This document shows, in pieces, positions 1 through 64,000 of a stretch of 64,000 bases of DNA. The notes beneath the pieces are model-generated. The model did no database searches and was not told the origin of the DNA. It saw nothing but the letters and a program-made list of their open reading frames with translations. The stretch comes from Bacillota bacterium (GTDB taxonomy: Bacteria; Bacillota; Proteinivoracia; UBA4975; VEMY01). Numbering within the stretch: the first letter of the stretch is position 1; each line of letters begins with the position of its first letter. The stretch lies in NCBI GenBank assembly GCA_009711825.1, contig VEMY01000021.1:64976-128975 (forward strand), read 5' to 3'. The position numbers were made by a program, and so were the translations under genes.

Positions 1-174
1 TCCCGCAACTTTTTACCCGGTGCTTTTAACTCTGCAAAAAAAGTCCTATTGCCCGGAATAAGAATAATCCGATCTGGCATGCCCGCCATGCCCGGGGAGG
101 TAAATTTAAACGCCCGCCATCCTCGACGCTCAATCTCTCTCTTGAACCGCCGTTCCAGTTTTTGTTCGCTCATG
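1..174 (-). CDS. VRR-NUC domain nuclease, 5' portion only (gene runs off the left edge of the window)
   Basis: Minus-strand ATG at 174 behind a GAGGTG Shine-Dalgarno. Translation MSEQKLERRFKREIERRGWRAFKFTSPGMAGMPDRIILIPG... aligns with the VRR-NUC protein at 29983..30264 (PDRLILLPGG). It sits downstream of the primase, in the same order as in prophage B. Confidence 0.7.
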
Positions 175-258
175 ATCGCACCTCGCTCTCCTTCGCATGA
201 CAGTCAGCGCCAGGGGGTAGACGGGGATGACGGGTTCCGGGCGTACACCTCCTATATA

Positions 259-292
259 TGTACTTGTACTATTGTACTTCTGTACTAGTACT
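259..292. repeat. Five closely spaced GTACT pentamers (starts 260, 266, 274, 282, 288)
   Basis: Read directly from the sequence. Spacing is 6-8 bp, immediately next to the iteron array. Confidence 0.6.
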
Positions 293-327
293 TCTTATTT
301 TTTCTTTATATAAGGAAAAAGAGAATA

Positions 328-560
328 CCCGTCTACTCCGTCTACAGCCCTGATACAACAGGCTTCTTCCCGTCACGCTACTCGTCTACGACTCGTCTAC
401 AGCCGTCTACTTTTTGCAATTTGGTTTGTCATCTTTGCACGTCTTCCGCGTCTACTCCGTCCACCCAAGAACTGGCAAGTGTCAAAAACCCGTCTACCTC
501 GTCCACCCCGTCTACGTCTACCCGTCTACCTTTTGACACCCGTCTACCTTAGTCGTCTAC
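328..560. repeat. Iteron-like array, about 15 copies of (C/T)CGTC(T/C)AC; putative origin of replication of element A
   Basis: Direct repeats CGTCTAC/CGTCCAC start at 330, 339, 383, 394, 404, 449, 458, 491, 500, 509, 515, 523, 541 and 554. They lie just 3' of the primase gene and 5' of VRR-NUC. Confidence 0.65.
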
Positions 561-561
561 C

Positions 562-2916
562 CTAATCCATGAAATCCTCTGGTGCTGCTAGCTTAATTCC
601 CCTCCATCTTCGCGGGGTCCCTTTTCTGTATTCGATGATTTCCGGATGAATAGCTTGAAGCCGTGCGTTGAATTTTGCCTGGTTTAGCGGATGGTTGCCC
701 CACTGGAAGCACATGTTGCGATAGGCGTCATACAGCGCTTGTTTCGCAGTCATCCCTTCTGGGTCCAGCTCACAACATTCATCCAGAAAGCGGGCCACTG
801 TGTCGCTGGCCTTGCGGTACTCCGATAGCGTCTTGGCGATGGTCCCGGATTCCGAAAACCCATCCTGCTTTTGAAGGCGCTGCAGGCCCTCCAAGGCCCG
901 CAGCAGAAATCCCGACAACGCCTCTGGAGTAAATAGGCTTTGACGCAACTTTCGATTGTTGAATTTAACTGAGAAGGGGATAAAGAGGAGTCGGCGGTGA
1001 AATCCTTCGGTGTTGTCCTTGCTGATTGGCGGTTCATTAGCACTGAAAACAAGCTTTGCCCGGTTCTTAAAACTAAAGGATCCTTTGTATTTTTCCTCGG
1101 CTCGGATTAAGTCTCCGGATACCAGTTCTTTAAACCGGCTGGAGTTTTCCAGGACTTTGTCCGGGATATCGGAATGCATGTTAGCCATCTTGCCAAAGAG
1201 GTCAGCCGAGGCGAATTTGTTCTCCGTCAGATCTTGAAAAGACACCTGTGCCACGTTATTGGTTCCTAGAAGTTGGGACAACACTTCGATGAAAGTCCCC
1301 TTACCATTGCCGCCCTCACCATAAAGAAGGAGAGCTTTTTCATATTTCATCTCTGGGGTGAGACAGTAGCCGGCCATTTCATAAAGCACTGGAATTGCAT
1401 CGGCCGGCGCCACCAGCTCCAGGAAAGTATCCATAACGGTAGTGTCTGCGTTAAGATCGTAATTGACCGGGAGTTGGACTATGGTCTTGCAGTCGGGGGT
1501 ATGGGGCAAGAGTTCCATGGTCTCTAAATGAAGCAAACCGTTCTGGACGTTGAGCAAATTGCCGGTGTTGGTTGCCTTCTCCAAAGGAATTACCTCAACC
1601 GTGTTTTTGACATAGGCAAGTGTTTCACGCACCCGGGTAATGGAAAATTCAGTCCCCAGAATTGCCGTGCATTTTTCCTGGAATAGTCGCTCGCCTTTGG
1701 TGTAGACTCCGTTAGCATAGATATACAAATCATCATTAAGCAGCATTGCATGATGTTGCTGGAGGAACCACTCTCCCAGGTAGGCAGCAACGAATTTCTT
1801 TTCCTGAAAAAAGGCTTTAACAATAGGAACGTTCTGCTGGTTATTGGTATTAAACTCGCCGGACATAATCTCCTGACGCCGAGCATGTTCTGTATCCTGA
1901 ACCTGCGGGTCTGTCTCGGCTAAAGTTAGCATTGCTTTAAATGAGTCTAGTTTCGTAATTGGGGTATCGGGTTTGGCATCTTCATCCCGGGTGCCAAATT
2001 TGTGTATCCGAACCAGGTCAAAGGCGTTGACTAGCTGGCCGCTGACGGGATCGGTGCCATGGTGGCTATAGGCGAATTTGCCGCCATCGTAGACCACCAA
2101 CCCCCCTGCAGTACTCCCAGGGATATAGGTATAACGGCCATCAGCAGCAGGAGCGTATATATCGGGCAAGAAAGTCGCTATAGCATCTGCGATATCGTAA
2201 GTAAGGCAGAAGGCGCCAATCCAACCGTCTTTTTCATAAGGATCGCCCTGCTTATCAGCAAGCTTTTTTCGGGAATTTTGGGCTCTGGATGATTCAGGCC
2301 AACGAGACTGATCTTGCCAATCCTCGTATCGAGCCAAGATTTCGTCTGGGTTAAGCCAGGACTCATCAAGATACTCAAAGATAAATTCTCCATCGGAGGC
2401 AGTGGAGGGCCAGTACATTAACCTGTGTGGTTGATAGGTTGTATCGTCAAAGAAATCTATCCCTAAATCGGCTGCAACGCGTCGGGCGATAGCTTGGTAT
2501 TCATCGGGCGTTACAGGCCGCTGGAGGGGCAGTACAAGCCTTAGACGGGGTTTCTCTGGGCAGTGCTTATGAGTGCTATACATCGCGCACGCGCACCCTA
2601 GGAGGGTTTCTACAGAGGCCCATAAATCGCCCTGGGCATAATCCGCATCGAGGGTGAGTACCTGCCGATTAATAACGCTATCAGCTTTGCGACGTCCGTT
2701 TTTTAGTTGGCCCCCAACAAAGCCTCCGACGTCTTTGATGTCGTCCTGCTCTGGCTTGGACAGCTGCAAATATTCAGCATAAGTTTCTCCTGTCCGGGAT
2801 GTCTGACTTAATCTGTCAACTAGTTTGGACCAGGAGATATCTTTATTCTTCCAGTGGGTTTCTTTCCGATTACGGCCGGTTGCTATCCTTAGTTGGTCGT
2901 CGTGCTGTATGAACAC
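562..2916 (-). CDS. Phage/plasmid primase-helicase (P4 / VirE / D5-type, P-loop NTPase)
   Basis: 784 aa. Walker A motif GEGGNGKGT. Similar in length and sequence to the protein at 27424..29757 (WKNKDISW, VVYDG, MYWPS motifs). Confidence 0.85.
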   Translation of the reverse strand: MFIQHDDQLRIATGRNRKETHWKNKDISWSKLVDRLSQTSRTGETYAEYLQLSKPEQDDIKDVGGFVGGQLKNGRRKADSVINRQVLTLDADYAQGDLWASVETLLGCACAMYSTHKHCPEKPRLRLVLPLQRPVTPDEYQAIARRVAADLGIDFFDDTTYQPHRLMYWPSTASDGEFIFEYLDESWLNPDEILARYEDWQDQSRWPESSRAQNSRKKLADKQGDPYEKDGWIGAFCLTYDIADAIATFLPDIYAPAADGRYTYIPGSTAGGLVVYDGGKFAYSHHGTDPVSGQLVNAFDLVRIHKFGTRDEDAKPDTPITKLDSFKAMLTLAETDPQVQDTEHARRQEIMSGEFNTNNQQNVPIVKAFFQEKKFVAAYLGEWFLQQHHAMLLNDDLYIYANGVYTKGERLFQEKCTAILGTEFSITRVRETLAYVKNTVEVIPLEKATNTGNLLNVQNGLLHLETMELLPHTPDCKTIVQLPVNYDLNADTTVMDTFLELVAPADAIPVLYEMAGYCLTPEMKYEKALLLYGEGGNGKGTFIEVLSQLLGTNNVAQVSFQDLTENKFASADLFGKMANMHSDIPDKVLENSSRFKELVSGDLIRAEEKYKGSFSFKNRAKLVFSANEPPISKDNTEGFHRRLLFIPFSVKFNNRKLRQSLFTPEALSGFLLRALEGLQRLQKQDGFSESGTIAKTLSEYRKASDTVARFLDECCELDPEGMTAKQALYDAYRNMCFQWGNHPLNQAKFNARLQAIHPEIIEYRKGTPRRWRGIKLAAPEDFMD

Positions 2917-2927
2917 TGCAGCACCTC

Positions 2928-4865
2928 CTAGTCTTTACGGTAATAATCACTTTCGAAACCTTCTGCGGCCAGCGGTAATTCCGGCGCCCAGGGCAAAGGC
3001 TTGCTTAGTATCTGCGCAAGTTCCAGGACAGATCCAGTGCCAATGGGTGCTTCTACAACTAGCTCATCATGCACATGTAACACTATTTCATAACCTGCGG
3101 CATCGACTTTCATAAGTGCCTCAGCCAGGCAATCTCGGGCAATAGCCTGTACTATGTTTTCTGTTAACTTGCCTCCGTACGTTTGGAGCCGCCCCCAACC
3201 GCCTGTATCTTGGCCCTCATAGGTGAGACAAGGTTTATTGAACTTAGGGTCATTCTCAATCCTGGGCCGAGCATAGGCCAAACTACGATTGGAGGGAAGT
3301 TTAACGAAAAGCATACCTGCAGAGCAAGTGAGCTCCAGCTGTCCTAAGTTAACTGTGCTTTGTTCTTGAACAGCTCGGACAGCAGCAGTTTCAACATCGC
3401 GCCAAAACTGCACTATGTTAGGATTTGATGCTCGCCAGCTACTAACCAGACCTGGCAACTCTGTTTCAGAAAGGCCCATGCTCAAAGCGCCCATCTTTAT
3501 CAGGGCTCCAGTGCTACCTTGGTAGCCTAAGGCTAATTCTGCAACCTTACCTTTTTGTCGTAGCTCTTTGTTAACCTGAGCGAGGGGAATGCCAAACATC
3601 TGGGAGGCTGACGCTTCATAGATTTTCCCATGCCCCCGGAACACATCCAGACGCCACTGTTCCCGGGCTAACCAGGATAAGATACGGGCCTCAATTGCCG
3701 AGAAATCTATAACGAGAAACCTGCAGCCGTCTTTAGGTATAAGAGCTGTGCGGACTAGCTGGGCCAGCGTGTCAGGGATACTACCAAAGAGGAGTTCTAG
3801 CTCCTCAAAGCTACCCTTCTTAAGCATGTCCCGGGCCACCTCAATATCTTTTAGGTAGTTCCGTGGGAGGTTGTGCGGTTGAATTAACCGCCCTGCCCAA
3901 CGGCCAGTCCTGCCGGCGCCGTAATAATGAAGAGTGCCCCGAATTCGGTCGTCCTGGCCGATGGTTCTCGCCATGGCCTGGTATTTTTTAATCGATGTCC
4001 GGGCTAGCTCCTGGCGCAGCTCTAACATTCTGGTAACGTTTGGATTGTCGGTGTCAGCAAGTATTTGAGCCACAGATTCTTTGGCTAGGCTGTCTGTATC
4101 AATGCCCTCAGTGTCTTTTAACCAGGTTTTTAGCTGGGCTACACTTTTAGGGTTGCTGATACCAGTCAGCCGCTTAGCTTCCTCAAGCAATTGCTTTTGA
4201 TGCCGCTTATTGCAGACGGCTGCCTGTTTAATCAGTTTACGGTCCGCCTGGATCCCTCTGTCGTTGATATGCTGATCCAATTGCCACAGACTTTGTTCGT
4301 AACCTGACATAGGATAGCGCTGTAGCTTATCGCGGATAGCGCGTTCAACAATTACGTCTTGGACGCAATATTGACGGAATTGCCCCCAACGTTCAGGATC
4401 ATGCTCGGGCAGGTTTCTTGGCCATAGATTGTTAGCCTGTTTAGTTTTTGCTGGAGTGCAAAAGTATCTAATGAGCGTGGGCCCTTTTTTATCCTTACGC
4501 TGTGCAATCTTCAGCGCTTCTGCCACCTGTCCCAGGCTGGCGGGCAGTCCAAGAGTTAAGGCGTGAGCTTGCGTGCATTGCCAATGCTCTGGAGGAAGGG
4601 TTCGGCTAAAGTGTTTTGCTAAGCATGCTCGTTCGAAAGCGGCATTAAATGCCGTTTTAACAACTTGGGGGTCAAATATGGCAGCTTGAATTTCCGTAGG
4701 TACTTTTTCACCCTGGGCTAAGTCAATTAACTGCACTGGTTGATTATCAAATGCATAGGCGAAGAGGAGGACCTGAAAGTCCTCGCTCTCCGCATAGCGA
4801 TAAGCCCCACATTTATTCAGTTCTACGCTGGAGTAGGTCTCTATATCGATCGCCAGGGTTCTCAT
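2928..4865 (-). CDS. Family A DNA polymerase (phage Pol I-like with 3'-5' exonuclease domain)
   Basis: 645 aa. Motifs IDIETYS (exonuclease), DFSAIEARILSWLA and HDELVVE (polymerase A). Paralog of 24203..26137. Confidence 0.9.
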   Translation of the reverse strand: MRTLAIDIETYSSVELNKCGAYRYAESEDFQVLLFAYAFDNQPVQLIDLAQGEKVPTEIQAAIFDPQVVKTAFNAAFERACLAKHFSRTLPPEHWQCTQAHALTLGLPASLGQVAEALKIAQRKDKKGPTLIRYFCTPAKTKQANNLWPRNLPEHDPERWGQFRQYCVQDVIVERAIRDKLQRYPMSGYEQSLWQLDQHINDRGIQADRKLIKQAAVCNKRHQKQLLEEAKRLTGISNPKSVAQLKTWLKDTEGIDTDSLAKESVAQILADTDNPNVTRMLELRQELARTSIKKYQAMARTIGQDDRIRGTLHYYGAGRTGRWAGRLIQPHNLPRNYLKDIEVARDMLKKGSFEELELLFGSIPDTLAQLVRTALIPKDGCRFLVIDFSAIEARILSWLAREQWRLDVFRGHGKIYEASASQMFGIPLAQVNKELRQKGKVAELALGYQGSTGALIKMGALSMGLSETELPGLVSSWRASNPNIVQFWRDVETAAVRAVQEQSTVNLGQLELTCSAGMLFVKLPSNRSLAYARPRIENDPKFNKPCLTYEGQDTGGWGRLQTYGGKLTENIVQAIARDCLAEALMKVDAAGYEIVLHVHDELVVEAPIGTGSVLELAQILSKPLPWAPELPLAAEGFESDYYRKD

Positions 4866-4867
4866 AA

Positions 4868-5551
4868 CTATCCTAAAATGTCGTCATCGTCGTCATCAGC
4901 AAAGTCGTCATTGAAATCATCTTCAGCCCGGCTCCGTCCACTAAGGGACTCACCATCAGCGAGTTTTTGAATGTTGTTTAAGCCACAAGCGATACCCCTG
5001 TTGCCAGCCGTATTATAAGGGTAGAAGTTTATGCTGACGCGCCCATAACAGCCAGAGTAAAATTCGCTCTGGTCCATGATGGGATTAAGGTCCGCATCAA
5101 CCAGGCCAGGCTTTTGTAAAGAATTTGCGTTAATGAAGTACATGCCCTGAAATTCTTCCTGGTCAGATCTTTCTTCGTCACCATCACGAACAGGTAACTT
5201 AAGATTGGCGGGAACTTTGCCACCCCATATAGAGGAGCCTTGCTGCTTGGCTGACTCAATAGCGGCTTTGATTTTCTTCAGAGTAACCTTATCGGTTTTG
5301 GGTATCAGCAAGCACAATGAGTATTTTGGGTCTGCGCCTTCGGTGATTGCAACTGGTTTAAAGACGTGTGCGTAAGCGAATCTGATTTTTTCAGTAATCA
5401 CCTTGGTGGCAGGAGCTTTTTTTGCAGTTGACATTATGGAATCCTCCTTAGTTTTAATTATCCCAACGGGACAAGGTTCATCTGGAAACAGATCATCTGG
5501 ACACTGATAACCATAGTTAGGTGCGCCTTTACAGTTAGGGGGCATGTCCAC
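4868..5551 (-). CDS. SSB-like phage replication protein (DUF2815-like) with acidic C-terminal tail
   Basis: 227 aa. C-terminus DDFNDDFADDDDDDILG. Paralog of 23556..24137. Conserved position between the polymerase and the nuclease. Confidence 0.6.
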   Translation of the reverse strand: MDMPPNCKGAPNYGYQCPDDLFPDEPCPVGIIKTKEDSIMSTAKKAPATKVITEKIRFAYAHVFKPVAITEGADPKYSLCLLIPKTDKVTLKKIKAAIESAKQQGSSIWGGKVPANLKLPVRDGDEERSDQEEFQGMYFINANSLQKPGLVDADLNPIMDQSEFYSGCYGRVSINFYPYNTAGNRGIACGLNNIQKLADGESLSGRSRAEDDFNDDFADDDDDDILG

Positions 5552-5574
5552 TCACTAGACAATGACGCCACCTC

Positions 5575-6732
5575 TTAACCGAAGTCCGCTTTGGCGGCTT
5601 CTGCTGAATTAAGTTCCGGGCGCCCGTCTGATTCGGGGACCAGGGTAGGTTTGCCTGGCGGCTTAATAACCAAATCGCCCAGCTGTAGGCCAAACTCTTT
5701 TTTCCCCAACAGCTTTTCCATGGCAGTGATGCCCAGTAACTTCTTCTGGAAAATCTGGTCTTCGGTATAACCTTCTGCTGATAGTTTTGTGGCCACTGCC
5801 GCCTCATCAGCATATTTCCGGTTGCTTCGCCCTTCGACAAGTTTATAGCCAGGGAATTTCACTCCATGTTTCTCGGCTTGCTCCAGGGCGTAGGCTTGGA
5901 TATCTGACGCCCACTTTTGTAGCTGTTCAGCCTGAGTTAGAATTTCTGCAATCTCTGGGACGTCCAACAATGGTGGCTTCCTAAATTCATGCTTAGCTAG
6001 TTCAAGGTTGGCCTTTACCCGGGCGCGGCATGTAGCCTTAGCTTTACAAAACCGGCAGTGATCACCCGCAACAAACTCGCCTTTGCCGCTAGCCGCCAAC
6101 TTGGCCTTGGGGGCCACGTAATCAGTGGCCCAGGCCAATAGCTTGTCCACGGATAATTCCTCCGTGGAGATGTTATCCAGACGGGGCTGAATGATGGTCA
6201 TGCGCACTGTCTGAATATCGTAAAGGATAGAGTAAGCGGCATAGGCACCCAAGCCATACAAGCGCATCTGGGAGTTGTTTTCGGCAGACACGGGAACCCC
6301 TTTTCCATACTTGAGGTCTATAATCTCGACCGTGTTGTCAGCAATAATTACGACGTCTCCCGTGCCAAAACCGTCAGGGACCCAGTTTGAATAATCAAGG
6401 CGTTGCTCTAATAGCGCGACAGTATCACAGCAGCGCACTTTGGCCGCCATGAAGATTTCGGACACTTGATCCACGTATTGCTGGATATAGTCCTGCATCT
6501 CCTGGGAGTAGAACTCGTGTTTTTGCAGGGCCAAAAGCTTGGTTTTATAGACGCTTGGTTTAGTGGTGTTGGCTACAGCCCGCGACAATAGCAACTCCGC
6601 CAGTTCGTGGGCAAATGTCCCTTCAGCTGCGTACTCACTCTGCGCATCAGGAAACTGTTCTTCCAGCTTGGCGCTGGGCGGGCAAGCCAGCCACCGGGCT
6701 GATCCGGATGCGCTTAACAGTGCATGTTTCAT
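5575..6732 (-). CDS. PD-(D/E)XK nuclease, Cas4/RecB-like (DUF2800-like) with 1+3 Cys cluster
   Basis: 385 aa. GTGDVVII...EIIDLKYGKG gives the D...ExK motif. N-terminal Cys plus CRFCKAKATC. Paralog of 22417..23553. Confidence 0.7.
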   Translation of the reverse strand: MKHALLSASGSARWLACPPSAKLEEQFPDAQSEYAAEGTFAHELAELLLSRAVANTTKPSVYKTKLLALQKHEFYSQEMQDYIQQYVDQVSEIFMAAKVRCCDTVALLEQRLDYSNWVPDGFGTGDVVIIADNTVEIIDLKYGKGVPVSAENNSQMRLYGLGAYAAYSILYDIQTVRMTIIQPRLDNISTEELSVDKLLAWATDYVAPKAKLAASGKGEFVAGDHCRFCKAKATCRARVKANLELAKHEFRKPPLLDVPEIAEILTQAEQLQKWASDIQAYALEQAEKHGVKFPGYKLVEGRSNRKYADEAAVATKLSAEGYTEDQIFQKKLLGITAMEKLLGKKEFGLQLGDLVIKPPGKPTLVPESDGRPELNSAEAAKADFG

Positions 6733-7034
6733 GCGATCTTCTCAGCCCGGGCTAAAACCTCCGCGTAGCGCTCAGCAGGTATCTCTGTAAGCTTGCTTGC
6801 GCCGAAGTCAGTGATGATCTGTTTAACCTCAGCTTGCTTACCGTTTTGAGATAGGTTAGCGAGTTTCGCTCGAACTTGCTCCAGGGATACAGTTTGCTTT
6901 GGTTCCTGCTCAACGGTCGATGATGTGGAAGTTGAAACCGGCGGCGCAGACACTGCTTGTCCTTCCAGTGCTTTTGCTAGTGCATATATGGCCTCAGAAA
7001 GCTGGGGGGCGAGAATCGTAATTTCTATTTGCAT
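6729..7034 (-). CDS. Hypothetical phage protein (paralog of 22097..22420)
   Basis: 101 aa. Shares the QVRAxLA...PAxYAxxLAxAE motif with the prophage B gene at the same syntenic position. Confidence 0.5.
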   Translation of the reverse strand: MQIEITILAPQLSEAIYALAKALEGQAVSAPPVSTSTSSTVEQEPKQTVSLEQVRAKLANLSQNGKQAEVKQIITDFGASKLTEIPAERYAEVLARAEKIA

Positions 7035-7387
7035 TCGGCATCCTCCTTAGGTGAGTGTTCAAGTTTTGCAATTTCTTCAAGTGCTGTACCAGACAAGAGT
7101 TTAGCTAAAGTTAAGCCATCTCTCAGGCCTTGTAAGTATGTTTCATCTAGCATTATCCCGTAAGCGAGGGCATTTGCATTTTCGAACTCTGCATACTCAT
7201 TGAATCCTTCACGCTTAGCTAGGCGACACATTTTTACCTCTAAGTCAATTGCTTTATTCTTGGCTTTTGAGTATGCAGGTATCCGGAAAAGCTTGGCCGA
7301 CAAATCGAAAGTCCTGTCATGTATGAATTGGCTTAAATCACGACCAAATGAGATTTCAATGTTTGATGTCGCTCGACTTGGCTTCAT
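7025..7387 (-). CDS. Hypothetical phage early protein
   Basis: 120-aa ORF on the operon strand, 4-bp overlap with flanking genes. Confidence 0.45.
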   Translation of the reverse strand: MKPSRATSNIEISFGRDLSQFIHDRTFDLSAKLFRIPAYSKAKNKAIDLEVKMCRLAKREGFNEYAEFENANALAYGIMLDETYLQGLRDGLTLAKLLSGTALEEIAKLEHSPKEDAECK

Positions 7388-7626
7388 AGTTTTTCCTCCT
7401 CAATGTGGTCACCGTTAGCAAAAAAGCGACCGCAGTCGGGGGTAAGACAATTGTAGCCGGCGGTGTTATTTGGGGTTCCAAAATTGCCACACTTTGGGCA
7501 CTGGTCAGGTCTTCGGCATTTATGCCACCACTGACATTTAGGGCCGGCGCATTTGTCGGGCCAGTCGAGTTCCTTTAGCCAGGCTACCGCTTCAGCAACT
7601 ACGAGCAAAGGACAAAAAGTGTCCAT
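7384..7626 (-). CDS. Small Cys-rich zinc-ribbon protein
   Basis: 80 aa. CPKCGNFG...CLTPDCG. Strong GGAGGAG Shine-Dalgarno upstream of the start at 7626. Confidence 0.55.
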   Translation of the reverse strand: MDTFCPLLVVAEAVAWLKELDWPDKCAGPKCQWWHKCRRPDQCPKCGNFGTPNNTAGYNCLTPDCGRFFANGDHIEEEKL

Positions 7627-7639
7627 TTACATCCTCCTC

Positions 7640-7668
7640 TTGGCAAAATCGTGGTAATGGGGTATAAT
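7640..7668 (+). promoter_or_regulatory. Near-consensus sigma-A-type promoter on the plus strand (TTGGCA-N17-TATAAT), antisense to the early operon
   Basis: TTGGCA at 7640-7645, a 17-nt spacer, TATAAT at 7663-7668. Confidence 0.4.
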
Positions 7669-7682
7669 CTGAGTGATTGTTT

Positions 7683-7707
7683 GGCCGCGCTATGCGGTTT
7701 TTTTTTT
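7683..7707 (+). terminator. Short GC hairpin (CCGC/GCGG) followed by a 10-T run
   Basis: ggCCGCgctatGCGG then tttttttttt, about 15 nt downstream of the plus-strand promoter. Implies a transcript of only about 35 nt. Confidence 0.4.
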
Positions 7708-7709
7708 AT

Positions 7710-7916
7710 TTAAAATATCTCGCCTACTGCAACTACAAATGATATTCCTGATTGTTCGCAACGTTTCACCTCCTGAGCGGCAAGCTCGCCAGTTATGATT
7801 ACATCATGCTGGCTTTTTTGCTTATGCTGCTTTGCAAGTTTGCGAACGGTTTTACGGCTGTCTGAAAGAATACTAAACTGACACACGCAACATTCAGCAT
7901 GCCATTTCATCGCCAC
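7710..7916 (-). CDS. Hypothetical small protein
   Basis: 68-aa ORF in the minus-strand operon, overlapping the next gene by 10 nt. Confidence 0.4.
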   Translation of the reverse strand: MAMKWHAECCVCQFSILSDSRKTVRKLAKQHKQKSQHDVIITGELAAQEVKRCEQSGISFVVAVGEIF

Positions 7917-8167
7917 ATCCCCTTAACCATTCCCCAGTCCTTGAACGGCAGAGGCGCTAAGTTAGCCAAATCTCTTACTGCCTCATCTCTTCCGCACTGG
8001 TTGCAAATATAGACGTCGACATACCGACTTAACGCATTTTTGATAATGTCCCGGTTCATGCGGTCATGCCCGCAACGGGGACAGGGGAAGGGAATTACTT
8101 TAGAGTCTTCTTGAATAGGCCTTAGGTTTTCAATCAAGCTTTTTGCCTTATGTGCAAGCTTGTCCAT
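7907..8167 (-). CDS. Small zinc-ribbon protein
   Basis: 86 aa. CPRCGHD...CNQCGRDE. Confidence 0.5.
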   Translation of the reverse strand: MDKLAHKAKSLIENLRPIQEDSKVIPFPCPRCGHDRMNRDIIKNALSRYVDVYICNQCGRDEAVRDLANLAPLPFKDWGMVKGMWR

Positions 8168-8178
8168 GGTACACCTCC

Positions 8179-8520
8179 CTATAGGTAGTACGATACGGAT
8201 TCGGATTCCAGAAACTCTTTGATCCGCTTAATGTCTTCGTGATTAAGTGATATAAATTCACCTTCAGCATCGCTTTTGCAAAATAGGATATCGCCTACAA
8301 ACGCTCCGAAATGGCATACAAGGTTAGTTGGTTTATGATTGATTCTGCCTTCTTCATCGACAACCAGGACATACTGGCAATCATCGATTGTCACTGGCAC
8401 GGCCTGGATATAGCCGCCAACCAGCTGCTGTAAAGAGGCCAATGTGTTATCAATTGTCAACTCCTGAGGCTGTTCAGCGGCCCGCAGTAACACTATCTTG
8501 ATGCGCGCCTCACTAGGCAT
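8179..8520 (-). CDS. Hypothetical phage protein (DUF3846-like)
   Basis: 113 aa with a DEEGRxNHKPTN-type motif. The family assignment is from memory. Confidence 0.5.
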   Translation of the reverse strand: MPSEARIKIVLLRAAEQPQELTIDNTLASLQQLVGGYIQAVPVTIDDCQYVLVVDEEGRINHKPTNLVCHFGAFVGDILFCKSDAEGEFISLNHEDIKRIKEFLESESVSYYL

Positions 8521-8674
8521 CTACATAACCCCCTTTCTTGATTTGCTGTTCTTTCTGCCACTCCTCAAATTTCCGTTGGTTCTCTGGGTCTTCAAAATAC
8601 TTGGCGATAAGTTTTACCAGCGGTCTTGTCAAATGATCTAAATCATATTGAGGGATGGTTACCTTTTCAGTCAT
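8513..8674 (-). CDS. Small hypothetical protein (53 aa), not in the supplied ORF track
   Basis: Minus-strand ATG at 8674 behind GGAGGAG-N6. Translation MTEKVTIPQYDLDHLTRPLVKLIAKYFEDPENQRKFEEWQKEQQIKKGGYVDA. Overlaps the start of the next gene by 8 nt. Confidence 0.45.
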   Translation of the reverse strand: MTEKVTIPQYDLDHLTRPLVKLIAKYFEDPENQRKFEEWQKEQQIKKGGYVDA

Positions 8675-8773
8675 TGGTTACTCCTCCTTCCAGTTGTAGG
8701 AATTTTCTCCCCGCGTGTCGAAAAGGTGAGTTGTCCAGACAAACCAAATTCCCCACGAAGGGAGGTGAACTTA

Positions 8774-8971
8774 ATGAGATGCCCATTTTGCGGAAGCAGT
8801 GTCTACTCCAAGTTAATCCCCCCGGAAGGCCACAGCGTAGTGCTGACGACGATCAACTACAAGGAAGAGAATTTAAGGCCTTCGTCTGCAATTAAAGTGA
8901 ACGTTATGGTATGTGGAGACTGCAAAAAAGCGCAGCTAGAAGTGCCAAGCGCAAATCCAATATTCGCGTAA
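8774..8971 (+). CDS. Small zinc-ribbon protein (65 aa), opposite strand to its neighbours
   Basis: MRCPFCGSS...VCGDCKK. Shine-Dalgarno GGGAGGTG 6 nt upstream of the ATG at 8774. Confidence 0.5.
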   Translation: MRCPFCGSSVYSKLIPPEGHSVVLTTINYKEENLRPSSAIKVNVMVCGDCKKAQLEVPSANPIFA

Positions 8972-8991
8972 CTTTACTATTGCTTATGTTT

Positions 8992-9117
8992 CTATGGCCG
9001 CTCTTGGGTCCGCTCTTCTAGGGCGGCCACTCTTTTTTCTAACTCGCTCATCCTTTTCTCTAGGGCTTCAACAGTTGGAATAGCAATAGTGTCGCATTCT
9101 ACACGCATCCCTTTCAT
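8992..9117 (-). CDS. Small coiled-coil protein (about 41 aa)
   Basis: MKGMRVECD...LEKRMSELEKRVAALEERTQERP. Shine-Dalgarno GGGGGTGA upstream of the ATG at 9117. Start choice is uncertain. Confidence 0.3.
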   Translation of the reverse strand: MKGMRVECDTIAIPTVEALEKRMSELEKRVAALEERTQERP

Positions 9118-9133
9118 CTTCGACTTCACCCCC

Positions 9134-9346
9134 TCACGCGCTCTGCGGATCTTCATCGTCTTCCTCTTCAAAGAATCTGGTCCACTCAAAACCCAGCACT
9201 GCGGCTATTTTTTTTGCCACCTCAACGGAGGGGCGACGTTCGCCCTGTTCAATCCAGCTGTAAAAGTTTTGAGATATGCCGCACTGCTGGGCTATTAATT
9301 GTTGGGATGTATTCCCTCTAAGACGTATAAGCCAACGCCTTTGCAT
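9134..9346 (-). CDS. XRE-family HTH protein (Cro-like), first gene of the leftward early operon
   Basis: 70 aa. HTH QQLIAQQCGISQNFYSWIEQGERRPS. Divergent from the CI-like gene. Confidence 0.65.
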   Translation of the reverse strand: MQRRWLIRLRGNTSQQLIAQQCGISQNFYSWIEQGERRPSVEVAKKIAAVLGFEWTRFFEEEDDEDPQSA

Positions 9347-9479
9347 AAGTTTTCACCTCGCTTTGTATCCCGTAATGTGATGATAACACCTCAAAACGGG
9401 CTTGTCAATCACTTTATGAGATTATATGTGGTGAATTATTGACGTCTATCACTAGCTGTGATAGATTTCTTTCAAGGGG

Positions 9480-9812
9480 GTGCGTTCCATGTTAAGGATC
9501 AAGCAGTTAAGAGAGGAAAAAGGCATAAGCCAAAAAGCATTAGGGCAGATGTTTAACGTTGCACAAAATACCATAAGCAACTGGGAAAACGGGACTAGGG
9601 AGCCAGATACAGCAACATTGACGCGGCTTGCTAAGTTGTTTAATGTGAGTGTTGACTATCTACTGGGGAACACTCTTGTTCGGACCCCTGTTGAAACTAT
9701 CGCCGCGCACCGGGATGGAGAAGGGGACTGGACCCCAGAAGAGCTTGAGGACATAGAAAGATTTAAGGAGTTCGTTCGGATGAAGCGCCAAAGTGAGCAA
9801 AATAACGAGTAA
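9480..9812 (+). CDS. XRE-family HTH repressor (CI-like)
   Basis: 110 aa. HTH ISQKALGQMFNVAQNTISNWENGTREP. Confidence 0.75.
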   Translation: MRSMLRIKQLREEKGISQKALGQMFNVAQNTISNWENGTREPDTATLTRLAKLFNVSVDYLLGNTLVRTPVETIAAHRDGEGDWTPEELEDIERFKEFVRMKRQSEQNNE

Positions 9813-9931
9813 AAGCCATCTAAGACGGACAGGCCTTAGATGGCTTTTGTGCAAGTTGCAGAATCAATAATGACGATAGCTGTCACCAGGTCATGTTATT
9901 ATGATAAAAACTACTTCTGAGAGGTTGCCAA

Positions 9932-10387
9932 ATGCATGAAAAACTACTTGTTGAGGCTGAAAAAGAGCGAATCAAAGTTGTGGAATTCCCTTTTCAGAAA
10001 GTGAAGGGGTTGTACTGCGAAAAGGTTATAGGTCTTAGGCAGGGCATGACTACAGCCGAAACAGTCTGTGTTCTTGTGGAAGAGCTGGGACATTACCATA
10101 CTTCAAGTGGCGATATACTTGACCAGAGCAATATCATAAACCGGAAGCAAGAACGGCGGGCCTGCGCATGGGGGTACGAGCGCCTGGTCCCTCTGGGTAA
10201 GCTCATAAATGCCTATGAGGCTGGAGTTCAATCCCGACATGATCTAGCTGAGTATTTGACCGTAACCGAGGAATTTTTGCTGGCTGTGTTGAAGTATTAC
10301 CGGGAGAAACATGGCCTACAGCACCAGTTAGGCAATTACATAATTTATTTTGAACCGTTGATGATTTTCAAGGCTATCAATGATTGA
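9932..10387 (+). CDS. ImmA/IrrE-like metallopeptidase (DUF955-like), variant zinc motif
   Basis: 151 aa. VEELGHYH has EELGH in place of the canonical HEXXH. Directly downstream of the XRE repressor, as in ImmR/ImmA modules. Confidence 0.5.
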   Translation: MHEKLLVEAEKERIKVVEFPFQKVKGLYCEKVIGLRQGMTTAETVCVLVEELGHYHTSSGDILDQSNIINRKQERRACAWGYERLVPLGKLINAYEAGVQSRHDLAEYLTVTEEFLLAVLKYYREKHGLQHQLGNYIIYFEPLMIFKAIND

Positions 10388-10402
10388 AGGGGGTAAATCT
10401 TA

Positions 10403-11269
10403 ATGCCGGATTATTTTGTGGGTCTTGCTCTTTCGAGTATGGTTGCTATTCTTATGGGGATAAAAAAAACCTGGAGACTAACCAATAGAGGCGGGGCAGC
10501 TAATACCTTATTATTAGTTCTAATTTGCATTATAGCTTTCATCTTTTTCGGCTTTTTTTATCAGGAAGATTCTTCGAATGGGGCGTTAGGGCTTTTGGGT
10601 TTTTTGACAATTCCGCTATACATTGCCGTCAGAGAAGTGACCAAAGCAAAAAAATCTACTAACACAAGTACAGTCGTGCCAACTGGAACAGAAGAAAGAA
10701 TCGAAGCCCAAGAGGGCTTCGCAGCGCCGCTTACTGATGAAGAGCCGAATATAGAAAAACCCAATAACACAGAACCAAGCATAATGCAAAAGTTCTGTAG
10801 CGGCTGCGGTAGTCAGCTATTTGGAGCCTTTTGTTCAGAATGCGGCAGGGCTGCAAACTCAACTATGGTCACGGACACCCATGATTCAATCAATGGACAT
10901 GGCGCAGATATTGAGGCAACTCTCTCAACACAGGACAATGTTTTTATTACTCCTGGAAAATCTATAGAGAAAAAAGGGTTCTGGGCGTCAGCAATGGAGC
11001 GAGCGGACGAGCTAAACCGCCAAAAGGCAGAAGAGAAGCGGCAGCTAAAAGAACGAATCGCCCAGATGGACAGGGAAGGTAAAGCCTACTGTCCTAAGTG
11101 CTACTCCGCCGACTTGACTGCGCACAAAAAGGGGTTTGGCGCGGGTAAGGCGGCGGTAGGGGCCGTTCTCTGGCTACCTCTCGCGGCAGCAGGAGGTATC
11201 GGCTCCGGTAAAGTTAAAGTCACCTGCCTAAAGTGTGGCCACCAGTTTAGACCAGGAAAGCGGAAATAA
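10403..11269 (+). CDS. Membrane protein with two cytoplasmic zinc-ribbon motifs
   Basis: 288 aa. Two N-terminal transmembrane helices, then CSGCGSQ...CSECG and CPKC...CLKCGH. Confidence 0.6.
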   Translation: MPDYFVGLALSSMVAILMGIKKTWRLTNRGGAANTLLLVLICIIAFIFFGFFYQEDSSNGALGLLGFLTIPLYIAVREVTKAKKSTNTSTVVPTGTEERIEAQEGFAAPLTDEEPNIEKPNNTEPSIMQKFCSGCGSQLFGAFCSECGRAANSTMVTDTHDSINGHGADIEATLSTQDNVFITPGKSIEKKGFWASAMERADELNRQKAEEKRQLKERIAQMDREGKAYCPKCYSADLTAHKKGFGAGKAAVGAVLWLPLAAAGGIGSGKVKVTCLKCGHQFRPGKRK

Positions 11270-12765
11270 TGAAAGCTGTAATTTATGCCCGGTATTCTCC
11301 TGGGCCACAACAGCGAGAAGAGTCTATTGAGGGTCAAATTCGCGAATGTACGGAGTTTGCACAAAAGCAGGAACTGACCATAGTTGGCCAGTACGTAGAT
11401 AGGGCCGCAACAGGCCGGAACGATAACCGGATAGAGTTCCAGAAGATGCTGAAGGACAGCGAGAAAAGGCTATTTGATGCAGTCGTCGTCTGGAAGATTG
11501 ACCGATTTGGTCGCAGCCGTGAAGAGATCGCTGCAAACAAAGTCCGGCTTCGCCGTAACGGGGTCAAAGTTTTATATGCCAAGGAGCATATTCCTGACGG
11601 CCCGGAAGGCATTATTCTTGAAAGTCTCCTGGAAGGGTTGGCCGAGTACTATTCTGCGAACCTATCCCAAAACATTAAGCGCGGCATGCAGGAAAATGCC
11701 CTCAAGGGTTTAGTCACAGGCGGCAATGTTGCTTTGGGCTATCGAATTAATAAGGATAAAAAGTTTGAGATTGACCCGTTCACAGCGCCGATAGTCAAAG
11801 AGATTTTTACACTTTATGACGCTGGGTATACAGCCGCAGAGATTAATAAACATTTGAACAATAAAGGCTACAAAACTTCCCGTGGAGTTCCGTTTAATAA
11901 AAACTCATTCGGCACAATACTAAAGAATAAAAAATACATTGGCGTCTATACCTTTGATGGGCAGGAAACCGGCGCTGCCGTGCCTGCAATCATTAGTGAG
12001 GATCTATTTTATCGGGTACAAGCTAAACTTATCAAAAACAAAAAAGCCCCGGGAAGGGGGAAGGCTAAGGTGGACTATTTACTATCAACAAAACTTTTTT
12101 GCGGCCACTGCGGCTCTGCAATGGTCGGAGAAAGTGGAGCTGGACGGGGCAAGGTATATCACTATTACAAATGCATCAAGCGGAAAAGAGAAAAGGCTTG
12201 TGGTAAAGTGCCAGTCGCTAAGGACTGGATAGAAGATTTGGTTATTCGCGAAACAATTAATACTGTGCTAACTGATGAAGTTATCACTCTAATTTCTGAA
12301 AACATTGAGGCAATCCAGAGAAAAGAGCAAAGGGATAATCCTGTTGCCTATCTTCAGGACAAACTAAAAGAGAATGAAAAGGCCGCTAAAAACCTATTAA
12401 AAGCCATTGAACAGGGTGTATTAACTCCTACTACAAAGAGCAGGATGAAAGAACTGGAGCACGAAAAGGCGGAGCTGTTAGCAACCATAACCCAGGAACA
12501 GACTGCTAGGGTCTTTGTAACTAAAGAACAGGCCCGATACTGGCTTGAGCAATTTAGGTCTGGGGAAATCAACGACCCTGAATACCGGCGCCGGCTGGTC
12601 GACACCTTTATAAATGCTGTGTTTCTCTATGATCCTCAAGACGATGATGGAAATAAAAAGATAATTATTACTTTTAACTACACCGGGGGAACGCAAACAG
12701 TTAATATTTCGGATTTGACCCCGCCGCCTCCACCAAATAATCTACCATCTATTGATAAAAAATAA
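11269..12765 (+). CDS. Large serine recombinase (phage integrase)
   Basis: 498 aa. N-terminal resolvase catalytic domain AVIYARYSPGPQQREESIEGQ, a recombinase domain and a C-terminal zinc ribbon CGHCGS...YYKC. Confidence 0.9.
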   Translation: MKAVIYARYSPGPQQREESIEGQIRECTEFAQKQELTIVGQYVDRAATGRNDNRIEFQKMLKDSEKRLFDAVVVWKIDRFGRSREEIAANKVRLRRNGVKVLYAKEHIPDGPEGIILESLLEGLAEYYSANLSQNIKRGMQENALKGLVTGGNVALGYRINKDKKFEIDPFTAPIVKEIFTLYDAGYTAAEINKHLNNKGYKTSRGVPFNKNSFGTILKNKKYIGVYTFDGQETGAAVPAIISEDLFYRVQAKLIKNKKAPGRGKAKVDYLLSTKLFCGHCGSAMVGESGAGRGKVYHYYKCIKRKREKACGKVPVAKDWIEDLVIRETINTVLTDEVITLISENIEAIQRKEQRDNPVAYLQDKLKENEKAAKNLLKAIEQGVLTPTTKSRMKELEHEKAELLATITQEQTARVFVTKEQARYWLEQFRSGEINDPEYRRRLVDTFINAVFLYDPQDDDGNKKIIITFNYTGGTQTVNISDLTPPPPPNNLPSIDKK

Positions 12766-13080
12766 TTTATCAGCAGGTGGTTTTTATTTTGCCCAAAAGC
12801 CCAGCAATAAAGCCGTTCCTGCTATTTTAGAGGAGCGGCTTTTAATATTTACTGGGGTCTATTTCGGCGGTCATAAGAAGTAACTTTTGAATTTACCCAG
12901 GAATTTCACAGGGGTTATCGTTGAAAGTTAGCAGGGGTGTGCATATTCTGGGTCAATCGTTGAAAGATTGGATAATCGTTAGAAGATTACTAATTTTAGC
13001 GAACAGTATGCCGTTTTTCACCTAAAAAGTAATTATAATAACAACTAAAAATATAAGTAGAAATAAATTTAACATTAAAG

Positions 13081-13109
13081 TTGTAAAAATAATTACTTTG
13101 TGTTATAAT
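13081..13109 (+). promoter_or_regulatory. Strong sigma-A-type promoter with extended -10 (TTGTAA-N17-TGT-TATAAT)
   Basis: TTGTAA at 13081-13086, TGTTATAAT at 13101-13109, in an AT-rich region upstream of the Phd-like/hsdM operon. Confidence 0.6.
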
Positions 13110-13143
13110 AAATGCCATATTAAGGCAAAGGAGGAGTAACCCG

Positions 13144-13356
13144 TTGGTTGAGAAAAACGCTAAATCAAAGGTGCCAATGGAGCATCTCAACATTGCAGAG
13201 TTCAACCGTGGCCAATCCTCAAAGCTGATAAGAGGCCTGGTCGCAGATGACAAGACGGCATTCATTCAAAAAAACGGTAAGCCTATCGCAGTTGTAATGT
13301 CCAATGCTCGCTATGAACGATTGCTAAAGAAGGGAGTCGATATCAATGAATATTAA
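13144..13356 (+). CDS. Phd/YefM-family antitoxin-like small protein
   Basis: 70 aa. TTG start behind an AAAGGAGG Shine-Dalgarno. KLIRGLVADDKTAFIQKNGKPIAVVMSNARYERLL fits the Phd/YefM fold pattern. Overlaps the hsdM start by 11 nt. Confidence 0.6.
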   Translation: MVEKNAKSKVPMEHLNIAEFNRGQSSKLIRGLVADDKTAFIQKNGKPIAVVMSNARYERLLKKGVDINEY

Positions 13357-15415
13357 CATATCCGAAAAATCCAACTTTATATGGAAAATAGCGGACTTGC
13401 TTCGCGGCGATTACAAGCAGAGTGAGTATGGCGATGTTATTCTGCCGTTTACCGTGCTTTGCCGTTTGGATAGCGTACTTGCTCCAACGAAAGATGCGGT
13501 TCTGGAGGTAAACAGAACCTGCAAATTTAAAAACAAGGCTCCGTTTTTAATGAAAGCAACAAAAACAGAGAGTGTGCCTGAAGGCTATAGGTTTTATAAC
13601 GTAAGTGAATTCACATTTGCCAAACTGAAAAACGATGCTACTAACATCGCGGATAATCTCACCGATTACATAAAGGGTTTCTCGGAGAATGCCCGGACGA
13701 TATTGGAGTCTTTTGATATATACTCGCAGATTGCGCGGCTCGACAGGGCAAACTTGCTGTACCTTGTAATTTGTAAGTTTGTGGACGATATAGACCTACA
13801 CCCCGACCGCGTAAAAAATAATGAGATGGGTTATATTTTCGAGGAACTCATCCGCAAGTTTTCGGAAATGTCCAATGAAACCGCAGGTGAACACTTCACT
13901 CCGCGTGAGGTTATCCGCCTGATGGTATCTATGCTATTTAACCCAGATTTGGATAAAATTATTGACCCGGCGTTTATGGCGAAGCTTTACGACCCAGCAG
14001 CTGGAACGGGGGGGATGCTTTCGGCGGCAATAGAATATGCAGCAGAGCATTCCCCGTCAGCCATCATACGGGTTTACGGGCAAGAATTGAATGAGAAAAC
14101 CTATGCCATATGTAAATCCGACACGATGATTAAAGGAGATGGCTACGAAAACATTCATCTCGGAAACAGTTTCACCGAGGATGCTTTGCCTAGGGAGCGG
14201 TTTCACTATATGCTTTGCAATCCGCCGTTCGGCGTAGAATGGAAAAAGTATGAGAAGTTCATCCGCGATGAATCCGAGGACAAGGGCTTCGCCGGGCGTT
14301 TCGGCGCAGGACTGCCCCGCGTGTCAGACGGTTCATTGTTATTTTTGCAACACATGATAAGCAAAATGATGGAATATGACCCCGAAGCCGATGGAGTCAC
14401 CGGCTGCCGTCTTGGCATTGTCTTCAACGGCTCACCGCTCTTCACGGGCGATGCCGGAAGTGGTGAAAGCGAAATCCGCAAGTGGATTATTGAGAATGGC
14501 TGGCTCGAAACCATCATCGCACTCCCCGATCAGCTTTTCTATAACACGGGCATCTTAACCTATGTATGGATTGTGACGAATCGCAAAAAGGGCATACGAA
14601 AGGGCAAAATCCAGTTGATTGACGGCACGTCCTTTTTTGAGCGAATGAGGAAACCACTCGGCGAAAAGCGCAAGATGTTGAACGAAACCCACATCGCCGA
14701 ACTCACTAAAATCTACGGCAATTTTGTGGATGGTGAGTATTGCAAAATATTTGATGAGGATGACTTCGCCTACTGGAAGGTCACAGTGGAACGCCCGCTC
14801 CGGCTGAATTTTCAAGCCTCGCCGGAGCGCATTGAGCGTATCCGTGAGCAAACGGCGTTTGCCAACCTCGCCAAGAGCCGTAAACGCAAGCCGGAGGAAA
14901 ACGCTAAAGAAGTCGCTGAGGGTGTAAAGCAACAGGAAGCAATCCTCGCCGCCATCACCACGATTGACGGTTCCGTATTGTACAAGAACCGTGCCGAGTT
15001 CTCCAAGCTGCTCCAGAAGGCATTGAAAAAAGCGGGGCTTGATGTAAAAGCGCCTCTCATGAAAGCTATCCTTGCCGGACTGTCTGAAAAGGACGAAGCC
15101 GCCGACATTTGCACCGATGCCAAGGGGAATCCTGAACCTGATACAGATTTGCGCGATACCGAGCAAATACCATTCACAAGAAAAGTGCCGGAAAAAGAAG
15201 CCATCGACGATTACATCGAGCGGGAGGTCAAACCTTATGCGCCCGATGCATGGGTGGATTACTCCAAAACAAAAAAGGGCTATGAAATCCCGTTCACGCG
15301 CCACTTCTATAAATATGAAGAACTCGGCGATTCCGAAGAAACCTTGCTTGAAATCCAATCGCTGGGTGAGCGGATTCAGTCAGGGATTAATCGGTTGTTT
15401 GCGGAGGAGGTGTGA
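13346..15415 (+). CDS. hsdM: Type I restriction-modification methyltransferase subunit
   Basis: 689 aa. Motif I DPAAGTGGML, motif IV NPPFG, and a typical HsdM N-terminus. Confidence 0.92.
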   Translation: MNINISEKSNFIWKIADLLRGDYKQSEYGDVILPFTVLCRLDSVLAPTKDAVLEVNRTCKFKNKAPFLMKATKTESVPEGYRFYNVSEFTFAKLKNDATNIADNLTDYIKGFSENARTILESFDIYSQIARLDRANLLYLVICKFVDDIDLHPDRVKNNEMGYIFEELIRKFSEMSNETAGEHFTPREVIRLMVSMLFNPDLDKIIDPAFMAKLYDPAAGTGGMLSAAIEYAAEHSPSAIIRVYGQELNEKTYAICKSDTMIKGDGYENIHLGNSFTEDALPRERFHYMLCNPPFGVEWKKYEKFIRDESEDKGFAGRFGAGLPRVSDGSLLFLQHMISKMMEYDPEADGVTGCRLGIVFNGSPLFTGDAGSGESEIRKWIIENGWLETIIALPDQLFYNTGILTYVWIVTNRKKGIRKGKIQLIDGTSFFERMRKPLGEKRKMLNETHIAELTKIYGNFVDGEYCKIFDEDDFAYWKVTVERPLRLNFQASPERIERIREQTAFANLAKSRKRKPEENAKEVAEGVKQQEAILAAITTIDGSVLYKNRAEFSKLLQKALKKAGLDVKAPLMKAILAGLSEKDEAADICTDAKGNPEPDTDLRDTEQIPFTRKVPEKEAIDDYIEREVKPYAPDAWVDYSKTKKGYEIPFTRHFYKYEELGDSEETLLEIQSLGERIQSGINRLFAEEV

Positions 15416-15418
15416 GGT

Positions 15419-16714
15419 GTGAGCGTAGAGCGATATGTAGATTACAAGAAAAGCGGAATATCATTAGTTCCTTATATACCTCTGGAATGGGAAGCAAAAA
15501 CTCTCAAGTTCATAGCTGATTGTAATTCTCGTGTGTTATCTGAGAGAACCGATGAGGGGGCCGAAATTACATATATTGACATCAGTTCAGTGAATTACGG
15601 GCAAGGCGTTTGCAATACGCAGGAGTTTACATTTGCGAACGCTCCGAGCAGAGCGAGAAGGATTGTAAAGTCTGGTGATACAATTATCTCCACGGTAAGA
15701 ACCTACCTGAAGGCAATCGCCTATATCTCGGATGAATACGACAGCTATATCTGCTCTACAGGTTTCGCAGTTTTTACTCCAAAGAAGGGCGTGAATAGCC
15801 GGTTTCTCTTTTATGCTTTAAATGCAGATTGGTTTGTATCTGATGTTGAGCGTCATTCTGTGGGGATTAGTTACCCAGCTATAACAAGCACGGCGTTGTC
15901 TTCGCTGAAAACAATTATCCCGCCTTATAATGAGCAGGAGAAAATTGTTGCCTATCTCGACCGCCGAACCGCCGAAATTGACGGCTTACTCGCCGACCTG
16001 CACGCCCAAGCGAAGATGCTCGAACGGTATAAACGGGAACTCATTGCCGATGTGGTTACAAGTGGTTTGGATAAAGCCGCACTACGAAAAGATAGCGGCG
16101 CAGATTGGATTGGTAAAGTGCCGTCACATTGGGAAATGACCACGCTGCGAGCCTTCCTAAAAGCCGTGAGCGTTAAGAATAGTGTCGATTTACCACTGCT
16201 CTCAGTTGAGCGTGAGAAAGGCGTTGTTGACCGTGAAACGGAAGGCTCGGAGAATAATCACAACCGCATTCCCGATGACTTAAGTAATTATAAGGTTGTT
16301 CGCGCAGGGGATTTTGTTATGAACAAGATGAAGGCTTGGCGGGGATCCTATGGAGTTTCAAGATATGACGGAATCGTAAGCCCGGCGTACTTTGTGTTTG
16401 CCTTGAATTTCCCGAACCCAGCCTTCTTTAATTACGCAATACGAAGTACGAAGTATATTGGTTTTTTTGGACGGGATTCATACGGTATCCGTACCGACCA
16501 GTGGGATTTCAAAATCGAGCGGATTAAGGACATACCCTTTGCAGTACCGCCAGTTGAAGAACAACAAGCAATAGTCGAGTATCTTGACGACAAAATCCCA
16601 TTGATTGAAGGCTTAATCGCAGACATCAACGAGCAGATAGAAAAGCTGAAGCAATACCGCCAAATCGTCATCCACGATGCGGTCACGGGTAAAATTAAGG
16701 TAACGGAGGGATAG
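15419..16714 (+). CDS. hsdS: Type I restriction-modification specificity subunit
   Basis: 431 aa. Two target-recognition domains separated by conserved coiled-coil repeats. Sits between hsdM and hsdR. Confidence 0.85.
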   Translation: MSVERYVDYKKSGISLVPYIPLEWEAKTLKFIADCNSRVLSERTDEGAEITYIDISSVNYGQGVCNTQEFTFANAPSRARRIVKSGDTIISTVRTYLKAIAYISDEYDSYICSTGFAVFTPKKGVNSRFLFYALNADWFVSDVERHSVGISYPAITSTALSSLKTIIPPYNEQEKIVAYLDRRTAEIDGLLADLHAQAKMLERYKRELIADVVTSGLDKAALRKDSGADWIGKVPSHWEMTTLRAFLKAVSVKNSVDLPLLSVEREKGVVDRETEGSENNHNRIPDDLSNYKVVRAGDFVMNKMKAWRGSYGVSRYDGIVSPAYFVFALNFPNPAFFNYAIRSTKYIGFFGRDSYGIRTDQWDFKIERIKDIPFAVPPVEEQQAIVEYLDDKIPLIEGLIADINEQIEKLKQYRQIVIHDAVTGKIKVTEG

Positions 16715-16717
16715 GAA

Positions 16718-19700
16718 ATGACTATAGATACAAAAGAGCGAACCTTTGAACAGGAAATTGAATACTGGCTGACGAACGGTGCGAAAAAAACCGACCGATA
16801 CGTCAAGGGCAGTCCCTCCGAGTTTAGCCGTGAATTGGCGATGGATACAGGGGCGGTTATCGCTTTTGTGAAAGATTCACAGCCTAAAGCATGGGTGGAC
16901 TTGGAAAAACGTCACGGCGCGGATGTGGAGCGGGAGTTTTTGAAGCGCTTGTGCGCCGAACTTGACAAGCGTGGGATGATTGATGCGCTTCGCCACGGAA
17001 TCGTTGATCTTGGTGTGCCCATTCGGCTCGCCTATTTCAAGCCAGGAAGTGGTATGAACAAGAGCCTTTCGGATTTGTACGATAAAAACGTCCTCCAAAT
17101 AACACGTCAGGTCAAATACAGTACCGCCAACGAAAACTCTATCGATACGGTCATCTTTCTGAACGGACTTCCGATTATTACCATTGAACTCAAGAACCCG
17201 CTCACGGGGCAGACATACAAAAACGCCATAGACCAGTATAAAAATGACCGCAACCCGCGTGAATTATTGCTCGCTTTCAAAAAGCGGGCTATCGTGCATT
17301 TCGCTGTGGATACCGAGGAAGTCTGGATGACAACGTGGCTTAAGAAGCTGGATACAGTTTTTCTCCCGTTCAACAAAGGCTACGACAAGGGAGCGGGCAA
17401 CCCGCCTGTGAAGGGCGATTACCGCACCTCATACCTTTGGAAGGAAGTCATGCGGAAGGACAGCTTGCTCGACATCCTCCATCGCTTTGTCCAGCTAACA
17501 AAAGACGAGAAAACAGGTAAAGAGAAGCTGATATTCCCGCGCTATCACCAGTTGGACGCAGTGCGCGAAATCGTGGATGACGTTTTCAAAAACGGGTCAG
17601 GCAAGAACTACCTTATACAACATTCAGCAGGTTCAGGCAAATCAAATTCTATAGCATGGCTCGCCCATCATCTGGCAAACCTGCACGATGCCAACAACGA
17701 AGTGGTGTTCCACAGCATTATTGTAATTACCGACCGCCGTGTTCTCGACAAACAGCTGCAGCGCGACATCTACAATATGGAGCACAAGCCTGGCGTAGTT
17801 GTACGCGTCGATAAAAACTCAAAACAACTGACTACCGCTCTTGAAAAGGGAGAGAAAATCATTATCTGCACTTTGCAAAAATTCCCGTTTGTGGATGTGA
17901 AAAATGTGGCGACCGCTGGAAAACGGTTTGCAATTATTGTTGACGAAGCACACTCTTCCCAAACAGGCAAGGCGAGTGAACGGCTTAAGGAGGTTCTCGC
18001 TGACATTTCCGCACAGGGCGAGGACGCCATCGAAAAAAAGCTACACGAGTATGCCGTTGAGGAAGCGAAGGCTGAAGCCGAGGAAATGGATCCCGATGAG
18101 GAAATCGCGGCTGAAATGGCGGCGCATGGTCAGCAGGATAATCTTTCGTTTTTTGCGTTCACCGCTACACCGAAACAAAAAACGCTTGAGATATTTGGAA
18201 CAAAGACTGCCGCTGGAAAACCCGAACCGTTCCATCTTTATAGCATGAGACAGGCTATCGAGGAGGGATTCATTTTTAACGTCCTCGAAAACTATACGAC
18301 ATACGAGACCTACTTCCAAATCGGTAAGAAGATTGCCGACGACCCTGTCTATGGGAAAAGTCAGGCAAACAAGGCTCTTGGCAAGTATATGAGCTTGCAC
18401 CCGCATAACCTCGCCCAAAAGACCGAGGTCATTGTGGAACATTTCCGCAGTCAAGTTCAGCACCGTATCGGCGGCAAAGCGAAAGCGATGCTCGTTACAG
18501 GTTCGCGACTCCATGCCGTTCGTTACTTTTTTGAGTTCCAAAAGTACATCAAAAAAATGGGCTACACGGACTTGGGTGTCTTGGTGGCATTTTCCGGCAT
18601 GGTTAAAGACAATGTGACCGGAGAGTTTAAGGAATACACAGAAGCAAATCTGAACAAGTTTCCTGACACGGAAACGGTAGATAAATTCGCAACCGGGGAA
18701 TATCAGCTTCTGCTCGTCGCCGAGAAATACCAGACCGGATTTGACCAGCCGCTTCTGCACACAATGTATGTCGATAAGAAGCTGTCCGGTGTTAAGGCGG
18801 TTCAGACGCTCTCCCGGGTCAATCGAACCTGCCCCGGTAAAACGGAGACCTTTATATTGGACTTCGTCAACTCCCCGGAGGATATTGAGAAAGCGTTCCA
18901 GGATTACTATCAGGGAACCAGTGTAGCCGAGACAACCGACCCGAACACCATCTACGACATTAAAAATGTACTGGACAGCTTCATGCTATATACGGACAAC
19001 GAGATTGATGCCTTTGCCAAGGTGTTCTTTAAGGAATCAAAGACGCAGGGCAACATCGACTTGGCAAAGCTGAACTCTTTCATTGACCCTGCCGTCGACC
19101 GTTACGAGGCATTGACCGAAGAACAGGATAAAATGGACTTTAAAGGTGCGCTCTCTAAATTCATTCGCCTGTATTCATTCCTCACGCATATAATCAGCCT
19201 TGGCGATGCGAACCTCCATAAATTCTACGCTTACGCCAAATGCCTGATTCGCAAGCTGCCAAAAGATGGAGGAACACGCACACCGAGCCTTGATAACGAT
19301 GTGACACTTCAGTATTACCGTCTTCAGAGAGTATACGAGGGAACTATCAGTTTAGTAAAAGAGGACGGCGTGTTGTATGGCAAAACTTCCGGTACGGGAC
19401 TTCCTCTTGAAGATGAGCAAGAAAATCTCTCAGTGATTTTATCAAAACTCAATGAACGGCTCGGCACAAATTTCACTAACGAGGATAAGGTTCTTGAGCA
19501 GATAGTGGAGGATATGGCTACCATCGACGAATTAGTGCTACGTGCCAAGAATCCGCTTGACCTGTTCAAAATCATCTACGACAACACTATTATGGATGTC
19601 GTTCTCAGCCGCATGACTAAGAACCAAGAATTCTGCGAGAAATATCTTGAGGACGAGGAATTTCGTATAGAAATCGACAAAATACTTCTTCCCCTGGTAC

Positions 19701-19723
19701 ACGCTCGACTATCAAAAATATAA
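16718..19723 (+). CDS. hsdR: Type I restriction endonuclease subunit (helicase/nuclease)
   Basis: 1001 aa. SAGSGKS Walker A motif and a DEAH box IIVDEAHSSQ. Confidence 0.92.
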   Translation: MTIDTKERTFEQEIEYWLTNGAKKTDRYVKGSPSEFSRELAMDTGAVIAFVKDSQPKAWVDLEKRHGADVEREFLKRLCAELDKRGMIDALRHGIVDLGVPIRLAYFKPGSGMNKSLSDLYDKNVLQITRQVKYSTANENSIDTVIFLNGLPIITIELKNPLTGQTYKNAIDQYKNDRNPRELLLAFKKRAIVHFAVDTEEVWMTTWLKKLDTVFLPFNKGYDKGAGNPPVKGDYRTSYLWKEVMRKDSLLDILHRFVQLTKDEKTGKEKLIFPRYHQLDAVREIVDDVFKNGSGKNYLIQHSAGSGKSNSIAWLAHHLANLHDANNEVVFHSIIVITDRRVLDKQLQRDIYNMEHKPGVVVRVDKNSKQLTTALEKGEKIIICTLQKFPFVDVKNVATAGKRFAIIVDEAHSSQTGKASERLKEVLADISAQGEDAIEKKLHEYAVEEAKAEAEEMDPDEEIAAEMAAHGQQDNLSFFAFTATPKQKTLEIFGTKTAAGKPEPFHLYSMRQAIEEGFIFNVLENYTTYETYFQIGKKIADDPVYGKSQANKALGKYMSLHPHNLAQKTEVIVEHFRSQVQHRIGGKAKAMLVTGSRLHAVRYFFEFQKYIKKMGYTDLGVLVAFSGMVKDNVTGEFKEYTEANLNKFPDTETVDKFATGEYQLLLVAEKYQTGFDQPLLHTMYVDKKLSGVKAVQTLSRVNRTCPGKTETFILDFVNSPEDIEKAFQDYYQGTSVAETTDPNTIYDIKNVLDSFMLYTDNEIDAFAKVFFKESKTQGNIDLAKLNSFIDPAVDRYEALTEEQDKMDFKGALSKFIRLYSFLTHIISLGDANLHKFYAYAKCLIRKLPKDGGTRTPSLDNDVTLQYYRLQRVYEGTISLVKEDGVLYGKTSGTGLPLEDEQENLSVILSKLNERLGTNFTNEDKVLEQIVEDMATIDELVLRAKNPLDLFKIIYDNTIMDVVLSRMTKNQEFCEKYLEDEEFRIEIDKILLPLVHARLSKI

Positions 19724-19740
19724 AGTAATCAGGCAAGAAT

Positions 19741-19771
19741 GCGGCGGTAACCCAACCGTCGCTATTTTTTT
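19741..19771 (+). terminator. Rho-independent terminator of the restriction-modification operon
   Basis: Stem GCGGCGG / CCGTCGC (7 bp, one G-U pair), loop taacccaa, then tattttttt. Confidence 0.6.
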
Positions 19772-19802
19772 GAAAATAATGTATCAATATTATAACAGGG
19801 CA

Positions 19803-19831
19803 TTGACATGCAAATTTAATCTTAGTATAAT
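19803..19831 (+). promoter_or_regulatory. Consensus sigma-A promoter TTGACA-N17-TATAAT
   Basis: TTGACA at 19803-19808, TATAAT at 19826-19831, driving the XRE-ImmA unit. Confidence 0.7.
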
Positions 19832-19836
19832 GTAAC

Positions 19837-19849
19837 TATGTTAGCGAAC
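19837..19849. promoter_or_regulatory. Operator half of a 13-bp inverted-repeat pair (TATGTTAGCGAAC), overlapping the predicted transcription start
   Basis: Its perfect reverse complement lies at 21024-21036. It contains the near-palindrome GTTAGCGAAC. Confidence 0.5.
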
Positions 19850-19879
19850 ATATACACAAAAATGAAAGGAGAGCCTATA

Positions 19880-20257
19880 ATGAACGAAAACGAAACAGCT
19901 TTCGGTAAATTCATAGAAGAAAGACGCAAGGCTCTGGGATTAACACTTAGGGGATTTGCAGCTGAACTGGATATTGCACCCGCTTATATGAGCGATATTG
20001 AAAAAGGGCGTCGATATCCCCCTGACAAGAAACTGGATGAAATCGCCCAAATCCTGAAACTGCAGGAGGAGGAAAAAGCCCATATGCTGGATTTGGCAGC
20101 ACTGACCAAAACAAAGACTGTGTCCTCCGACCTTCCTGAATACATTATGGAGAAGGACTTAGCACGAGTTGCCCTCCGTAGGGCGAAATCGGGAAACCTT
20201 TCGGACGAGGGGTGGCGGGAGGTCATCGAGCTTATTAACAAAAAAATTGGCGAGTGA
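19880..20257 (+). CDS. XRE-family HTH repressor (prophage B immunity repressor candidate)
   Basis: 125 aa from the ATG at 19880 (Shine-Dalgarno AAAGGAG). HTH LTLRGFAAELDIAPAYMSDIEKGRRYP. Confidence 0.8.
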   Translation: MNENETAFGKFIEERRKALGLTLRGFAAELDIAPAYMSDIEKGRRYPPDKKLDEIAQILKLQEEEKAHMLDLAALTKTKTVSSDLPEYIMEKDLARVALRRAKSGNLSDEGWREVIELINKKIGE

Positions 20258-20967
20258 CCGCCGACGACAATTCCATGATTGGAGGGAACAGCTTGTATCA
20301 CAACTACTCCCCAGAACGGCTTGAGAAAAAAGCTGAGGAGATTCTCAAAATATATAAACAGGGGGAACTTCTTGTTACACCGCAGGCGATGGATGTAGAC
20401 CACTTTGCGGAATTTCACTTGGATGCAAAGATTGACTTCGCCAACCTATCTCAGGACAAAAAGACCTTAGGATGTACATGCTTCAACGATGGAGTATTGA
20501 TGGTCTGGAATGACGACCGAACAAAACAATACCCGCTTGAGGTTGAAAAGGGTTATATATTTGTCGATAAAGAGATTCTTTGCAGTGAAGTTGAGGGGAG
20601 AGTCCGCTTTACTATCATCCACGAGTGCGCCCACCTTATTCTTCATCGCCGTTTTTACTACCAAAAGCCAGGGAATGTAATACCGAAAATTCAATGTGCC
20701 GTTTATCAAATTGAAGATGGTGCACGGAGATTGCCTATGACAGATGAGGAAGTTCGTGAGTGGCAGGCGAATCGGTTGGCTGCTGCATTAATTATGCCTG
20801 CCAAGACAGTGAGGATGATGATGGCTGAACGTTTGGGAATAGCGGTTGACGCTCTCTCCCCTGTGTACTTATCTGATTCATGCATCAGGGAAATGGCCGA
20901 CATATATAATGTGTCCAAGTCTGCTATGTCGATACGGCTTGAAGATTTGAACTTGTTACTCCATTAA
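20254..20967 (+). CDS. ImmA/IrrE-family zinc metallopeptidase
   Basis: 237 aa with HEXXH motif IIHECAHLILH. Translationally coupled to the XRE gene. Confidence 0.8.
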   Translation: MTADDNSMIGGNSLYHNYSPERLEKKAEEILKIYKQGELLVTPQAMDVDHFAEFHLDAKIDFANLSQDKKTLGCTCFNDGVLMVWNDDRTKQYPLEVEKGYIFVDKEILCSEVEGRVRFTIIHECAHLILHRRFYYQKPGNVIPKIQCAVYQIEDGARRLPMTDEEVREWQANRLAAALIMPAKTVRMMMAERLGIAVDALSPVYLSDSCIREMADIYNVSKSAMSIRLEDLNLLLH

Positions 20968-20971
20968 ATTC

Positions 20972-21010
20972 GGAGAATTCTAAACTTAAGGATTCTCCAT
21001 ATATTTTACC
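20972..21010 (+). terminator. Hairpin GGAGAAT-N13-ATTCTCC followed by an A/T-rich tract
   Basis: Perfect 7-bp inverted repeat immediately after the ImmA stop codon. Confidence 0.4.
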
Positions 21011-21023
21011 CCAGTGTTCGCAA

Positions 21024-21036
21024 GTTCGCTAACATA
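21024..21036. promoter_or_regulatory. Second operator copy (GTTCGCTAACATA); direct repeat GTTCGC at 21016 and 21024
   Basis: Exact reverse complement of 19837-19849, upstream of the first rightward early gene. Confidence 0.5.
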
Positions 21037-21062
21037 GACACAATAAAAACGGAGGTATTTCT

Positions 21063-21281
21063 ATGCAAACAAATACGGTAAAGCGAATGAAGCCCTTCGG
21101 ACACAAGTATCAAAAAAAGCGATTACCCTGTCCAGCTTGTGGTTTCGGTCGGCTGATTGATGCTGAGCAGAATACACATTCAGAGTTACACGTGATGGAA
21201 AAGAATGACCCCTGGAAAGCGGACTACTACACTAAATGCTACCACTGTAAAGCAGAAGTCGGATTGAGAAAAATTGAATAA
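21063..21281 (+). CDS. Small zinc-finger protein
   Basis: 72 aa. CPACGFGRL...CYHCKAEVG. Shine-Dalgarno ACGGAGG. Confidence 0.5.
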   Translation: MQTNTVKRMKPFGHKYQKKRLPCPACGFGRLIDAEQNTHSELHVMEKNDPWKADYYTKCYHCKAEVGLRKIE

Positions 21282-21348
21282 CCACTGAGTACCTTGTACT
21301 GAGCACGGCGCAAATGCCGCTATAAGCGGCAGAGATTAAATATGACGG

Positions 21349-21402
21349 ACGAGCCTGACAAGTAGCTGTAAAGCTATGCGTTTAGGCTCGTTCTTTGCTT
21401 TG
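21349..21402 (+). terminator. Hairpin ACGAGCCT...AGGCTCGT followed by a T-rich tract
   Basis: 8-bp stem with a structured loop, then tctttgctttg. Confidence 0.45.
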
Positions 21403-21437
21403 TAGTTGCTTGTTCAGGCTCCGAAAGGAGCCAAACA

Positions 21438-21830
21438 ATGAAAATCAATTACAAAGATGCAGACGGTAAAATCATTGAGTTAGAGGTATCCGAGGAAGTC
21501 GGAACCTTCTATTTAGAATCCGTGGCAGCAGAGAAGAGCAACGACCGGCGCAATAGTCGCCCTGACCGCCACACCCAATTAAGCACCTTCACCTACGAGG
21601 ATGTGCGCTTCTTTTCTGACGGTACAGACTTACTTGCTGACCTTATGAGTTCTGAAGCAGTCAGCCATGCCATGTCGCAGCTTACAGAACGTCAGCAGTA
21701 CCTTATTCAAAAGTGCTGTATTGAGGGCTGGTCATACACAGACCTAGCCAAACTCGAAGGGAAAGATGAATCAGCTATTCGCCATGCCGTTAACCGCGCA
21801 AAGGACAAGCTGAAAAAAATCCTGTCATAG
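21438..21830 (+). CDS. Sigma-70 region-4-like HTH protein (putative phage transcription regulator)
   Basis: 130 aa. TERQQYLIQKCCIEGWSYTDLAKLEGKDESAIRHAVNRAKDKL resembles sigma region 4. The Shine-Dalgarno lies inside a GGCTCCgaaaGGAGCC hairpin at 21416-21431. Confidence 0.6.
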   Translation: MKINYKDADGKIIELEVSEEVGTFYLESVAAEKSNDRRNSRPDRHTQLSTFTYEDVRFFSDGTDLLADLMSSEAVSHAMSQLTERQQYLIQKCCIEGWSYTDLAKLEGKDESAIRHAVNRAKDKLKKILS

Positions 21831-21895
21831 ACCGTCCGATTTACCATCGCCACATGGTATATGGCGAAGGCAAACAAAATCAGCCTTCGGAAAGG
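21831..21895 (+). promoter_or_regulatory. Copy 1 of a conserved ~65-nt intergenic element (ACCGTCCGA...TGGtATATgGC...hairpin...GCCTTCGGAAAGG)
   Basis: Shares the ACCGTCCGA 5' end, the TGG(C/T)(T/A)TATA box and the SD-containing 3' hairpin arm with 26153-26220 and 53486-53550. Stem 21865-21871 / 21883-21889. Confidence 0.6.
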
Positions 21896-21909
21896 CAAGG
21901 TGATTCCAA

Positions 21910-22122
21910 GTGAAACACATACTCAAAATCAGTGTTTCAAAGGAACCGCAGGACGGCGGGATAGTCGGCTGCCGCCATGTCACCGTGCGGGAAAGGCTGC
22001 TGCGCCTCCTGTTAGGTGACAAGCGAAGGCTGACGGTCATCGTTCCGGGGGACAGCGTAAAGGCACTGTCCATTGTTGAGGAGGGAGGTGAAAACCGTGA
22101 GCAAAACCAAGCTGTTACTTAA
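21910..22122 (+). CDS. Hypothetical small protein (GTG start directly after element copy 1)
   Basis: 70-aa ORF. A Shine-Dalgarno-like GGAAAGGCAAGGTGA lies upstream. Its placement mirrors the other two element copies. Confidence 0.35.
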   Translation: MKHILKISVSKEPQDGGIVGCRHVTVRERLLRLLLGDKRRLTVIVPGDSVKALSIVEEGGENREQNQAVT

Positions 22123-22420
22123 TGTGGTGGGCGATTTGCGTTCCCTTGCGGACAGCCTGCAGGCGGTCGCGGAAGCGATGGCGGGCAATGAACCTGCCGA
22201 AGCCGCCCAGGGCGAAAAACTCGCCACAGCAAAGGAAGCAAAGCCTGCGGCAAAGGCGGTTACGCTGGAACAGGTGCGGGCTGTGCTGGCCGACAAGAGC
22301 CAGCAAGGTTTTACAGCTGATGTGCGGGCTCTGCTGGAAAAGTACGGCGCTCCCAAACTCAGCCAGATAGACCCGGCGAATTATGCTGCACTACTGGCAG
22401 ATGCGGAGGGGTTGAAATGA
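22097..22420 (+). CDS. Hypothetical phage protein (paralog of 6729..7034)
   Basis: GTG start behind a GGGAGGTG Shine-Dalgarno. Shares the LEQVRAVLA...PANYAALLADAE motif. Confidence 0.55.
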   Translation: MSKTKLLLNVVGDLRSLADSLQAVAEAMAGNEPAEAAQGEKLATAKEAKPAAKAVTLEQVRAVLADKSQQGFTADVRALLEKYGAPKLSQIDPANYAALLADAEGLK

Positions 22421-23553
22421 GTGAAGAAAAACAACATGCACTGCTCTCCGCTTCCGCTGCCTATCGCTGGATGAATTGCACACCCTCGGCACGACTGGAG
22501 CAGACATTTCAGGATAACAGCGGCGAGGCGGCTGCAGAAGGTACGGCTGCTCACGCACTGGCTGAACATAAGCTGCGCAGTGCGCTGAAGATGCGGTCGA
22601 AAAAACCCATCTTACAGTACGACTCCAAAGAGATGGACTCATACACGGATGGCTATGTGGAGTTTGTACTAGAGCAGATTGCTCTGGCAAAGAAAACATG
22701 TGTTGACCCACAAGTCCTTATTGAACAGCGGCTAAACTTCTCCAAATACGTGCCAGACGGCTTTGGCACTGGTGACTGCGTAATTATAGCAGACGGGGTA
22801 CTCCACATCATTGACTTTAAGTATGGTCAGGGTGTCCTTGTCAGTGCGGAGGATAATCCGCAAATGAAGCTGTATGCCCTTGGTGCTCTGGAGCTTTTCG
22901 ATGGCATCTATGACATCAGCACAGTGTCCATGACCATCTACCAGCCACGCCGTGAAAACGTCAGCACCTATACGGTTTTCAAGGAATCGCTGTACCAGTG
23001 GGCAGAGGAAATCTTAAAGCCCACAGCGGCAATCGCCTTCAAAGGCGACGGTGATTATGTCCCAGGCGAGCACTGCCAGTTCTGCCGTGCGGCGGTGAAG
23101 TGCCGTGCACGGGCAGAGGAAAAGCTCAAGCTAGCCCGGTTCGAATTCACACTGCCCCCACTGCTTACGGACACCGACATTGAAGAAATCCTCACCAAAC
23201 TGGACGACCTGACATCCTGGGCTAACGACATTAAAGCATACGCTCTGGAAGCGGCGGTCAGCCACGGTAAGGAGTGGCGCGGCTTCAAGTTGGTTGAAGG
23301 GCGTTCCATTAGGAAGTATTTAAACGAAGAAGCCGTCGCAGAAGCGGCTAAGGCAGCCGGGTATCGTGATATCTATGAGACTAAGCTTATCGGCATTACT
23401 GCGATGGAAAAACTGCTCGGTAAGGCAAAATTTCAAGAAATTCTCGGCGGTCTTATTGAAAAACCGCCTGGTAAGCCGACGCTGGTTCCGCTTTCGGACA
23501 AGCGTCAGGCAATCAATACATCTGCAAAGCATGATTTTAAGGAGGAAATGTAA
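22417..23553 (+). CDS. PD-(D/E)XK nuclease, Cas4-like (DUF2800-like)
   Basis: 378 aa. GTGDCVII...HIIDFKYGQG, an N-terminal Cys and CQFCRAAVKC. Paralog of 5575..6732. Confidence 0.7.
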   Translation: MSEEKQHALLSASAAYRWMNCTPSARLEQTFQDNSGEAAAEGTAAHALAEHKLRSALKMRSKKPILQYDSKEMDSYTDGYVEFVLEQIALAKKTCVDPQVLIEQRLNFSKYVPDGFGTGDCVIIADGVLHIIDFKYGQGVLVSAEDNPQMKLYALGALELFDGIYDISTVSMTIYQPRRENVSTYTVFKESLYQWAEEILKPTAAIAFKGDGDYVPGEHCQFCRAAVKCRARAEEKLKLARFEFTLPPLLTDTDIEEILTKLDDLTSWANDIKAYALEAAVSHGKEWRGFKLVEGRSIRKYLNEEAVAEAAKAAGYRDIYETKLIGITAMEKLLGKAKFQEILGGLIEKPPGKPTLVPLSDKRQAINTSAKHDFKEEM

Positions 23554-23555
23554 CC

Positions 23556-24137
23556 ATGTCAAACACAGCAAACAGAGTAAATACCGGGGCAAAATTAAGC
23601 CCCACCAAGGTTATCACAGGCATTGTTCGTCTGAGCTATGCCAACGTCCACGAGCCGAAGTCTATCAATGGCGGGACACCCAAGTACAGCGTGTCTCTTA
23701 TCATTCCCAAAAGTGACACCAAGACCATCGCAGCCATCAATGCCGCAGTGGATGCAGCTATCGAAGAAGGGCGCGGTAAGTTCGGCGGCAAAATTCCAAA
23801 CAAGGCCGCTTTGAAACTCCCGCTCCGCGATGGTGACATTGATCGTCCGGACGACGAAGCCTATGCAAACAGCTACTTCGTAAACGCCAACAGCAACTCC
23901 GCACCGGAGATTGTGGACAAGGCGCTTAACCCCATCATGAGCCGCTCGGAGGTTTACTCCGGTGTGTATGCAAGGGTCAGTGTGAACTTCTACGCTTTTA
24001 ATTCCAACGGTAATCGTGGCATCGCCTGCGGACTGGGGAATATCCAAAAAATCCGCGATGGAGAGCCGCTTGGCGGCAAGACCAGTGCAGCTGACGATTT
24101 CACCTCGGATTATGACGGCGAAGATTTTCTGGAATAA
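23556..24137 (+). CDS. SSB-like replication protein (DUF2815-like), acidic C-terminus
   Basis: 193 aa. Paralog of 4868..5551. C-terminus ADDFTSDYDGEDFLE. Confidence 0.6.
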   Translation: MSNTANRVNTGAKLSPTKVITGIVRLSYANVHEPKSINGGTPKYSVSLIIPKSDTKTIAAINAAVDAAIEEGRGKFGGKIPNKAALKLPLRDGDIDRPDDEAYANSYFVNANSNSAPEIVDKALNPIMSRSEVYSGVYARVSVNFYAFNSNGNRGIACGLGNIQKIRDGEPLGGKTSAADDFTSDYDGEDFLE

Positions 24138-24202
24138 CAGCAAAAACAACCATGGATGGGGCGGCGGGGCAACTTGCCGCCCTTTTCCGCTATGGAGGGC
24201 GT

Positions 24203-26137
24203 ATGAGAAATATTAGCATCGATGTTGAAACGTATAGCGATCGTGATCTATCCAAGTGCGGTGTCTATAAGTATGCTGAGTCACCTGATTTTGAAATTCT
24301 GCTGTTCGGTTACGCCGTTGACGGAGGAAAGGTACATGTCATTGATTTGGCAAACGGCGAAACATTGCCGGAGGAAATCAAGGAAGCTTTGATAGATAAA
24401 AATGTCACGAAATGGGCCTTCAACGCTCAGTTTGAGCGGATTTGCTTATCGCGTTATTTGGAAATATGGCTGGGAGCGGAATCATGGCGATGCACGATGA
24501 TCTGGGCAGCGTACATGGGACTTCCCCTATCTCTGGAAGGCGCAGGTGCGGTGCTCGGATTGGAAAAGCAGAAACTGAAGGAAGGAAAAGACCTCATCCG
24601 ATATTTCTCCGTGTCCTGCAAACCTACCAAGGCTAACGGCGGACGCACACGGAATCTCCCCACCGACGCGCCGGACAAATGGGAGCAGTTCAAAGCATAT
24701 AACGCCCGTGATGTGGAGACCGAAATAGCGATTCAGGTGCGACTTCAAAAGTTCCCCGTGCCGGAGGACGAATGGCAGAACTATATTCTTGATCAGCATA
24801 TCAATGACAGGGGCATCCGGCTAGACATGGGTCTGGTTACAAAAGCAATCCGATGTGAAGAGCGGGCAAAGGCTGAACTTACCCGATTAATGAAGGAAAT
24901 GACCGCACTAGACAACCCCAACTCGGTCGCGCAGATGAAGGCGTGGCTGGCCGATAACGGTCTGGAGACAGACACCCTTGGTAAGGCGGCGGTTAAGGAA
25001 CTGCTGAAAACAGCACCGGAGAATCTGGCAGAGGTGTTGACACTCAGGCAATCCTTGGCCAAGAGTAGCGTGAAGAAATATACGGCGATGGAGAGTGTCG
25101 TCTGCTCAGACAGCAGGGCCAGAGGGCTCTTGCAGTTTTATGGTGCAAACCGAACCGGGCGCTGGGCGGGTAGGTTGATTCAGGTGCAGAACCTGCCCCA
25201 GAACCATCTGCCGGATTTGGCACAGGCTCGAAGCCTTGTGAAAAGCGGCAACTTCGAAATGCTGGAAGCCCTCTATGATTCCGTTCCCGGTGTCCTGTCC
25301 GAACTCATCCGTACAGCCTTTGTTCCGAAACCGGGCTGTAATTTCATTGTAGCCGATTTCAGTGCGATTGAAGCTCGTGTCATAGCATGGCTTGCTGGGG
25401 AAGTGTGGCGCAATGAGGTGTTTGCTACTCACGGTAAGATCTATGAAGCGTCGGCAAGTCAGATGTTCCAAGTGCCCATTGAGGAAATCACCAAGGGCAG
25501 CCCGCTCCGGCAAAAGGGTAAGATTGCGGAGCTCGCCCTTGGCTACGGTGGCTCGGTAGGCGCATTAAAAACCATGGGTGCATTGGATATGGGTGTCACG
25601 GAAGCAGAACTACAACCGTTGGTGAATGCTTGGAGAACTGCCAATCCCAACATTGTACGGCTATGGTGGGACGTGGACAAGGCGGCCATGACCGCAGTTC
25701 GGGAACGGACAACAATAGACACCCACGGTATCCGTTTTGAGTGCAAAAGCGGAATGCTGTTTATAACCCTGCCTTCCGGCAGGCGGCTTGCCTATGTGAA
25801 GCCTAATATCGGTCAGAACCGCTTTGGAGGTGACGCTGTTACCTACGAAGGGGTGGGTGCGACGAAAAAATGGGAGCGCATCGAATCCTATGGTCCCAAG
25901 TTTGTGGAAAACATCGTGCAGGCAATTTCCCGTGACATCCTCTGCTATGCCATGCGGAGACTGGATAATATGGGACTCTCCATTGTTATGAGCGTTCACG
26001 ATGAGGTAGTCATTGAAGCATCACCAGATGTGTCGCTTGAGTCTGTTTGTAGCTGTATGGCAGAAACCCCTCCCTGGGCAAAAGGACTTTTGCTTCGTGC
26101 CGATGGGTTCTTGTGCCCATTTTATAAAAAAGATTAA
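24203..26137 (+). CDS. Family A DNA polymerase
   Basis: ATG at 24203 (Shine-Dalgarno GGAGGG). IDVETYSD, DFSAIEARVIAWLA, HDEVVIE. Paralog of 2928..4865. Confidence 0.9.
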   Translation: MRNISIDVETYSDRDLSKCGVYKYAESPDFEILLFGYAVDGGKVHVIDLANGETLPEEIKEALIDKNVTKWAFNAQFERICLSRYLEIWLGAESWRCTMIWAAYMGLPLSLEGAGAVLGLEKQKLKEGKDLIRYFSVSCKPTKANGGRTRNLPTDAPDKWEQFKAYNARDVETEIAIQVRLQKFPVPEDEWQNYILDQHINDRGIRLDMGLVTKAIRCEERAKAELTRLMKEMTALDNPNSVAQMKAWLADNGLETDTLGKAAVKELLKTAPENLAEVLTLRQSLAKSSVKKYTAMESVVCSDSRARGLLQFYGANRTGRWAGRLIQVQNLPQNHLPDLAQARSLVKSGNFEMLEALYDSVPGVLSELIRTAFVPKPGCNFIVADFSAIEARVIAWLAGEVWRNEVFATHGKIYEASASQMFQVPIEEITKGSPLRQKGKIAELALGYGGSVGALKTMGALDMGVTEAELQPLVNAWRTANPNIVRLWWDVDKAAMTAVRERTTIDTHGIRFECKSGMLFITLPSGRRLAYVKPNIGQNRFGGDAVTYEGVGATKKWERIESYGPKFVENIVQAISRDILCYAMRRLDNMGLSIVMSVHDEVVIEASPDVSLESVCSCMAETPPWAKGLLLRADGFLCPFYKKD

Positions 26138-26152
26138 AAGAAATTTTTCTAT

Positions 26153-26220
26153 ACCGTCCGAATCCGTCCTTTCCTGTGGCTTATACCGAAGGCCACAACA
26201 AAACTGAGCCTTCGGAAAGG
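26153..26220 (+). promoter_or_regulatory. Copy 2 of the conserved intergenic element
   Basis: ACCGTCCGAAT...TGGCTTATACC...stem CCGAAGGC (26186-26193) / GCCTTCGG (26208-26215)...GAAAGG, 10 nt before the antirepressor ATG. Confidence 0.6.
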
Positions 26221-26229
26221 ACAAACCAT

Positions 26230-27015
26230 ATGAACGAACTAAAAATTTTCTCCTACGAGGGGAAAGAGGTCAGAACGATTCAGAGAAATGGGGAGCCGTG
26301 GTGGGTGCTGAAAGATGTATGTGATGTATTAGGATTGACGACACCTACCAGAGTAGCTGAGCGGCTTGACGAAGATGAAGTGAGTCAGACTCATCTCACC
26401 GACGCAATCGGCAGACAACAGGAAACTCTTATTGTCAGTGAGAGCGGGCTTTACAATGTTATCCTGCGCTCTGATAAGCCGGAAGCCAAGAAGTTCAAAC
26501 GCTGGGTTACTCACGAGGTTCTACCGCAAATCCGCAAACATGGCGCATACATCACCACCTCCAAGCTGGAAGAGATCATGAATGATCCCGATTCCTGGAT
26601 TAAGCTGCTTACAGCCCTTAAGAAAGAGCGGCAGGAAAAGGAACGACTCCAGCTTCAGGCCGCTGAAGACAGGCCCAAAGTGGTCTTTGCCGATGCGGTG
26701 TCGGTCTCGGAAGGCACCATCCTTATTGGCGAGCTGGCAAAAATCCTCAAAGGCAATGGAATAGAAATTGGGCAGAACCGCTTGTTTGAAAGGCTCCGAC
26801 AGGACGGCTTCCTCATCAAGCGCAAAGGCACCGATTACAATGCACCGACCCAGAAGGCAATGGAACTGGGGCTGTTTAGGGTCAAGGAAACCGCCATCAC
26901 CCATTCAGACGGACATGTCACCATTTCCAAGACCACTAAGGTGACCGGCAAAGGACAGCAGTATTTTATCAATTATTTTCTCGGTGGAGGTGCGAATGGC
27001 CATGGACAGGCGTAA
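26230..27015 (+). CDS. Phage antirepressor (Bro-N N-terminal domain plus KilA-C-like C-terminal domain)
   Basis: ATG at 26230. N-terminus MNELKIFSYEGKEVRTIQRNGEPWWVLKDVCDVLGL is a Bro-N signature. Confidence 0.75.
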   Translation: MNELKIFSYEGKEVRTIQRNGEPWWVLKDVCDVLGLTTPTRVAERLDEDEVSQTHLTDAIGRQQETLIVSESGLYNVILRSDKPEAKKFKRWVTHEVLPQIRKHGAYITTSKLEEIMNDPDSWIKLLTALKKERQEKERLQLQAAEDRPKVVFADAVSVSEGTILIGELAKILKGNGIEIGQNRLFERLRQDGFLIKRKGTDYNAPTQKAMELGLFRVKETAITHSDGHVTISKTTKVTGKGQQYFINYFLGGGANGHGQA

Positions 27016-27427
27016 CAGCGAAGGATACCCCGACCCCACCGCCGCAGAAGCCCTGACAAACGTGGCTCTGGAGGAAAAAGCAAAAGTAAAGCAATACCGC
27101 CCGCTTGTCTATATTTGCTCGCCCTTTGCGGGGGATATTGACTACAATACAAGCCGTGCCCGCGGTTATTGCCGGTTTGCGGTCAGCGAGGGGTGTATTC
27201 CCCTTGCACCGCACCTCCACTACCCACAGTTCATGGATGACACCGATAAGGAAAGCCGTGAGCTTGGGCTATTTTTTGCACTGATTCTCCTTACCAAATG
27301 TGACACGGTGTGGGTGTTCGGCAGCCGGATTTCGGATGGAATGACCCGAGAAATTGCCAAAGCCAGGAGATGCGGGATTCCGATCCGGTACTTTAACGAG
27401 AAATGCCAGGAGGTGCAAGGCACATGA
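26984..27427 (+). CDS. DUF4406-like phage protein (nucleoside 2-deoxyribosyltransferase-like fold)
   Basis: 147 aa. YICSPFAGDIDYN...VWVFGSRISDGMTREIAKARRCGIPIRYF. Confidence 0.5.
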   Translation: MEVRMAMDRRNSEGYPDPTAAEALTNVALEEKAKVKQYRPLVYICSPFAGDIDYNTSRARGYCRFAVSEGCIPLAPHLHYPQFMDDTDKESRELGLFFALILLTKCDTVWVFGSRISDGMTREIAKARRCGIPIRYFNEKCQEVQGT

Positions 27428-29757
27428 AAATAGCGGTGGGTAACAGTCGTATGGATAAGAAGTGGAAAAACAAGGACATTTCATGGGAGGAATTCAAGAA
27501 CACTGTCCGCACCACAAAACGCACGACGGAGACAGTGTCCGAGTTTCGCAAAATGAGCAAGCCCCAGCAGGATGAGGTCAAAGACATCGGCGGTTTCGTG
27601 GGCGGTGCTCTGCGGGAAGGAAAGCGCAGGAACGGTTACGTTATATGCCGATCCCTGCTGACCCTCGACATGGACTATGCTACCTCCGACATCTGGGGGC
27701 AGATAGAAGCGCTTTATGATTGGTCGTGCTGTGTCTACTCTACCCATAAGCATACACCGGAAGCACCTCGCCTGCGGCTGGTCGTTCCCCTTGCCCGGGA
27801 GGTCAGCGAAGATGAATATCCAGCATTGGGACGAATGGTAGCAAAGGAAATCGGTATTGATTTGTTTGACGACACGACATACGAACCCTCACGGCTGATG
27901 TATTGGCCATCCACACCCTCTGACGGCGAGTTTGTGTTTTGTGAAAAGGAAGGCGAGCTGCTTGATCCCGATGTTTACCTCTCCAAATACGCTGATTGGC
28001 GGGACACCTCCATGTGGCCTACCTCGAAACGGCAGTCGGAGGTGCTGGAGCGCAGGCTAAAACAGCAGCAGGACCCCCTTGCCAAAGGTGGTGTAGTCGG
28101 CGCCTTCTGCCGGGCTTATTCCATAGAGGATGCAATCGAAGCATTCCTTTCAGATGTGTACGAGCCTTCGACTATGGCAGGCCGCTATGATTATATTCCC
28201 GCCGACAGTTCGGCAGGTGTGGTGGTCTACGACGGTAAGTTCGCCTACAGTCACCACGCTACAGACCCGGTGTGTGGAAAGCTGCTCAATGCCTTTGACC
28301 TGGTGCGGCTCCATAAATTCAGTGAACTTGATGAAAAGGCATCTTTTAGAGCCATGTCCGATTTCGCTGTTAAGGATGAGCGTGTTAAGGTGCAGCTTGC
28401 CGAGGAGCGCCGGGCGCAGGCGGAAGCCGAATTTACCGATGAAGACAACTGGCAGAGCCAGCTTGAACTAGATAAAACGGGTGCTGTAAAGGACACGCTT
28501 ACCAATATCTCCATCATCCTGCGATTTGACCCAAATCTAAAGTCCATTGTGTTCAACCAGTTTAAGAACATGATCGACGTCATCGGCGAACTCCCCTGGC
28601 CCCAGGTGAAGCCCGGCTGGAGTGATACCGACCTTGCCTGCGCCAAGCTGTACTTCGAGCGCAGCTATGGGATTTGGTCACCAACTAAATTTAAGGATGC
28701 CCTGCTGGGCGTAGTTTCCGTGGAGCGGCTGTATCATCCGGTCAAGGAATACCTTGGCAAGCTATCCTGGGATGGCACCGAGCGGCTGGACACCCTGCTC
28801 ATCGACTATCTAGGCGCAGATGACACGCCCTATGTCCGGGCAGTGACAAGAAAAACCTTGGTGGCGGCAGTTGCCCGCATCTATCAGCCGGGAATAAAGT
28901 TTGATTCCATCCTTGTGCTAAACGGTGCACAGGGTATCGGTAAATCCACGCTCTTTGCCCGGTTGGGTGGCCAGTGGTACTCCGATTCCCTTGCTATATC
29001 CGATATGAAGGATAAGACTGCGCCGGAGAAGCTGCAGGGCTATTGGATATTGGAGCTGGGCGAACTGGCGGGTATTAAGAAAATGGATGTGGAGACGGTA
29101 AAATCCTTCATTACCCGTGTAGACGACAAATATCGACAATCCTACGGTGTCACAGTGGAAAGCCATCCGCGCTCCTGCATTATCGTCGGCACCACCAACA
29201 GCGATGGTGGATTCTTAAGGGACATTACTGGGAACCGCCGCTTCTGGCCGGTACGGGTACAGGGCGCGGGCAAGTACCACGCATGGGAACTGACCGATGT
29301 TGACCAAATTTGGGCTGAAGCCATTGAACGCTATAACGAGGGTGAGGAGTTATTCCTTAAAGGTAGCCTTGCGGAGGAAGCCGTCACCCAGCAGCGCGAT
29401 GCCATGGAGGGTGACGACCGTGAAGGTCTGGTAGCTGAATACCTCGATACTTTGTTGCCGGAAAACTGGGACGGCATGGACTTATATGCCCGCCGGAATT
29501 TCTTAAATGGCGGTGAATTTGGAGGAGATACGCCCAAAGGAACGCTGCGGCGTAAACAAGTCTGCATTATGGAGATATGGTGCGAGTGTTTTTGCAAAAA
29601 CCGCGAAGCCATCAAGAAGGCTGATTCATACGAGATTGAGGGCATTCTGGGCAAGATCGGTGGTTGGGAGAAGTTCACTGGTAACAAGACGGGCAAAAAG
29701 AATCTGTCCCTTTATGGTCCCCAGCGGGTGTTCGTCCGCTCCGAAAAGGAGGTGTAG
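27424..29757 (+). CDS. Phage/plasmid primase-helicase (VirE / P4-type)
   Basis: ATG at 27424 (Shine-Dalgarno AGGAGGTG). P-loop NGAQGIGKST. Paralog of 562..2916. Confidence 0.85.
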   Translation: MKIAVGNSRMDKKWKNKDISWEEFKNTVRTTKRTTETVSEFRKMSKPQQDEVKDIGGFVGGALREGKRRNGYVICRSLLTLDMDYATSDIWGQIEALYDWSCCVYSTHKHTPEAPRLRLVVPLAREVSEDEYPALGRMVAKEIGIDLFDDTTYEPSRLMYWPSTPSDGEFVFCEKEGELLDPDVYLSKYADWRDTSMWPTSKRQSEVLERRLKQQQDPLAKGGVVGAFCRAYSIEDAIEAFLSDVYEPSTMAGRYDYIPADSSAGVVVYDGKFAYSHHATDPVCGKLLNAFDLVRLHKFSELDEKASFRAMSDFAVKDERVKVQLAEERRAQAEAEFTDEDNWQSQLELDKTGAVKDTLTNISIILRFDPNLKSIVFNQFKNMIDVIGELPWPQVKPGWSDTDLACAKLYFERSYGIWSPTKFKDALLGVVSVERLYHPVKEYLGKLSWDGTERLDTLLIDYLGADDTPYVRAVTRKTLVAAVARIYQPGIKFDSILVLNGAQGIGKSTLFARLGGQWYSDSLAISDMKDKTAPEKLQGYWILELGELAGIKKMDVETVKSFITRVDDKYRQSYGVTVESHPRSCIIVGTTNSDGGFLRDITGNRRFWPVRVQGAGKYHAWELTDVDQIWAEAIERYNEGEELFLKGSLAEEAVTQQRDAMEGDDREGLVAEYLDTLLPENWDGMDLYARRNFLNGGEFGGDTPKGTLRRKQVCIMEIWCECFCKNREAIKKADSYEIEGILGKIGGWEKFTGNKTGKKNLSLYGPQRVFVRSEKEV

Positions 29758-29905
29758 GCATATGCTCAACATTCCAGCTATGCCAAAACCCCATACCATG
29801 GGCAGGGCCGCAAGCCCCATATTTACCAGCCTTCTTGCTTTGCCTGTTCCCATTGTGCCTAAAAATCATCTATTAAATGTTGTAGTTATAAGTAATAAAG
29901 GGATA

Positions 29906-29969
29906 ATGGGCACGTGTAAGCGCGTATACGCGCGTAAGAGTTTAAAGTGCTTGGGCACAGACATGGGCA
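29906..29969. repeat. Putative origin region of prophage B: TGGGCAC at 29906, 29951 and 29963 (variant at 29797) plus a 14-bp perfect palindrome GCGCGTATACGCGC (29919-29932)
   Basis: Read directly from the sequence. Occupies the same primase-to-VRR-NUC interval as the iterons of element A. Confidence 0.5.
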
Positions 29970-29982
29970 CAAGGAGGTTCTT

Positions 29983-30264
29983 ATGCGCGAGAAACTGATA
30001 GAACAAAAACTTGTCCGGGCTGTGAAAATGGCTGGAGGGCTTGCCTTGAAGCTTGTATCGCCTGGATTTGATGGAATGCCCGACCGCCTTATACTTTTAC
30101 CCGGTGGAAAGATGGCCTTTGTCGAGGTAAAGGCCCATGGAATGAAACCCCGGCCTTTGCAGACTCGCAGGCATGGAATGCTCAAGCGGCTGGAATTTAA
30201 GGTTTATGTCATTGACGATGAAGTGCAGATTGGAGGGATACTTGATGAAATACAATCCACATGA
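29983..30264 (+). CDS. VRR-NUC domain nuclease
   Basis: ATG at 29983 (Shine-Dalgarno AAGGAGG). GMPDRLILLPGGKMAFVEVKAHG. Confidence 0.75.
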   Translation: MREKLIEQKLVRAVKMAGGLALKLVSPGFDGMPDRLILLPGGKMAFVEVKAHGMKPRPLQTRRHGMLKRLEFKVYVIDDEVQIGGILDEIQST

Positions 30265-31600
30265 ATATCAGGTTTTTGCTACTGAGTATATCCTCCAGAA
30301 TCCCATTTCCGCAATCCTGCTGGATATGGGTCTTGGCAAGTCAGTAATTACACTGACCGCTGTCTTTGACCTGACGCTGGACAGCTTTCAAATCCGTAAG
30401 GTGCTGGTTATCGCCCCGCTGCGAGTCGCCCGTTATACATGGCCTGCCGAGATTGAGAAATGGGACCACCTGCACGGGCTGAAATATTCGGTTGCCATCG
30501 GAAACGAGCGAGAGCGCAAGGCGGCTCTCCTGCAAAAAGCTCAAGTCTACCTCATCAACCGGGAGAACGTAGAATGGTTGGTACAAAAGAGCGGGCTTCC
30601 CTTTGACTACGATATGGTGGTGGTCGATGAGTTGTCCTCCTTTAAGTCCCATCAGTCGAAAAGGTTTAAGAGTTTTATGAAAGTCCGGCCTTTAGTAAAA
30701 AGGATGGTTGGCTTAACCGGCACTCCTTCCACAAATGGTTTGATGGATTTATGGGCAGAATATCGGCTTTTGGATATGGGCCATCGGCTGGGACGCTTTA
30801 TTGGACAGTACCGAAGTGCTTTCTTTGTACCCGACAAGCGCAATGGCCAGGTAGTATTTTCCTACAAGCCAAAGCCTGGCGCGGATGATGTTATTTACCG
30901 CCTTATTTCCGACATTACCATCAGCATGAAGAATACCGACTACTTGAAGCTGCCGGAACTGGTGATGAACGAGGTTCGCGTTAAAATGTCGCCCATTGAG
31001 GAGAAACACTACCGGACCATGAAGGATGAGATGGTGTTGTCCTTAAAGGGCAAGGAGATTGATGCTGCCAACGCGGCGGCCTTATCTGGGAAGCTCCTGC
31101 AGATGGCAAACGGTGCTGTCTATGACGAGAGCCACGGGGTGGCCCACCTGCATGACCGTAAACTGGACACCCTTGAGGATTTGATTGAAGCCGCCAACGG
31201 CAAGCCTGTCCTTATCGCTTACTGGTTCAAGCATGACCTGGAGCGGATACTGGAGCGTTTCCCAGCGGAACGACTGGACAGTGCCCATTCCATCAAACGA
31301 TGGAATGATGGCGAAATCCCTGTGGCTGTTATCCATCCGGCTTCTGCCGGGCACGGACTGAACTTGCAGGCTGGCGGCTCTGCCCTGGTTTGGTTCTCAC
31401 TGACGTGGAGCCTGGAACTCTACCAGCAGACCAATGCCAGGCTCTGGCGGCAGGGGCAAAAGAACACGGTGGTTATCCACCATATCATCGCCGAAGGCAC
31501 GATTGACGAGCAGGTTATGAAAGCCCTGCGGCAAAAGGATAAAACCCAGACTGCATTAATTGATGCGGTAAAAGCAGCGTTGAAGGAGGATTGCGTATGA
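30245..31600 (+). CDS. SNF2-family DNA helicase
   Basis: ATG at 30245. DMGLGKS (motif I), VVVDELSSFK (DExx box), C-terminal helicase domain. Confidence 0.85.
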   Translation: MKYNPHEYQVFATEYILQNPISAILLDMGLGKSVITLTAVFDLTLDSFQIRKVLVIAPLRVARYTWPAEIEKWDHLHGLKYSVAIGNERERKAALLQKAQVYLINRENVEWLVQKSGLPFDYDMVVVDELSSFKSHQSKRFKSFMKVRPLVKRMVGLTGTPSTNGLMDLWAEYRLLDMGHRLGRFIGQYRSAFFVPDKRNGQVVFSYKPKPGADDVIYRLISDITISMKNTDYLKLPELVMNEVRVKMSPIEEKHYRTMKDEMVLSLKGKEIDAANAAALSGKLLQMANGAVYDESHGVAHLHDRKLDTLEDLIEAANGKPVLIAYWFKHDLERILERFPAERLDSAHSIKRWNDGEIPVAVIHPASAGHGLNLQAGGSALVWFSLTWSLELYQQTNARLWRQGQKNTVVIHHIIAEGTIDEQVMKALRQKDKTQTALIDAVKAALKEDCV

Positions 31601-32055
31601 ATATCGTTTGGCAGTATTTAGATAAAAAAGCGGCGGCAATTAACGCTTTGAAAGACTATAGCAGCATGCAGTACATTATTGACCACACCGATGAAGAGAT
31701 TGCAGGCATCCAAGAAAGAATGAATTCTCCAAGAAGCCCCAAGCTAACTGGAATGCCGTCAGCACATGACCCCAAAGCGGGTGAAAACAAGCTGGCTGCA
31801 TGTATTGATGAAATCGATGTTCTAAAAGAGCGTTACAGGCAAGCTCTGGAATACATGAATTGGTTTCAGCCTGCCTGGGAAGCACTCTCTGAAGAAGAGA
31901 GATTTGTTCTGCAGGAATTCTATCTGAACGTGGAACACAAACAAATCCAAGCGGTATTAAACATTTGCGATCGGTTCAACATTGAGCGGTCTTCCGCCTA
32001 CAATAAGAAAAACCGTGCGCTGCAGCATCTGGCACTACTCTTGTATGGCAAATGA
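31597..32055 (+). CDS. Putative late-gene transcriptional activator (ArpU/RinA-like, sigma-like)
   Basis: 152 aa. ATGA start-stop overlap with the SNF2 gene. Last gene before the packaging block. The family call rests on weak similarity and position. Confidence 0.4.
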   Translation: MNIVWQYLDKKAAAINALKDYSSMQYIIDHTDEEIAGIQERMNSPRSPKLTGMPSAHDPKAGENKLAACIDEIDVLKERYRQALEYMNWFQPAWEALSEEERFVLQEFYLNVEHKQIQAVLNICDRFNIERSSAYNKKNRALQHLALLLYGK

Positions 32056-32056
32056 G

Positions 32057-32087
32057 TAATTTCGCGGACGATTTTTTAATTTCGCGG
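32057..32087. promoter_or_regulatory. Two direct repeats TAATTTCGCGG, 20 bp apart, upstream of the packaging operon
   Basis: Repeats at 32057-32067 and 32077-32087, followed by an AT-rich TATA tract. A terminator-like hairpin lies at about 32125-32160. Confidence 0.4.
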
Positions 32088-32175
32088 TGTTATTATAGTA
32101 TTATCGAAAACTATGCAATAGCCTTCTCGGGAATACCCGCGAGGGCTTTTTGTTTGCCGAAAAAGAGGTGACCCA

Positions 32176-32532
32176 ATGCCCTACAAACCCAAACGGCCAT
32201 GTTCCCACTCAGGTTGTCCGAAATTGACAGACGGCAGGTTCTGTGCGGAGCATGCCAAGATGGAGGCTAAACGATACGAGCGATACCAGCGTGACCCTGC
32301 TGTAAAGAAACGCTACGGCAGGACTTGGAAGCGAATCCGAGACAGGTACATTGCCGCCCATCCCCTTTGCGAGCAGTGTGAAAAGCATGGACGGCTGACA
32401 CCCGCCGAGGAAGTACACCACATTAAGCCGCTTTCTCAAGGCGGCACAAACGACTATGCCAACCTTATGGCCTTGTGTACCCCCTGTCATTCCGGGATTA
32501 CTGCCCGCGAAGGCGGACGCTGGGGACGGTAG
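32176..32532 (+). CDS. HNH endonuclease
   Basis: 118 aa. CxxC...HHIKPLSQGGTNDYANLMALCTPCH. Confidence 0.8.
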   Translation: MPYKPKRPCSHSGCPKLTDGRFCAEHAKMEAKRYERYQRDPAVKKRYGRTWKRIRDRYIAAHPLCEQCEKHGRLTPAEEVHHIKPLSQGGTNDYANLMALCTPCHSGITAREGGRWGR

Positions 32533-32648
32533 GGGCGGTCAAAATCTCTATGACCCTCTTCCCGTGCAACGGGCGGGGGGTCACGCGCGCAAAAATTGCA
32601 GTTCAAACGGGGGATTAACCCGCCACAGCAAGGAGGAGGTGACGACGC

Positions 32649-33227
32649 GTGGCAAAAGACGGAACCAACAGAGGCGGCAGGCGCGTCCGAGCAGGCGATA
32701 AGCCGCAGCCCCTTGCAGATAAAATTACAAAAGGCAAGGCTGCAAAAGTGCTTGAAGTGCCGGACATTCACCCTGAATCGATGCTGGAAGCAGAAGATCT
32801 GGACGGAGCCGCCGACTTATACGGCGAGGATATGCCGACCCCGAGCGATTACCTTAGCTCAAGGCAGAAAGATGGTAAGCCCCTGGGTGCAGATGCTCTA
32901 TTCATAGAAACATGGAGATGGCTCAAGGAGCGCGGATGTGAGAAATTCGTCAATCCAAGGCTCATCGAAGCATATGCACAGGCATTTACCCGCTACATTC
33001 AGTGCGAGGAAGCCATAAGCACATACGGGCTTTTGGGGAAGCACCCAACTACAGGCGGTGCCATAACCAGTCCCTTTGTGCAGATGAGTCAGTCGTTTCA
33101 AAAACAGGCAAACCTGCTCTGGTATGAGATTTTCGACATCGTCAAGCAAAACTGCACCACAGCTTTTGTGGGAAACCCACAGGACGACATTATGGAAGCC
33201 CTCTTATCGGGCAGGAAAGGACGGTAA
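32649..33227 (+). CDS. Terminase small subunit (P27 family-like)
   Basis: 192 aa. ETWRWL...YAQAFTRYIQCEEAI...SPFVQMSQ matches the P27 terS pattern as recalled. Sits next to the HNH gene. Confidence 0.65.
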   Translation: MAKDGTNRGGRRVRAGDKPQPLADKITKGKAAKVLEVPDIHPESMLEAEDLDGAADLYGEDMPTPSDYLSSRQKDGKPLGADALFIETWRWLKERGCEKFVNPRLIEAYAQAFTRYIQCEEAISTYGLLGKHPTTGGAITSPFVQMSQSFQKQANLLWYEIFDIVKQNCTTAFVGNPQDDIMEALLSGRKGR

Positions 33228-33233
33228 CAATAT

Positions 33234-34475
33234 ATGAACACAACCGAGCGTTTTGAAAAAGTGAATATAGACCGGCTGGTGCCGTATGTCCGAAATGCCC
33301 GCACCCACAGCAAGGAGCAGATTCTCCAGCTTCGGGCTTCCTTACGGGAATTTGGCTTTGTCAATCCGGCCATCGTGGACAAGGATTTAAACGTCATTGC
33401 AGGCCATGGCAGAATCATGGCCGCCAAGGAGGAAGGCATTACAGAGGTTCCCTGCGTATTTGCAGAACACCTGACTGAAGCCCAGAAACGGGCCTATATC
33501 ATCGCGGACAACCGTCTAGCTTTGAACGCTGGCTGGGATGCTGAGATGCTGTCAGTGGAGATTGCGGATTTGCAGGGGTCGGATTTTGATATCAACCTTC
33601 TTGGTTTCGATGATGCGGAGTTAAATAAGCTGCTGGGCAGTGTGGAAGATGTCAAGGACGACGATTTCGACGTGGAGAGAGAACTGCAAAAGCCTGCCAT
33701 CACAAAGCCGGGTGACCTATGGCTTCTTGGAAAACACCGTCTTGTTTGCGGTGACAGTACAAAGCCCGATACCTTTACCCTGCTCATGGACGGCAAACTG
33801 GCTAACCTTGTGGTGACCGACCCTCCATATAATGTGAATTATGAAGGCACTGCGGGCAAAATCAAAAACGACAACATGGCTGGCGATAAGTTTTATCAAT
33901 TCCTACTGGAGGCTTTTATCCTTACTGAAAAAGCAATGGCAAAAGATGCCAGCATCTATGTGTTCCACGCTGACACTGAGGGATTAAACTTCCGCAGGGC
34001 GTTTTCTGACGCTGGCTTTTACCTGTCTGGAACTTGCATCTGGAAGAAGCAGTCGCTGGTATTGGGGCGCTCGCCCTACCAGTGGCAGCACGAGCCGATA
34101 CTCTTTGGCTGGAAGAAGGCTGGTAAGCACGCCTGGTACTCCGACCGTAAGCAGTCCACCATCTGGGAGTTTGACAAACCCAGGAAGAATGCCGACCACC
34201 CCACCATGAAGCCGGTGCCGCTGATTGCTTATCCCATCCTGAACTCCAGTCTGACGGGCTGTATCGTGCTTGATCCCTTCGGTGGTTCAGGTAGCACTCT
34301 TATCGCCTGTGAGCAAACAGATAGGGTTTGCCACACAGTAGAACTGGACGAAAAGTTCTGTGATGTGATCGTCAAAAGGTACATCGAGCAGGCAGGTGGT
34401 ACGGAGAATGTGTTTCTCATCCGTGACGGCGTTAAAACAGCGTACATGGATGTACCGGGGGGAGCGGCGGAATAA
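33234..34475 (+). CDS. ParB-like nuclease domain fused to a DNA methyltransferase (N6-A/N4-C type)
   Basis: 413 aa. N-terminal ParB domain (VRNARTHSKEQI), methyltransferase motif IV VVTDPPY, and an AdoMet-binding DPFGGSGST motif. Confidence 0.8.
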   Translation: MNTTERFEKVNIDRLVPYVRNARTHSKEQILQLRASLREFGFVNPAIVDKDLNVIAGHGRIMAAKEEGITEVPCVFAEHLTEAQKRAYIIADNRLALNAGWDAEMLSVEIADLQGSDFDINLLGFDDAELNKLLGSVEDVKDDDFDVERELQKPAITKPGDLWLLGKHRLVCGDSTKPDTFTLLMDGKLANLVVTDPPYNVNYEGTAGKIKNDNMAGDKFYQFLLEAFILTEKAMAKDASIYVFHADTEGLNFRRAFSDAGFYLSGTCIWKKQSLVLGRSPYQWQHEPILFGWKKAGKHAWYSDRKQSTIWEFDKPRKNADHPTMKPVPLIAYPILNSSLTGCIVLDPFGGSGSTLIACEQTDRVCHTVELDEKFCDVIVKRYIEQAGGTENVFLIRDGVKTAYMDVPGGAAE

Positions 34476-34566
34476 TATTTGCTCATTATTTAAATAAACA
34501 ACTTGCTATTTCACAGCTTTAGAGTGATATATGTAAGCACCAAAGAAGCAAAGGAGGCTTACAAAG

Positions 34567-35229
34567 ATGGAAATCAGATTCAACGTAACAGGCACGCGGC
34601 GCAAGGAACTGGTGAACGCGATCACCGAGGTTACAGACACTCCGGCCAACTATAAGGGTGCGCCGACCTTCGCCTATGAAATAGGCGACTTTACCGTAAA
34701 CAAGGAGGGAACGCTCTCCTTTGACAGCATGACGGACAGCGACTTGGTTGAAAGGCTGCTTAATGAGCTTGCCGAGCGGGGTTTCGAGTGCGAAACCGAC
34801 GATCTCCTGACCATTGAGATGCCGCTGGAGGGCTTTACCGAAGCGGCTCTTGAGAACCTCGACAGGCTCATTGCAAGCAAAGCAGAACTTATTAAGAAAG
34901 CAATTGGAGCGGACGCACTGCCTGTGGAACGGACGGAAACAACATTAAAGTTTCCATGGTTCAGGTTTGATGCCGACGGTGAAACGGTCACCGCCTACTC
35001 CCGCTTTATTGGTGCCCTTTGCGCGGCAGCAAAGGAACAGAAGCGAGTGACTGCCAAGGAAAAGCCGGTAGAAAATGAGAAGTTTGCTTTCCGGGTGTTC
35101 CTCATCCGGCTGGGCTTTGTGGGCGATGAGTATAAGGCGGCGCGTAGAATTCTATTGAAGAACCTTTCCGGCAACAGCGCGTTCAAAAGCGGCAAGCCGC
35201 CTAAAGCGGAGGTGACCGCCGATGAATAA
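34567..35229 (+). CDS. Hypothetical phage protein
   Basis: 220-aa ORF with a good Shine-Dalgarno (AAAGGAGG). Confidence 0.5.
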   Translation: MEIRFNVTGTRRKELVNAITEVTDTPANYKGAPTFAYEIGDFTVNKEGTLSFDSMTDSDLVERLLNELAERGFECETDDLLTIEMPLEGFTEAALENLDRLIASKAELIKKAIGADALPVERTETTLKFPWFRFDADGETVTAYSRFIGALCAAAKEQKRVTAKEKPVENEKFAFRVFLIRLGFVGDEYKAARRILLKNLSGNSAFKSGKPPKAEVTADE

Positions 35230-35476
35230 CTTTCCCTCCAGAGATATTGTGGAGCAACTGCGAAAGCAGTATCCCCACGGTACCCGTGTGGAACTGGTCA
35301 GGATGAACGACCCATATTCCAGACTGAGGCCTGGCGATAAGGGAACTGTGGACTTCGTTGACGACACGGGAACTCTATTCTGCATCTGGGACTGCGGCTC
35401 CACCCTTGGTGTTGTCTACGGTGAGGATATAGTGAAAAAGCTAGCGGTTGAAATGGAGGACACCATTCATGAATGA
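35222..35476 (+). CDS. Hypothetical small phage protein
   Basis: 84 aa, coupled to neighbouring genes by overlaps. Confidence 0.45.
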   Translation: MNNFPSRDIVEQLRKQYPHGTRVELVRMNDPYSRLRPGDKGTVDFVDDTGTLFCIWDCGSTLGVVYGEDIVKKLAVEMEDTIHE

Positions 35477-35657
35477 AAAAATTAAAGAGCAAATCCTTTC
35501 CATTAGGGCAAGCGGAGTCACAAACATGTTTGACCTTCACCGCGTTCAGTATGAAGCATATCTGCGTGGCTTTCATGAACTGGTGCTTTACCTGAAGGAC
35601 CATAAGGGCGAATACAGCCGCTTTATCCTGACAGGCGAGGACGGCGAAAAAGAATAA
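35448..35657 (+). CDS. Hypothetical small phage protein
   Basis: 69 aa. Confidence 0.4.
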   Translation: MKWRTPFMNEKIKEQILSIRASGVTNMFDLHRVQYEAYLRGFHELVLYLKDHKGEYSRFILTGEDGEKE

Positions 35658-35742
35658 CAACAAAGTGCCAAGGCAAACGGAAACAGGGCTTCCTCGGAGG
35701 CTCTTTTCTTTTGCCTTTATTCACCGTAAGGAGGCGGTACCT

Positions 35743-37347
35743 TTGCGAAAACTAAAAAAATACAAGCCTACCGTCTTTATGGCGGAGGGATCATATTACG
35801 ACAAGGACGCCGCCGATTACGCCGTATCTTTTATTCAAGCCCTCTCCCACACCAAAGGCTCCTGGGCGGGTAAGCCCTTTGAACTCATCGACTGGCAGGA
35901 GCAGATTGTCCGTGATGTGTTTGGTGTCCTCAAGCCCAACGGCTACCGCCAGTTTAACACGGCCTATGTGGAGATACCCAAGAAGATGGGAAAAAGCGAA
36001 CTGGCTGCAGCCATTGCCCTGCTTCTCACCTGTGGTGACGGTGAGGAACGGGCTGAGGTGTACGGCTGTGCTGCAGATCGCCAGCAGGCGTCCATCGTGT
36101 TTGAGGTGGCAGCTGACATGGTTCGCATGTGTCCGGCCTTATCACGGCGGGTTAAGCTGCTGGCTTCCACCAAGCGGCTGATATACCTGCCAACTAACAG
36201 CTTCTATCAGGTGCTGTCCGCTGAGGCTTACTCCAAGCACGGTTTCAACATCCACGGTGTGGTGTTTGATGAACTTCATACCCAGCCCAATCGCAAGCTG
36301 TTTGATGTCATGACCAAAGGATCAGGTGATGCAAGGAGACAGCCGCTGTACTTTCTCATTACCACAGCAGGCACAGACACACAGAGCATCTGCTATGAGA
36401 CACACCAAAAAGCCCTCGACATCATTGAGGGCAGAAAGTGTGACCCCACCTTCTATCCTGTGATATATGGTGCGAAGGAAGAGGATGACTGGACTGACCC
36501 CAAGGTGTGGAAGAAAGCAAATCCCAGCCTGGGGATCACGGTTGGTATCGACAAGGTAAAGGCCGCCTGTGAAAGTGCGAAGCAAAACCCGGCTGAGGAG
36601 AACAGCTTCCGGCAATTGCGCCTGAACCAGTGGGTCAAGCAAGCCGTCCGCTGGATGCCCATGGCGAAATGGGATGCCTGCGCATTTCCGGTAGAGGCAG
36701 CAAGCCTTGAGGGACGGGTTTGTTACGGTGGGTTAGACCTTTCTTCCACCACGGACATCACGGCATTTGTGCTGGTGTTTCCGCCGGAGGATGAAGCGGA
36801 CAAATACACTGTTCTCCCGTTCTTTTGGATGCCGGAGGATAACATTGACCTGCGCGTCCGGCGAGACCATGTACAGTACGACCTTTGGGAGAAGCAAGGA
36901 TATATACTGACCACCGAAGGGAATGTGGTACATTACGGCTTCATCGAGAAGTTCATTGAAAGCCTGGGTGAACGGTACAACATCCGCGAGATCGCCTTTG
37001 ACCGCTGGGGAGCGGTACAGATGGTGCAGAATCTGGAGGGTCTAGGCTTCACGGTGGTTCCCTTCGGTCAAGGCTTTAAGGATATGTCGCCGCCCACCAA
37101 GGAACTGATGAAGCTGACGCTGGAGGAGAAGCTTGCCCATGGCGGCCATCCGGTACTGCGGTGGATGATGGATAACATTTTCATTAAGACCGACCCGGCG
37201 GGTAATATCAAGCCGGATAAGGAGAAATCCACCGAGAGGATTGACGGCGCGGTGGCGACAATTATGGCACTTGACCGGGCGCTGCGAAATGGCAGTGGTC
37301 CCAGCGGCACTTCAGTCTATGATGAAAGGGGGCTATTGATTCTATGA
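35743..37347 (+). CDS. Terminase large subunit
   Basis: TTG at 35743 behind an AAGGAGG-N8 Shine-Dalgarno (alternative ATG at 35779). ATPase and nuclease domains. Directly followed by the portal gene. Confidence 0.85.
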   Translation: MRKLKKYKPTVFMAEGSYYDKDAADYAVSFIQALSHTKGSWAGKPFELIDWQEQIVRDVFGVLKPNGYRQFNTAYVEIPKKMGKSELAAAIALLLTCGDGEERAEVYGCAADRQQASIVFEVAADMVRMCPALSRRVKLLASTKRLIYLPTNSFYQVLSAEAYSKHGFNIHGVVFDELHTQPNRKLFDVMTKGSGDARRQPLYFLITTAGTDTQSICYETHQKALDIIEGRKCDPTFYPVIYGAKEEDDWTDPKVWKKANPSLGITVGIDKVKAACESAKQNPAEENSFRQLRLNQWVKQAVRWMPMAKWDACAFPVEAASLEGRVCYGGLDLSSTTDITAFVLVFPPEDEADKYTVLPFFWMPEDNIDLRVRRDHVQYDLWEKQGYILTTEGNVVHYGFIEKFIESLGERYNIREIAFDRWGAVQMVQNLEGLGFTVVPFGQGFKDMSPPTKELMKLTLEEKLAHGGHPVLRWMMDNIFIKTDPAGNIKPDKEKSTERIDGAVATIMALDRALRNGSGPSGTSVYDERGLLIL

Positions 37348-38597
37348 GTATATTTTCCCGACTGTTCCGCACAAGAGATAAGCCACAAAACCATGTGGGC
37401 AGCGGGTTTTCATTTCTGTTCGGCAGTACTACCAGTGGCAAGACTGTCAACGAGCGAACGGCCATGCAGACCACGGCGGTGTATGCCTGTGTGAGAATAT
37501 TGGCTGAAGCCATTGCAGGGCTTCCCCTGCACATATACCGCTATCGCTTGGACGGAGGTAAGGAGCGCATAAGCCAGCACCCGCTGTACTACCTCCTCCA
37601 TAACGAACCCAACCCAGAGATGACTTCATTTGTGTTCCGAGAGACACTGATGAGTCATCTTTTACTTTGGGGTAATGCCTATGCGCAGGTTATCCGGGAC
37701 GGGCTAGGGAGGGTGCTGGGGCTATACCCTCTTCTCCCTAACAAAATGGATGTTCACCGCTCTGCAAGCGGTGAACTGGTCTACACCTATTACCGTGACG
37801 TGGATGAAAGCGGACTAAAACCAAAAGGTGGCTATATCACCCTGCGGCGTGATGAAGTCCTGCATATACCCGGCTTGGGCTTTGACGGACTGGTCGGCTA
37901 CTCGCCCATTGCCATGGCCAAAAATGCTATCGGCATGGCGATGGCAACGGAGGAATACGGCGCGTCCTTTTTTGCCAACGGAGCCAATCCGGGAGGGGTG
38001 CTGGAGCATCCTGGCGTGGTCAAAGACCCGAAACGGGTGCGGGAAAGCTGGAACACTGTGTATCAGGGCAGTGCCAACGCCCATCGCATTGCAGTGCTGG
38101 AGGAGGGCATGAAGTTTCATCAGATTGGCATCCCACCAGAGGAAGCACAGTTTTTACAGACCCGTAAATTCCAGATCAACGAGATCGCCCGCATTTTCAG
38201 GGTACCGCCCCACATGGTGGGGGATTTGGAGAAGTCGAGCTTTTCAAACATTGAGCAACAAAGCCTTGAGTTTGTAAAATACACCCTCGACCCGTGGGTG
38301 GTGCGTTGGGAGCAGGCTTTACAGCAGTCTCTTCTCCTGCCATCTGAAAAGCCCAGATATTTTGTGAAGTTCAATGTGGACGGGCTGCTTCGAGGTGATT
38401 ACCAAAGCCGTATGTCCGGTTACGCTACGGCGCGCCAGAATGGTTGGATGAGTGCCAACGACATCCGTGAACTGGAGGACATGAACCGCATTCCCGCCGA
38501 GGAAGGCGGCGATTTGTATCTGGTCAACGGCAATATGACCAAGCTGGCTGACGCAGGTGTGTTTGCCAATAATCAAGCAAAGGAGGTCAGTAAATGA
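37344..38597 (+). CDS. Portal protein (HK97 family)
   Basis: 417 aa, between terL and the prohead protease. Confidence 0.85.
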   Translation: MSIFSRLFRTRDKPQNHVGSGFSFLFGSTTSGKTVNERTAMQTTAVYACVRILAEAIAGLPLHIYRYRLDGGKERISQHPLYYLLHNEPNPEMTSFVFRETLMSHLLLWGNAYAQVIRDGLGRVLGLYPLLPNKMDVHRSASGELVYTYYRDVDESGLKPKGGYITLRRDEVLHIPGLGFDGLVGYSPIAMAKNAIGMAMATEEYGASFFANGANPGGVLEHPGVVKDPKRVRESWNTVYQGSANAHRIAVLEEGMKFHQIGIPPEEAQFLQTRKFQINEIARIFRVPPHMVGDLEKSSFSNIEQQSLEFVKYTLDPWVVRWEQALQQSLLLPSEKPRYFVKFNVDGLLRGDYQSRMSGYATARQNGWMSANDIRELEDMNRIPAEEGGDLYLVNGNMTKLADAGVFANNQAKEVSK

Positions 38598-39283
38598 GGA
38601 AATTCTGGAACTGGGTGCGGGATTCGGATGATGAACGCACCCTTTATCTTAACGGTCCAATCGCAGAGGAAACCTGGTGGGGCGACGAGGTTACGCCCAA
38701 ATTATTTAAGGATGAGCTGCTGTCTGCTTCCGGCGACATTACAGTGTGGATTAACTCTCCCGGAGGCGATGTATTTGCAGCGGCACAGATTTATAACATG
38801 CTCATGGATTATGCCGGAAAGGTAACAGTCAAGATTGACGGTCTGGCTGCAAGCGCTGCTTCGGTCATTGCCATGGCTGGCGGTGATGTATATATGTCTC
38901 CTGTGAGTATGCTGATGATCCACAATCCATCAACCATAGCCATCGGCGACAGCGAGGAGATGCTCCGGGCAAAAGCGCTGCTGGATGAGGTCAAGGAAAG
39001 CATCATCAACGCCTATGAACTGAAATCAGGGCTTTCCCGTATCAGGCTCTCCCACCTTATGGACGCGGAGACATGGATGAACGCCAAAAAGGCTGTGGAG
39101 CTGGGCTTTGCCGACAAAATTATGTTTGCGGCCAGTGAGGAACCGCAAGATACAGGGCAAGGCCTGATATTCAGCCGCCTGGCGGTCACCAACTCCCTGC
39201 TTGGGAAAATCCCCAAGCCCAAACCGAAAACGGGTACCCCCATTGAGTCGCTGGATAAGCGGCTCTCTTTAATTTCCCACTAA
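38594..39283 (+). CDS. Prohead protease (ClpP/S14-like)
   Basis: INSPGGDVFAA...GLAASAASVIAMAG. Confidence 0.85.
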   Translation: MRKFWNWVRDSDDERTLYLNGPIAEETWWGDEVTPKLFKDELLSASGDITVWINSPGGDVFAAAQIYNMLMDYAGKVTVKIDGLAASAASVIAMAGGDVYMSPVSMLMIHNPSTIAIGDSEEMLRAKALLDEVKESIINAYELKSGLSRIRLSHLMDAETWMNAKKAVELGFADKIMFAASEEPQDTGQGLIFSRLAVTNSLLGKIPKPKPKTGTPIESLDKRLSLISH

Positions 39284-39304
39284 AATTTTAAGGAGGAAAC
39301 GACA

Positions 39305-40498
39305 ATGAGTAAAATCTTAGAACTGCGTGAAAAGCGCGCAAGGGCATGGGAAGCGGCCAAGGCATTCCTGGATACCAAGCGGGGCGGCGACGGGCTATTA
39401 TCCGCCGAGGACACCGCAACTTACGAAAAGATGGAAGCCGATGTAGTGGCATTGGGTAAGGAGATTGACCGGCTGGAGCGACAGGCCGCCCTGGACTTGG
39501 AACTTTCCAAGCCCACCAACACCCCTATTACCAACAAGCCTTCTTCAAGTGACGAGGTCAAAACCGGAAGGGCTGCCGCCGAGTATAAGCGTGCCTTCTG
39601 GAATGCCATGCGCGGTAAGCGTACTGCAGATATACAAAACGCACTGCAGGTTGGCGAGGATACGGAAGGCGGCTATCTGGTACCTGATGAGTTTGAACGC
39701 ACCCTTGTGGAAGCGCTGGAGGAGGAAAACATTTTCCGGCAGCTGGCCAATGTCATTACCACTTCCAGCGGGGACAGGAAGATTCCTGTAGTAGCATCCA
39801 AAGGAACCGCCTCATGGGTAGATGAGGGAGGGCAGATTCCTGAAAGCGACGACAGCTTCGGTCAGGTATCCATCGGAGCATTCAAGCTGGCCACTATGAT
39901 TAAGGTCAGCGAGGAGCTTCTTAACGACAGCGTGTTTAATCTGGAGAGATATATCGCCAGGGAGTTTGCCCGTCGTATTGGTGCCAAAGAAGAGGAAGCC
40001 TTCTTTGTGGGCGACGGCTCAGGGAAACCCACCGGCATCCTGGCCGCAACAGGCGGTGGGCAGATCGGTGTTACAACGGCTGGTTCGACAGCGATCACGC
40101 TGGACGAAATGCTGGATTTGTTCTACAGCCTTAAGTCACCTTACCGCAAGCGTGCATCCTTCGTTATGAATGACGCGACGGTCAAGGCCATCCGCAAGCT
40201 TAAGGACAGCACCGGCCAGTACCTGTGGCAGCCGTCCATCAAGGAGGCAACGCCCGACACCATCCTCAACCGCCCGCTGTATACCTCGGCATATATGCCT
40301 TCCATTGAGGCAGGAGCAAAAACCGTGGTGTTCGGCGATTTCGGCTATTATTGGGTGGCTGACCGTCAGGGCCGTGTCTTCAAGCGACTGAACGAATTGT
40401 TCGCCGCAACGGGTCAGGTAGGCTTTATCGCTACCCAGCGCGTGGATGGCAAGCTTGTGCTGCCAGAGGCAATCAAGGTGCTGCAGCAGAAAGAATAA
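39305..40498 (+). CDS. Major capsid protein (HK97 fold, with N-terminal delta/scaffold region)
   Basis: 397 aa. Coiled-coil N-terminus. Follows the protease. Confidence 0.85.
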   Translation: MSKILELREKRARAWEAAKAFLDTKRGGDGLLSAEDTATYEKMEADVVALGKEIDRLERQAALDLELSKPTNTPITNKPSSSDEVKTGRAAAEYKRAFWNAMRGKRTADIQNALQVGEDTEGGYLVPDEFERTLVEALEEENIFRQLANVITTSSGDRKIPVVASKGTASWVDEGGQIPESDDSFGQVSIGAFKLATMIKVSEELLNDSVFNLERYIAREFARRIGAKEEEAFFVGDGSGKPTGILAATGGGQIGVTTAGSTAITLDEMLDLFYSLKSPYRKRASFVMNDATVKAIRKLKDSTGQYLWQPSIKEATPDTILNRPLYTSAYMPSIEAGAKTVVFGDFGYYWVADRQGRVFKRLNELFAATGQVGFIATQRVDGKLVLPEAIKVLQQKE

Positions 40499-40514
40499 GA
40501 AAGGCTGGTGCGGC

Positions 40515-40826
40515 ATGATGGATCTGTTTGAAAAGGTCAAGGCAAACCTCATATTACAGCACAGTGAGGATGATGCCCTATTACAGGAGTACATTTCTGC
40601 TGCTGTGAACTATGCGGAGAGCTATCAGAAAAAGCCGGAGGGCTATTACACCGACAACCCCATGCCGCCCACCACAGAGCAAGCCGTCGTTATGCTGTCG
40701 TCCCATTTCTATGAAAGCCGGGACGGCAGCACCGGCGGCTTTTTTGCCGATAATGTGCAGGCCGGGCAGCAGGTGTGGAATACGGTAAACCTGCTTCTGC
40801 GGCTGGACCGGGATTGGAAGGTGTGA
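40515..40826 (+). CDS. Head-tail connector (gp6-like)
   Basis: ATG at 40515. About 103 aa. Position and size fit a gp6-like connector. Confidence 0.55.
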   Translation: MMDLFEKVKANLILQHSEDDALLQEYISAAVNYAESYQKKPEGYYTDNPMPPTTEQAVVMLSSHFYESRDGSTGGFFADNVQAGQQVWNTVNLLLRLDRDWKV

Positions 40827-40829
40827 TAC

Positions 40830-41171
40830 ATGAGCTTTGGGAAAATGAACACCTTTGTAGACATTGTTACGACGGAGCCGGTTAAAGACAGCGAGGGCTT
40901 TTCGACAAGAAGCGACACTGTACTGGCAAGCGTCCGCGCATATAAAGAAGACCGGCACGGTAATGAAAAATGGGCCAACAGAGCGGCCTTTTCAAAAGCG
41001 TCTGCCCTGTTTCGCTTTCGCAGGATACCCGGCCTTGAAATCACAACCTCCCTTGTGTTGGTTTGCCCAGACGGCAGGTACAACATCATCAGCGTGGAGG
41101 ACGTGAAAGGACGCGGCATGTATATTGAGGTGCTGGCAGAGAAGGAGGTGCAGGCCAGTGGCAAAGGCTGA
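40830..41171 (+). CDS. Head closure / head-tail adaptor protein
   Basis: 113 aa, assigned by position. Confidence 0.55.
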   Translation: MSFGKMNTFVDIVTTEPVKDSEGFSTRSDTVLASVRAYKEDRHGNEKWANRAAFSKASALFRFRRIPGLEITTSLVLVCPDGRYNIISVEDVKGRGMYIEVLAEKEVQASGKG

Positions 41172-41178
41172 CGTAAAA

Positions 41179-41589
41179 ATGCCGGAGGAATTTCTCTTGA
41201 AAATATCCCGGCTGGGAGAGAAGACTGACGAGATCATCCCAAGGGTACTGGAAGCTGGTGGTCAGGTTGTGCTGGACAAAGTGAAGTCTAATCTGCAATC
41301 GGTTATCGGCAGCGGCACTAAATATCCGTCCCGTTCCACCGGTGAACTATCGGATGCTTTAGGGCTTACCCCAGCCAAGCAAGACAGAAAGGGCAATTAC
41401 AACATCAAGATCGGCTTTTCTGAACCCCGGCGGGATGGTAAGAGCAACGCCAAGCTTGCCAATATCATCGAATATGGCAAAAGCGGCCAGCCAGCAAAGC
41501 CGTTTCTGAAACCGGCAAAATCCTCAAGCAGAAAGCGGTGTGTGGAGACGATGAAGGCCAAGCTGGATGAGGAGATGAATCATCTATGA
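41179..41589 (+). CDS. HK97 gp10-like tail-attachment protein
   Basis: About 137 aa. The alternative GTG start at 41158 is not resolved. Confidence 0.5.
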   Translation: MPEEFLLKISRLGEKTDEIIPRVLEAGGQVVLDKVKSNLQSVIGSGTKYPSRSTGELSDALGLTPAKQDRKGNYNIKIGFSEPRRDGKSNAKLANIIEYGKSGQPAKPFLKPAKSSSRKRCVETMKAKLDEEMNHL

Positions 41590-41930
41590 GCATTTTACAA
41601 GAACTCAACCAGGCCTTATCGGCTGTAGGCATCCCCATTGAGACAGGAGTGTTTAGCGGTGTGCCCCCTGATGAGTATCTCGTTATCACCCCGATGGCGG
41701 ATATCTTTGAGGTCTTTGCCGACAACCGACCCCAGGCGGAAACCCAGGAGGTTAGGTTGTCTTTGTTTGTCAAGGGCAATTATTTGACCCGTAAAAACCA
41801 GCTGGTAAAAGCATTGCTGTCTGCGGGCTTTACCATTACCGACCGCCGGTATATCGGACATGAGGACGATACCGGTTATCACCATTACGCCATTGATGTG
41901 GCGAAAGAGTATGAATTTAAGGAGGAATGA
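41586..41930 (+). CDS. Tail completion / terminator-like protein
   Basis: 114 aa, immediately before the major tail gene. Confidence 0.45.
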   Translation: MSILQELNQALSAVGIPIETGVFSGVPPDEYLVITPMADIFEVFADNRPQAETQEVRLSLFVKGNYLTRKNQLVKALLSAGFTITDRRYIGHEDDTGYHHYAIDVAKEYEFKEE

Positions 41931-41933
41931 GTT

Positions 41934-42533
41934 ATGGCGACGATAGGCCTTGACAGGCTTTACTATGCCAAAATCACTGAAGATACAAACGGCAATGAGA
42001 CTTATGCCGATCCAATACCGCTGGCCAAGGCGATGACCGCAGAGCTTTCGGTGGAACTGGCCGAAGCGACCCTCTATGCCGACGACGGTGCAGCGGAGGT
42101 GGTTAAGGAGTTTCAATCCGGCACACTCTCATTGGGTGTTGACGACATCGGAGTCAAAGCCGCCGAAGATTTGACAGGTGCCAGGATCGACGACAACAAG
42201 GTACTGATCTCCTCCAGCGAGGACGGCGGCAAACCTGTGGCCATCGGCTTTCGGGCGAAAAAGGCCAACGGCAAGTACCGATACTTCTGGTTATACCGGG
42301 TCAAGTTCGGTATCCCGGCAACAAACCTGCAAACCAAGGGCGAGAGCATCACCTTTTCCACACCTACCATTGAGGGAACAGTTATGCGCCGCAATAAGCT
42401 GGACGGGCAGGGAAATCATCCGTGGAAGGCGGAGGTCAGCGAGGATGACTTAGGTGTTGAACCTGAGATTATCACCGGTTGGTATGAAGCGGTGTATGAG
42501 CCGGTCTTTGCAACGGGAGGAGGCGGTGAATGA
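41934..42533 (+). CDS. Major tail protein
   Basis: 199 aa, upstream of the chaperone pair and the tape measure gene. Confidence 0.65.
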   Translation: MATIGLDRLYYAKITEDTNGNETYADPIPLAKAMTAELSVELAEATLYADDGAAEVVKEFQSGTLSLGVDDIGVKAAEDLTGARIDDNKVLISSSEDGGKPVAIGFRAKKANGKYRYFWLYRVKFGIPATNLQTKGESITFSTPTIEGTVMRRNKLDGQGNHPWKAEVSEDDLGVEPEIITGWYEAVYEPVFATGGGGE

Positions 42534-42922
42534 TGGCGAACGAGGATAGAAGTGCCACCATCAACATCGGCGGCGAGGAGTATCAGCTGATTCTCACCAC
42601 CAAAGCAACCAAGGAAATCGCCGGACGCTACGGCGGACTTGAAAACCTGGGTGCCAAGCTGATGAAATCAGAGAACTTTGAAATGGCCCTGGATGAAGTG
42701 GTGTGGCTGATTACGCTGCTGGCGAACCAGAGCCTTTTGATTCACAACCTGAAGAACAAGGATGACCAGCGGGAGCTTTTGACTGCGGAAGCGGTGGAAC
42801 TCCTGACTTCCCCTCTGGAACTGGCGGCGTATAAAAACGCCATCATGGAGGCTATGGTCAGGGGGACCAAGCGGAATGTGCAAAGCGAGGATGAACCTTC
42901 AAAAAACGCCCAGGTCGAGTGA
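42530..42922 (+). CDS. Tail assembly chaperone
   Basis: 130 aa. Acidic. Immediately before the tape measure gene. Confidence 0.5.
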   Translation: MMANEDRSATINIGGEEYQLILTTKATKEIAGRYGGLENLGAKLMKSENFEMALDEVVWLITLLANQSLLIHNLKNKDDQRELLTAEAVELLTSPLELAAYKNAIMEAMVRGTKRNVQSEDEPSKNAQVE

Positions 42923-43110
42923 GTGATGATGAATTGTTCACTCGGCTTTTGTATTACGGCACAGTCCAGCTTGGACACAGTGAGGATGAAGCGTGGCTTA
43001 TGCCCCTTGGCCTATTAATGGACTTGTGGGAGTGCCACAAGCAGTTCTTAGGGCTTTCAAAGCCCAAACGGGAACTGACCATCGATGATGTAATCCCCTA
43101 TGGGATTTAA
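42919..43110 (+). CDS. Small ORF overlapping the chaperone stop (possible frameshift extension, G-T-like)
   Basis: 63 aa. Starts within GTGAGTGATGATGA at the stop of the preceding gene. Confidence 0.35.
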   Translation: MSDDELFTRLLYYGTVQLGHSEDEAWLMPLGLLMDLWECHKQFLGLSKPKRELTIDDVIPYGI

Positions 43111-43138
43111 GTATCTTTTGGGAAAGGAGGCGGCATAA

Positions 43139-45421
43139 ATGGCAGATAATTTTGGCCTCAAAATTGGCGTTGAGGGCGAGCGTGAATTTAAGAACGCCCT
43201 GCGGGACATCAATCAGTCCTTTAAGGTTCTGGGGAGCGAAATGAAGCTGGTATCCTCGCAGTTTGACAAGCAGGATAAATCGGTGCAGGCAATTACTGCC
43301 CGCAATCAGGTGCTCAATAAAGAAATCGACGCCCAGAAAAACAAGATATCCACCCTTGAAAAAGCTCTGGCCAATGCCGCCGCCTCCTTCGGTGAGAATG
43401 ATAAGCGCACACAAGCCTGGCAGATCCAGTTAAACAATGCCAAAGCCGAATTAAACGGCATGGAACGTGAACTTGACCAGAACAATAAGGCGCTGGATGA
43501 GGCTGCCGAGGGTTTTGACGAGGCTGAAAAGCAAACCAGAGAATTTGGGGAAGAATTGGACGATACGGCGGATACAGCCGATGATGCCGGTGGGAAATTC
43601 GAGAAACTGGGTGCCATCGTTAAGGGTATCGGTATTGCGGTAGGCGCGGCTATGGCAGCAATTGGTGCCGCCACGGCGGCTGCGGGCAAAGCACTGTACA
43701 ATATGGCTACCGATGCCGCAGCAGCAGGCGATCGAATTGATAAAGTAAGCCAGAGTGTCGGCTTGTCTACCAAAGGCTTTCAGGAGTGGGATTACGTCCT
43801 TTCCCAAAACGGCGCGGATATCGAATCCCTAAAGACCGGACTAAACGGCTTAAATAATACGGTGGACGACGTTATTAACGGCAACGAAGCCGCTGCCCGA
43901 AAGTTTGAGCGCCTTGGCATTTCCATAGATGACCTAAGAGGCAAAAGCCGTGAAGAAATCTTCAATATGACCATTGCCGGTCTGCAGGGCGTGTCGGACG
44001 AGAGCGAAAAGGCGGCTATTGCCAGTGACCTGCTGGGAAAATCAGCAGTAGGCCTTGCGCCGCTTTTAAATCAGACTGTCGAAAGCACCGAGGCCCTCAA
44101 ACAGAAAGCCAACGAACTTGGTATGGTCATGTCGGATGATGCAATCGCTGCTTCAGTGGCTTTCACCGATTCCTTGGATACCCTCAAACGCACCTTTGGC
44201 GGAATAAGAAATGCTATCGGAGCGCAGCTTCTTCCGGGGCTGACCATGATTACCGATGGATTTACGGGACTTCTTACGGGACAGGAGGACGCAGGGCAAA
44301 AACTCAAGGAAGGTGCGGAGGAAATCGTCAGGAATATTACCGAGCTAATCCCGAGGGTGCTTGGTATTGTCAGTTCCATCGTCTCAGCCCTGGCCCAGGT
44401 AGCACCCGACATTATTAAAGCGCTGGTAGTCGGGATCGTGGATAATCTGCCCACGATCATTGACGCTGCGGTCAGCATCGTGCAAACACTGCTGGGAGGT
44501 GTGATTGATGCGCTGCCGCAGCTCACCCAGGGTGCATTATACCTGGTGCTTGCCCTATTGGATGGCATTATCGCAAATCTGCCTGCCCTGGTGGAAGGTG
44601 CTTTGTTAATCATCGTCACCTTGGCCGAGGGAATCGCGGACGCTTTGCCAGAGTTGATTCCGGCTATAGTGGAAGCAATAATTCTCATCGTTGAAGTGCT
44701 TTTAAACAACATGGATAAAATTCTCGATGCGGCGTTTAGAATTATAGAGGGCTTGGCGCAAGGATTGTTAAATGCGCTGCCCAGACTCATTGAGGCGCTG
44801 CCAAGGATCATATCGTCCATCATTAACTTTATAACCAACAACCTGCCAAAAATCATCGAGCTGGGCTTATCCCTCATCGTACAGCTGGCAATTGGCTTAA
44901 TAAAGGCTATTCCTGAACTCATTAAGGCTCTGCCCCAGATCATTGCCGCTATTATTACGGGGCTTGGGAAAGCGGTCGGTTCGGTGTTTGAGATCGGCAA
45001 GAACATCGTCACCGGTTTGTGGAACGGCATCAAGAGCATGATCACATGGATCAAGGATAAGATCAGCGACTTTGTGGGCGGTATCGTCAGTGGTGTAAAG
45101 GGGCTCCTCGGTATTAAATCCCCCTCTACCGTGTTTGCAGGTATTGGTGATGATATGGCACAGGGTATCGGCGTGGGCTTCGACAAGGCTATGGACAAGG
45201 TTGCCAAGGATATGCAGGACGCCGTTCCAACCAGCTTTGATGTGAATTCCAGTGTGGACGTGAACGGCAGCGGTGGGATTGCCGGTTTCGGAAATAACCC
45301 GCTGGTGGTCGTCCAGCAGATGATTGTGCGCAGCGAGGACGACATCCGCAGGATTTCACAGGAATTGTACAACCTGATGCAGACCGGCTCAAGGGCGCAA
45401 GGCCGCTTTAGTCCGGCGTAA
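43139..45421 (+). CDS. Tape measure protein
   Basis: 760 aa. N-terminal coiled coil followed by a hydrophobic Ala/Gly/Ile/Leu-rich repeat region. Confidence 0.85.
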   Translation: MADNFGLKIGVEGEREFKNALRDINQSFKVLGSEMKLVSSQFDKQDKSVQAITARNQVLNKEIDAQKNKISTLEKALANAAASFGENDKRTQAWQIQLNNAKAELNGMERELDQNNKALDEAAEGFDEAEKQTREFGEELDDTADTADDAGGKFEKLGAIVKGIGIAVGAAMAAIGAATAAAGKALYNMATDAAAAGDRIDKVSQSVGLSTKGFQEWDYVLSQNGADIESLKTGLNGLNNTVDDVINGNEAAARKFERLGISIDDLRGKSREEIFNMTIAGLQGVSDESEKAAIASDLLGKSAVGLAPLLNQTVESTEALKQKANELGMVMSDDAIAASVAFTDSLDTLKRTFGGIRNAIGAQLLPGLTMITDGFTGLLTGQEDAGQKLKEGAEEIVRNITELIPRVLGIVSSIVSALAQVAPDIIKALVVGIVDNLPTIIDAAVSIVQTLLGGVIDALPQLTQGALYLVLALLDGIIANLPALVEGALLIIVTLAEGIADALPELIPAIVEAIILIVEVLLNNMDKILDAAFRIIEGLAQGLLNALPRLIEALPRIISSIINFITNNLPKIIELGLSLIVQLAIGLIKAIPELIKALPQIIAAIITGLGKAVGSVFEIGKNIVTGLWNGIKSMITWIKDKISDFVGGIVSGVKGLLGIKSPSTVFAGIGDDMAQGIGVGFDKAMDKVAKDMQDAVPTSFDVNSSVDVNGSGGIAGFGNNPLVVVQQMIVRSEDDIRRISQELYNLMQTGSRAQGRFSPA

Positions 45422-45433
45422 GGAGGGAGATAA

Positions 45434-46207
45434 ATGGGCTTTATCTATGGCGGCATATCGTCGCAAAGCATGAAAATCAAGGCGCGTCTGACCAATTGGC
45501 AGACCTCTCCCTCTCTGCGCAATGCCTTTGTTACCGTGCCCGGCAAATCAGGCGTGGCCGATTTTGGCTGCGATATTGCAGAGCGGATCATAACGGTGCG
45601 CTGCAGCGTGTATCCCCAGCGCAATTTTACCGAGCTTGTGGCTGTACTGGACAGTATGGCTGAATGGCTTAACCCGGTTAAGGGCTTAAAACAGCTTGTG
45701 CTGGACGATGTACCTGAACGATATTTCATGGCACGGCTCTCTGAGTCCGTGGATTGTGAAAGGGTTCTGCGCTCGGCTGGTTCCTTTGACCTGCGCTTCG
45801 TTTGTCCCGACCCTTATGCCTATGCACTGGATGACGAGATTTTCACCATTTCCACAGAAGGCGGTCATGTCATTGAACGGCAAGTAGGCAATGCCAATTC
45901 AGAACCGGTGTATTTTTTTAAGGGTGTGGTCACCTCATCCTCTTCCAGCTATATCGACCTTATTACCAACGGCGAGGAACTGCGGGTTGTCGGCCCGCTG
46001 GCTGAGGGCGAGACCCTTGTCATTGATACTGGCTTGGTGACAGCCAAAGTGACGGATGCTGGCGGAAACACCCTGCGGAACGGCTTGCCGTGTTTGCAGG
46101 AACTGAACTTTCCTATCTTACGCAAAGGGATTAACAATATTGAAATAACCGTTGGGGATGCAACGTTCACGGAACTTAAAATACAGGCACAGAGCCGCTG
46201 GAGGTGA
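45434..46207 (+). CDS. Distal tail protein (Dit)
   Basis: 257 aa, directly after the tape measure gene. Confidence 0.7.
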   Translation: MGFIYGGISSQSMKIKARLTNWQTSPSLRNAFVTVPGKSGVADFGCDIAERIITVRCSVYPQRNFTELVAVLDSMAEWLNPVKGLKQLVLDDVPERYFMARLSESVDCERVLRSAGSFDLRFVCPDPYAYALDDEIFTISTEGGHVIERQVGNANSEPVYFFKGVVTSSSSSYIDLITNGEELRVVGPLAEGETLVIDTGLVTAKVTDAGGNTLRNGLPCLQELNFPILRKGINNIEITVGDATFTELKIQAQSRWR

Positions 46208-48726
46208 TGAGGATGGCAGTTAAAACAGTCTTAACATTGCAGGAGGATTTTACAGGCGAGTTTCCTGTAACAGAGCGCACGTCGGCGCTGTGGAGGTTTA
46301 ATGAGAGCGCTCCAGATAGCAATACCCAACTCATGGATTCTTCCGGACACGGACGACATTTTACCATTTCTGGCTGGTCAGGCACCACCGCTGCCCTTCC
46401 CCTTAGCCGGTTCGGTCGGTATTTCAGGCAAAATATCAATAACCCGACCAGTGAAAGAACCCACCTTATAGCTGCCAACGACGGCAGCTTTTTTAATAAT
46501 TTGGGGGATAAAATTGCCGTAGGCGGCTGGATCAACCCGACCACCTATTCAATCGGTCAGACTTTTATCCCCATTTTCAATACCCGGCAAGGACCCGGAC
46601 AGCCCATCTTTTATGTGTCGCTCTATCAGGGCAGACCGCGTATGATGCTTTACAACTCGGCGGGCTCGCTGATTCTTGACCAGAGTGAAACGCCAAGTTT
46701 CTCCATGGTCAATGGCGGCTGGTACTTCATCGCAGCGGTTATTGAGGTCACTGCCAAGACTTCGCAGATAATCCTCTGTGATCGGAGTAACGGTGCGGTT
46801 TGGATAGCTCCCAAGCGCACTTTTACTGGTACCCTTAATCCGTCCTGCACTGCTGATATCGTCATGGGCATGCTGGCTAACACCTATTATTTCGCAGGCG
46901 GCTTCGACGATTGGTTCTTGGAGACCGATTCGCAGCTTACCGTGGAAGACTTGGCGGAATATTTCAGGAGTGCTCTTCTGGCCAATGGTGCTGACAGTGC
47001 TGCCAATGTGGATGCTTTAACCGAGCCTGGGACAGTCCTGCTCAAGGCGACAGGCGGTACTTATCCCGCAAGTGGTGTCTTGTATACTAAGGCGGCTCCT
47101 TGTGCACTATCCGGCAGCGGTAGGGTGTCGGTAACCAGTGAGTATGTACCGGGTGTTACCTCTATTACAGAGGTGGAAACAGCCACTTCCGATAACTTGG
47201 AAGAGTGGTCGGTGTGGCAAAACATAGGCAGCGGCGGCGAGCTGCAGTCGCCGAACAGGCAGTACATCCGCTTTCGTGTAACACTGGCAACAACCGACCC
47301 ATCAAGGACGCCTAAACTCTTGGAAATCCAGCTTCATGATATCCCAAGGCCTCCTTTTGAAAAATTAGGCTATGCCCGGCCTGTGGTACTGGACGCAAAC
47401 GGCGCATGGGAAGCTGTATTGGAGAACGCCTTTGATATTATTGTCACCGGCGAGGTCAATGGCGCTGAGGTGCTGGAATTCAAGCTGCCCTGGGGCGACA
47501 GCAAGCGGGCGGCATTGGACAACGAAAAGTCGGTGCAAATTGTCAAGGATATCTATCGCATCCGTACTATCTCAGACGAAAAAGGAACGGACGGAGCTAC
47601 CCTCACTACGGTGTATGCTGAGGCGGCCTTTTATGATCTGGCGTTCAGTGCAGAAAAGCAGCCCATCGAGTTTAATGCAGACACCCCGGATGTGCCGATG
47701 CAATATGCACTTCAAGGCACCGGCTGGTCTGTAGGCACGGTCAATGTATCCACCCTGCGGACATGGCAATGCATAGAAAAAAACGCCCTGGCTATTCTTC
47801 GGGCGGTACAGAACATCCATGGCGGTGACTTGGTTTTCGATAGCGCCAACCGATTGGTACACCTGCTGACCTTCAGCGGTAAGGAAAGCGGCGCTCTCTT
47901 TGCTTATAGAAAGAACCTTAATAGTATTAAGCGGGTGGTAGATACCCGCTCCCTGGTGACACGGCTTTATGCTTACGGCAAGGATGGCATGACCTTTGCT
48001 TCCATCAACGATGGCAAGGAGTATGTGGAGGACTACACCTATTCTAATGAGGTGCGGGTTTCCGCCCTCGATTTATCCAACTTCAGTAATCCGTATCAGA
48101 TGCTGGAGTTTACAAGGATGCGGTTGGCCGAGTACGCCAAGCCCCGTGTTTCCTATGTTTTATCTGCTATGGACTTATCCACCCTGACGGGCTATGAGCA
48201 TGAGGCATGGGAGCTTGGCGATATTGTCACCGTGGACGACCGAGACTTGAATTTAACCATTCGGACACGGATTGTCCGCAGAGAGTACAATCTGCAGGAG
48301 CCTTGGAAAACCGTGCTGGAGCTGTCCAGCAAGCTGAGAGAACTTGGCGATTCTTCAATTGAAACGGTTGCTGACCAACTGGCGCAGTCCGACCTTGTGC
48401 AGCAGGAAATCCGGGACATGGTACCTTTTAACCATCTGAGAAATTCACGCGCTGACGATGGTTTTGCCTATTGGCAGAACTCAGGCTTTGAGATTGATAC
48501 TGAAAACGGTGTGACGGGAACGGCGTCCTTCAAGGCAATTGGCGTTCCCGGTTTGACCAAGAGTATGGCACAAACGGTTTATCCAGCTTCAAGGCGCACC
48601 TATACCCTATCGGCGCAGATTGGCTCGGAGAACCTGCAAAAGGGTGCGAATGGTCAAGTGGGTATTGAGGTGGTGTTTGAGTACGAGGATGGCAGCACCG
48701 AAACACGCTTTATTGACCTATTTTAG
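46204..48726 (+). CDS. Tail-associated protein (Tal / prophage-tail family) with N-terminal LamG/ConA-like jelly-roll region
   Basis: 840 aa. The central and C-terminal parts resemble the phage minor structural / prophage tail endopeptidase family. The N-terminal ~300 aa look lectin-like. Confidence 0.65.
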   Translation: MMRMAVKTVLTLQEDFTGEFPVTERTSALWRFNESAPDSNTQLMDSSGHGRHFTISGWSGTTAALPLSRFGRYFRQNINNPTSERTHLIAANDGSFFNNLGDKIAVGGWINPTTYSIGQTFIPIFNTRQGPGQPIFYVSLYQGRPRMMLYNSAGSLILDQSETPSFSMVNGGWYFIAAVIEVTAKTSQIILCDRSNGAVWIAPKRTFTGTLNPSCTADIVMGMLANTYYFAGGFDDWFLETDSQLTVEDLAEYFRSALLANGADSAANVDALTEPGTVLLKATGGTYPASGVLYTKAAPCALSGSGRVSVTSEYVPGVTSITEVETATSDNLEEWSVWQNIGSGGELQSPNRQYIRFRVTLATTDPSRTPKLLEIQLHDIPRPPFEKLGYARPVVLDANGAWEAVLENAFDIIVTGEVNGAEVLEFKLPWGDSKRAALDNEKSVQIVKDIYRIRTISDEKGTDGATLTTVYAEAAFYDLAFSAEKQPIEFNADTPDVPMQYALQGTGWSVGTVNVSTLRTWQCIEKNALAILRAVQNIHGGDLVFDSANRLVHLLTFSGKESGALFAYRKNLNSIKRVVDTRSLVTRLYAYGKDGMTFASINDGKEYVEDYTYSNEVRVSALDLSNFSNPYQMLEFTRMRLAEYAKPRVSYVLSAMDLSTLTGYEHEAWELGDIVTVDDRDLNLTIRTRIVRREYNLQEPWKTVLELSSKLRELGDSSIETVADQLAQSDLVQQEIRDMVPFNHLRNSRADDGFAYWQNSGFEIDTENGVTGTASFKAIGVPGLTKSMAQTVYPASRRTYTLSAQIGSENLQKGANGQVGIEVVFEYEDGSTETRFIDLF

Positions 48727-48740
48727 AGGAGGTTGGCGGC

Positions 48741-48935
48741 ATGACATATTTTCAGCAGATTGCGCGGGATGCATCGCCCAGAGGTTATAAAGTCCTGCGC
48801 TCTATCACTGTCCGGCTCTGCATCACTGACTGTACAGGCTCAGTGTATTTTACCGACCTGATGCTGCAGGCTGGGTCCATCGCTACCGGCTGGGTAGGTC
48901 ATGTGAGTGAAATTCAATGGACATTTGATGGGTAG
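48741..48935 (+). CDS. Small tail-region protein, partial paralog of the next gene
   Basis: 64 aa. SITVRLCITDCTGSVYFTDLMLQAGSIATGW aligns with SITVRPVIADCTGSIWFTDLQVQEGGRLTGY. Confidence 0.4.
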   Translation: MTYFQQIARDASPRGYKVLRSITVRLCITDCTGSVYFTDLMLQAGSIATGWVGHVSEIQWTFDG

Positions 48936-49511
48936 GTGACGCATATGGTGGGAAATTTCATTCGGTTTACTGAAACCCTCAAAACAAAGGAAGAACTTCG
49001 TGTAGTCAGCATTACTGTCCGCCCTGTCATCGCCGATTGCACAGGCAGCATCTGGTTTACCGACCTGCAAGTGCAGGAAGGCGGGCGTCTCACCGGCTAT
49101 ACGCCCCACACTTCTGCGATGCTCAAGAATTCGCCAAATCCGCCGCGTTACCATAACGGCATAGTGCGAACTGGGGAAACCATCATCATCTTCAACCTTG
49201 GCGAAACCTCCTCGGGGCTGGACTGCTACATCTACCCCCTACAGGACATGGAAGCTGGAAGCATCTCTCTCTCCCAAGGTGAAGGCTCGCATAAAATGCA
49301 CTTCCTGACGGGAGCAAACGCTGGCGACGAGATGGTGTTGCGGGCTTCTACACGGGAATGCCTGAAAAATGGGATGCCTACACCAAAGCACGGTTTTTAC
49401 CAATATTCCGCCGCCCATGACAGCAAGCATCAAGTTCGGCTTCAGGAGCGTAAATCGGCACGGGTGTATTTTGAGTACAGGGAGATGCGGAAAGGACAGG
49501 AACGGCTATGA
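48936..49511 (+). CDS. Hypothetical tail-region protein
   Basis: 191 aa. Shares a ~40-aa motif with the preceding ORF. Confidence 0.5.
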   Translation: MTHMVGNFIRFTETLKTKEELRVVSITVRPVIADCTGSIWFTDLQVQEGGRLTGYTPHTSAMLKNSPNPPRYHNGIVRTGETIIIFNLGETSSGLDCYIYPLQDMEAGSISLSQGEGSHKMHFLTGANAGDEMVLRASTRECLKNGMPTPKHGFYQYSAAHDSKHQVRLQERKSARVYFEYREMRKGQERL

Positions 49512-49537
49512 GGAACTATTTAAAGGGAAAGAAGTGC

Positions 49538-51973
49538 ATGGTGTGGAGTTTCATGGGTAATGCCCGCATGTATCAGGCACTCTTTAATTACGGTGACCGG
49601 CTGGATACAGTCGGTATTTTTACTTTTGAGGTTAATAGTTCGGGAGTAATCAGTGAAACCGGCACCAGCATCAGCAGTATGCTGCCATATATCAGCCGCT
49701 GGCCCCATGTGAAGTGGCTGCTGACCATCATGAACCATGGGTCGGCTTCCATTTTTACCGCACTGCGTAACAACACCAACGGCGCAAAGGATATGTTTTT
49801 ATCCGAGATTGTGAGGATCATGAATAAATATCCTTGGTGCGCCGGTGTGGATATCGATTTAGAGCGGGGCGGCGGCTATGAAAACAAGGATGCAGCCAAT
49901 GCCTTATTTCGTGATATCTACCAGACCGTGAAGAACTACAATCCTAGCAAGCTGGTCAATATCTGTCTGCCCGGCATGACCGGTGTGCAGGGTTCGGTGG
50001 GGGGCGAAAACTGGTGTGTGTATGAGGACTTGGATGAATACTGTGATACTGCTGCCATCATGAGTTATGGCATGGCGTGGGCAGGCTCTGCACCAGGACC
50101 TGTATCCCCCCGTAGCTGGCTGGAGGGTATCTACAACTATGCCGTCCAAGTCATGGACCCGGATAAAGTGTTTTTTGGTCTTCCGGCATACGGCTGGAAT
50201 TGGCGCATCCATGACACGCCCGAAAACCTGGGGATCACCTATCGGGGTGTCTCCAACACCTATTATGCGGCCCAGCTTTGGATGACCGGGGGATACAACT
50301 TTACAGGCAACGGCCCGCCACAGCCCATGATCCCCATCATCGCCTATTGGGATGATTACGATAAGGTGCCATGGGCATTGCCCCAGGTTTATGACTATAT
50401 GGAAGGTTGGGACGCAGTGGAACGGCAAAGCCCACTGCTGCAGGAAACCTACAACAGGCGGCGCTATTTAACCGCCTATAGCAAAGAGCAGCGGACAGAG
50501 TTCGGTAGTATATTTGTCGACCGCAACGGCGTCCCGGACAGCTATACCGGTAATGTCATAGTGACGGAGAATATGGCGTCCTTGGGCGAGGACGGGGAAG
50601 CGGAGTATCAGTTCCAGATCGAGCAGGCCGGAGTTTATGATGTGGCTGTGCGGCTATGTTACCCCTTTTGGGACAAGAATGCCCTTGATGTATCCCTTGA
50701 TGGTACACTAAAGTCGTTCTCAGAAAACCGCCTGTGGTGGCCGTACTGGCGACGGATATGCTGGCTTACGCTGGCTAAAGGTGTTTTCCTTTCTGCTGGC
50801 ACGCACACTATTGGTATTAGTGGCGGTGTGCCAGGCACGCAGTTTTACGGCTTTCGGGTTTGCAGCAACTTCTCGGAAGCACCATCCGCTGGAGAAGCAA
50901 CATATACGCTCTCTCCCCGCAGTTTCAAGGATGTGAACGGTGTGATGGCCGTGCCGGATCGGGGCTTTAAGCTAACCTGTGAGATGCTCCGCAGAAGACC
51001 TGATTCAGCTCTCGTCTGGTATGAGGATTTTCGGGATGGCAATATGCTGCCACAGAGCTATTGGACGATACTGGACGGTGAATGGACGGTTTGGCAAAAC
51101 CCGGACAGCACAGCCAACCGCCCCTACTCCCAGCTTGACGGGCACGGCAGGCTGGCGTGGAAGTATGACGGTTTTTCAGACGTCCATATTCGGGCGCGGC
51201 TGGCGTTTCCTCAGAACGGCAGTGGACGAGCAGGAGTGTTCTGTGGAGACCTGTTTTGCTGTTTAAATATTGATACACAGCGGGTTGAGTTATACCAAGG
51301 CTCCACACTGCTGGGCAGCTTTTCCACCAGCTTCAACAAGACGCCGGACAGCAGTCTTCGCTCCAGTCCTAGCATGTACACCATTGAGATGCGAAAGCGC
51401 GGCAATACGGTCAGGGTATACTCCGGTGCAAGCTATACCTTGCGCTTTACGGCGACTGTTAGCCCTACGGGGGGTTATGCTGGCTACCGCTCGGATAACC
51501 GGACAGTATGTGAACTGTTGCGGTTGGGTGATGCATGGACGTATGAGCCCTATGAGGCTTTTGATGTACACATGCCGGACGGAACCACCAAGGGTTTCGG
51601 CAGGATTTCCCGCACTGGCGTCACATGGGATGAAGAATTCCAAGTGTTTTCAGTCAATAGTGATGTAGAGGAATCGTCTACCCGCTCCGAGAGCATTTCC
51701 ATGGACTATGATTTTTTTCACTCCGACCTGCTTCAAATCACCTGCGGTGGGGATTACGCCGCCAAGGTGGTGCCAAGGGACATCAATGTGTGGATCTCCC
51801 GGCTGTTTCTCGGCGACGCAGATGGTTTTTCCATTCTGTATTATCAGGATGTGGACAGCCTTGTCTATTGGGCCAATGAAGCGGCATACCGTTGGAAGCT
51901 TCGGGGTATCGCTATTTGGTCCCTGGGGCAGGAGGATATGAGACTCTGGGAGGCACTGCCCAAGCAGGTGTGA
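49538..51973 (+). CDS. Large tail-region protein with a GH18-like (chitinase-fold) N-terminal domain
   Basis: About 811 aa from the ATG at 49538. CAGVDIDLERGG matches the GH18 DxxDxDxE catalytic motif. The C-terminal ~450 aa are uncharacterised. Confidence 0.55.
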   Translation: MVWSFMGNARMYQALFNYGDRLDTVGIFTFEVNSSGVISETGTSISSMLPYISRWPHVKWLLTIMNHGSASIFTALRNNTNGAKDMFLSEIVRIMNKYPWCAGVDIDLERGGGYENKDAANALFRDIYQTVKNYNPSKLVNICLPGMTGVQGSVGGENWCVYEDLDEYCDTAAIMSYGMAWAGSAPGPVSPRSWLEGIYNYAVQVMDPDKVFFGLPAYGWNWRIHDTPENLGITYRGVSNTYYAAQLWMTGGYNFTGNGPPQPMIPIIAYWDDYDKVPWALPQVYDYMEGWDAVERQSPLLQETYNRRRYLTAYSKEQRTEFGSIFVDRNGVPDSYTGNVIVTENMASLGEDGEAEYQFQIEQAGVYDVAVRLCYPFWDKNALDVSLDGTLKSFSENRLWWPYWRRICWLTLAKGVFLSAGTHTIGISGGVPGTQFYGFRVCSNFSEAPSAGEATYTLSPRSFKDVNGVMAVPDRGFKLTCEMLRRRPDSALVWYEDFRDGNMLPQSYWTILDGEWTVWQNPDSTANRPYSQLDGHGRLAWKYDGFSDVHIRARLAFPQNGSGRAGVFCGDLFCCLNIDTQRVELYQGSTLLGSFSTSFNKTPDSSLRSSPSMYTIEMRKRGNTVRVYSGASYTLRFTATVSPTGGYAGYRSDNRTVCELLRLGDAWTYEPYEAFDVHMPDGTTKGFGRISRTGVTWDEEFQVFSVNSDVEESSTRSESISMDYDFFHSDLLQITCGGDYAAKVVPRDINVWISRLFLGDADGFSILYYQDVDSLVYWANEAAYRWKLRGIAIWSLGQEDMRLWEALPKQV

Positions 51974-52089
51974 CAAATTTTAGTAATGGAATTTCAAGAA
52001 CGCTTTTGCCCAAAACGGCAGGGCGTTCTTTTTTGTGCCGCTGGGTGCTGGCGTTAAACACAAATTACAGAAAAACGGAGGTATTGACA

Positions 52090-52503
52090 ATGAGAACAGT
52101 TTGGAACTGGGCACAGGCAGCCTTTGCCACCATGGGAGCTTTTCTTGGCTGGTTTCTTGGTGGGCTGGATGGATTTTTGTATGCCCTCATCGCCTTTGTG
52201 GTACTCGACTACCTGACCGGTGTTATATGTGCCATTACGGACAGGAGACTGTCCAGCGAGATTGGCTCGAAGGGCATCTTCAAGAAGGTGCTCATCTTTG
52301 TGCTGGTAGGAGTGGGACACATCGTCGACAGTCAGGTACTCGGCAGCAACGGTTCAATTCGGACGGCAGTGATTTTCTTTTATTTGAGTAACGAAGGCAT
52401 CTCAATCTTGGAAAACGCTGCTCATATCGGGCTGCCCATCCCCGAAAAGCTTAAGTCGATTCTTGAGCAGCTAAAAGACAAAAGCAGCAAGGAGGACGAG
52501 TAA
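52090..52503 (+). CDS. Holin
   Basis: 137 aa. ATG at 52090 behind a GGAGGT Shine-Dalgarno. Three hydrophobic helices and a charged C-terminus. Directly upstream of the endolysin. Confidence 0.75.
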   Translation: MRTVWNWAQAAFATMGAFLGWFLGGLDGFLYALIAFVVLDYLTGVICAITDRRLSSEIGSKGIFKKVLIFVLVGVGHIVDSQVLGSNGSIRTAVIFFYLSNEGISILENAAHIGLPIPEKLKSILEQLKDKSSKEDE

Positions 52504-53409
52504 ATGAACCTGAGAAAACTGATATTTACAAACAATGCCTGCTATAAGGCAGGCAGAACTATCACACCAAAGGGAATCATGGTTCATTCCACCGGCGCGA
52601 ACAATCCCTGGCTGAGACGCTATGTTGGCCCTGACGATGGTCTGCTTGGCAAAAATCAGTATAACAATCATTGGAACCAGAACAGGCCGGATGGACGACA
52701 GGTTTGTGTCCACGGCTTTATTGGCAAACTGGCTGACGGTAGTATTGCCACCTATCAAACCCTGCCTTGGAATCATCGGGGCTGGCATGCGGGAGGTACG
52801 GCTAACGACACGCACATTTCCTTTGAAATTTGTGAGGATAACCTGACTGACACTGGTTACTTCAACAAGGTCTATCACGAGGCGGTTGAACTTTGTGCAT
52901 ATCTTTGCAAACTCTATGGACTGAATGAGACCAATATCATCTGCCACAGCGAGGGCTACAGACAAGGCATCGCCAGCAATCACGCCGATGTGATGCACTG
53001 GTTCCCCCGGCATGGCAAAAATATGGATGTGTTTCGTGCCGATGTAAAGAAGCTACTGGCCGATGTGAAACCTGACCCTGCGCCTCCCACAGAGGATACC
53101 CTCTACCGTGTCCGAAAAAGCTGGGATGATCCCAAGTCCCAAAAAGGTGCCTTCAGGGTACTGGACAATGCCAAACGCTGTGCTGACGAAAACTCCGGTT
53201 ATTCCGTGTTTGACAGCACAGGTGCAAAGGTCTATAGCGGTAAAAATGATGCAGCTTATGAAATCTATACTGTCGTTAAAGGCGATTCTCTCTGGAGGAT
53301 TGCATCGGCAAAGCTGGGTAGCGGTGCCCGCTATCCAGAAATCAAGGAACTGAATGGGCTGACCTCGGATACCATCTTCCCCGGACAGAAACTGAAAATT
53401 CCAAAGTGA
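52504..53409 (+). CDS. Endolysin: N-acetylmuramoyl-L-alanine amidase (amidase_2/PGRP-like) with C-terminal LysM domain
   Basis: 301 aa. MVHSTGANNPW; C-terminal YTVVKGDSLWRIASAKLG...LNGL...GQKLKIP is a LysM signature. Confidence 0.85.
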   Translation: MNLRKLIFTNNACYKAGRTITPKGIMVHSTGANNPWLRRYVGPDDGLLGKNQYNNHWNQNRPDGRQVCVHGFIGKLADGSIATYQTLPWNHRGWHAGGTANDTHISFEICEDNLTDTGYFNKVYHEAVELCAYLCKLYGLNETNIICHSEGYRQGIASNHADVMHWFPRHGKNMDVFRADVKKLLADVKPDPAPPTEDTLYRVRKSWDDPKSQKGAFRVLDNAKRCADENSGYSVFDSTGAKVYSGKNDAAYEIYTVVKGDSLWRIASAKLGSGARYPEIKELNGLTSDTIFPGQKLKIPK

Positions 53410-53429
53410 TGAAAAGGCATAACAAGAGA

Positions 53430-53478
53430 GACCCATAGTGGGGATTATTCAATCCTTATTATGGGTCTTATTTTTTTG
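53430..53478 (+). terminator. Strong rho-independent terminator after the lysis cassette
   Basis: Outer stem GACCCATA/TATGGGTC (8 bp), inner stem GGATT/AATCC, then ttattttttt. Confidence 0.7.
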
Positions 53479-53485
53479 CACCCAA

Positions 53486-53550
53486 ACCGTCCGATTTTAC
53501 TTCCTCCGCTGGCTTATAGCAAAGGCTCTGTCATTTGCCTTCGGAGGAGG
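53486..53550 (+). promoter_or_regulatory. Copy 3 of the conserved intergenic element
   Basis: ACCGTCCGATTT...TGGCTTATAGC...AAGGC (53522-53526) / GCCTT (53537-53541)...CGGAGGAGG, 7 nt before the ATG at 53558. Confidence 0.6.
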
Positions 53551-53557
53551 TAGTTCA

Positions 53558-53965
53558 ATGACATATCAGCAAAAAGAAAAGATTAAACAAATGCGCGGCG
53601 AGGGTTTCAGCTATTCGAAGATAGCGGCAACGCTTGGCATTTCAGAGAATACGGTGAAATCATACTGTCGCCGGAACAACCTGGGTGGGGTCGGCACGGG
53701 AATCGCCAATCAAGCCGACGATGCTTTCTGTCGACAGTGTGGAGCCCTGCTCACCCACACTCCCAGTGCTAAAAAGAAGCGGTTCTGCTCAGACCAATGC
53801 CGCATGGCATGGTGGAATGCCCACCCGGAAGCGGTCAACCGTAAGGCGATCTACTCATTCACGTGTGATCATTGCGGTATTGACTTTGAAAGCTACGGCA
53901 ACAAGAATCGGAAATATTGCTCCCGTGCCTGCTACGGAAAGTCAAAGGCGGTGCCGCATGAATAA
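53558..53965 (+). CDS. HTH (sigma region-4/LuxR-like) plus zinc-ribbon protein, recombinase-associated regulator candidate
   Basis: 135 aa. GFSYSKIAATLGISENTVKSYCRR; CRQCG...CSDQC...CDHCG...CSRAC. Confidence 0.65.
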   Translation: MTYQQKEKIKQMRGEGFSYSKIAATLGISENTVKSYCRRNNLGGVGTGIANQADDAFCRQCGALLTHTPSAKKKRFCSDQCRMAWWNAHPEAVNRKAIYSFTCDHCGIDFESYGNKNRKYCSRACYGKSKAVPHE

Positions 53966-54113
53966 GGAACGAGGGATCATCTACTACACAGCGGCACTGG
54001 CGGTTTTTAGAAAATGGCTTGCAGAAGGTATCATCACCGAGGAGGAACTGGCAAAAATCGAAACAATAATAGCCGAAAAATATGGCCTGTCTTCGTGCAG
54101 CATATATCGTTAA
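53958..54113 (+). CDS. Small hypothetical protein (51 aa)
   Basis: MNKERGIIYYTAALAVFRKWLAEGIITEEELAKIETIIAEKYGLSSCSIYR. Overlaps the stop codon of the upstream gene. Confidence 0.4.
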   Translation: MNKERGIIYYTAALAVFRKWLAEGIITEEELAKIETIIAEKYGLSSCSIYR

Positions 54114-54171
54114 AACACTTGATATTACAGGCGTTTAGAGCGAATATGTCATATACGGAAGGAGGTCTCTT

Positions 54172-55467
54172 ATGGGAAGAATCATTACAAAAACAACTCT
54201 GGCTGCTCCATCCCTTCCCACCAGAAAAAGGGTTGCCGCTTATGCACGAGTTTCAAGCGGAAAAGATGCGATGTTACAGTCCCTCGCTGCCCAAGTCAGT
54301 TATTACAGTGGATTGATTCAGCGGAGACCGGACTGGGAATATGCCGGAGTTTATGCAGATGAAGCAATGACGGGAACAAAAGACAGGCGTCCTGAGTTCC
54401 AGCGCATGCTTGCTGACTGCAGGGATGAAAAAATCGATATGATTATCACGAAGTCAATATCACGATTTGCCAGGAATACCGTTACACTTTTGGAGACAGT
54501 ACGGGAGTTGAAGCTGCTCGGCGTGGATGTATATTTTGAAGAGCAGAATATTCACTCCATTAGCGGAGACGGGGAGCTAATGCTGACCATCCTCGCGTCC
54601 TACGCACAGGAAGAGAGTCTGTCGGCAAGTGAAAACTGCAAATGGCGTATCCGTAAGCAGTTTGAAAAAGGTGAACTGGCCAATCTGCGGTTCATGTTTG
54701 GCTACCAAGTTGTCAAGGGTAAGGTAGAGATTGATTCAGAACAAGCCGCCGTTGTCCGCATGATTTTTGCGGACTATATCAGTGGTATGGGTGGCGGCAG
54801 GATAGCAAAGAAGCTCAAGGAAATGAATGTGGCCACTGTGCATAGCGGTGACTGGAACGGTGAGCGCGTGATTGCCATCCTTAAAAATGAAAAATACACT
54901 GGGAACGCATTGCTGCAGAAAAAATATGTGGCTGACCATTTGACAAAAAAGCTGGTCTGGAATAAGGGTACTCTGCCGATGTATTATGCGGAAGATACTC
55001 ATCCAGCCATCATTGATAAGGAAACCTTTGAAAAGACGCAGGCAGTCATGGAGCAGCGGAGCAGGCTTTACGGGGCAAAGAGTGATACCCGTAACCGATA
55101 CCCCTTTAGCGGCATTATCCAGTGCGTAAACTGCGGCAAGAAGTATAAGCGGAAAGTCAGAGGTGGAAAGGCGGCCTGGCAGTGTTCCACTTTTTTGCAG
55201 GAAGGTAAAGCTGCTTGCCACGCCAAGCAAATACCGGAACCGGTGCTTTACACAACCAGTGCCGAGGTTCTCGGTCTGGGCGAATTTGATATGGATATCT
55301 TTGAAACTGAGATAGCAGAAATCAGGGTTCCTGAGTTTAACAAGCTGGTCTTTGTGTTCCTAGACGGACATACAGACGAAAAGGTCTGGCAGGACCGGTC
55401 TCGCCGTGAAAGCTGGACGGACGAGATGCGTCAGGCTGCCCGTGAAAAAGCGAAAGGGAGGCGGTAA
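54172..55467 (+). CDS. Large serine recombinase 1
   Basis: 431 aa. AAYARVSSGKDAMLQSLAAQ (catalytic Ser region), recombinase domain, zinc ribbon CVNCGKKY...CSTF. Confidence 0.9.
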   Translation: MGRIITKTTLAAPSLPTRKRVAAYARVSSGKDAMLQSLAAQVSYYSGLIQRRPDWEYAGVYADEAMTGTKDRRPEFQRMLADCRDEKIDMIITKSISRFARNTVTLLETVRELKLLGVDVYFEEQNIHSISGDGELMLTILASYAQEESLSASENCKWRIRKQFEKGELANLRFMFGYQVVKGKVEIDSEQAAVVRMIFADYISGMGGGRIAKKLKEMNVATVHSGDWNGERVIAILKNEKYTGNALLQKKYVADHLTKKLVWNKGTLPMYYAEDTHPAIIDKETFEKTQAVMEQRSRLYGAKSDTRNRYPFSGIIQCVNCGKKYKRKVRGGKAAWQCSTFLQEGKAACHAKQIPEPVLYTTSAEVLGLGEFDMDIFETEIAEIRVPEFNKLVFVFLDGHTDEKVWQDRSRRESWTDEMRQAAREKAKGRR

Positions 55468-55468
55468 T

Positions 55469-57046
55469 ATGGCATCAAACGTAAGAATAATACCGGCCAC
55501 GATTCGCCAAAATTCTGCCAATGGTACACATTTGAATGCTAAACGAAGAACGGCAGCCTACGCCAGAGTTTCCACCGACAGTGAAGAACAATTGACCAGT
55601 TACGAAGCGCAGGTGGATTACTATACCAAATACATTAAGGAACGGGCGGACTGGGAGTTTGTTAAGGTCTATACAGATGAGGGCATCAGCGCAACAAATA
55701 CAAAGAAACGTGACGGCTTTAAGCAGATGATTGCCGATGCTCTTGACGGCAAGATTGATCTCATCATCACCAAAAGCGTATCCCGCTTCGCCAGAAACAC
55801 AGTGGACAGCCTGGTAACAGTGCGCCAGCTTAAGGAAAAAGGCGTAGAGGTCTATTTTGAAAAGGAAAACATATATACGCTGGACAGCAAAGGGGAGCTT
55901 CTCATTACAATAATGTCCAGTCTTGCACAGGAGGAAAGCCGTTCCATATCCGAGAACGTCACATGGGGGCAGCGTAAGCGCATGGCAGATGGGAAGGTAA
56001 GCCTTCCATACGGTCAATTCCTCGGTTATGAAAAGGGCGAGGATGGCCTGCCGAAAATTGTCGAATCTGAAGCCGAGATTGTGCGGATGATATTCCGTCT
56101 GTTCATAGAAGGGAAAACCCCATCGGCAATTGCCAAACACCTTGCCAGCCAGGGCATTCCGTCGCCTGCAGGAAAAAAGACATGGCAGGTTGCTACGGTG
56201 AAAAGTATTCTGACCAACGAGAAATATAAAGGGGATGCGCTTTTGCAGAAGGGCTTCACGGTGGATTTCTTGACAAAGAAGCGAAAGGTCAATGAGGGCG
56301 AGGTTCCCCAGTACTATGTACAGAACAGCCATCCTGCCATTATCGAGCCTGAAGAATTCGATGCGGTTCAGGCTGAGATTGAGCGGCGAAAAAGTCTCGG
56401 CAGACCATCCGGCTGCAACAGCCCTTTCTCAGCGAAAATTGTGTGTGGCGACTGCGGTGGTTTTTACGGCTCCAAGGTATGGGGTTCCAATACAAAATAC
56501 CGTCGGGTAATCTGGCGGTGCAATGAAAAGTATAAGGGTGATAAAAAGTGTAAAACACCCCATGTAACCGAGGATGATGTGAAACAGCGTTTTCTTACAG
56601 CGTTTAACAGGTTGATGGGGTGCCGGGATGAACTAATTGCCAACTGCCATCTCTCCCAGAATATCCTTTGTGACTGCTCGGAGATTGAAGCCGAAATTAA
56701 GGAACTTAGGCGGGAAATTGAAGTGGTCTCCGAACTTTGCAAAAAGGCAATCTATGAAAACGCTCGCGTCACTATGAATCAAGATGAGTGGAGTGAGCGC
56801 AACAACAGCTATCTGGAGCGGCATCGCAAGGCTACGGAGCGGGTTGCTGAACTGGAAAAACTGAAGAGTGAGCGCCAGAATAAATATCTGATGCTTGAAA
56901 CCTTTATCAAGGGCATTGAATCAAGCCCGATGGTATTAGGGGAATTCGATAATAAGCTCTGGGCGGTGGCGGTTGAGAAGGTTAAGGTAATGCCGGATGG
57001 CAGGGTGGTGTTCAGTTTTAAGGATGGTACACAGATAGAGGAATAA
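55469..57046 (+). CDS. Large serine recombinase 2
   Basis: 525 aa from the ATG at 55469. AAYARVSTDSEEQLTSYEAQ, zinc ribbon CGDCGGFY...CNEKY, C-terminal coiled coil. Confidence 0.9.
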   Translation: MASNVRIIPATIRQNSANGTHLNAKRRTAAYARVSTDSEEQLTSYEAQVDYYTKYIKERADWEFVKVYTDEGISATNTKKRDGFKQMIADALDGKIDLIITKSVSRFARNTVDSLVTVRQLKEKGVEVYFEKENIYTLDSKGELLITIMSSLAQEESRSISENVTWGQRKRMADGKVSLPYGQFLGYEKGEDGLPKIVESEAEIVRMIFRLFIEGKTPSAIAKHLASQGIPSPAGKKTWQVATVKSILTNEKYKGDALLQKGFTVDFLTKKRKVNEGEVPQYYVQNSHPAIIEPEEFDAVQAEIERRKSLGRPSGCNSPFSAKIVCGDCGGFYGSKVWGSNTKYRRVIWRCNEKYKGDKKCKTPHVTEDDVKQRFLTAFNRLMGCRDELIANCHLSQNILCDCSEIEAEIKELRREIEVVSELCKKAIYENARVTMNQDEWSERNNSYLERHRKATERVAELEKLKSERQNKYLMLETFIKGIESSPMVLGEFDNKLWAVAVEKVKVMPDGRVVFSFKDGTQIEE

Positions 57047-57051
57047 TACAA

Positions 57052-57091
57052 AACAGCCCACAGTAGGTGTTTTCCCCTATTGTAGGCTGTT
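57052..57091. other. Imperfect 16-bp inverted repeat AACAGCCCACAGTAGG-tgttttcc-CCTATTGTAGGCTGTT, 5 bp after the recombinase 2 stop codon; candidate attR/crossover site or terminator
   Basis: 14 of 16 positions pair. Lies at the sharp composition shift between phage and host DNA. Confidence 0.4.
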
Positions 57092-57237
57092 GTTGACACT
57101 TACTGGAAGGGTATTTTTGCGCTATTCTTTCTTCCAATAGCAGAATTATTTCGGCAAAAAAGGGTATAATGCTCTATAATGAGGGAATTATTATACTTTA
57201 TGAGCTTCCCCTTGGAAGAATTGAAGGAAGTGTAATC

Positions 57238-58998
57238 ATGCCAAATTTGCTTACAAAAATAGTGGGTTTTTTGAAATACAGCAGACCAAATAATGAAGAA
57301 GGTTTTGAATTACTGGAAGACAAGTATGAACAGGGGAAGACCACGCAGATGGATTCCTCTGAATATGAGGATGATAAAAGCCAAAATCAACAAAAGGATA
57401 ATACACATTCTAAATCAACAAAAATAAGAAAACCAATAAAAGTGGAAGATTGGAAGTCTAAGCAGAACAGTAATGCCAAAGGCAAGTCTTCCATTCAACC
57501 CCCTTCTGTTTCTAATGTTTTTAAGGATGTAGCAACTAACAAGCAGTATATTGAAGAGATCTTTAGTATGCCCAGGAATCAGGATGTGGTTATCAGGGAG
57601 TTTAAAATTGCTAGAAAAACAAAAGCCTTTTTGGTCTTTGTGGACGGTATGGTGGATAAAACTTCGGTAAACCAATTCATACTTCCACAATTAATGGACC
57701 CAGATAATTTTGCGGACGCATCTAATAGCTGTCCAATTGATTATATTATAGATAATGTATTATCTATTACGCAGCTTACAAAGGCCTCTGATTTTAATGA
57801 AATAAAGCCTCAAATCTTAAATGGACTGTCGGTCTTGTTTATCGATGAATGCTCGGAAGCGCTAATGATGGAAACCAGGGGATTTGAAAAAAGAAATATT
57901 GATAGGCCTATCGCAGAGCAGGTAGTAAAAGGCTCACAAGAAGGATTTACAGAAAACTTAAGAACAAACATAACGCTGCTGCGAAGAATAATCAAGAATG
58001 AAAAACTTATTACTGAAATTATCCCTACGGGAAAATTGAACAAGGTCAACAGTGCAATATTATACATTGAAGGTATCACCAATCCCAAAATAGTGGAAGA
58101 AGTTCGCCGACGCATTAAAAAGATTGACACAGACTTTATTGCAGGGAGTGGTATGCTTGAGCAATTGATTGAAGATAATTATCTTATGCCCTTTCCGCAG
58201 GTCGTTTCCACTGAAAGACCGGATAGAGCGGCTTCATTCCTGGTAGAGGGACAGGTAGTAATTATTACAGAAGGGGATCCCTTTGCGATGGCTGCTCCTG
58301 TGACTTTTTACAGACTATTTCATACCTCGGAAGACTCAATGCTGAGATGGCAATACGGTACCTTCTTAAGAATTATTCGATTTATTGGGGTTATGTCCGC
58401 TTTGCTCATTCCAGGCTTGTATGTTGCTTTAGTGCTGTATCATCACGAAATGGTACCATCGCCTTTTTTGGAGTCTATTGTAAAATCCAGAGAAGCTGTT
58501 CCCTTTCCAACCATTATTGAACTTTTACTAATGGAACTTGCCTTTGAATTGGTCCGTGAAGGTGGTGTTAGAATACCTGGTGTGATTGGGCAGACATTAG
58601 GTATTGTTGGTGCTTTGATATTGGGTCAGGTAGCAGTCCAGGCAGGTCTTGTTAGTCCAATTCTAATTGTAATCATTGCATTAACAGGCTTAGGCAGTTT
58701 TACCATGCCTAATTTTTCTATGGCGTTGGCCATTCGAATATTACGATTCCTCTTTGTTTTTGCCGCAGGAATAGCAGGCTTTTATGGCATATCCCTTGCG
58801 TTTATTGTAGTTGCAGCTTTGGCTTGTCATATGAAGTCTTTTGGAGTGCCTTTCTTGGCACCCGTTGCACCCAGCGCAAAAATTAACCCCGATACCATCA
58901 TTCGCCAGCCTTTATTCAATCAAAGTATGCGCTCAGATCCCTTTAACACACCCAACCGTAAAAGAAATGACAAGGATAACGGAGGTGATGCTAAATGA
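57238..58998 (+). CDS. Spore germination protein, GerA family (A subunit)
   Basis: ATG at 57238 (Shine-Dalgarno GAAGGAAG). Acidic N-terminal region, conserved GerAA core, C-terminal transmembrane segments. Confidence 0.85.
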   Translation: MPNLLTKIVGFLKYSRPNNEEGFELLEDKYEQGKTTQMDSSEYEDDKSQNQQKDNTHSKSTKIRKPIKVEDWKSKQNSNAKGKSSIQPPSVSNVFKDVATNKQYIEEIFSMPRNQDVVIREFKIARKTKAFLVFVDGMVDKTSVNQFILPQLMDPDNFADASNSCPIDYIIDNVLSITQLTKASDFNEIKPQILNGLSVLFIDECSEALMMETRGFEKRNIDRPIAEQVVKGSQEGFTENLRTNITLLRRIIKNEKLITEIIPTGKLNKVNSAILYIEGITNPKIVEEVRRRIKKIDTDFIAGSGMLEQLIEDNYLMPFPQVVSTERPDRAASFLVEGQVVIITEGDPFAMAAPVTFYRLFHTSEDSMLRWQYGTFLRIIRFIGVMSALLIPGLYVALVLYHHEMVPSPFLESIVKSREAVPFPTIIELLLMELAFELVREGGVRIPGVIGQTLGIVGALILGQVAVQAGLVSPILIVIIALTGLGSFTMPNFSMALAIRILRFLFVFAAGIAGFYGISLAFIVVAALACHMKSFGVPFLAPVAPSAKINPDTIIRQPLFNQSMRSDPFNTPNRKRNDKDNGGDAK

Positions 58999-60092
58999 TA
59001 AAGGATGGTAAGTTTGGAGTCCATGAAACTATCGCTTTGTTAACGATAACGATATCAGCAAAAGTGTTTTTTTCCAGTCCTTCTATAGTCGCAGCGAAAG
59101 TAGGGACGGCTGGCTGGTATATGACACTTATATCTGGATTTGTTGCCTTTTTGGCAACTGTTTTGTTAATCAGGCTTTTGTCGCTATACCCGAATAAAAC
59201 GCTAATGGAGATATACGAAATTGTATATGGAAAAGCAGTTGGTAAAATATTATCCTTTATTTTATTTGCATCAATTCTTGCTACTGTTGCCGCAAACAGC
59301 AGAGAATTTATCGAAATCATGAAGGTATATGATCTTCCGCAGAGTCCTCCGAGTTATCTTTTAATATTATTGTTTTTAGTAGTAGGTGTTTTGGCTTACT
59401 GGGGCCTTGAAACAATAGCGCGGTTTTCGAAGTTGATGGGATTTATTCTGCTATTGGCGTACATTTCAGTTTTGGCTCTGTCTTTAAAATTATATGAAAC
59501 CCATCGTCTCTTTCCTATTCTTGGATATGGGTTGGAAACAACATTTTTGACAGGAATGCAAAGATCCTCAGCCTATGATGAAATCATCATAATCGGGGTG
59601 ATAATTGGTTCACTTCATGGAATCAAGCATGCCAAAAAGGCGGCTTATTTGAGCTTAGCCCTATCTGTTTCTATTATTTCGACAGCCTTGCTTGCGTTTA
59701 CTCTTGCTTTTCCTTATTTTACTGGGGAGGAAATTACTGCTCCAATTTATCTAATGGTCACGCTTATTGAATATGGAGAGTTTATACAAAGAATTGAACC
59801 TATATTCTTTTTCCTTTGGAATTTCAGTACGGTTATTTCTATAGCAGTTTTATTCTATGTTCTGGTTATCCTATACGCTTATATATTTGAGTTGGATGAC
59901 AAAAGACCCATCATTATACCTTTGGGGATTATCGTCATTTTTCTGGCGTTGATTCCTCAAAACATTATCCAAGTTACAGTAGGCATTGTAAATATGATCA
60001 GAAGCTATGGTTGGGCTTTCTATTTTATACCTCCTGTGGTTACGCTTGTGGTAGCGAAAATAACAAAGAGATATGGAGGCAGAACCCAATGA
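58995..60092 (+). CDS. Spore germination protein, GerAB-type permease (APC-like, 10 transmembrane segments)
   Basis: 365-aa polytopic membrane protein, translationally coupled between the A and C subunit genes. Confidence 0.8.
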   Translation: MIKDGKFGVHETIALLTITISAKVFFSSPSIVAAKVGTAGWYMTLISGFVAFLATVLLIRLLSLYPNKTLMEIYEIVYGKAVGKILSFILFASILATVAANSREFIEIMKVYDLPQSPPSYLLILLFLVVGVLAYWGLETIARFSKLMGFILLLAYISVLALSLKLYETHRLFPILGYGLETTFLTGMQRSSAYDEIIIIGVIIGSLHGIKHAKKAAYLSLALSVSIISTALLAFTLAFPYFTGEEITAPIYLMVTLIEYGEFIQRIEPIFFFLWNFSTVISIAVLFYVLVILYAYIFELDDKRPIIIPLGIIVIFLALIPQNIIQVTVGIVNMIRSYGWAFYFIPPVVTLVVAKITKRYGGRTQ

Positions 60093-61348
60093 AAAAAATC
60101 ATTTTAATTATTTTGGTAACAATGCTGATGTTAATTATGACCTCCTGTTATGATGCCAGAGAAATTACTTCCGTTTCGTTTGTACAGATGATTGGAGTTG
60201 AACAAGGTATTTCAGATAAATGGAGAATCACTGTAAAAATAGCATCTATGCAAAACGGAGATGACAGCTCAAGCAAAGGGAGTGAATCATCACAGCAAAC
60301 GCAGACAAAAACAATTACAATCGATGCACCTTCTTTTCATGGAGGGATTAATTTGATTAACGCAAATATGCCGCAAAAACTGGATTTCACCCACGCCAAA
60401 TTGATGGTGATCTCTGAAGATCTTGCACAAAATGGTCTAATAGGTGAATATATAACGCCCCTCATTCGCTTTAGGGAAATAAGACGAACTTTGAATGTTA
60501 TCGTTGTAGAGGGAAGTGCTCAAGAATTCGTCGAGAAGACAGAGGCGTTTACAGGGGGCAGCCCTTCACGGGCCGTTATTTCATTATTGAAGCAAGGAGA
60601 AAATACTGGTTTTTATCCTCGAATCTCCCTGAATGATTTTTATAACGGTATTAAGTCAACTTATAGACAACCTGTCCTTCCTTTAGGCAATGTCCACAAG
60701 GAAGAAAGCTTTAAAGAGGATGGAAGAGCTTTTACCATGGAATTTAGCAATACAGGTGAATTCTTTGCTGGAGACACACCAAGGAAGGGTGGCAATTCTA
60801 TCGAATTGCTTGGCAGTGCTTTGTTTGTAGACGATAAAATGGTTGGTAAGCTAAATGGCCATGAAACAAGAATGATGATGTTAATCAGAGGAGAATTTAA
60901 TAAAGGGATATTCACCATTCAAGACCCTAAATCTCCGGAGTGGATAATACCTATTGATACAAGACTATCAAGGAAGCCTGGCATTAAAGTCTCAATTGAA
61001 AACGGCTTGCCAATAATTAGACTGGAAATCAAAACAGAAGGAGACATATTAGCCATTCAAAGTGGTATTGATTATGGAAACGAAAAAATGATAATTATTG
61101 TTGAACAGGAAATGGTTAAATATTTGGGGGAAGGCATCAATCGTGTTATCCGTAAGTGTCAATCGTTAAATACAGACCCGTTTAACTTTGGCAGATCGGC
61201 GGTAAGGCATTTTTCAACCATTCATGAATGGGAGAATTATAACTGGAATGAAAAATTCAAGGAAGCTAAAGTTGAGGTTAAGATAGATTTTAAAGTCAGG
61301 AGAACCGGTGGACTCTTGAGAACTTCAGATAATATGAGGGATGATTAA
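60089..61348 (+). CDS. Spore germination lipoprotein, GerAC-type
   Basis: ATG at 60089 (ATGA overlap). Signal peptide with lipobox LIMTSC. 419 aa. Confidence 0.8.
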   Translation: MKKIILIILVTMLMLIMTSCYDAREITSVSFVQMIGVEQGISDKWRITVKIASMQNGDDSSSKGSESSQQTQTKTITIDAPSFHGGINLINANMPQKLDFTHAKLMVISEDLAQNGLIGEYITPLIRFREIRRTLNVIVVEGSAQEFVEKTEAFTGGSPSRAVISLLKQGENTGFYPRISLNDFYNGIKSTYRQPVLPLGNVHKEESFKEDGRAFTMEFSNTGEFFAGDTPRKGGNSIELLGSALFVDDKMVGKLNGHETRMMMLIRGEFNKGIFTIQDPKSPEWIIPIDTRLSRKPGIKVSIENGLPIIRLEIKTEGDILAIQSGIDYGNEKMIIIVEQEMVKYLGEGINRVIRKCQSLNTDPFNFGRSAVRHFSTIHEWENYNWNEKFKEAKVEVKIDFKVRRTGGLLRTSDNMRDD

Positions 61349-61352
61349 TCAG

Positions 61353-61517
61353 ATGAATATTTTTATAATGCTACTTATTATCAGTGTTGTAGCTTATACA
61401 TTAAGCTACGCAAAATACAACTGGTCTATCCACAATAGGTTAGGGGCTATAGGTTTGGTACTCTTAACGGTAATTACATTTGTCATGGCAACGTTTATTT
61501 TGTTTGTTTTTGATTAA
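61353..61517 (+). CDS. Small hydrophobic peptide (54 aa, two predicted transmembrane segments)
   Basis: ATG 5 nt after the GerC-type gene stop. MNIFIMLLIISVVAYTLSYAKYNW...LVLLTVITFVMATFILFVFD. Confidence 0.3.
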   Translation: MNIFIMLLIISVVAYTLSYAKYNWSIHNRLGAIGLVLLTVITFVMATFILFVFD

Positions 61518-61639
61518 CAAAGGGATTGAACAACTATGTTTCGGTATGTATGAGAAGATGAATTCAGAAGCCTTAACGTATTCTCACTTACTAAAACGTA
61601 ATTACAAATAATACCAATTAAAAATTCCCCAAAAAACTA

Positions 61640-61667
61640 TTGACATGAATAAAAAAATATGTAAAAT
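61640..61667 (+). promoter_or_regulatory. Sigma-A-type promoter TTGACA-N16-TAAAAT
   Basis: TTGACA at 61640-61645, TAAAAT at 61662-61667, with the CIRCE element 12 nt downstream. Confidence 0.6.
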
Positions 61668-61678
61668 AAATTCTGTAA

Positions 61679-61705
61679 TTAGCACTCACGGGGCGAGAGT
61701 GCTAA
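61679..61705. promoter_or_regulatory. CIRCE operator (HrcA binding site) TTAGCACTC-N9-GAGTGCTAA, perfect match
   Basis: ttagcactc acggggcga gagtgctaa, read directly from the sequence, upstream of hsp20. Confidence 0.9.
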
Positions 61706-61736
61706 CAAACAATAAAATATAAAGGAGTTGTTAATC

Positions 61737-62186
61737 ATGGCTGGATTAGTACCTTTCAACAGAAACAAGTTAAGTGTTAGGCCGACTGGCGGTTTTGAGG
61801 ACTTCTACAACATGCTTGATGACTTTTTTAGCGATAGATGGTTCCCAAGCAGAAGTCTGGCCGCTGATACATTTAAAGTGGATGTTCAGGAACATGAAAA
61901 TGAGTACTGCATCGAAGCTGAAATGCCGGGTGTTAAAAAAGAAGAAATAAACCTTGAATTAAATGAAGGGAAGCTTACTATCTCTGTGAACAGAGAAGAA
62001 GAAGTTGAGGAAAATAAGAAAAACTATATTCACAGGGAAAGACGCATAAGTTCGATGCAACGTGCTGTTTACTTAGCTGATGCTGAATCTGAAGGAATTA
62101 AGGCAAAACTTGAAGATGGTGTACTCAATATCACCATCCCCAAACTAAAGAAAGCCGACAACACAATAAAAATTGATATTCAATAA
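61737..62186 (+). CDS. Small heat-shock protein (Hsp20 / alpha-crystallin family)
   Basis: 149 aa from the ATG at 61737 (Shine-Dalgarno AAAGGAG). Alpha-crystallin domain FKVDVQEHENEYCIEAEMPGVKKEEINLELNEGKLTIS. Confidence 0.9.
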   Translation: MAGLVPFNRNKLSVRPTGGFEDFYNMLDDFFSDRWFPSRSLAADTFKVDVQEHENEYCIEAEMPGVKKEEINLELNEGKLTISVNREEEVEENKKNYIHRERRISSMQRAVYLADAESEGIKAKLEDGVLNITIPKLKKADNTIKIDIQ

Positions 62187-62192
62187 GCAAAG

Positions 62193-62231
62193 AATGCACA
62201 TCGGTTGCCCCGCTGATGTGCATTAAATTTT
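62193..62231 (+). terminator. hsp20 terminator: stem AATGCACATC/GATGTGCATT, loop ggttgccccgct, then aaatttt
   Basis: Perfect 10-bp stem 7 nt after the stop codon. Confidence 0.6.
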
Positions 62232-62279
62232 AGGTTAAGAATGATGTGCTGGTAATCAAAGATTGCACCCGTATTCTAG

Positions 62280-62334
62280 CAATGCACACCCCTTCTTTAA
62301 AATCGTTGAAAGATTGCTATAGGGGTGTGCATTG
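62280..62334. repeat. 13-bp perfect inverted repeat CAATGCACACCCC / GGGGTGTGCATTG enclosing ATCGTTGAAAG; motif pair shared with 12917-12944
   Basis: Read directly from the sequence. The motifs ATCGTTGAAAG and GGGGTGTGCAT both recur at 12.9 kb. Confidence 0.5.
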
Positions 62335-62523
62335 TATCATTTTATAGTAGATTAGCCAAATATAATCTTTGAAATAAAAGTCCTTTAGATAAGGGCTTTT
62401 TGGCGTTTTACAAGAGAATATCAACCCCCCGGTCAAGGTCGAGAGAATAAATTTTGACCGTCCGCCCCGGAAAATGAACCTTTTGGCTGCTGTTTACGTC
62501 TTAGTACAAAGGAGGCAGAAGCC

Positions 62524-62808
62524 ATGAAAAATAAAACGATTGTTGTTTCTCTTGTGTTTTTGCTGCTGATAGGTGGTGCTGTAATTGCTGGTAATCTTAT
62601 GCGTGACCTTACCGGCACAATGACCTATGTCGAGCTTGAGGGCGGCTTCTGGGCAGTGGAGAGCGGCGACGAGCTATATATTCCAACAAACCTAGATGAT
62701 GAGTATATGAAAGAGGGGCTTGTTGTCAGCTTTAAGGTTGTGGAGCGCCCTGACATGGTTGGAATCCATATGTCCGGGACTTACGTCGAGATTATAGATT
62801 CAAAATAA
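62524..62808 (+). CDS. Small secreted protein (signal peptide), hypothetical
   Basis: 94 aa. MKNKTIVVSLVFLLLIGGAVIAG. Shine-Dalgarno GGAGG. Confidence 0.5.
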   Translation: MKNKTIVVSLVFLLLIGGAVIAGNLMRDLTGTMTYVELEGGFWAVESGDELYIPTNLDDEYMKEGLVVSFKVVERPDMVGIHMSGTYVEIIDSK

Positions 62809-62824
62809 CTGGACCCGTTTAAAG

Positions 62825-62860
62825 AAGATAACCTGGGATGGTCCCAGGTTATCTTTTATT
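62825..62860. terminator. Strong hairpin AAGATAACCTGGGA-tgg-TCCCAGGTTATCTT followed by ttatt; probably a bidirectional terminator between convergent genes
   Basis: 14-bp perfect stem. Confidence 0.7.
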
Positions 62861-63632
62861 CAGCTTTGAACGAAATCAGCTCTCTATTGTTGTTGGCAAA
62901 GGGGGGCGTGCCTAGCTCCGTTGAGCCGCTCAGGTCTAGATCTTCACTCTCAAAGATTAAGCGTATTGCCGTGGCCGTCATCAGGTCTGCTCGGTCTTGG
63001 TCGGAGTTAACATCTCCATCTTTGAGCCGCTCATAAGCCACATCAATCGATACTTTCCCCCGGGCTGAAATCGTAAAGTTATCAGAGATATTACTGGACC
63101 AGGTTTCGTTCTGCTCTTTGGTTTTCATCGAACCTGATGTTTGGGCCTTGTAACTAAAGGTGCCCTCACCGGCCAGAATCGGAATCTGCCTTTTCCCGTC
63201 GGAAGAAGTTACCAGCTTGTTCTCGGTCAATTGCAGGTCAATAGTCAGTTCTTCGATCTCGTAAGCAGCCTGGGAGGTCCCGGCGGGAGTTCCAGGCCAG
63301 TCTAAGCTTTCGGACCAGGTACTGCCGCTCACCGAAACCTGAAGTTTTCCGTCAGAAGAGATTTCTAGCGGCGATAAATGCGCCAGTGCATGTTCAACCG
63401 GAAAACTAAACGGGGCGTACGGGTGGAGAAACTCAACTTCCGCGGCGATGCTTCGCTCAACAACTTCTTGCGGGGTGCGCAGGGTATGGAGGGCGTCCAT
63501 TTTGGTGCCCTGACCAAAGCTGTCGGCCCGGTGGGAGCCCATCAAATCCAAGCATCCGGGGATAAAAAGAAGTGTTAGCAAAGTGCAAATGAGGATCATG
63601 TGGAATTTTTTCACCGAGCTCACTCCCGCCAT
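62856..63632 (-). CDS. Hypothetical lipoprotein
   Basis: 258 aa. Lipobox LLFIPGC. An alternative start at 63599 is possible. Confidence 0.5.
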   Translation of the reverse strand: MAGVSSVKKFHMILICTLLTLLFIPGCLDLMGSHRADSFGQGTKMDALHTLRTPQEVVERSIAAEVEFLHPYAPFSFPVEHALAHLSPLEISSDGKLQVSVSGSTWSESLDWPGTPAGTSQAAYEIEELTIDLQLTENKLVTSSDGKRQIPILAGEGTFSYKAQTSGSMKTKEQNETWSSNISDNFTISARGKVSIDVAYERLKDGDVNSDQDRADLMTATAIRLIFESEDLDLSGSTELGTPPFANNNRELISFKAE

Positions 63633-63958
63633 TCGTAATTGTAGCGGAAGCCGTAATCATTACCGAGAATTATACGAACTGCCTTTTTGTCGCCAGGTTT
63701 GCCTTCGGGGATGACTTTTTCGCTGCTCATCGTCCCCTGGAAACTGTCTGCTATTGCTGTTTCCCCTTGCGGGCTAACTAATCTGATGACACTCGATGTT
63801 GCACGGGATGGTTCCAGGTCGCCATTATCGAAGGACGCGGCCAGGCGGGAAATACCCCATCCTTCCACCGTTCTGTTCACTGTCAGGGTGGCTCGTGCAC
63901 CGGGAGCAAGATAACTGGCGGGATCCGTCCAGGTTACGTGAAAGGTGCCGGCGTGCAA
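63620..63958 (-). CDS. Hypothetical protein (start uncertain)
   Basis: ORF of at least 112 aa, convergent organisation with the lipoprotein gene. Confidence 0.35.
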   Translation of the reverse strand: MHAGTFHVTWTDPASYLAPGARATLTVNRTVEGWGISRLAASFDNGDLEPSRATSSVIRLVSPQGETAIADSFQGTMSSEKVIPEGKPGDKKAVRIILGNDYGFRYNYEWRE

Positions 63959-64000
63959 GGTTTTTCCGTTTTTGTCGGATCGCTTTATTGAGTAGGAGAA

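Follow-up and report, generated by a model that had tools for sequence, protein, structure and literature searches.

The locus contains two independent temperate phages, A and B, which lie side by side at a tmRNA (ssrA) hotspot and point in opposite directions, a reading to which we give a probability of about 0.85. The same gene order is found twice in the window (the whole stretch of 64,000 nucleotides that was analysed) because the duf2800-gp2.5-polA module, which is widespread, serves both phages; the two copies arrived separately and belong to distinct branches of one very large family of phages. Integrases, repressors, origins and packaging genes form a separate set in each element (Table 1). 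The sequence-only reading had hesitated between two related prophages in inverted orientation and one composite element; the related loci that lack A uphold the former and speak against the latter. The central restriction-modification and immunity island that it described is not an entity, as it breaks up into the lysogeny module of A, a little host DNA, and the cargo and immunity genes of B. Its account of the central genes was otherwise accurate, save that it named one serine integrase and the window holds three serine recombinases, Int_A and a tandem pair in B.

Table 1. Features of the window, with position, strand (+, - or. for none) and supporting evidence or remarks
Feature	Position	Strand	Evidence or remarks
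VRR-NUC gene, 5' part, A	3-173	-	gene runs on to the left of the window
Putative replication origin, A	214-566	.	iteron array and AT-rich palindrome at 299-320
Primase-helicase, A	562-2916	-	PF19263, PF08706, PF03288 (D5_N/DUF5906/Pox_D5)
Family A DNA polymerase PolA, A	2928-4865	-	PF00476
Enc34/T7 gp2.5-type ssDNA-binding protein (SSB), A	4868-5551	-	PF10991, E 2.5e-75; 4868-5434 in the public gene call
DUF2800 PD-(D/E)XK (Cas4-like) nuclease, A	5575-6732	-	PF10926, E 3.5e-162
Early operon of small genes, A	6729-9346	-	Pfam and pairwise comparison
Small gene, A early operon	6729-7034	-
DUF3846, A early operon	8179-8520	-
Cro-like HTH, A early operon	9134-9346	-
Lysogeny module, A	9480-12765	+	PF01381, PF06114, PF00239+PF07508+PF13408
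XRE repressor, A	9480-9812	+
ImmA-like metalloprotease, A	9932-10387	+
288-aa protein, A lysogeny module	10403-11269	+
Large serine integrase Int_A	11269-12765	+
attR core of A	12724-12735	+	CCGCCTCCACCA; equals the 3' end of tmRNA
Host spacer between A and B	12736-12916	+	region 3' of tmRNA/tRNA; two terminator-like hairpins (I2, I6)
Putative attL, B	12905-12990	+	core ATCGTTGAAAG at 12917-12927, then AGGGGTGTGCAT, then two more AATCGTT repeats
Left-end cargo, B	13144-19723	+	Pfam
Phd/YefM-like gene, B cargo	13144-13356	+
hsdM, B cargo	13346-15415	+
hsdS, B cargo	15419-16714	+
hsdR, B cargo	16718-19723	+
Immunity and early region, B	19838-22420	+	Pfam; synteny kept in relatives
XRE, B	19838/19880-20257	+
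ImmA, B	20254-20967	+
Lar-like, B	21063-21281	+
Sigma-70 region-4 protein, B	21438-21830	+
Small gene, B early region	22073-22420	+
Replication module, B	22417-31600	+	Pfam
DUF2800, B	22417-23553	+	Pfam
SSB, B	23556-24137	+	Pfam
PolA, B	24152-26137	+	Pfam
Ant (Bro-N+KilAC), B	26176-27015	+	Pfam
DUF7768, B	26984-27427	+	Pfam
Primase-helicase (VapE), B	27403-29757	+	Pfam
Repeat-rich gap, B	29758-29982	+
VRR-NUC, B	29983-30264	+	Pfam
SNF2, B	30173-31600	+	Pfam
Packaging, head, tail and lysis genes, B	32176-53409	+	Pfam; gene calls in L250/L251
Two tandem large serine recombinases, B	54172-55467, 55469-57046	+	Pfam
Probable right-end cargo, B	57141-62186	+	Pfam; between rec2 and the right att-like site
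gerA	57238-58998	+
gerAB	58995-60092	+
gerAC	60011/60089-61348	+
Small ORF	between gerAC and hsp20	+
hsp20	61728-62186	+
Putative attR, B	62281-62335	+	CAATGCACACCCCT-N23-AGGGGTGTGCATTG, core ATCGTTGAAAG at 62302-62312

Extent and cargo of prophage B

Prophage B looks complete. It would begin at ~12.92 kb, ~180 nt of host DNA past A, and its genes all run rightwards, from cargo, XRE-ImmA pair and early genes through replication, packaging, head, tail and lysis to the two serine recombinases. The structural region encodes HNH, TerS, ParB-N/N6-N4 methylase, TerL, portal, ClpP protease and capsid proteins, together with tape measure, Dit, Tal, GH18, holin and amidase. In IMG/VR, the recombinases have 575 relatives, and the lysis / sigma-like / SHOCT genes come before them in every case.

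The recombinases stand at 54-57 kb, and B had been taken to extend to ~57 kb; its right att site most probably lies at ~62.3 kb instead, past gerABC-hsp20, which is thus most probably a second cargo block inside B and would excise with it. This placement follows from the att-like sites that match at 12.92 and 62.30 kb. Their repeats span 12917-12970 and 62301-62332, and a 16-mer and a 12-mer of the left site recur at 62301 and 62321. What attL and attR have in common is not a clean core but an imperfect 31-nt segment, in which there is a 3-nt indel, so the crossover point can only be inferred. The same pair of sites, in identical arrangement, flanks the L176-type element (L176/L370), in which blaI-blaR1 takes the position of gerABC ahead of the same site. 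At the left end, L347 departs from the window just 3' of 12990. At the right end, attR carries a hairpin (z-score -7.65) and a conserved block of ~140 nt common to L370 and L016, whose contexts otherwise differ, and five contigs stop 120-280 nt past the site. The att-like motif adjoins rec2 in 13 of 61 relatives, compared with a background frequency of 0.025 per kb.

Alternatively, B could be smaller, ending at ~57.1 kb in front of a host gerABC (with attB in the gerA promoter), starting at ~19.8 kb, past a type I RM that would be a host island next to the tRNA/tmRNA, or both. We consider this unlikely, but a number of arguments are in its favour: the match to Clostridium loci starts exactly at 57141, a two-recombinase prophage end lies directly upstream of every GerA relative examined (83-100% identity), the GC content of the RM genes (0.47) fits that of the apparent host (0.45-0.48), and the IMG/VR provirus call for the L176-type element begins at XRE. 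Against it, first, there is no att-like motif between rec2 and gerA; the motif of this family occurs 5.2 kb beyond that point, and again at the left end. Second, blaI-blaR1 precedes the same site in the L176-type element. Third, rec2-gerABC-hsp20 is 99.97% identical between two Clostridium species, where it is prophage cargo; this identity ends 380 nt past hsp20, and the right flank is a different one in each of three genomes. Fourth, the GC content of gerABC (0.38) is unlike that of the host and unlike that of B (0.51). Fifth, the RM genes go with the phage family even where the host flanks differ: homologues 80-91% identical adjoin B-type XRE-ImmA-replication modules in at least seven other contigs (L180-182, L190, L192, L205, L206), and the linkage recurs in L010 and L096. 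Other relatives of B carry C5-MTase/DpnII, ABC-3C or type III RM in the same slot, and the type I RM is part of the lineage of B. Neither an empty attB nor a free attP of B was found, which counts against the main reading; three predicted-attP scans of IMG/VR yielded nothing of use, and all GerA-bearing and all tRNA-Ala-bearing relatives already hold a B-type prophage.

Insertion of prophage A and loci that lack it

Prophage A extends past the left edge of the window, with its left end and attL outside. It is a real phage, as judged from the TerS, TerL, SPP1-type portal and minor capsid genes that L095 shows just left of the window; the same contig supplies its SNF2 copy, also just left of the window, and its complete VRR-NUC (96 aa, a weak PF08774 match). 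The minus strand carries its lytic genes; the plus strand carries those for the repressor, ImmA and the integrase, next to the right end at 12735.

A large serine integrase would have inserted A at a 3' end, either that of tmRNA or that of a tRNA ending in ...CTCCACCA. The last 8 nt of the attR core also equal the 3' end of tRNA-Ala(GGC), the arm of A itself imitates the tmRNA end over 12 nt, and the match to loci without A begins at the attR core or at CTCCACCA (L176/L258/L259, L347, L048, L049, L060). In four of these loci (L347, L048, L049, L060), tmRNA 3' ends identified with Rfam are followed by the same downstream sequence, without A. In L176, L258, L259 and 15 further contigs, host genes lead to tRNA-Ala and then to A-less DNA that is 97.5% identical to positions 12728-21745 of the window; a mosaic breakpoint lies at 21745, within the immunity and early region of B. 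The spacer of ~180 nt follows either tmRNA or tRNA-Ala where A is missing. In all, at least 18 related contigs and the four tmRNA loci keep the same downstream DNA without A, and these show that it moves independently. The comparison with related genomes that had been proposed has found A precisely missing at its junction.

In L048, L049 and L060, the relatives are reversed relative to tmRNA, an observation that counts against the reading as two prophages.

Only one contig, Logan SRR9198955_442, has A adjoining B, which also counts against two neighbouring prophages, and their adjacency might be an artefact, a chimeric path through the metagenome graph. The contig comes from a Logan assembly of a sequencing run, Int_A is recorded on one contig only, and A-less variants of the locus are common. 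We nevertheless hold an artefact to be very improbable: the junction is coherent, running from the integrase gene to the att core at the tmRNA/tRNA 3' end and on to the normal downstream DNA of that gene, and the contig is 143 kb long with consistent flanks. Hardly any room is left for a single composite mobile element that would carry A, B and the RM/immunity segment together. Its parts are contiguous on that contig and both arms face away from a common middle, but it is largely refuted by the precise absence of A from the loci above, by B-type phages without A in hundreds of IMG/VR contigs, by the separate integrases, repressors, origins and packaging genes, and by the conserved host spacer.

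Two lineages of one replication module

That the same replication module occurs twice was borne out by Pfam and pairwise BLASTP. Both arms have the order small gene, DUF2800, Enc34/gp2.5-type SSB, PolA, primase-helicase, repeat-rich gap, VRR-NUC and SNF2, with amino-acid identities of 44-55% across the shared genes: 51% over 383 aa for DUF2800 (E 2e-121), 52% over 184 aa for SSB, 49% over 648 aa for PolA, 44% over 79 aa for VRR-NUC and 55% over 404 aa for SNF2 (the A copy taken from L095). The primases share 50% identity in the N-terminal 357 aa only (residues 8-362), which hold the common primase domain, and their C-terminal helicase halves are of different families, D5-type in A and VapE-type in B. 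The small genes upstream are homologous, as had been proposed, at 48% identity restricted to the C-terminal 52 aa (E 7e-12). In both phages, duf2800-gp2.5-polA is thus accompanied by a primase-helicase, VRR-NUC and SNF2.

The view that this is no recent duplication also holds, given these identities and the fact that each module is nearer to other phages. The closest DUF2800 relatives are 66% identical for A (in IMG/VR) and 75-97% for B, and a survey of DUF2800 loci found 24 nearer to A and 116 nearer to B. On these sequence comparisons, the modules of A and B are separate lineages. An old inverted segmental duplication in one ancestral prophage, diverged since, would fit the same order and the fairly uniform 44-55% identity over seven genes, but is scarcely credible when each copy matches other phages much better (66% and up to 97%) than its counterpart (51%), the primase C-terminal halves come from different families, the flanking lysogeny, packaging and head genes are unrelated, and no DNA identity remains.

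Two consequences drawn earlier from the repeated arrangement do not survive. The arms are not substrates for inversion or deletion because the longest identical DNA that they share is 14 nt, with only short patches at 66-76% identity. Cross-immunity is unlikely because the repressors are only ~20% identical; the ImmA proteins cannot be aligned. The lysogeny of each phage is probably held by its own, unrelated XRE repressor and ended by its own ImmA-type protease, which would inactivate it. Likewise, the repeat-rich gap that separates the primase and VRR-NUC genes in each phage is probably where its replication begins. In A, the iteron CCGTCTAC has 14 copies (at most one mismatch) at 217-560, and all eight exact copies in the whole window are inside this gap. 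The gap of B has ATGGG six times, against 0.41 expected, an AT-rich stretch and a 10-nt palindrome; these repeats are weaker than those of A, yet non-random. The two origins are probably not interchangeable because the repeats and the helicase halves of the primases differ.

The antirepressor and the neighbouring gene of B (read as DUF4406, here DUF7768) had been regarded as acquired by B. They are not recent gains and are typical of the lineage: 46 of 80 relatives of B have the identical order, and among the relatives that the protein of A retrieved, the most frequent arrangement likewise has DUF7768 between PolA and primase.

Relation to known systems

The 3' ends of tmRNA (ssrA) and tRNA genes are integration hotspots, where tyrosine integrases are more usual. 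The locus resembles other cases of polylysogeny at tmRNA in that the att core of A is the last 12 nt of the gene, a second prophage sits ~180 nt downstream, and cargo genes gather at the prophage ends; it differs in that A and B use large serine recombinases, a tandem pair in B, and in that the site of B is downstream of the gene and not inside it. Pairs of ImmR/ImmA-type repressor and anti-repressor protease are found in ICEBs1 and many Firmicutes phages. Both A and B likewise have an HTH_3 repressor gene directly followed by a Peptidase_M78 (IrrE/ImmA) gene, but the two pairs, for which cleavage of the repressor is presumed, are unrelated in sequence, and they differ in direction, divergent in A and co-directional in B with respect to the lytic operon.

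The replication module is already known: PMC8093625 (citing Steczkiewicz 2012) describes the duf2800-gp2.5-polA phage module, and Enterobacter phage Enc34 carries such a module (PMC5686142). The locus has the same order of DUF2800 PD-(D/E)XK nuclease, DUF2815/Enc34 gp2.5-like SSB and family A polymerase, with primase, VRR-NUC and helicase nearby and no classical ssb gene seen in the module. There is essentially no difference, except that the module occurs here twice in one locus, in two lineages with D5 and VapE helicase domains, and that the slot between PolA and primase is variable, empty in A and filled by Ant and DUF7768 in B.

Defence and moron cargo is common at prophage ends, e.g. in the P2/P4 hotspots. 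B similarly has a variable slot by its att site, with type I RM here and C5-MTase/DpnII, ABC-3C, type III RM, GmrSD or McrBC in relatives. What sets B-type phages apart is that attP seems to be flanked by a slot on either side, and that the other slot has cargo unrelated to defence: gerABC-hsp20 here, and in the L176-type phage blaI-blaR1.

In Bacillus, the spoVA2mob/gerX transposon is another mobile element of a spore-former that carries dormancy-related genes. Phage-borne sporulation genes have been described (Schwartz et al. 2022 and 2023; PMC9429907, PMC10294663), and ger genes are absent from the main text of PMC10294663. The locus is alike in kind, but what it carries is an entire germinant receptor operon of the GerA family, with three genes and a promoter of its own. 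Two related prophages back-to-back beside a tmRNA gene, a classic insertion hotspot, are ordinary; the spore-germination receptor operon that seems to be the cargo of one of them is not.

Replication modules of A and B

Both arms of the locus carry the replication genes that an earlier sequence-only reading had listed for them, as borne out by ORF listing and Pfam scans (see the table). Here, A is the prophage running off the left window edge, B the prophage to its right, and L-numbers are related contigs or loci compared with the window. The paired proteins of A and B are 44-55% identical (pairwise alignment, E down to 1e-121), with alignments confined to the last 52 residues in the small genes and to the N-terminal 357 residues in the primases, whose helicase halves differ in family (D5_N/DUF5906/Pox_D5 in A vs VapE in B). 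In the 9.4 kb beyond the left window edge (L095), A continues through VRR-NUC to an SNF2 helicase, 55% identical to that of B, which extends the shared synteny by one gene beyond what was first seen. In both prophages, DUF2800 is adjacent to a DUF2815/Enc34 gp2.5-like SSB and followed by a family A DNA polymerase, an order kept in 160 related loci. This duf2800-gp2.5-polA module has already been described as widespread in phages of Firmicutes and Gram-negatives (PMC8093625), and the module described for Enc34 also combines primase, polymerase, VRR-NUC, and helicase (PMC5686142).

Features of the window and of the loci compared with it (positions in the window unless a locus is named)
Feature	Position	Strand	Basis or remark
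A: VRR-NUC gene start	173-3	-	after 390-nt gap past primase-helicase
A: primase-helicase (D5_N/DUF5906/Pox_D5)	562-2916	-	Pfam
A: PolA (PF00476)	2928-4865	-	Pfam
A: Enc34/gp2.5-type SSB (PF10991, E 2.5e-75)	4868-5551	-	Pfam
A: DUF2800 nuclease (PF10926, E 3.5e-162)	5575-6732	-	Pfam
A: small gene	6729-7034	-	ORF listing/Pfam
A: Cro-like HTH	9134-9346	-	Pfam
A: XRE	9480-9812	+	Pfam
A: ImmA-like protease	9932-10387	+	Pfam
A: 288-aa protein	between ImmA-like protease and integrase	+	ORF
A: large serine integrase (PF00239, PF07508, PF13408)	11269-12765	+	Pfam
Phd-like gene (weak)	13144-13356	+	Pfam; overlaps hsdM
hsdM, hsdS, hsdR	end at 19723	+	Pfam
B: XRE	19838-20257	+	Pfam
B: ImmA	20254-20967	+	Pfam
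B: small gene	22073-22420	+	ORF listing/Pfam
B: DUF2800 (PF10926, E 1.7e-163)	22417-23553	+	Pfam
B: SSB (PF10991, E 2.7e-78)	23556-24137	+	Pfam
B: PolA (PF00476)	24152-26137	+	Pfam
B: antirepressor	26176-27015	+	Pfam
B: DUF7768	26984-27427	+	Pfam
B: primase-helicase (VapE)	27403-29757	+	Pfam; 226-nt gap after
B: VRR-NUC	29983-30264	+	Pfam
B: SNF2	30173-31600	+	Pfam
B: right part, siphovirus-like set (HNH, TerS, ParB-N/N6-N4 methylase, TerL, portal, ClpP protease, capsid, tape measure, Dit, Tal, GH18, holin, amidase)		+	Pfam
B: two tandem large serine recombinases (PF00239, PF07508, PF13408)	ending 57046	+	Pfam
gerABC, small ORF, hsp20	57141-62186		GC 0.38 vs 0.51 for B
gerA-gerAB-gerAC loci	window 57141-62186; L006 9899-15738; L004 128-7344; L254; L255		between recombinase genes and right prophage end
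Left-slot loci	window 13144-19723; L099 1-5200; L101 1-7200; L124/L156; L347 400-9300; L181 16260-20550; L190 16300-21200		differing defence systems, including GmrSD and McrBC

Judged from their sequences, the modules of A and B are not related by duplication, in line with the initial proposal of two related prophages without a recent duplication. The best relatives of the DUF2800 protein are up to 66% identical for A and 75-97% for B, vs 51% between the two; the 166 related loci include 24 that are clearly nearer to A and 116 nearer to B. A frequent order among relatives is small-DUF2800-SSB-PolA-(Ant)-(DUF7768)-primase-SNF2, where Ant is the antirepressor. The two genes between PolA and primase, first taken for an acquisition by B, are typical of its lineage and not a recent gain: the exact gene order of B occurs in 46 of the 80 loci retrieved with it. 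Of the loci retrieved with A, 28 have DUF7768 alone at this place and about 26 have PolA followed directly by the primase, the state of A. Gene content thus differs at this junction among relatives, making it a variable slot. The GenBank phage collection contained no near-identical phage.

Two consequences raised earlier for the inverted arrangement are not supported. First, the arms lack near-identical inverted DNA that could serve as substrate for inversion or deletion: no exact match exceeds 14 nt, and identity in the best patches is 66-76% across about 100-200 nt (top patch 76% over 103 nt); therefore, homologous recombination between them is not realistic. Second, cross-immunity is unlikely, because the XRE repressors are only about 20% identical, within the HTH, and pairwise comparison found no alignment between the ImmA proteins. 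That the antirepressor of B acts on other repressors is conceivable, as speculation.

The gaps next to the primase genes are putative replication origins, given their position and repeat structure. The gap in A holds 14 copies of CCGTCTAC (at most 1 mismatch, 217-560), a significant cluster outside which the 64-kb window has none of its 8 exact copies, and an AT-rich palindrome at 299-320. The cluster is weaker in B, where ATGGG occurs 6 times (0.41 expected) alongside an AT-rich stretch and a short palindrome.

Insertion site of A

A has the integrase and XRE/ImmA genes of a prophage, virion genes in the DNA just left of the window (TerS, TerL, portal, and minor capsid in L095), and a right junction absent from relatives; its left end and attL lie outside the window. 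Its integrase is one of three large serine recombinases in the window, all with Resolvase, Recombinase, and zinc-ribbon domains; the others are the tandem pair of B, and the earlier reading had named a single one, in the central segment. A is on record on one contig only (Logan assembly SRR9198955_442, 143.6 kb).

The comparison with genomes lacking one element, proposed at the outset, found A precisely missing at its junction. A metagenome search with HsdM gave L176, and a flanking host gene gave L258, L259, and 15 more contigs. All have host genes (serA-like dehydrogenase, rhodanese, cobT, radical-SAM enzyme, and response-regulator diguanylate cyclase), then tRNA-Ala(GGC), then DNA 97.5% identical to window 12728-21745, with no A-like sequence. 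The identity starts at CTCCACCA, the tRNA 3' end, and the look-up via the GGDEF gene gave A-less contigs only. Four other loci (L347, L048, L049, and L060) have a tmRNA 3' end (Rfam RF00023, E 1e-14 to 1e-21) directly followed by the same downstream sequence, AATAATCTACCATCTATTGATAAA..., and the arm of A, ...GACCCCGCCGCCTCCACCA, has 12 nt in common with the tmRNA end. Together with the A-less loci, this match argues that A is a prophage whose serine integrase targets a tmRNA/tRNA 3' end, the target in this genome being presumably one or the other gene. At 12727-12765 the integrase frame crosses the att core, which leaves its last ten codons (NNLPSIDKK and the stop) host-encoded, and the C-terminus of the integrase would change upon excision.

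The occurrence of identical downstream sequence after tRNA-Ala(GGC) (L176 9315-9390, L258, L259) and after the tmRNA 3' end (L347 1-92, L048, L049, L060) suggests past recombination at the common ...TCCACCA end.

Ends and body of B

B combines recombinases, a repressor, and a complete virion and lysis set with flanking att-like repeats, within which the exact crossover is a prediction. A repeat search found a 16-mer, AATCGTTGAAAGATTG, common to 12955 and 62301 and a 12-mer, AGGGGTGTGCAT, common to 12933 and 62321. The same pair of sites bounds the L176-type element, which shares the left arm of B and occurs in A-less genomes (left, L176 9571-9625; right, L370 13770-13821, after blaI-blaR1). 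The right site forms a perfect inverted repeat, 15 bp long, around ATCGTTGAAAG (z-score -7.65), and five contigs end 120-280 nt past it. In 13 of 61 relatives, the motif TGCACNCCC/GGGNGTGCA follows the second recombinase gene within 600 nt (background 0.025 per kb); in relatives with intervening extra genes, the distance is 2.2-7.4 kb. The comparison with the L176-type element, the shared repeats, and the motif counts place the putative attL at about 12905-12990 and the putative attR at about 62281-62335. It is likely that B spans these about 49 kb, with gerABC, the small ORF, and hsp20 inside as right-end cargo. The predicted attP of B would be ...ATGCACACCCCTTCTTTAAAATCGTTGAAAG joined to TTAGCAGGGGTGTGCATATTCTGGG, and its attB ...TTTCACAGGGGTTATCGTTGAAAG joined to ATTGCTATAGGGGTGTGCATTGTATC; exact and gapped patterns gave only known contigs in IMG/VR, with no empty attB or free attP.

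Two alternative placements of the right end were set aside. In one, gerA (57238 onwards) is host flank, a view first suggested by the start of Clostridium homology at 57141; all GerA relatives examined already had a recombinase pair upstream, which gerABC being cargo would explain. In the other, the 9-nt repeat TATTTCGGC (12860, 57147) is the att core; about 0.3 chance matches are expected, the sole match of the attP 20-mer predicted from it is an unrelated T4-like contig, and the L176-type element has the left site but no such core on the right.

Within B, a sharp mosaic breakpoint lies at 21745 (L176 18408; L350), inside a sigma-70 region-4-like gene. Left of it the L176-type phage has 97% identity to B; rightwards the replication proteins of the two are only 63-69% identical, and the recombinases of that phage, 83% identical to those of B, are followed by blaI-blaR1 instead of gerA. 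Besides the restriction-modification (RM) methylase, B carries an orphan ParB-N plus N6/N4 DNA methyltransferase gene (33234-34475) between TerS and TerL.

Other relatives differ around the recombinases. Two MAG contigs (L001 1-116, L002 1-1157) are 97% identical to the window rightwards from 54597; their first recombinase gene is cut at codon 144 and joined to an unrelated AT-rich 1.15-kb segment with a ParB-like gene fragment, in which Rfam matched no group II intron. They look like a deletion remnant that keeps the second recombinase and gerABC. In two IMG/VR contigs (L027 11940-14316, L021 11687-13000), the recombinase pair is immediately followed by another one that points the opposite way, suggesting two prophages of this recombinase family inserted tail-to-tail. 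Some relatives of the same recombinase family lie next to tmRNA in opposite orientation, recombinase end proximal (L048 11575-11960, L049 14700-15256, L060 6063-6451); the near-palindromic core AATCGTTGAAAGATT could explain this. No terminal repeats were found in the provirus contigs.

Cargo at the left end of B

The central island of the sequence-only reading dissolves into the lysogeny module of A, a short host spacer, and the cargo and immunity genes of B. The cargo is a type I RM system: HsdM (PF02384/PF12161), HsdS with two target-recognition domains (PF01420, two stretches), and HsdR (PF04313/PF18766/PF22679). The Phd-like label of the preceding gene covers the fold only: PF02604 scores 21.6 bits against a gathering cut-off of 29.8, the adjoining gene is hsdM, and no partner toxin gene is present. 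Two further samples (L010, L096) also have RM linked to the immunity genes of B, with 93-98% identity. Homologues (HsdM 80-91%) adjoin B-type XRE-ImmA-replication modules in L180, L181, L182, L190, L192, L205, and L206, with outer flanks of GmrSD, McrBC, or two tRNA-Ser then host genes. Upstream of XRE/ImmA, other relatives have a C5 methylase with a DpnII-like gene, ABC-3C (CTD11/DUF2326), or a type III-like RM. As content at this position varies by relative, the left end of B holds a variable cargo slot. GC was dropped as a host-or-phage test for RM, whose 0.47 falls within the host range of about 0.45-0.48, as was the candidate B operator TTAGCGAACA (12996, 19841, 21023), whose window-wide count is not above chance.

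Phd-like/hsdMSR is divergent from XRE-ImmA in the seven HsdM-homologue loci vs co-directional in the window (13144-20257); the whole cassette was therefore flipped at some point. Moreover, loci with 97% identity elsewhere reach only 67-74% in hsdS (window 15421-15954; L096 346-1641; L176 12075-12617), because one central stretch was replaced. This resembles the exchange of a target-recognition domain, by which the specificity of the RM would be altered.

A germinant receptor operon as probable right-end cargo

The genes to the right of the recombinases encode the three subunits of a GerA-family germinant receptor (PF03323, PF03845, PF25198 plus PF05504), accompanied in some copies by hsp20. 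Comparisons with Clostridium independently back their status as cargo. First, the segment from the second recombinase gene through gerABC to hsp20 is 99.97% identical over 7.2 kb between C. manihotivorum (L006) and C. homopropionicum (L004), the identity ending about 380 nt past hsp20. Second, L006, L254, and L255 have 13.5 kb of tail, lysis, recombinase, and gerABC genes in common at 90-97% identity, and the right flanks of L006, L004, and L254 all differ from one another. Third, the Clostridium cassette stops at a defined end block. Homology between the window and the Clostridium loci starts at 57141; puzzlingly, this start nucleotide of the cassette is shared by two phage lineages with recombinases only about 40% identical. 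With a probability of roughly 0.6, B and a separate Clostridium prophage lineage carry a complete GerA-type operon (plus hsp20) as cargo, with its own promoter, between the recombinases and the att site.

The cassette start is conserved (window 57141-57170; also L006, L254, L255) as GAATTATTT[C/A]GGCAAAAAAGGG[C/T]ATAAT, which we take to resemble a forespore promoter of the sigma-G/F type. The main text of a paper on phages and sporulation (PMC10294663) leaves germinant receptors as phage cargo unmentioned.

Meaning of the arrangement

In itself the arrangement adds one more example of what is known, a described module at a well-known insertion hotspot. The inverted pair first reported matters little: the module is common, the two phages have no DNA identity in common that could drive rearrangement, and the repressors are unrelated. 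Our analysis has yielded 1) a corrected locus map, with a tmRNA-type att core for A, a 180-nt host spacer, a B of about 49 kb, and cargo slots on both sides of the B att site; 2) a catalogue of the slot contents of relatives; and 3) an indication of a germinant receptor operon on prophages of two lineages, the single item worth follow-up. If this is true, lysogeny would add an extra germinant receptor to host spores and the phage could influence when its dormant host wakes. Germination would then be one more step of dormancy open to manipulation by the phages of spore-formers.

Follow-up and report, generated by a model that had tools for sequence, protein, structure and literature searches.

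A repeated phage cassette with a candidate promoter nested in a Shine–Dalgarno-sequestering helix

Cassette layout and gene context

The window analysed here, a 64,000-nucleotide stretch of contig VEMY01000021.1 from a Bacillota bacterium, contains three exact occurrences of the 9-mer ACCGTCCGA, all intergenic and all on the + strand. A preliminary description had reported a common architecture in these three intergenic segments, and it is borne out: each 9-mer opens a cassette that continues with a 15-nt pyrimidine-rich spacer, a TGGCTTA box, an inner hairpin (P2), the Shine–Dalgarno (SD) sequence and a start codon. In all three copies the second box, TGG(C)(T)TA, lies exactly 15 nt after the 9-mer and is followed by a GAAGGC...GCCTTC hairpin, then by a purine-rich SD and the start codon. 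Against a position-weight matrix (PWM) derived from 59 homologous instances, the copies score 25.8–29.9 bits, and nothing in the rest of the window, on either strand, scores above 12 bits; three copies at 21831, 26153 and 53486 are far beyond chance. The features of the locus are as follows.

21416..21431, +, SD-sequestering hairpin GGCTCCgaaaGGAGCC (GGCTCC-GAAA-GGAGCC), 7 nt before the r4 ATG
21438..21830, +, gene for r4, a 130-aa sigma-region-4-only protein with recognition helix ESAIRHAVNRAK; proposed reader of the 9-mer
21831..21839, +, copy 1, 9-mer ACCGTCCGA, adjoining the TAG stop of the r4 gene; proposed −35-like r4 site
21840..21854, +, copy 1, 15-nt spacer TTTACCATCGCCACA, a weak anti-SD
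21855..21861, +, copy 1, second box TGGTATA, a TGGCTTA variant; proposed −10-like element
21865..21889, +, copy 1, P2: CGAAGGC, loop AAACAAAATCA, GCCTTCG
21890..21912, +, copy 1, SD region GAAAGGCAAGGTGA and GTG start (21910)
21910–22122, +, 70-aa ORF (phrog_7234), downstream of copy 1
26153..26161, +, copy 2, 9-mer ACCGTCCGA
26162..26176, +, copy 2, spacer; its anti-SD GTCCTTTCC (26166–26174) pairs with GGAAAGGAC (26214–26222)
26177..26183, +, copy 2, box TGGCTTA
26186..26215, +, copy 2, P2: CCGAAGGC, loop CACAACAAAACTGA, GCCTTCGG
26214..26232, +, copy 2, SD GGAAAGGAC and ATG start (26230)
26230–27015, +, Bro-N/KilAC antirepressor gene, downstream of copy 2
53428..53479, +, intrinsic terminator (19-pair stem and T-run) that closes the lysis cassette
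53486..53494, +, copy 3, 9-mer ACCGTCCGA
53495..53509, +, copy 3, spacer; its anti-SD TACTTCCTCCG (53498–53508) pairs with CGGAGGAGGTA (53542–53552)
53510..53516, +, copy 3, box TGGCTTA
53522..53541, +, copy 3, P2: AAGGC, loop TCTGTCATTT, GCCTT; an A.C mismatch removes the terminal pair
53542..53560, +, copy 3, SD GGAGGAGG and ATG start (53558)
53558–53965, +, HTH/zinc-ribbon gene (sigma-r4-like HTH and zinc-ribbon), downstream of copy 3
54172–55467 and 55406–57046, two serine recombinases after the HTH/zinc-ribbon gene

The downstream genes are those named previously, and the suggestion that three genes with regulatory or decision functions are connected through the cassette is supported, with the sigma-like r4 gene implicated as well. 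The weaker hairpin described before r4 is also present; its stem is kept in relatives, with loops of 4 to ~26 nt. Numerous temperate phages of anaerobic Firmicutes share the cassette. It recurs at the same three syntenic sites in dozens of viral contigs, and in genomes of Peptococcaceae, Pelotomaculum, Syntrophomonas, Christensenellaceae and others: one site follows the r4 gene, another precedes the Bro-N/KilAC gene, and the third lies ahead of the HTH-zinc gene and serine recombinases.

Pairing of the Shine–Dalgarno sequence

The SD had been assigned to the 3′ arm of the hairpin that we call P2. That arm, however, is GCCTTC(G), and the SD (GGAAAGG or GGAGGAGG) starts after it, so P2 overlaps the SD by at most 1–2 G and does not occlude it. 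Nor do the window copies carry the pairing-preserving stem substitutions reported for them: the arms have the same sequence in all three apart from the A.C mismatch of copy 3, and hence there is no compensatory change among them. Instead, it is the 15-nt spacer separating the two boxes that pairs with the SD, forming a longer outer helix, P1, that encloses P2. SD sequestration as such is real, and its assignment to P1 is backed by covariation in related phages, the very place where it had been proposed to look.

At the RNA level, the spacer is complementary to the SD. Duplexes between a spacer and its own SD have an energy of −12.86 kcal/mol, compared with −11.09 ± 0.35 for permuted partners (0/5000 as low) and −9.77 ± 0.31 for shuffled spacers; tests of cognate against non-cognate duplexes within a type were marginal (p ~0.04–0.11). 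When the P1 and P2 structure was imposed on 71 sequences, 75.7% of cells were paired (42–55% in slid controls) and 87 showed double changes (46 ± 5.7 in shuffles), and in the type-2 family alone 7 of the 13 P1 pairs have compensatory changes. The complementarity is type-specific, matching GGAAAGG with CCTTTCC, GGAGGAGG with CCTCCTCC and CAG with CTC, and covariation extends into helix extensions past the SD, for example AAATAGTCC/GGACTATTT and AACCGTCC/GGACGGTT. RNAalifold run without an imposed structure recovered P2 but not P1. P2 covaries in relatives as well (GAAAGC/GCTTTC, GAAGAC/TTCTTC), which means that some RNA must include its 5′ arm; this fits a start just upstream of P2 and also a role confined to read-through RNA.

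Opening the SD costs 8.6 kcal/mol in read-through RNA; for RNA that begins just ahead of P2 the cost is 3.6 kcal/mol (n=58, p=4e-11). The corresponding costs are 19.2 versus 8.4 kcal/mol for copy 3 and 4.5 versus 2.7 kcal/mol for copy 1, whose spacer pairs through TTACC and GCC with GGTGA and GGC, and whose P1 is weak on folding. Folding of the three copies, a check put forward earlier, gave z-scores against shuffles of −3.65 (copy 2) and −4.13 (copy 3); copy 1 reached only −0.86. Single-sequence folds, duplex tests, opening energies and compensatory pair counts agree that in long transcripts the SD is paired with an upstream segment, as in the T4 gene e type of arrangement.

The two boxes and the r4 protein

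Across the 59 instances, strong conservation is confined to positions 1–9 and 25–31. The second box always follows the 9-mer after 15 nt, although P1 slides in register from one subfamily to another; in this the boxes act as promoter elements in DNA would, and not as RNA motifs. Some variants (L066, L067, L077 and L081) have no hairpin and have lost the RNA structure while keeping the 9-mer, the spacing and the box. Their SD starts ~6 nt after the box, so any start site would have to lie right after it. The element does not resemble a sigmaA promoter: no + strand match to the sigma-70 consensus (TTGACA-like and TATAAT-like hexamers, 16–18 bp apart) was found in any of the three copies, and TGGCTTA is unlike a sigmaA −10 element, the PWM giving TGGCwTA followed by variable bases, with C where the −7 T is expected. 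The T-run of the strong lysis-cassette terminator ends 6 nt before copy 3, so the operon that follows needs its own promoter. A + strand scan found no terminators inside the three copies, where P2 is followed by GGAAAGG or GGAGGAGG and no T-run, and the cassette is thus not an intrinsic terminator or attenuator.

The r4 protein contains a sigma-4 domain, as seen from a Pfam Sigma70_r4_2 match (4e-9), an NCBIfam sigma70-ECF match limited to profile positions 98–165, and Foldseek top matches of the C-terminal domain to ECF sigma-4 or −35-binding domains. Residues 1–60 have no profile match to sigma-2 or any other domain; in the AF2 model the N-terminus is a beta-hairpin and one helix, then a disordered stretch (38–60), and the linker is disordered and basic. 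With only 130 aa and lacking a sigma-2 domain, r4 cannot be filed as a sigma factor.

The 9-mer falls into discrete classes, ACCGTCCGA, CACGCAAA, CTACCCGA and GGGGTTCGA; scans anchored only on the constant TGGCTTA and hairpin returned three discrete classes at the same offset. One phage has one class at all its sites, and where phage lineages differ, the 9-mer changes en bloc. On the sequences compared, the class tracks the recognition helix of r4, with only ~4 independent specificity switches behind the link because the classes are also clades: ESAIRHA[VI]xRA goes with CCGTCCG (>30 distinct proteins), PSTI[IM]RExxKA with CACGCAAA (6 proteins), ESTIRKAT with CTACCCGA (3 proteins) and E[TA]AIRNRLKK with GGGGTTCG (2 proteins). 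Two control proteins showed no such tracking: the helix of the HTH-zinc protein is invariant across the classes, and the CI-like repressors of a class A phage and a class B phage share 85% identity.

A proposed nested promoter and competing accounts

Because the block changes of the 9-mer track r4 and copy 3 directly follows a terminator, we favor a promoter plus leader over a stand-alone RNA leader. A conserved bipartite element of fixed spacing brackets the anti-SD, and we interpret each copy as an r4-dependent, non-sigmaA promoter nested in the anti-SD helix, with a probability of about 0.55. Of the structured RNA leader proposed earlier, the conserved regulatory cassette and the SD sequestration stand; the boxes are promoter-like, and the anti-SD would act only on read-through RNA.

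We envision that, at the DNA level, the phage's own r4 (21438–21830) recognizes the 9-mer as a −35-like site, with TGGCTTA, 15 bp downstream, as the −10-like partner of the 9-mer and a predicted start a few nt beyond the box, near the first bases of GAAGGC. The resulting mRNA would begin with P2, leaving the SD free and translatable. Read-through RNA would contain the spacer and fold P1 around P2, and with its ribosome-binding site buried it would be translationally silent. Such RNA could arise from the r4 gene, the replication genes or the repressor/ImmA operon, which runs in the same direction, and also from the late operon whenever RNA polymerase gets past the terminator there. The lytic genes share their strand with a perfect TTGACA-17-TATAAT promoter, that of the repressor/ImmA operon, which provides a reason for insulation against read-through. 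Translation of the antirepressor, the small early ORF and the HTH/recombinase operon would then occur only from r4-started transcripts.

It is unlikely that the whole ~75 nt acts purely as RNA, a structured 5′ UTR within a long polycistronic mRNA in which ACCGUCCGA and UGGCUUA are single-stranded motifs and a bound protein or ligand opens P1 to turn translation on. Both P1 and P2 covary as genuine RNA helices, copies 1 and 2, having no upstream terminator, are certainly transcribed as RNA, and the conservation falls on the unpaired flank and the inter-helix junction, which resembles riboswitch-like elements. However, a fixed 15-nt distance over a sliding P1 register is expected of duplex DNA and not of an RNA fold, the 9-mer covaries with a sigma-4-type HTH helix, which reads double-stranded DNA, and the hairpin-less variants and the strong terminator ahead of copy 3 also speak against it. 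The whole window has no gathering-score Rfam match, when the three copies were scanned permissively, all matches were to generic hairpins and lay far below threshold, and the cassette is not a member of any described Rfam cis-regulatory RNA family.

Less probable still is an operator role, in which r4 is a repressor and the asymmetric 9-mer its orientation-specific site, silencing the three genes much like the stoperators of cluster A mycobacteriophages. The 9-mer is indeed asymmetric, singly oriented, repeated between genes and covariant with a phage DNA-binding protein. Yet the phage already has a CI-like repressor and ImmA protease with their own consensus promoter, and the 9-mer sits at the −35 position of an element without a sigmaA-like −35 or −10, leaving no evident promoter for r4 to repress; constant phasing relative to another conserved box is a usual mark of promoter recognition. 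We give similarly little credence to a generic, mobile expression module spread by recombination without dedicated regulation, resembling the promoter-stem-loop (PeSL) repeats found in T4-type phages, in which the spacer complements the SD incidentally, the one being rich in pyrimidines and the other in purines. Some relatives do carry the cassette before other genes (MNWIHS..., MFMSRLQ..., MNELVLYAFEG...), and copy number varies, the annotated relative PV036453 having only 2, but the complementarity is type-specific, exceeds that of composition-matched shuffles and permuted partners, and covaries beyond the SD. A put-like antitermination RNA that modifies RNA polymerase to pass downstream terminators, suggested by a ~65-nt two-helix RNA repeated in a one-directional phage genome, is highly improbable, as the helices are nested rather than tandem, the SD itself forms the 3′ arm of the outer one, the only strong terminator seen nearby precedes copy 3 instead of following it, and the conserved sequence consists of unpaired DNA-like boxes.

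The nested promoter that we favor has its closest parallel in T4 genes e, soc, 49 and I-TevI, where a late promoter is nested in an SD-occluding hairpin: long transcripts started upstream fold with the SD paired, and the phage promoter lies inside the DNA of the hairpin's 5′ strand, so that its mRNA lacks the inhibitory arm and is translated (PMC3014915). The same division between SD-paired read-through RNA and translatable promoter-started mRNA is proposed here. Unlike the single TATAAATA box of the T4 late promoter, read by gp55, the promoter proposed here is bipartite (9-mer and TGGCTTA); moreover, the anti-SD lies within the promoter spacer, there is an extra inner hairpin, one design serves each of the three sites and recurs in many Firmicute phages, and the start site is a predicted one. 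With ECF sigma factors (for example PDB 2h27, 5fgm, 3hug), the C-terminal domain of r4 shares the sigma-4 fold and sequence signature, and the cassette shares the promoter geometry, in which a fixed ~16 bp separates an asymmetric upstream motif from another element; r4 differs in having a small beta-hairpin/helix N-terminal domain in place of sigma-2. At T4 middle promoters, sigma appropriation by MotA/AsiA has a phage protein read a motif that replaces the host −35, while the polymerase holoenzyme reads the remaining promoter through a normal sigma70 −10; MotA is not sigma-4-like. Here, too, a phage protein, r4, would read a motif in place of the host −35, but the second box is not sigmaA-like. 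Short oriented motifs just upstream of gene starts also recur within single phage lineages as PeSL of T4-type phages and as start-associated sequences and stoperators of mycobacteriophages, some of them tied to a phage DNA-binding protein; PeSL use host-type promoters and stoperators are repressor sites. To our knowledge, none of these has been described with an anti-SD in a promoter spacer. If the nested-promoter reading is true, replication, antirepression and excision functions would be tied to one switch and insulated from read-through.

Copies, gene context and carriers of the cassette

The 64-kb window has exactly three occurrences of the sequence ACCGTCCGA (21831, 26153 and 53486; copies 1, 2 and 3), always on the + strand and always between genes, and the alignment of the three copies extends over ~80 nt. 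Each cassette runs in the same order, from a 9-mer through 15 nt, TGG(C)(T)TA, 3–4 nt and a (C)GAAGGC/GCCTTC(G) hairpin (P2) to a purine-rich Shine-Dalgarno sequence (SD) and the start codon. Scored with a position-weight matrix of 59 homologous instances, the copies reach 25.8–29.9 bits; the rest of both strands stays at or below 12 bits. The cassette has no Rfam family match, and a full-text literature search for ACCGTCCGA returned only unrelated primer matches. We regard it as a real, conserved, regulatory feature. The prophage that holds it is transcribed entirely from the + strand.

Features of the prophage around the three copies
19838, + strand: CI-like HTH repressor, first in gene order; ImmA-like peptidase (20254) next
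Between the ImmA-like peptidase and r4 genes, + strand: 72-aa zinc protein
21438–21830, + strand: r4, a 130-aa sigma-region-4 protein, directly before copy 1
21910, + strand: GTG start codon downstream of copy 1
Copy 1 to copy 2, + strand: small ORFs, DUF2800 nuclease, SSB, PolA
26230, + strand: ATG start codon downstream of copy 2
After copy 2, + strand: Bro-N/KilAC antirepressor, VapE, SNF2 helicase, ArpU-like regulator, then packaging, head, tail and lysis genes
After the lysis genes: terminator, then copy 3
53558, + strand: ATG start codon downstream of copy 3
After copy 3: sigma-r4-like HTH/zinc-ribbon protein, two large serine recombinases, then the host gerA gene

The terminator before copy 3 has a 19-pair stem, and its T-run stops 6 nt short of the cassette. 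On the – strand at 21883–21896, GCCTTTCCGAAGGC followed by TGATTTTGTT gives a weak terminator-like score, probably a side effect of P2, whose + strand loop is A-rich. The HTH/zinc-ribbon protein (53558–53965) belongs to phrog_2308, and its C-terminal part matches HNH-endonuclease PHROG families. In all the lineages compared its HTH hardly varies; the protein may act as a recombination directionality factor or regulate the recombinases. Since a host GerA spore-germination gene (57169–58998) directly follows the recombinases and GC content falls from ~0.52 to 0.37–0.43 after 56 kb, the right prophage end lies here, and the host is indicated to be a spore-former.

A pattern scan found the cassette in 28 viral contigs. 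Protein-anchored samples, unbiased as to the cassette (30 loci via r4 and 80 via the HTH-zinc protein), carry this cassette at the three corresponding syntenic positions. Among the carriers are genomes of Peptococcaceae, Pelotomaculum terephthalicicum JT (whose locus L144 has a type-1 copy), Syntrophomonas, Christensenellaceae, Anaerovoracaceae and Pelosinus. A large protein search added host names, with close r4 homologues from Desulfitobacterium, Desulfitobacteriaceae, Paradesulfitobacterium and Propionispora; among the best 120 matches listed, all at least 75% identical, there were no new specificity classes. Single-protein searches with r4 proteins of 9-mer classes B, C and D gave few extra loci, and an alignment-based locus search found no conserved stretch. 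Among annotated phages, the nearest is a Syntrophomonadaceae phage placed under Ca. Heliusvirales; the paper that describes this lineage is silent on sigma factors, promoters and recombinases.

Paired boxes and the recognition helix of r4

In all instances 15 nt separate the 9-mer from TGG, and information content is concentrated at positions 1–9 and 25–31. Scans anchored on the constant part alone (TGGCTTA plus GAAGGC...GCCTTC) revealed discrete 9-mer classes at the same offset, namely (A/G)CC(G/A)TCCG(A/T/G), xCACGCAAA and (A/G)CTACCCGA; a sister lineage has GGGGTTCG(A/G). A single phage uses a single class at all its sites. Four variants lack the hairpin but retain the 9-mer and, 15 nt further on, the box, with the SD ~6 nt past it, so any start site would have to lie immediately after the box. 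From these sequence patterns, we infer that the boxes are promoter-like elements acting at the DNA level.

None of the three copies contains a sigma-70-consensus promoter in a promoter scan. On inspection by eye, TGGC was rejected as a sigma-54 element, the GC being absent at the required distance, and an extended –10 (TGn) reading fails on wrong phasing and a poor hexamer. These motifs also occur elsewhere in some relatives. A recurring opposite-strand sequence, GCACCGTCCGAAGAAAGAGCGGCTATATGTTCC, lies ~0.9 kb downstream of the type-2 copy (L001 ~9446, L003, L007, L008, L013, L015); it contains the same 9-mer, yet only 13 nt before TATAT, and is missing from this window. At L026 (11229–11273), a second ACCGTCCGA sits in a terminator-hairpin loop just upstream of a type-3 cassette.

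The 9-mer class tracks the recognition helix of r4, which reads ESAIRHA[VI]xRA in >30 distinct proteins, PSTI[IM]RExxKA in 6, ESTIRKAT in 3 and E[TA]AIRNRLKK in 2. A 43%-identical protein that retains ESAIRHA also retains the CGTCCG core. Two other candidate readers served as controls. Between this class A (CCGTCCG-type) prophage and a class B phage the CI-like repressor shares 85% identity, and between many class A phages it is unrelated; it was rejected because its similarity does not follow the 9-mer class. The HTH-zinc protein was likewise dismissed, its helix (ISENTVKS[FY]CRRNNLG) being invariant between classes.

By sequence and fold, the C-terminal domain of r4 is a sigma-4 domain whose best structural matches are ECF –35-binding domains; it follows a small N-terminal beta-hairpin/helix and a disordered basic linker. 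Because a sigma-2 domain is absent, r4 falls outside the sigma factors proper. Our boldest reading, to which we assign a probability of only about 0.3, is that r4 is a minimal ‘half-sigma’ of a new kind, its sigma-4 domain joined to a short N-terminal module, that reprograms host RNA polymerase to a bipartite promoter. Such a promoter would combine a –10-like TGGCTTA unlike that of any host promoter with at least four natural, mutually orthogonal –35 specificities (CCGTCCG, CACGCAAA, CTACCCGA and GGGGTTCG), and every cognate promoter would embed an anti-SD, making expression strictly dependent on initiation there. If r4 reads the 9-mer, swapping the r4 helix from ESAIRHAVNRAK to PSTIIRETDKAA should turn its preference from CCGTCCG to CACGCAAA.

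Pairing of the inter-box spacer with the Shine-Dalgarno sequence

The preliminary description, which proposed a structured RNA leader with an SD-occluding hairpin, is supported in part. Its account of boxes, hairpin and downstream genes matches ours; the hairpin it named, P2, leaves the SD unoccluded and does not covary within the window, because its 3' arm stops just 5' of the SD and the arm sequences are identical in all copies, copy 3 being merely mismatched. In single-sequence folding of copies 2 and 3, it is the 15-nt inter-box spacer that pairs with the SD, forming a longer outer helix, P1 (GTCCTTTCC with GGAAAGGAC and TACTTCCTCCG with CGGAGGAGGTA, respectively). Folding z-scores are –3.65 for copy 2 and –4.13 for copy 3, and weak for copy 1 (–0.86).

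Across relatives, the mean duplex of a spacer with its own SD is –12.86 kcal/mol, against –11.09 ± 0.35 for permuted partners (0/5000 as low) and –9.77 ± 0.31 for shuffled spacers; within-type tests are marginal (p ~0.04–0.11). With the P1+P2 structure named, 75.7% of cells pair in 71 distinct sequences versus 42–55% in slid controls, and 87 cells are double changes versus 46 ± 5.7 in shuffles. At pair 23–68, 31 sequences have CG and 16 have UA, a CGG/CAG switch compensated in the spacer. Within the type-2 family, 82.8% of cells pair, with compensatory changes at 7 of the 13 P1 pairs and 100% pairing in P2. P2 itself comes in two compensated variants (GAAAGC/GCTTTC and GAAGAC/TTCTTC) and has several G.U changes. 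With no structure named, RNAalifold recovered only a 3-bp GGC/GCC helix from the pooled alignment, in which type-1 rows are one column out of register and the P1 register slides, and P2 without P1 from type 2 alone. This sliding of P1 from subfamily to subfamily fits simple occlusion, not a rigid fold. We rejected a pseudoknot that would join UCCGA of the 9-mer to the UCGGA following P2, as many relatives have UCAGA there with the 9-mer unchanged; the compensation lies in the spacer. In three type-2 copies (L036 ~9440, L039 ~10731, L043 ~8037), two adjacent candidate P2 3' arms, CTTCGC then GCCTTC, each complement overlapping stretches of GCGAAGGC, which would allow alternative hairpins in that subfamily.

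The energy needed to open the SD (n = 58) is 8.6 kcal/mol in read-through RNA; it is 3.6 when the RNA begins 2 nt upstream of P2 and 5.2 when it begins within the P2 loop. The corresponding values are 4.5, 2.7 and 8.1 for copy 1, 9.2, 3.5 and 1.7 for copy 2, and 19.2, 8.4 and 8.9 for copy 3.

A proposed circuit and the guarding of r4

We propose that the cassette is an r4-dependent promoter, bound by r4 at the 9-mer, whose spacer doubles as an anti-SD. Transcripts arriving from upstream would be translationally locked, whereas those initiated in the cassette would lack the anti-SD, start with P2 and be translated. In this model, the conservation, the spacing, the tracking of r4 by the 9-mer class and the covarying P1/P2 pairs are observed, and r4 binding, promoter activity, the start position and the direction of regulation are proposed. 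The proposed mechanism matches the nested late promoters of the T4 genes e, soc, 49 and I-TevI (PMC3014915); it differs in promoter type, in its trans factor, a sigma-4-only protein, and in placing the anti-SD in the promoter spacer at every site.

A read-through lock suits this genome because the repressor/ImmA operon, preceded by a terminator (19741–19762) and a perfect sigmaA consensus promoter (TTGACA-17-TATAAT, 19803–19831), is co-directional with all lytic genes. The r4 gene itself is guarded by weak terminators and an SD-sequestering hairpin. Downstream of ImmA lies a terminator-like hairpin (20972–20998), and the r4 leader (21290–21437), which has no Rfam match, contains a long hairpin, ACGAGCCT...AGGCTCGT then TCTTTGCTTT (~21349–21400), that looks like a terminator and is not listed by a simple terminator scan; the SD hairpin GGCTCC-GAAA-GGAGCC comes after it. 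In relatives, the r4 leader takes alternative conserved forms with a clear terminator and an upstream GGAGCCGAG capable of alternative pairing, which suggests, from sequence, that an attenuator may control r4. In more distant relatives (L070, L083, L088 and similar), a terminator hairpin (GCCCCTC...GAGGGGC plus T-run) ~110 nt ahead of the HTH-zinc gene contains ACGCAA(G)...TGTAGAC/TGTGGAT, and the next feature is a local SD hairpin, CCTCCGAATGGAGG; the nesting principle is the same, a terminator arm replacing the anti-SD.

The proposal offers a testable circuit for temperate phages of anaerobic Firmicutes that form a widespread, uncharacterised lineage. In it, a single small sigma-4-like protein would turn on replication-proximal genes, the antirepressor and the excision/integration operon, and the translational lock would act against read-through in a genome whose lysogeny operon and lytic genes are co-directional. 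The helix/9-mer specificity classes, together with the promoter-embedded anti-SD, could be orthogonal, low-leak expression parts for Clostridia.
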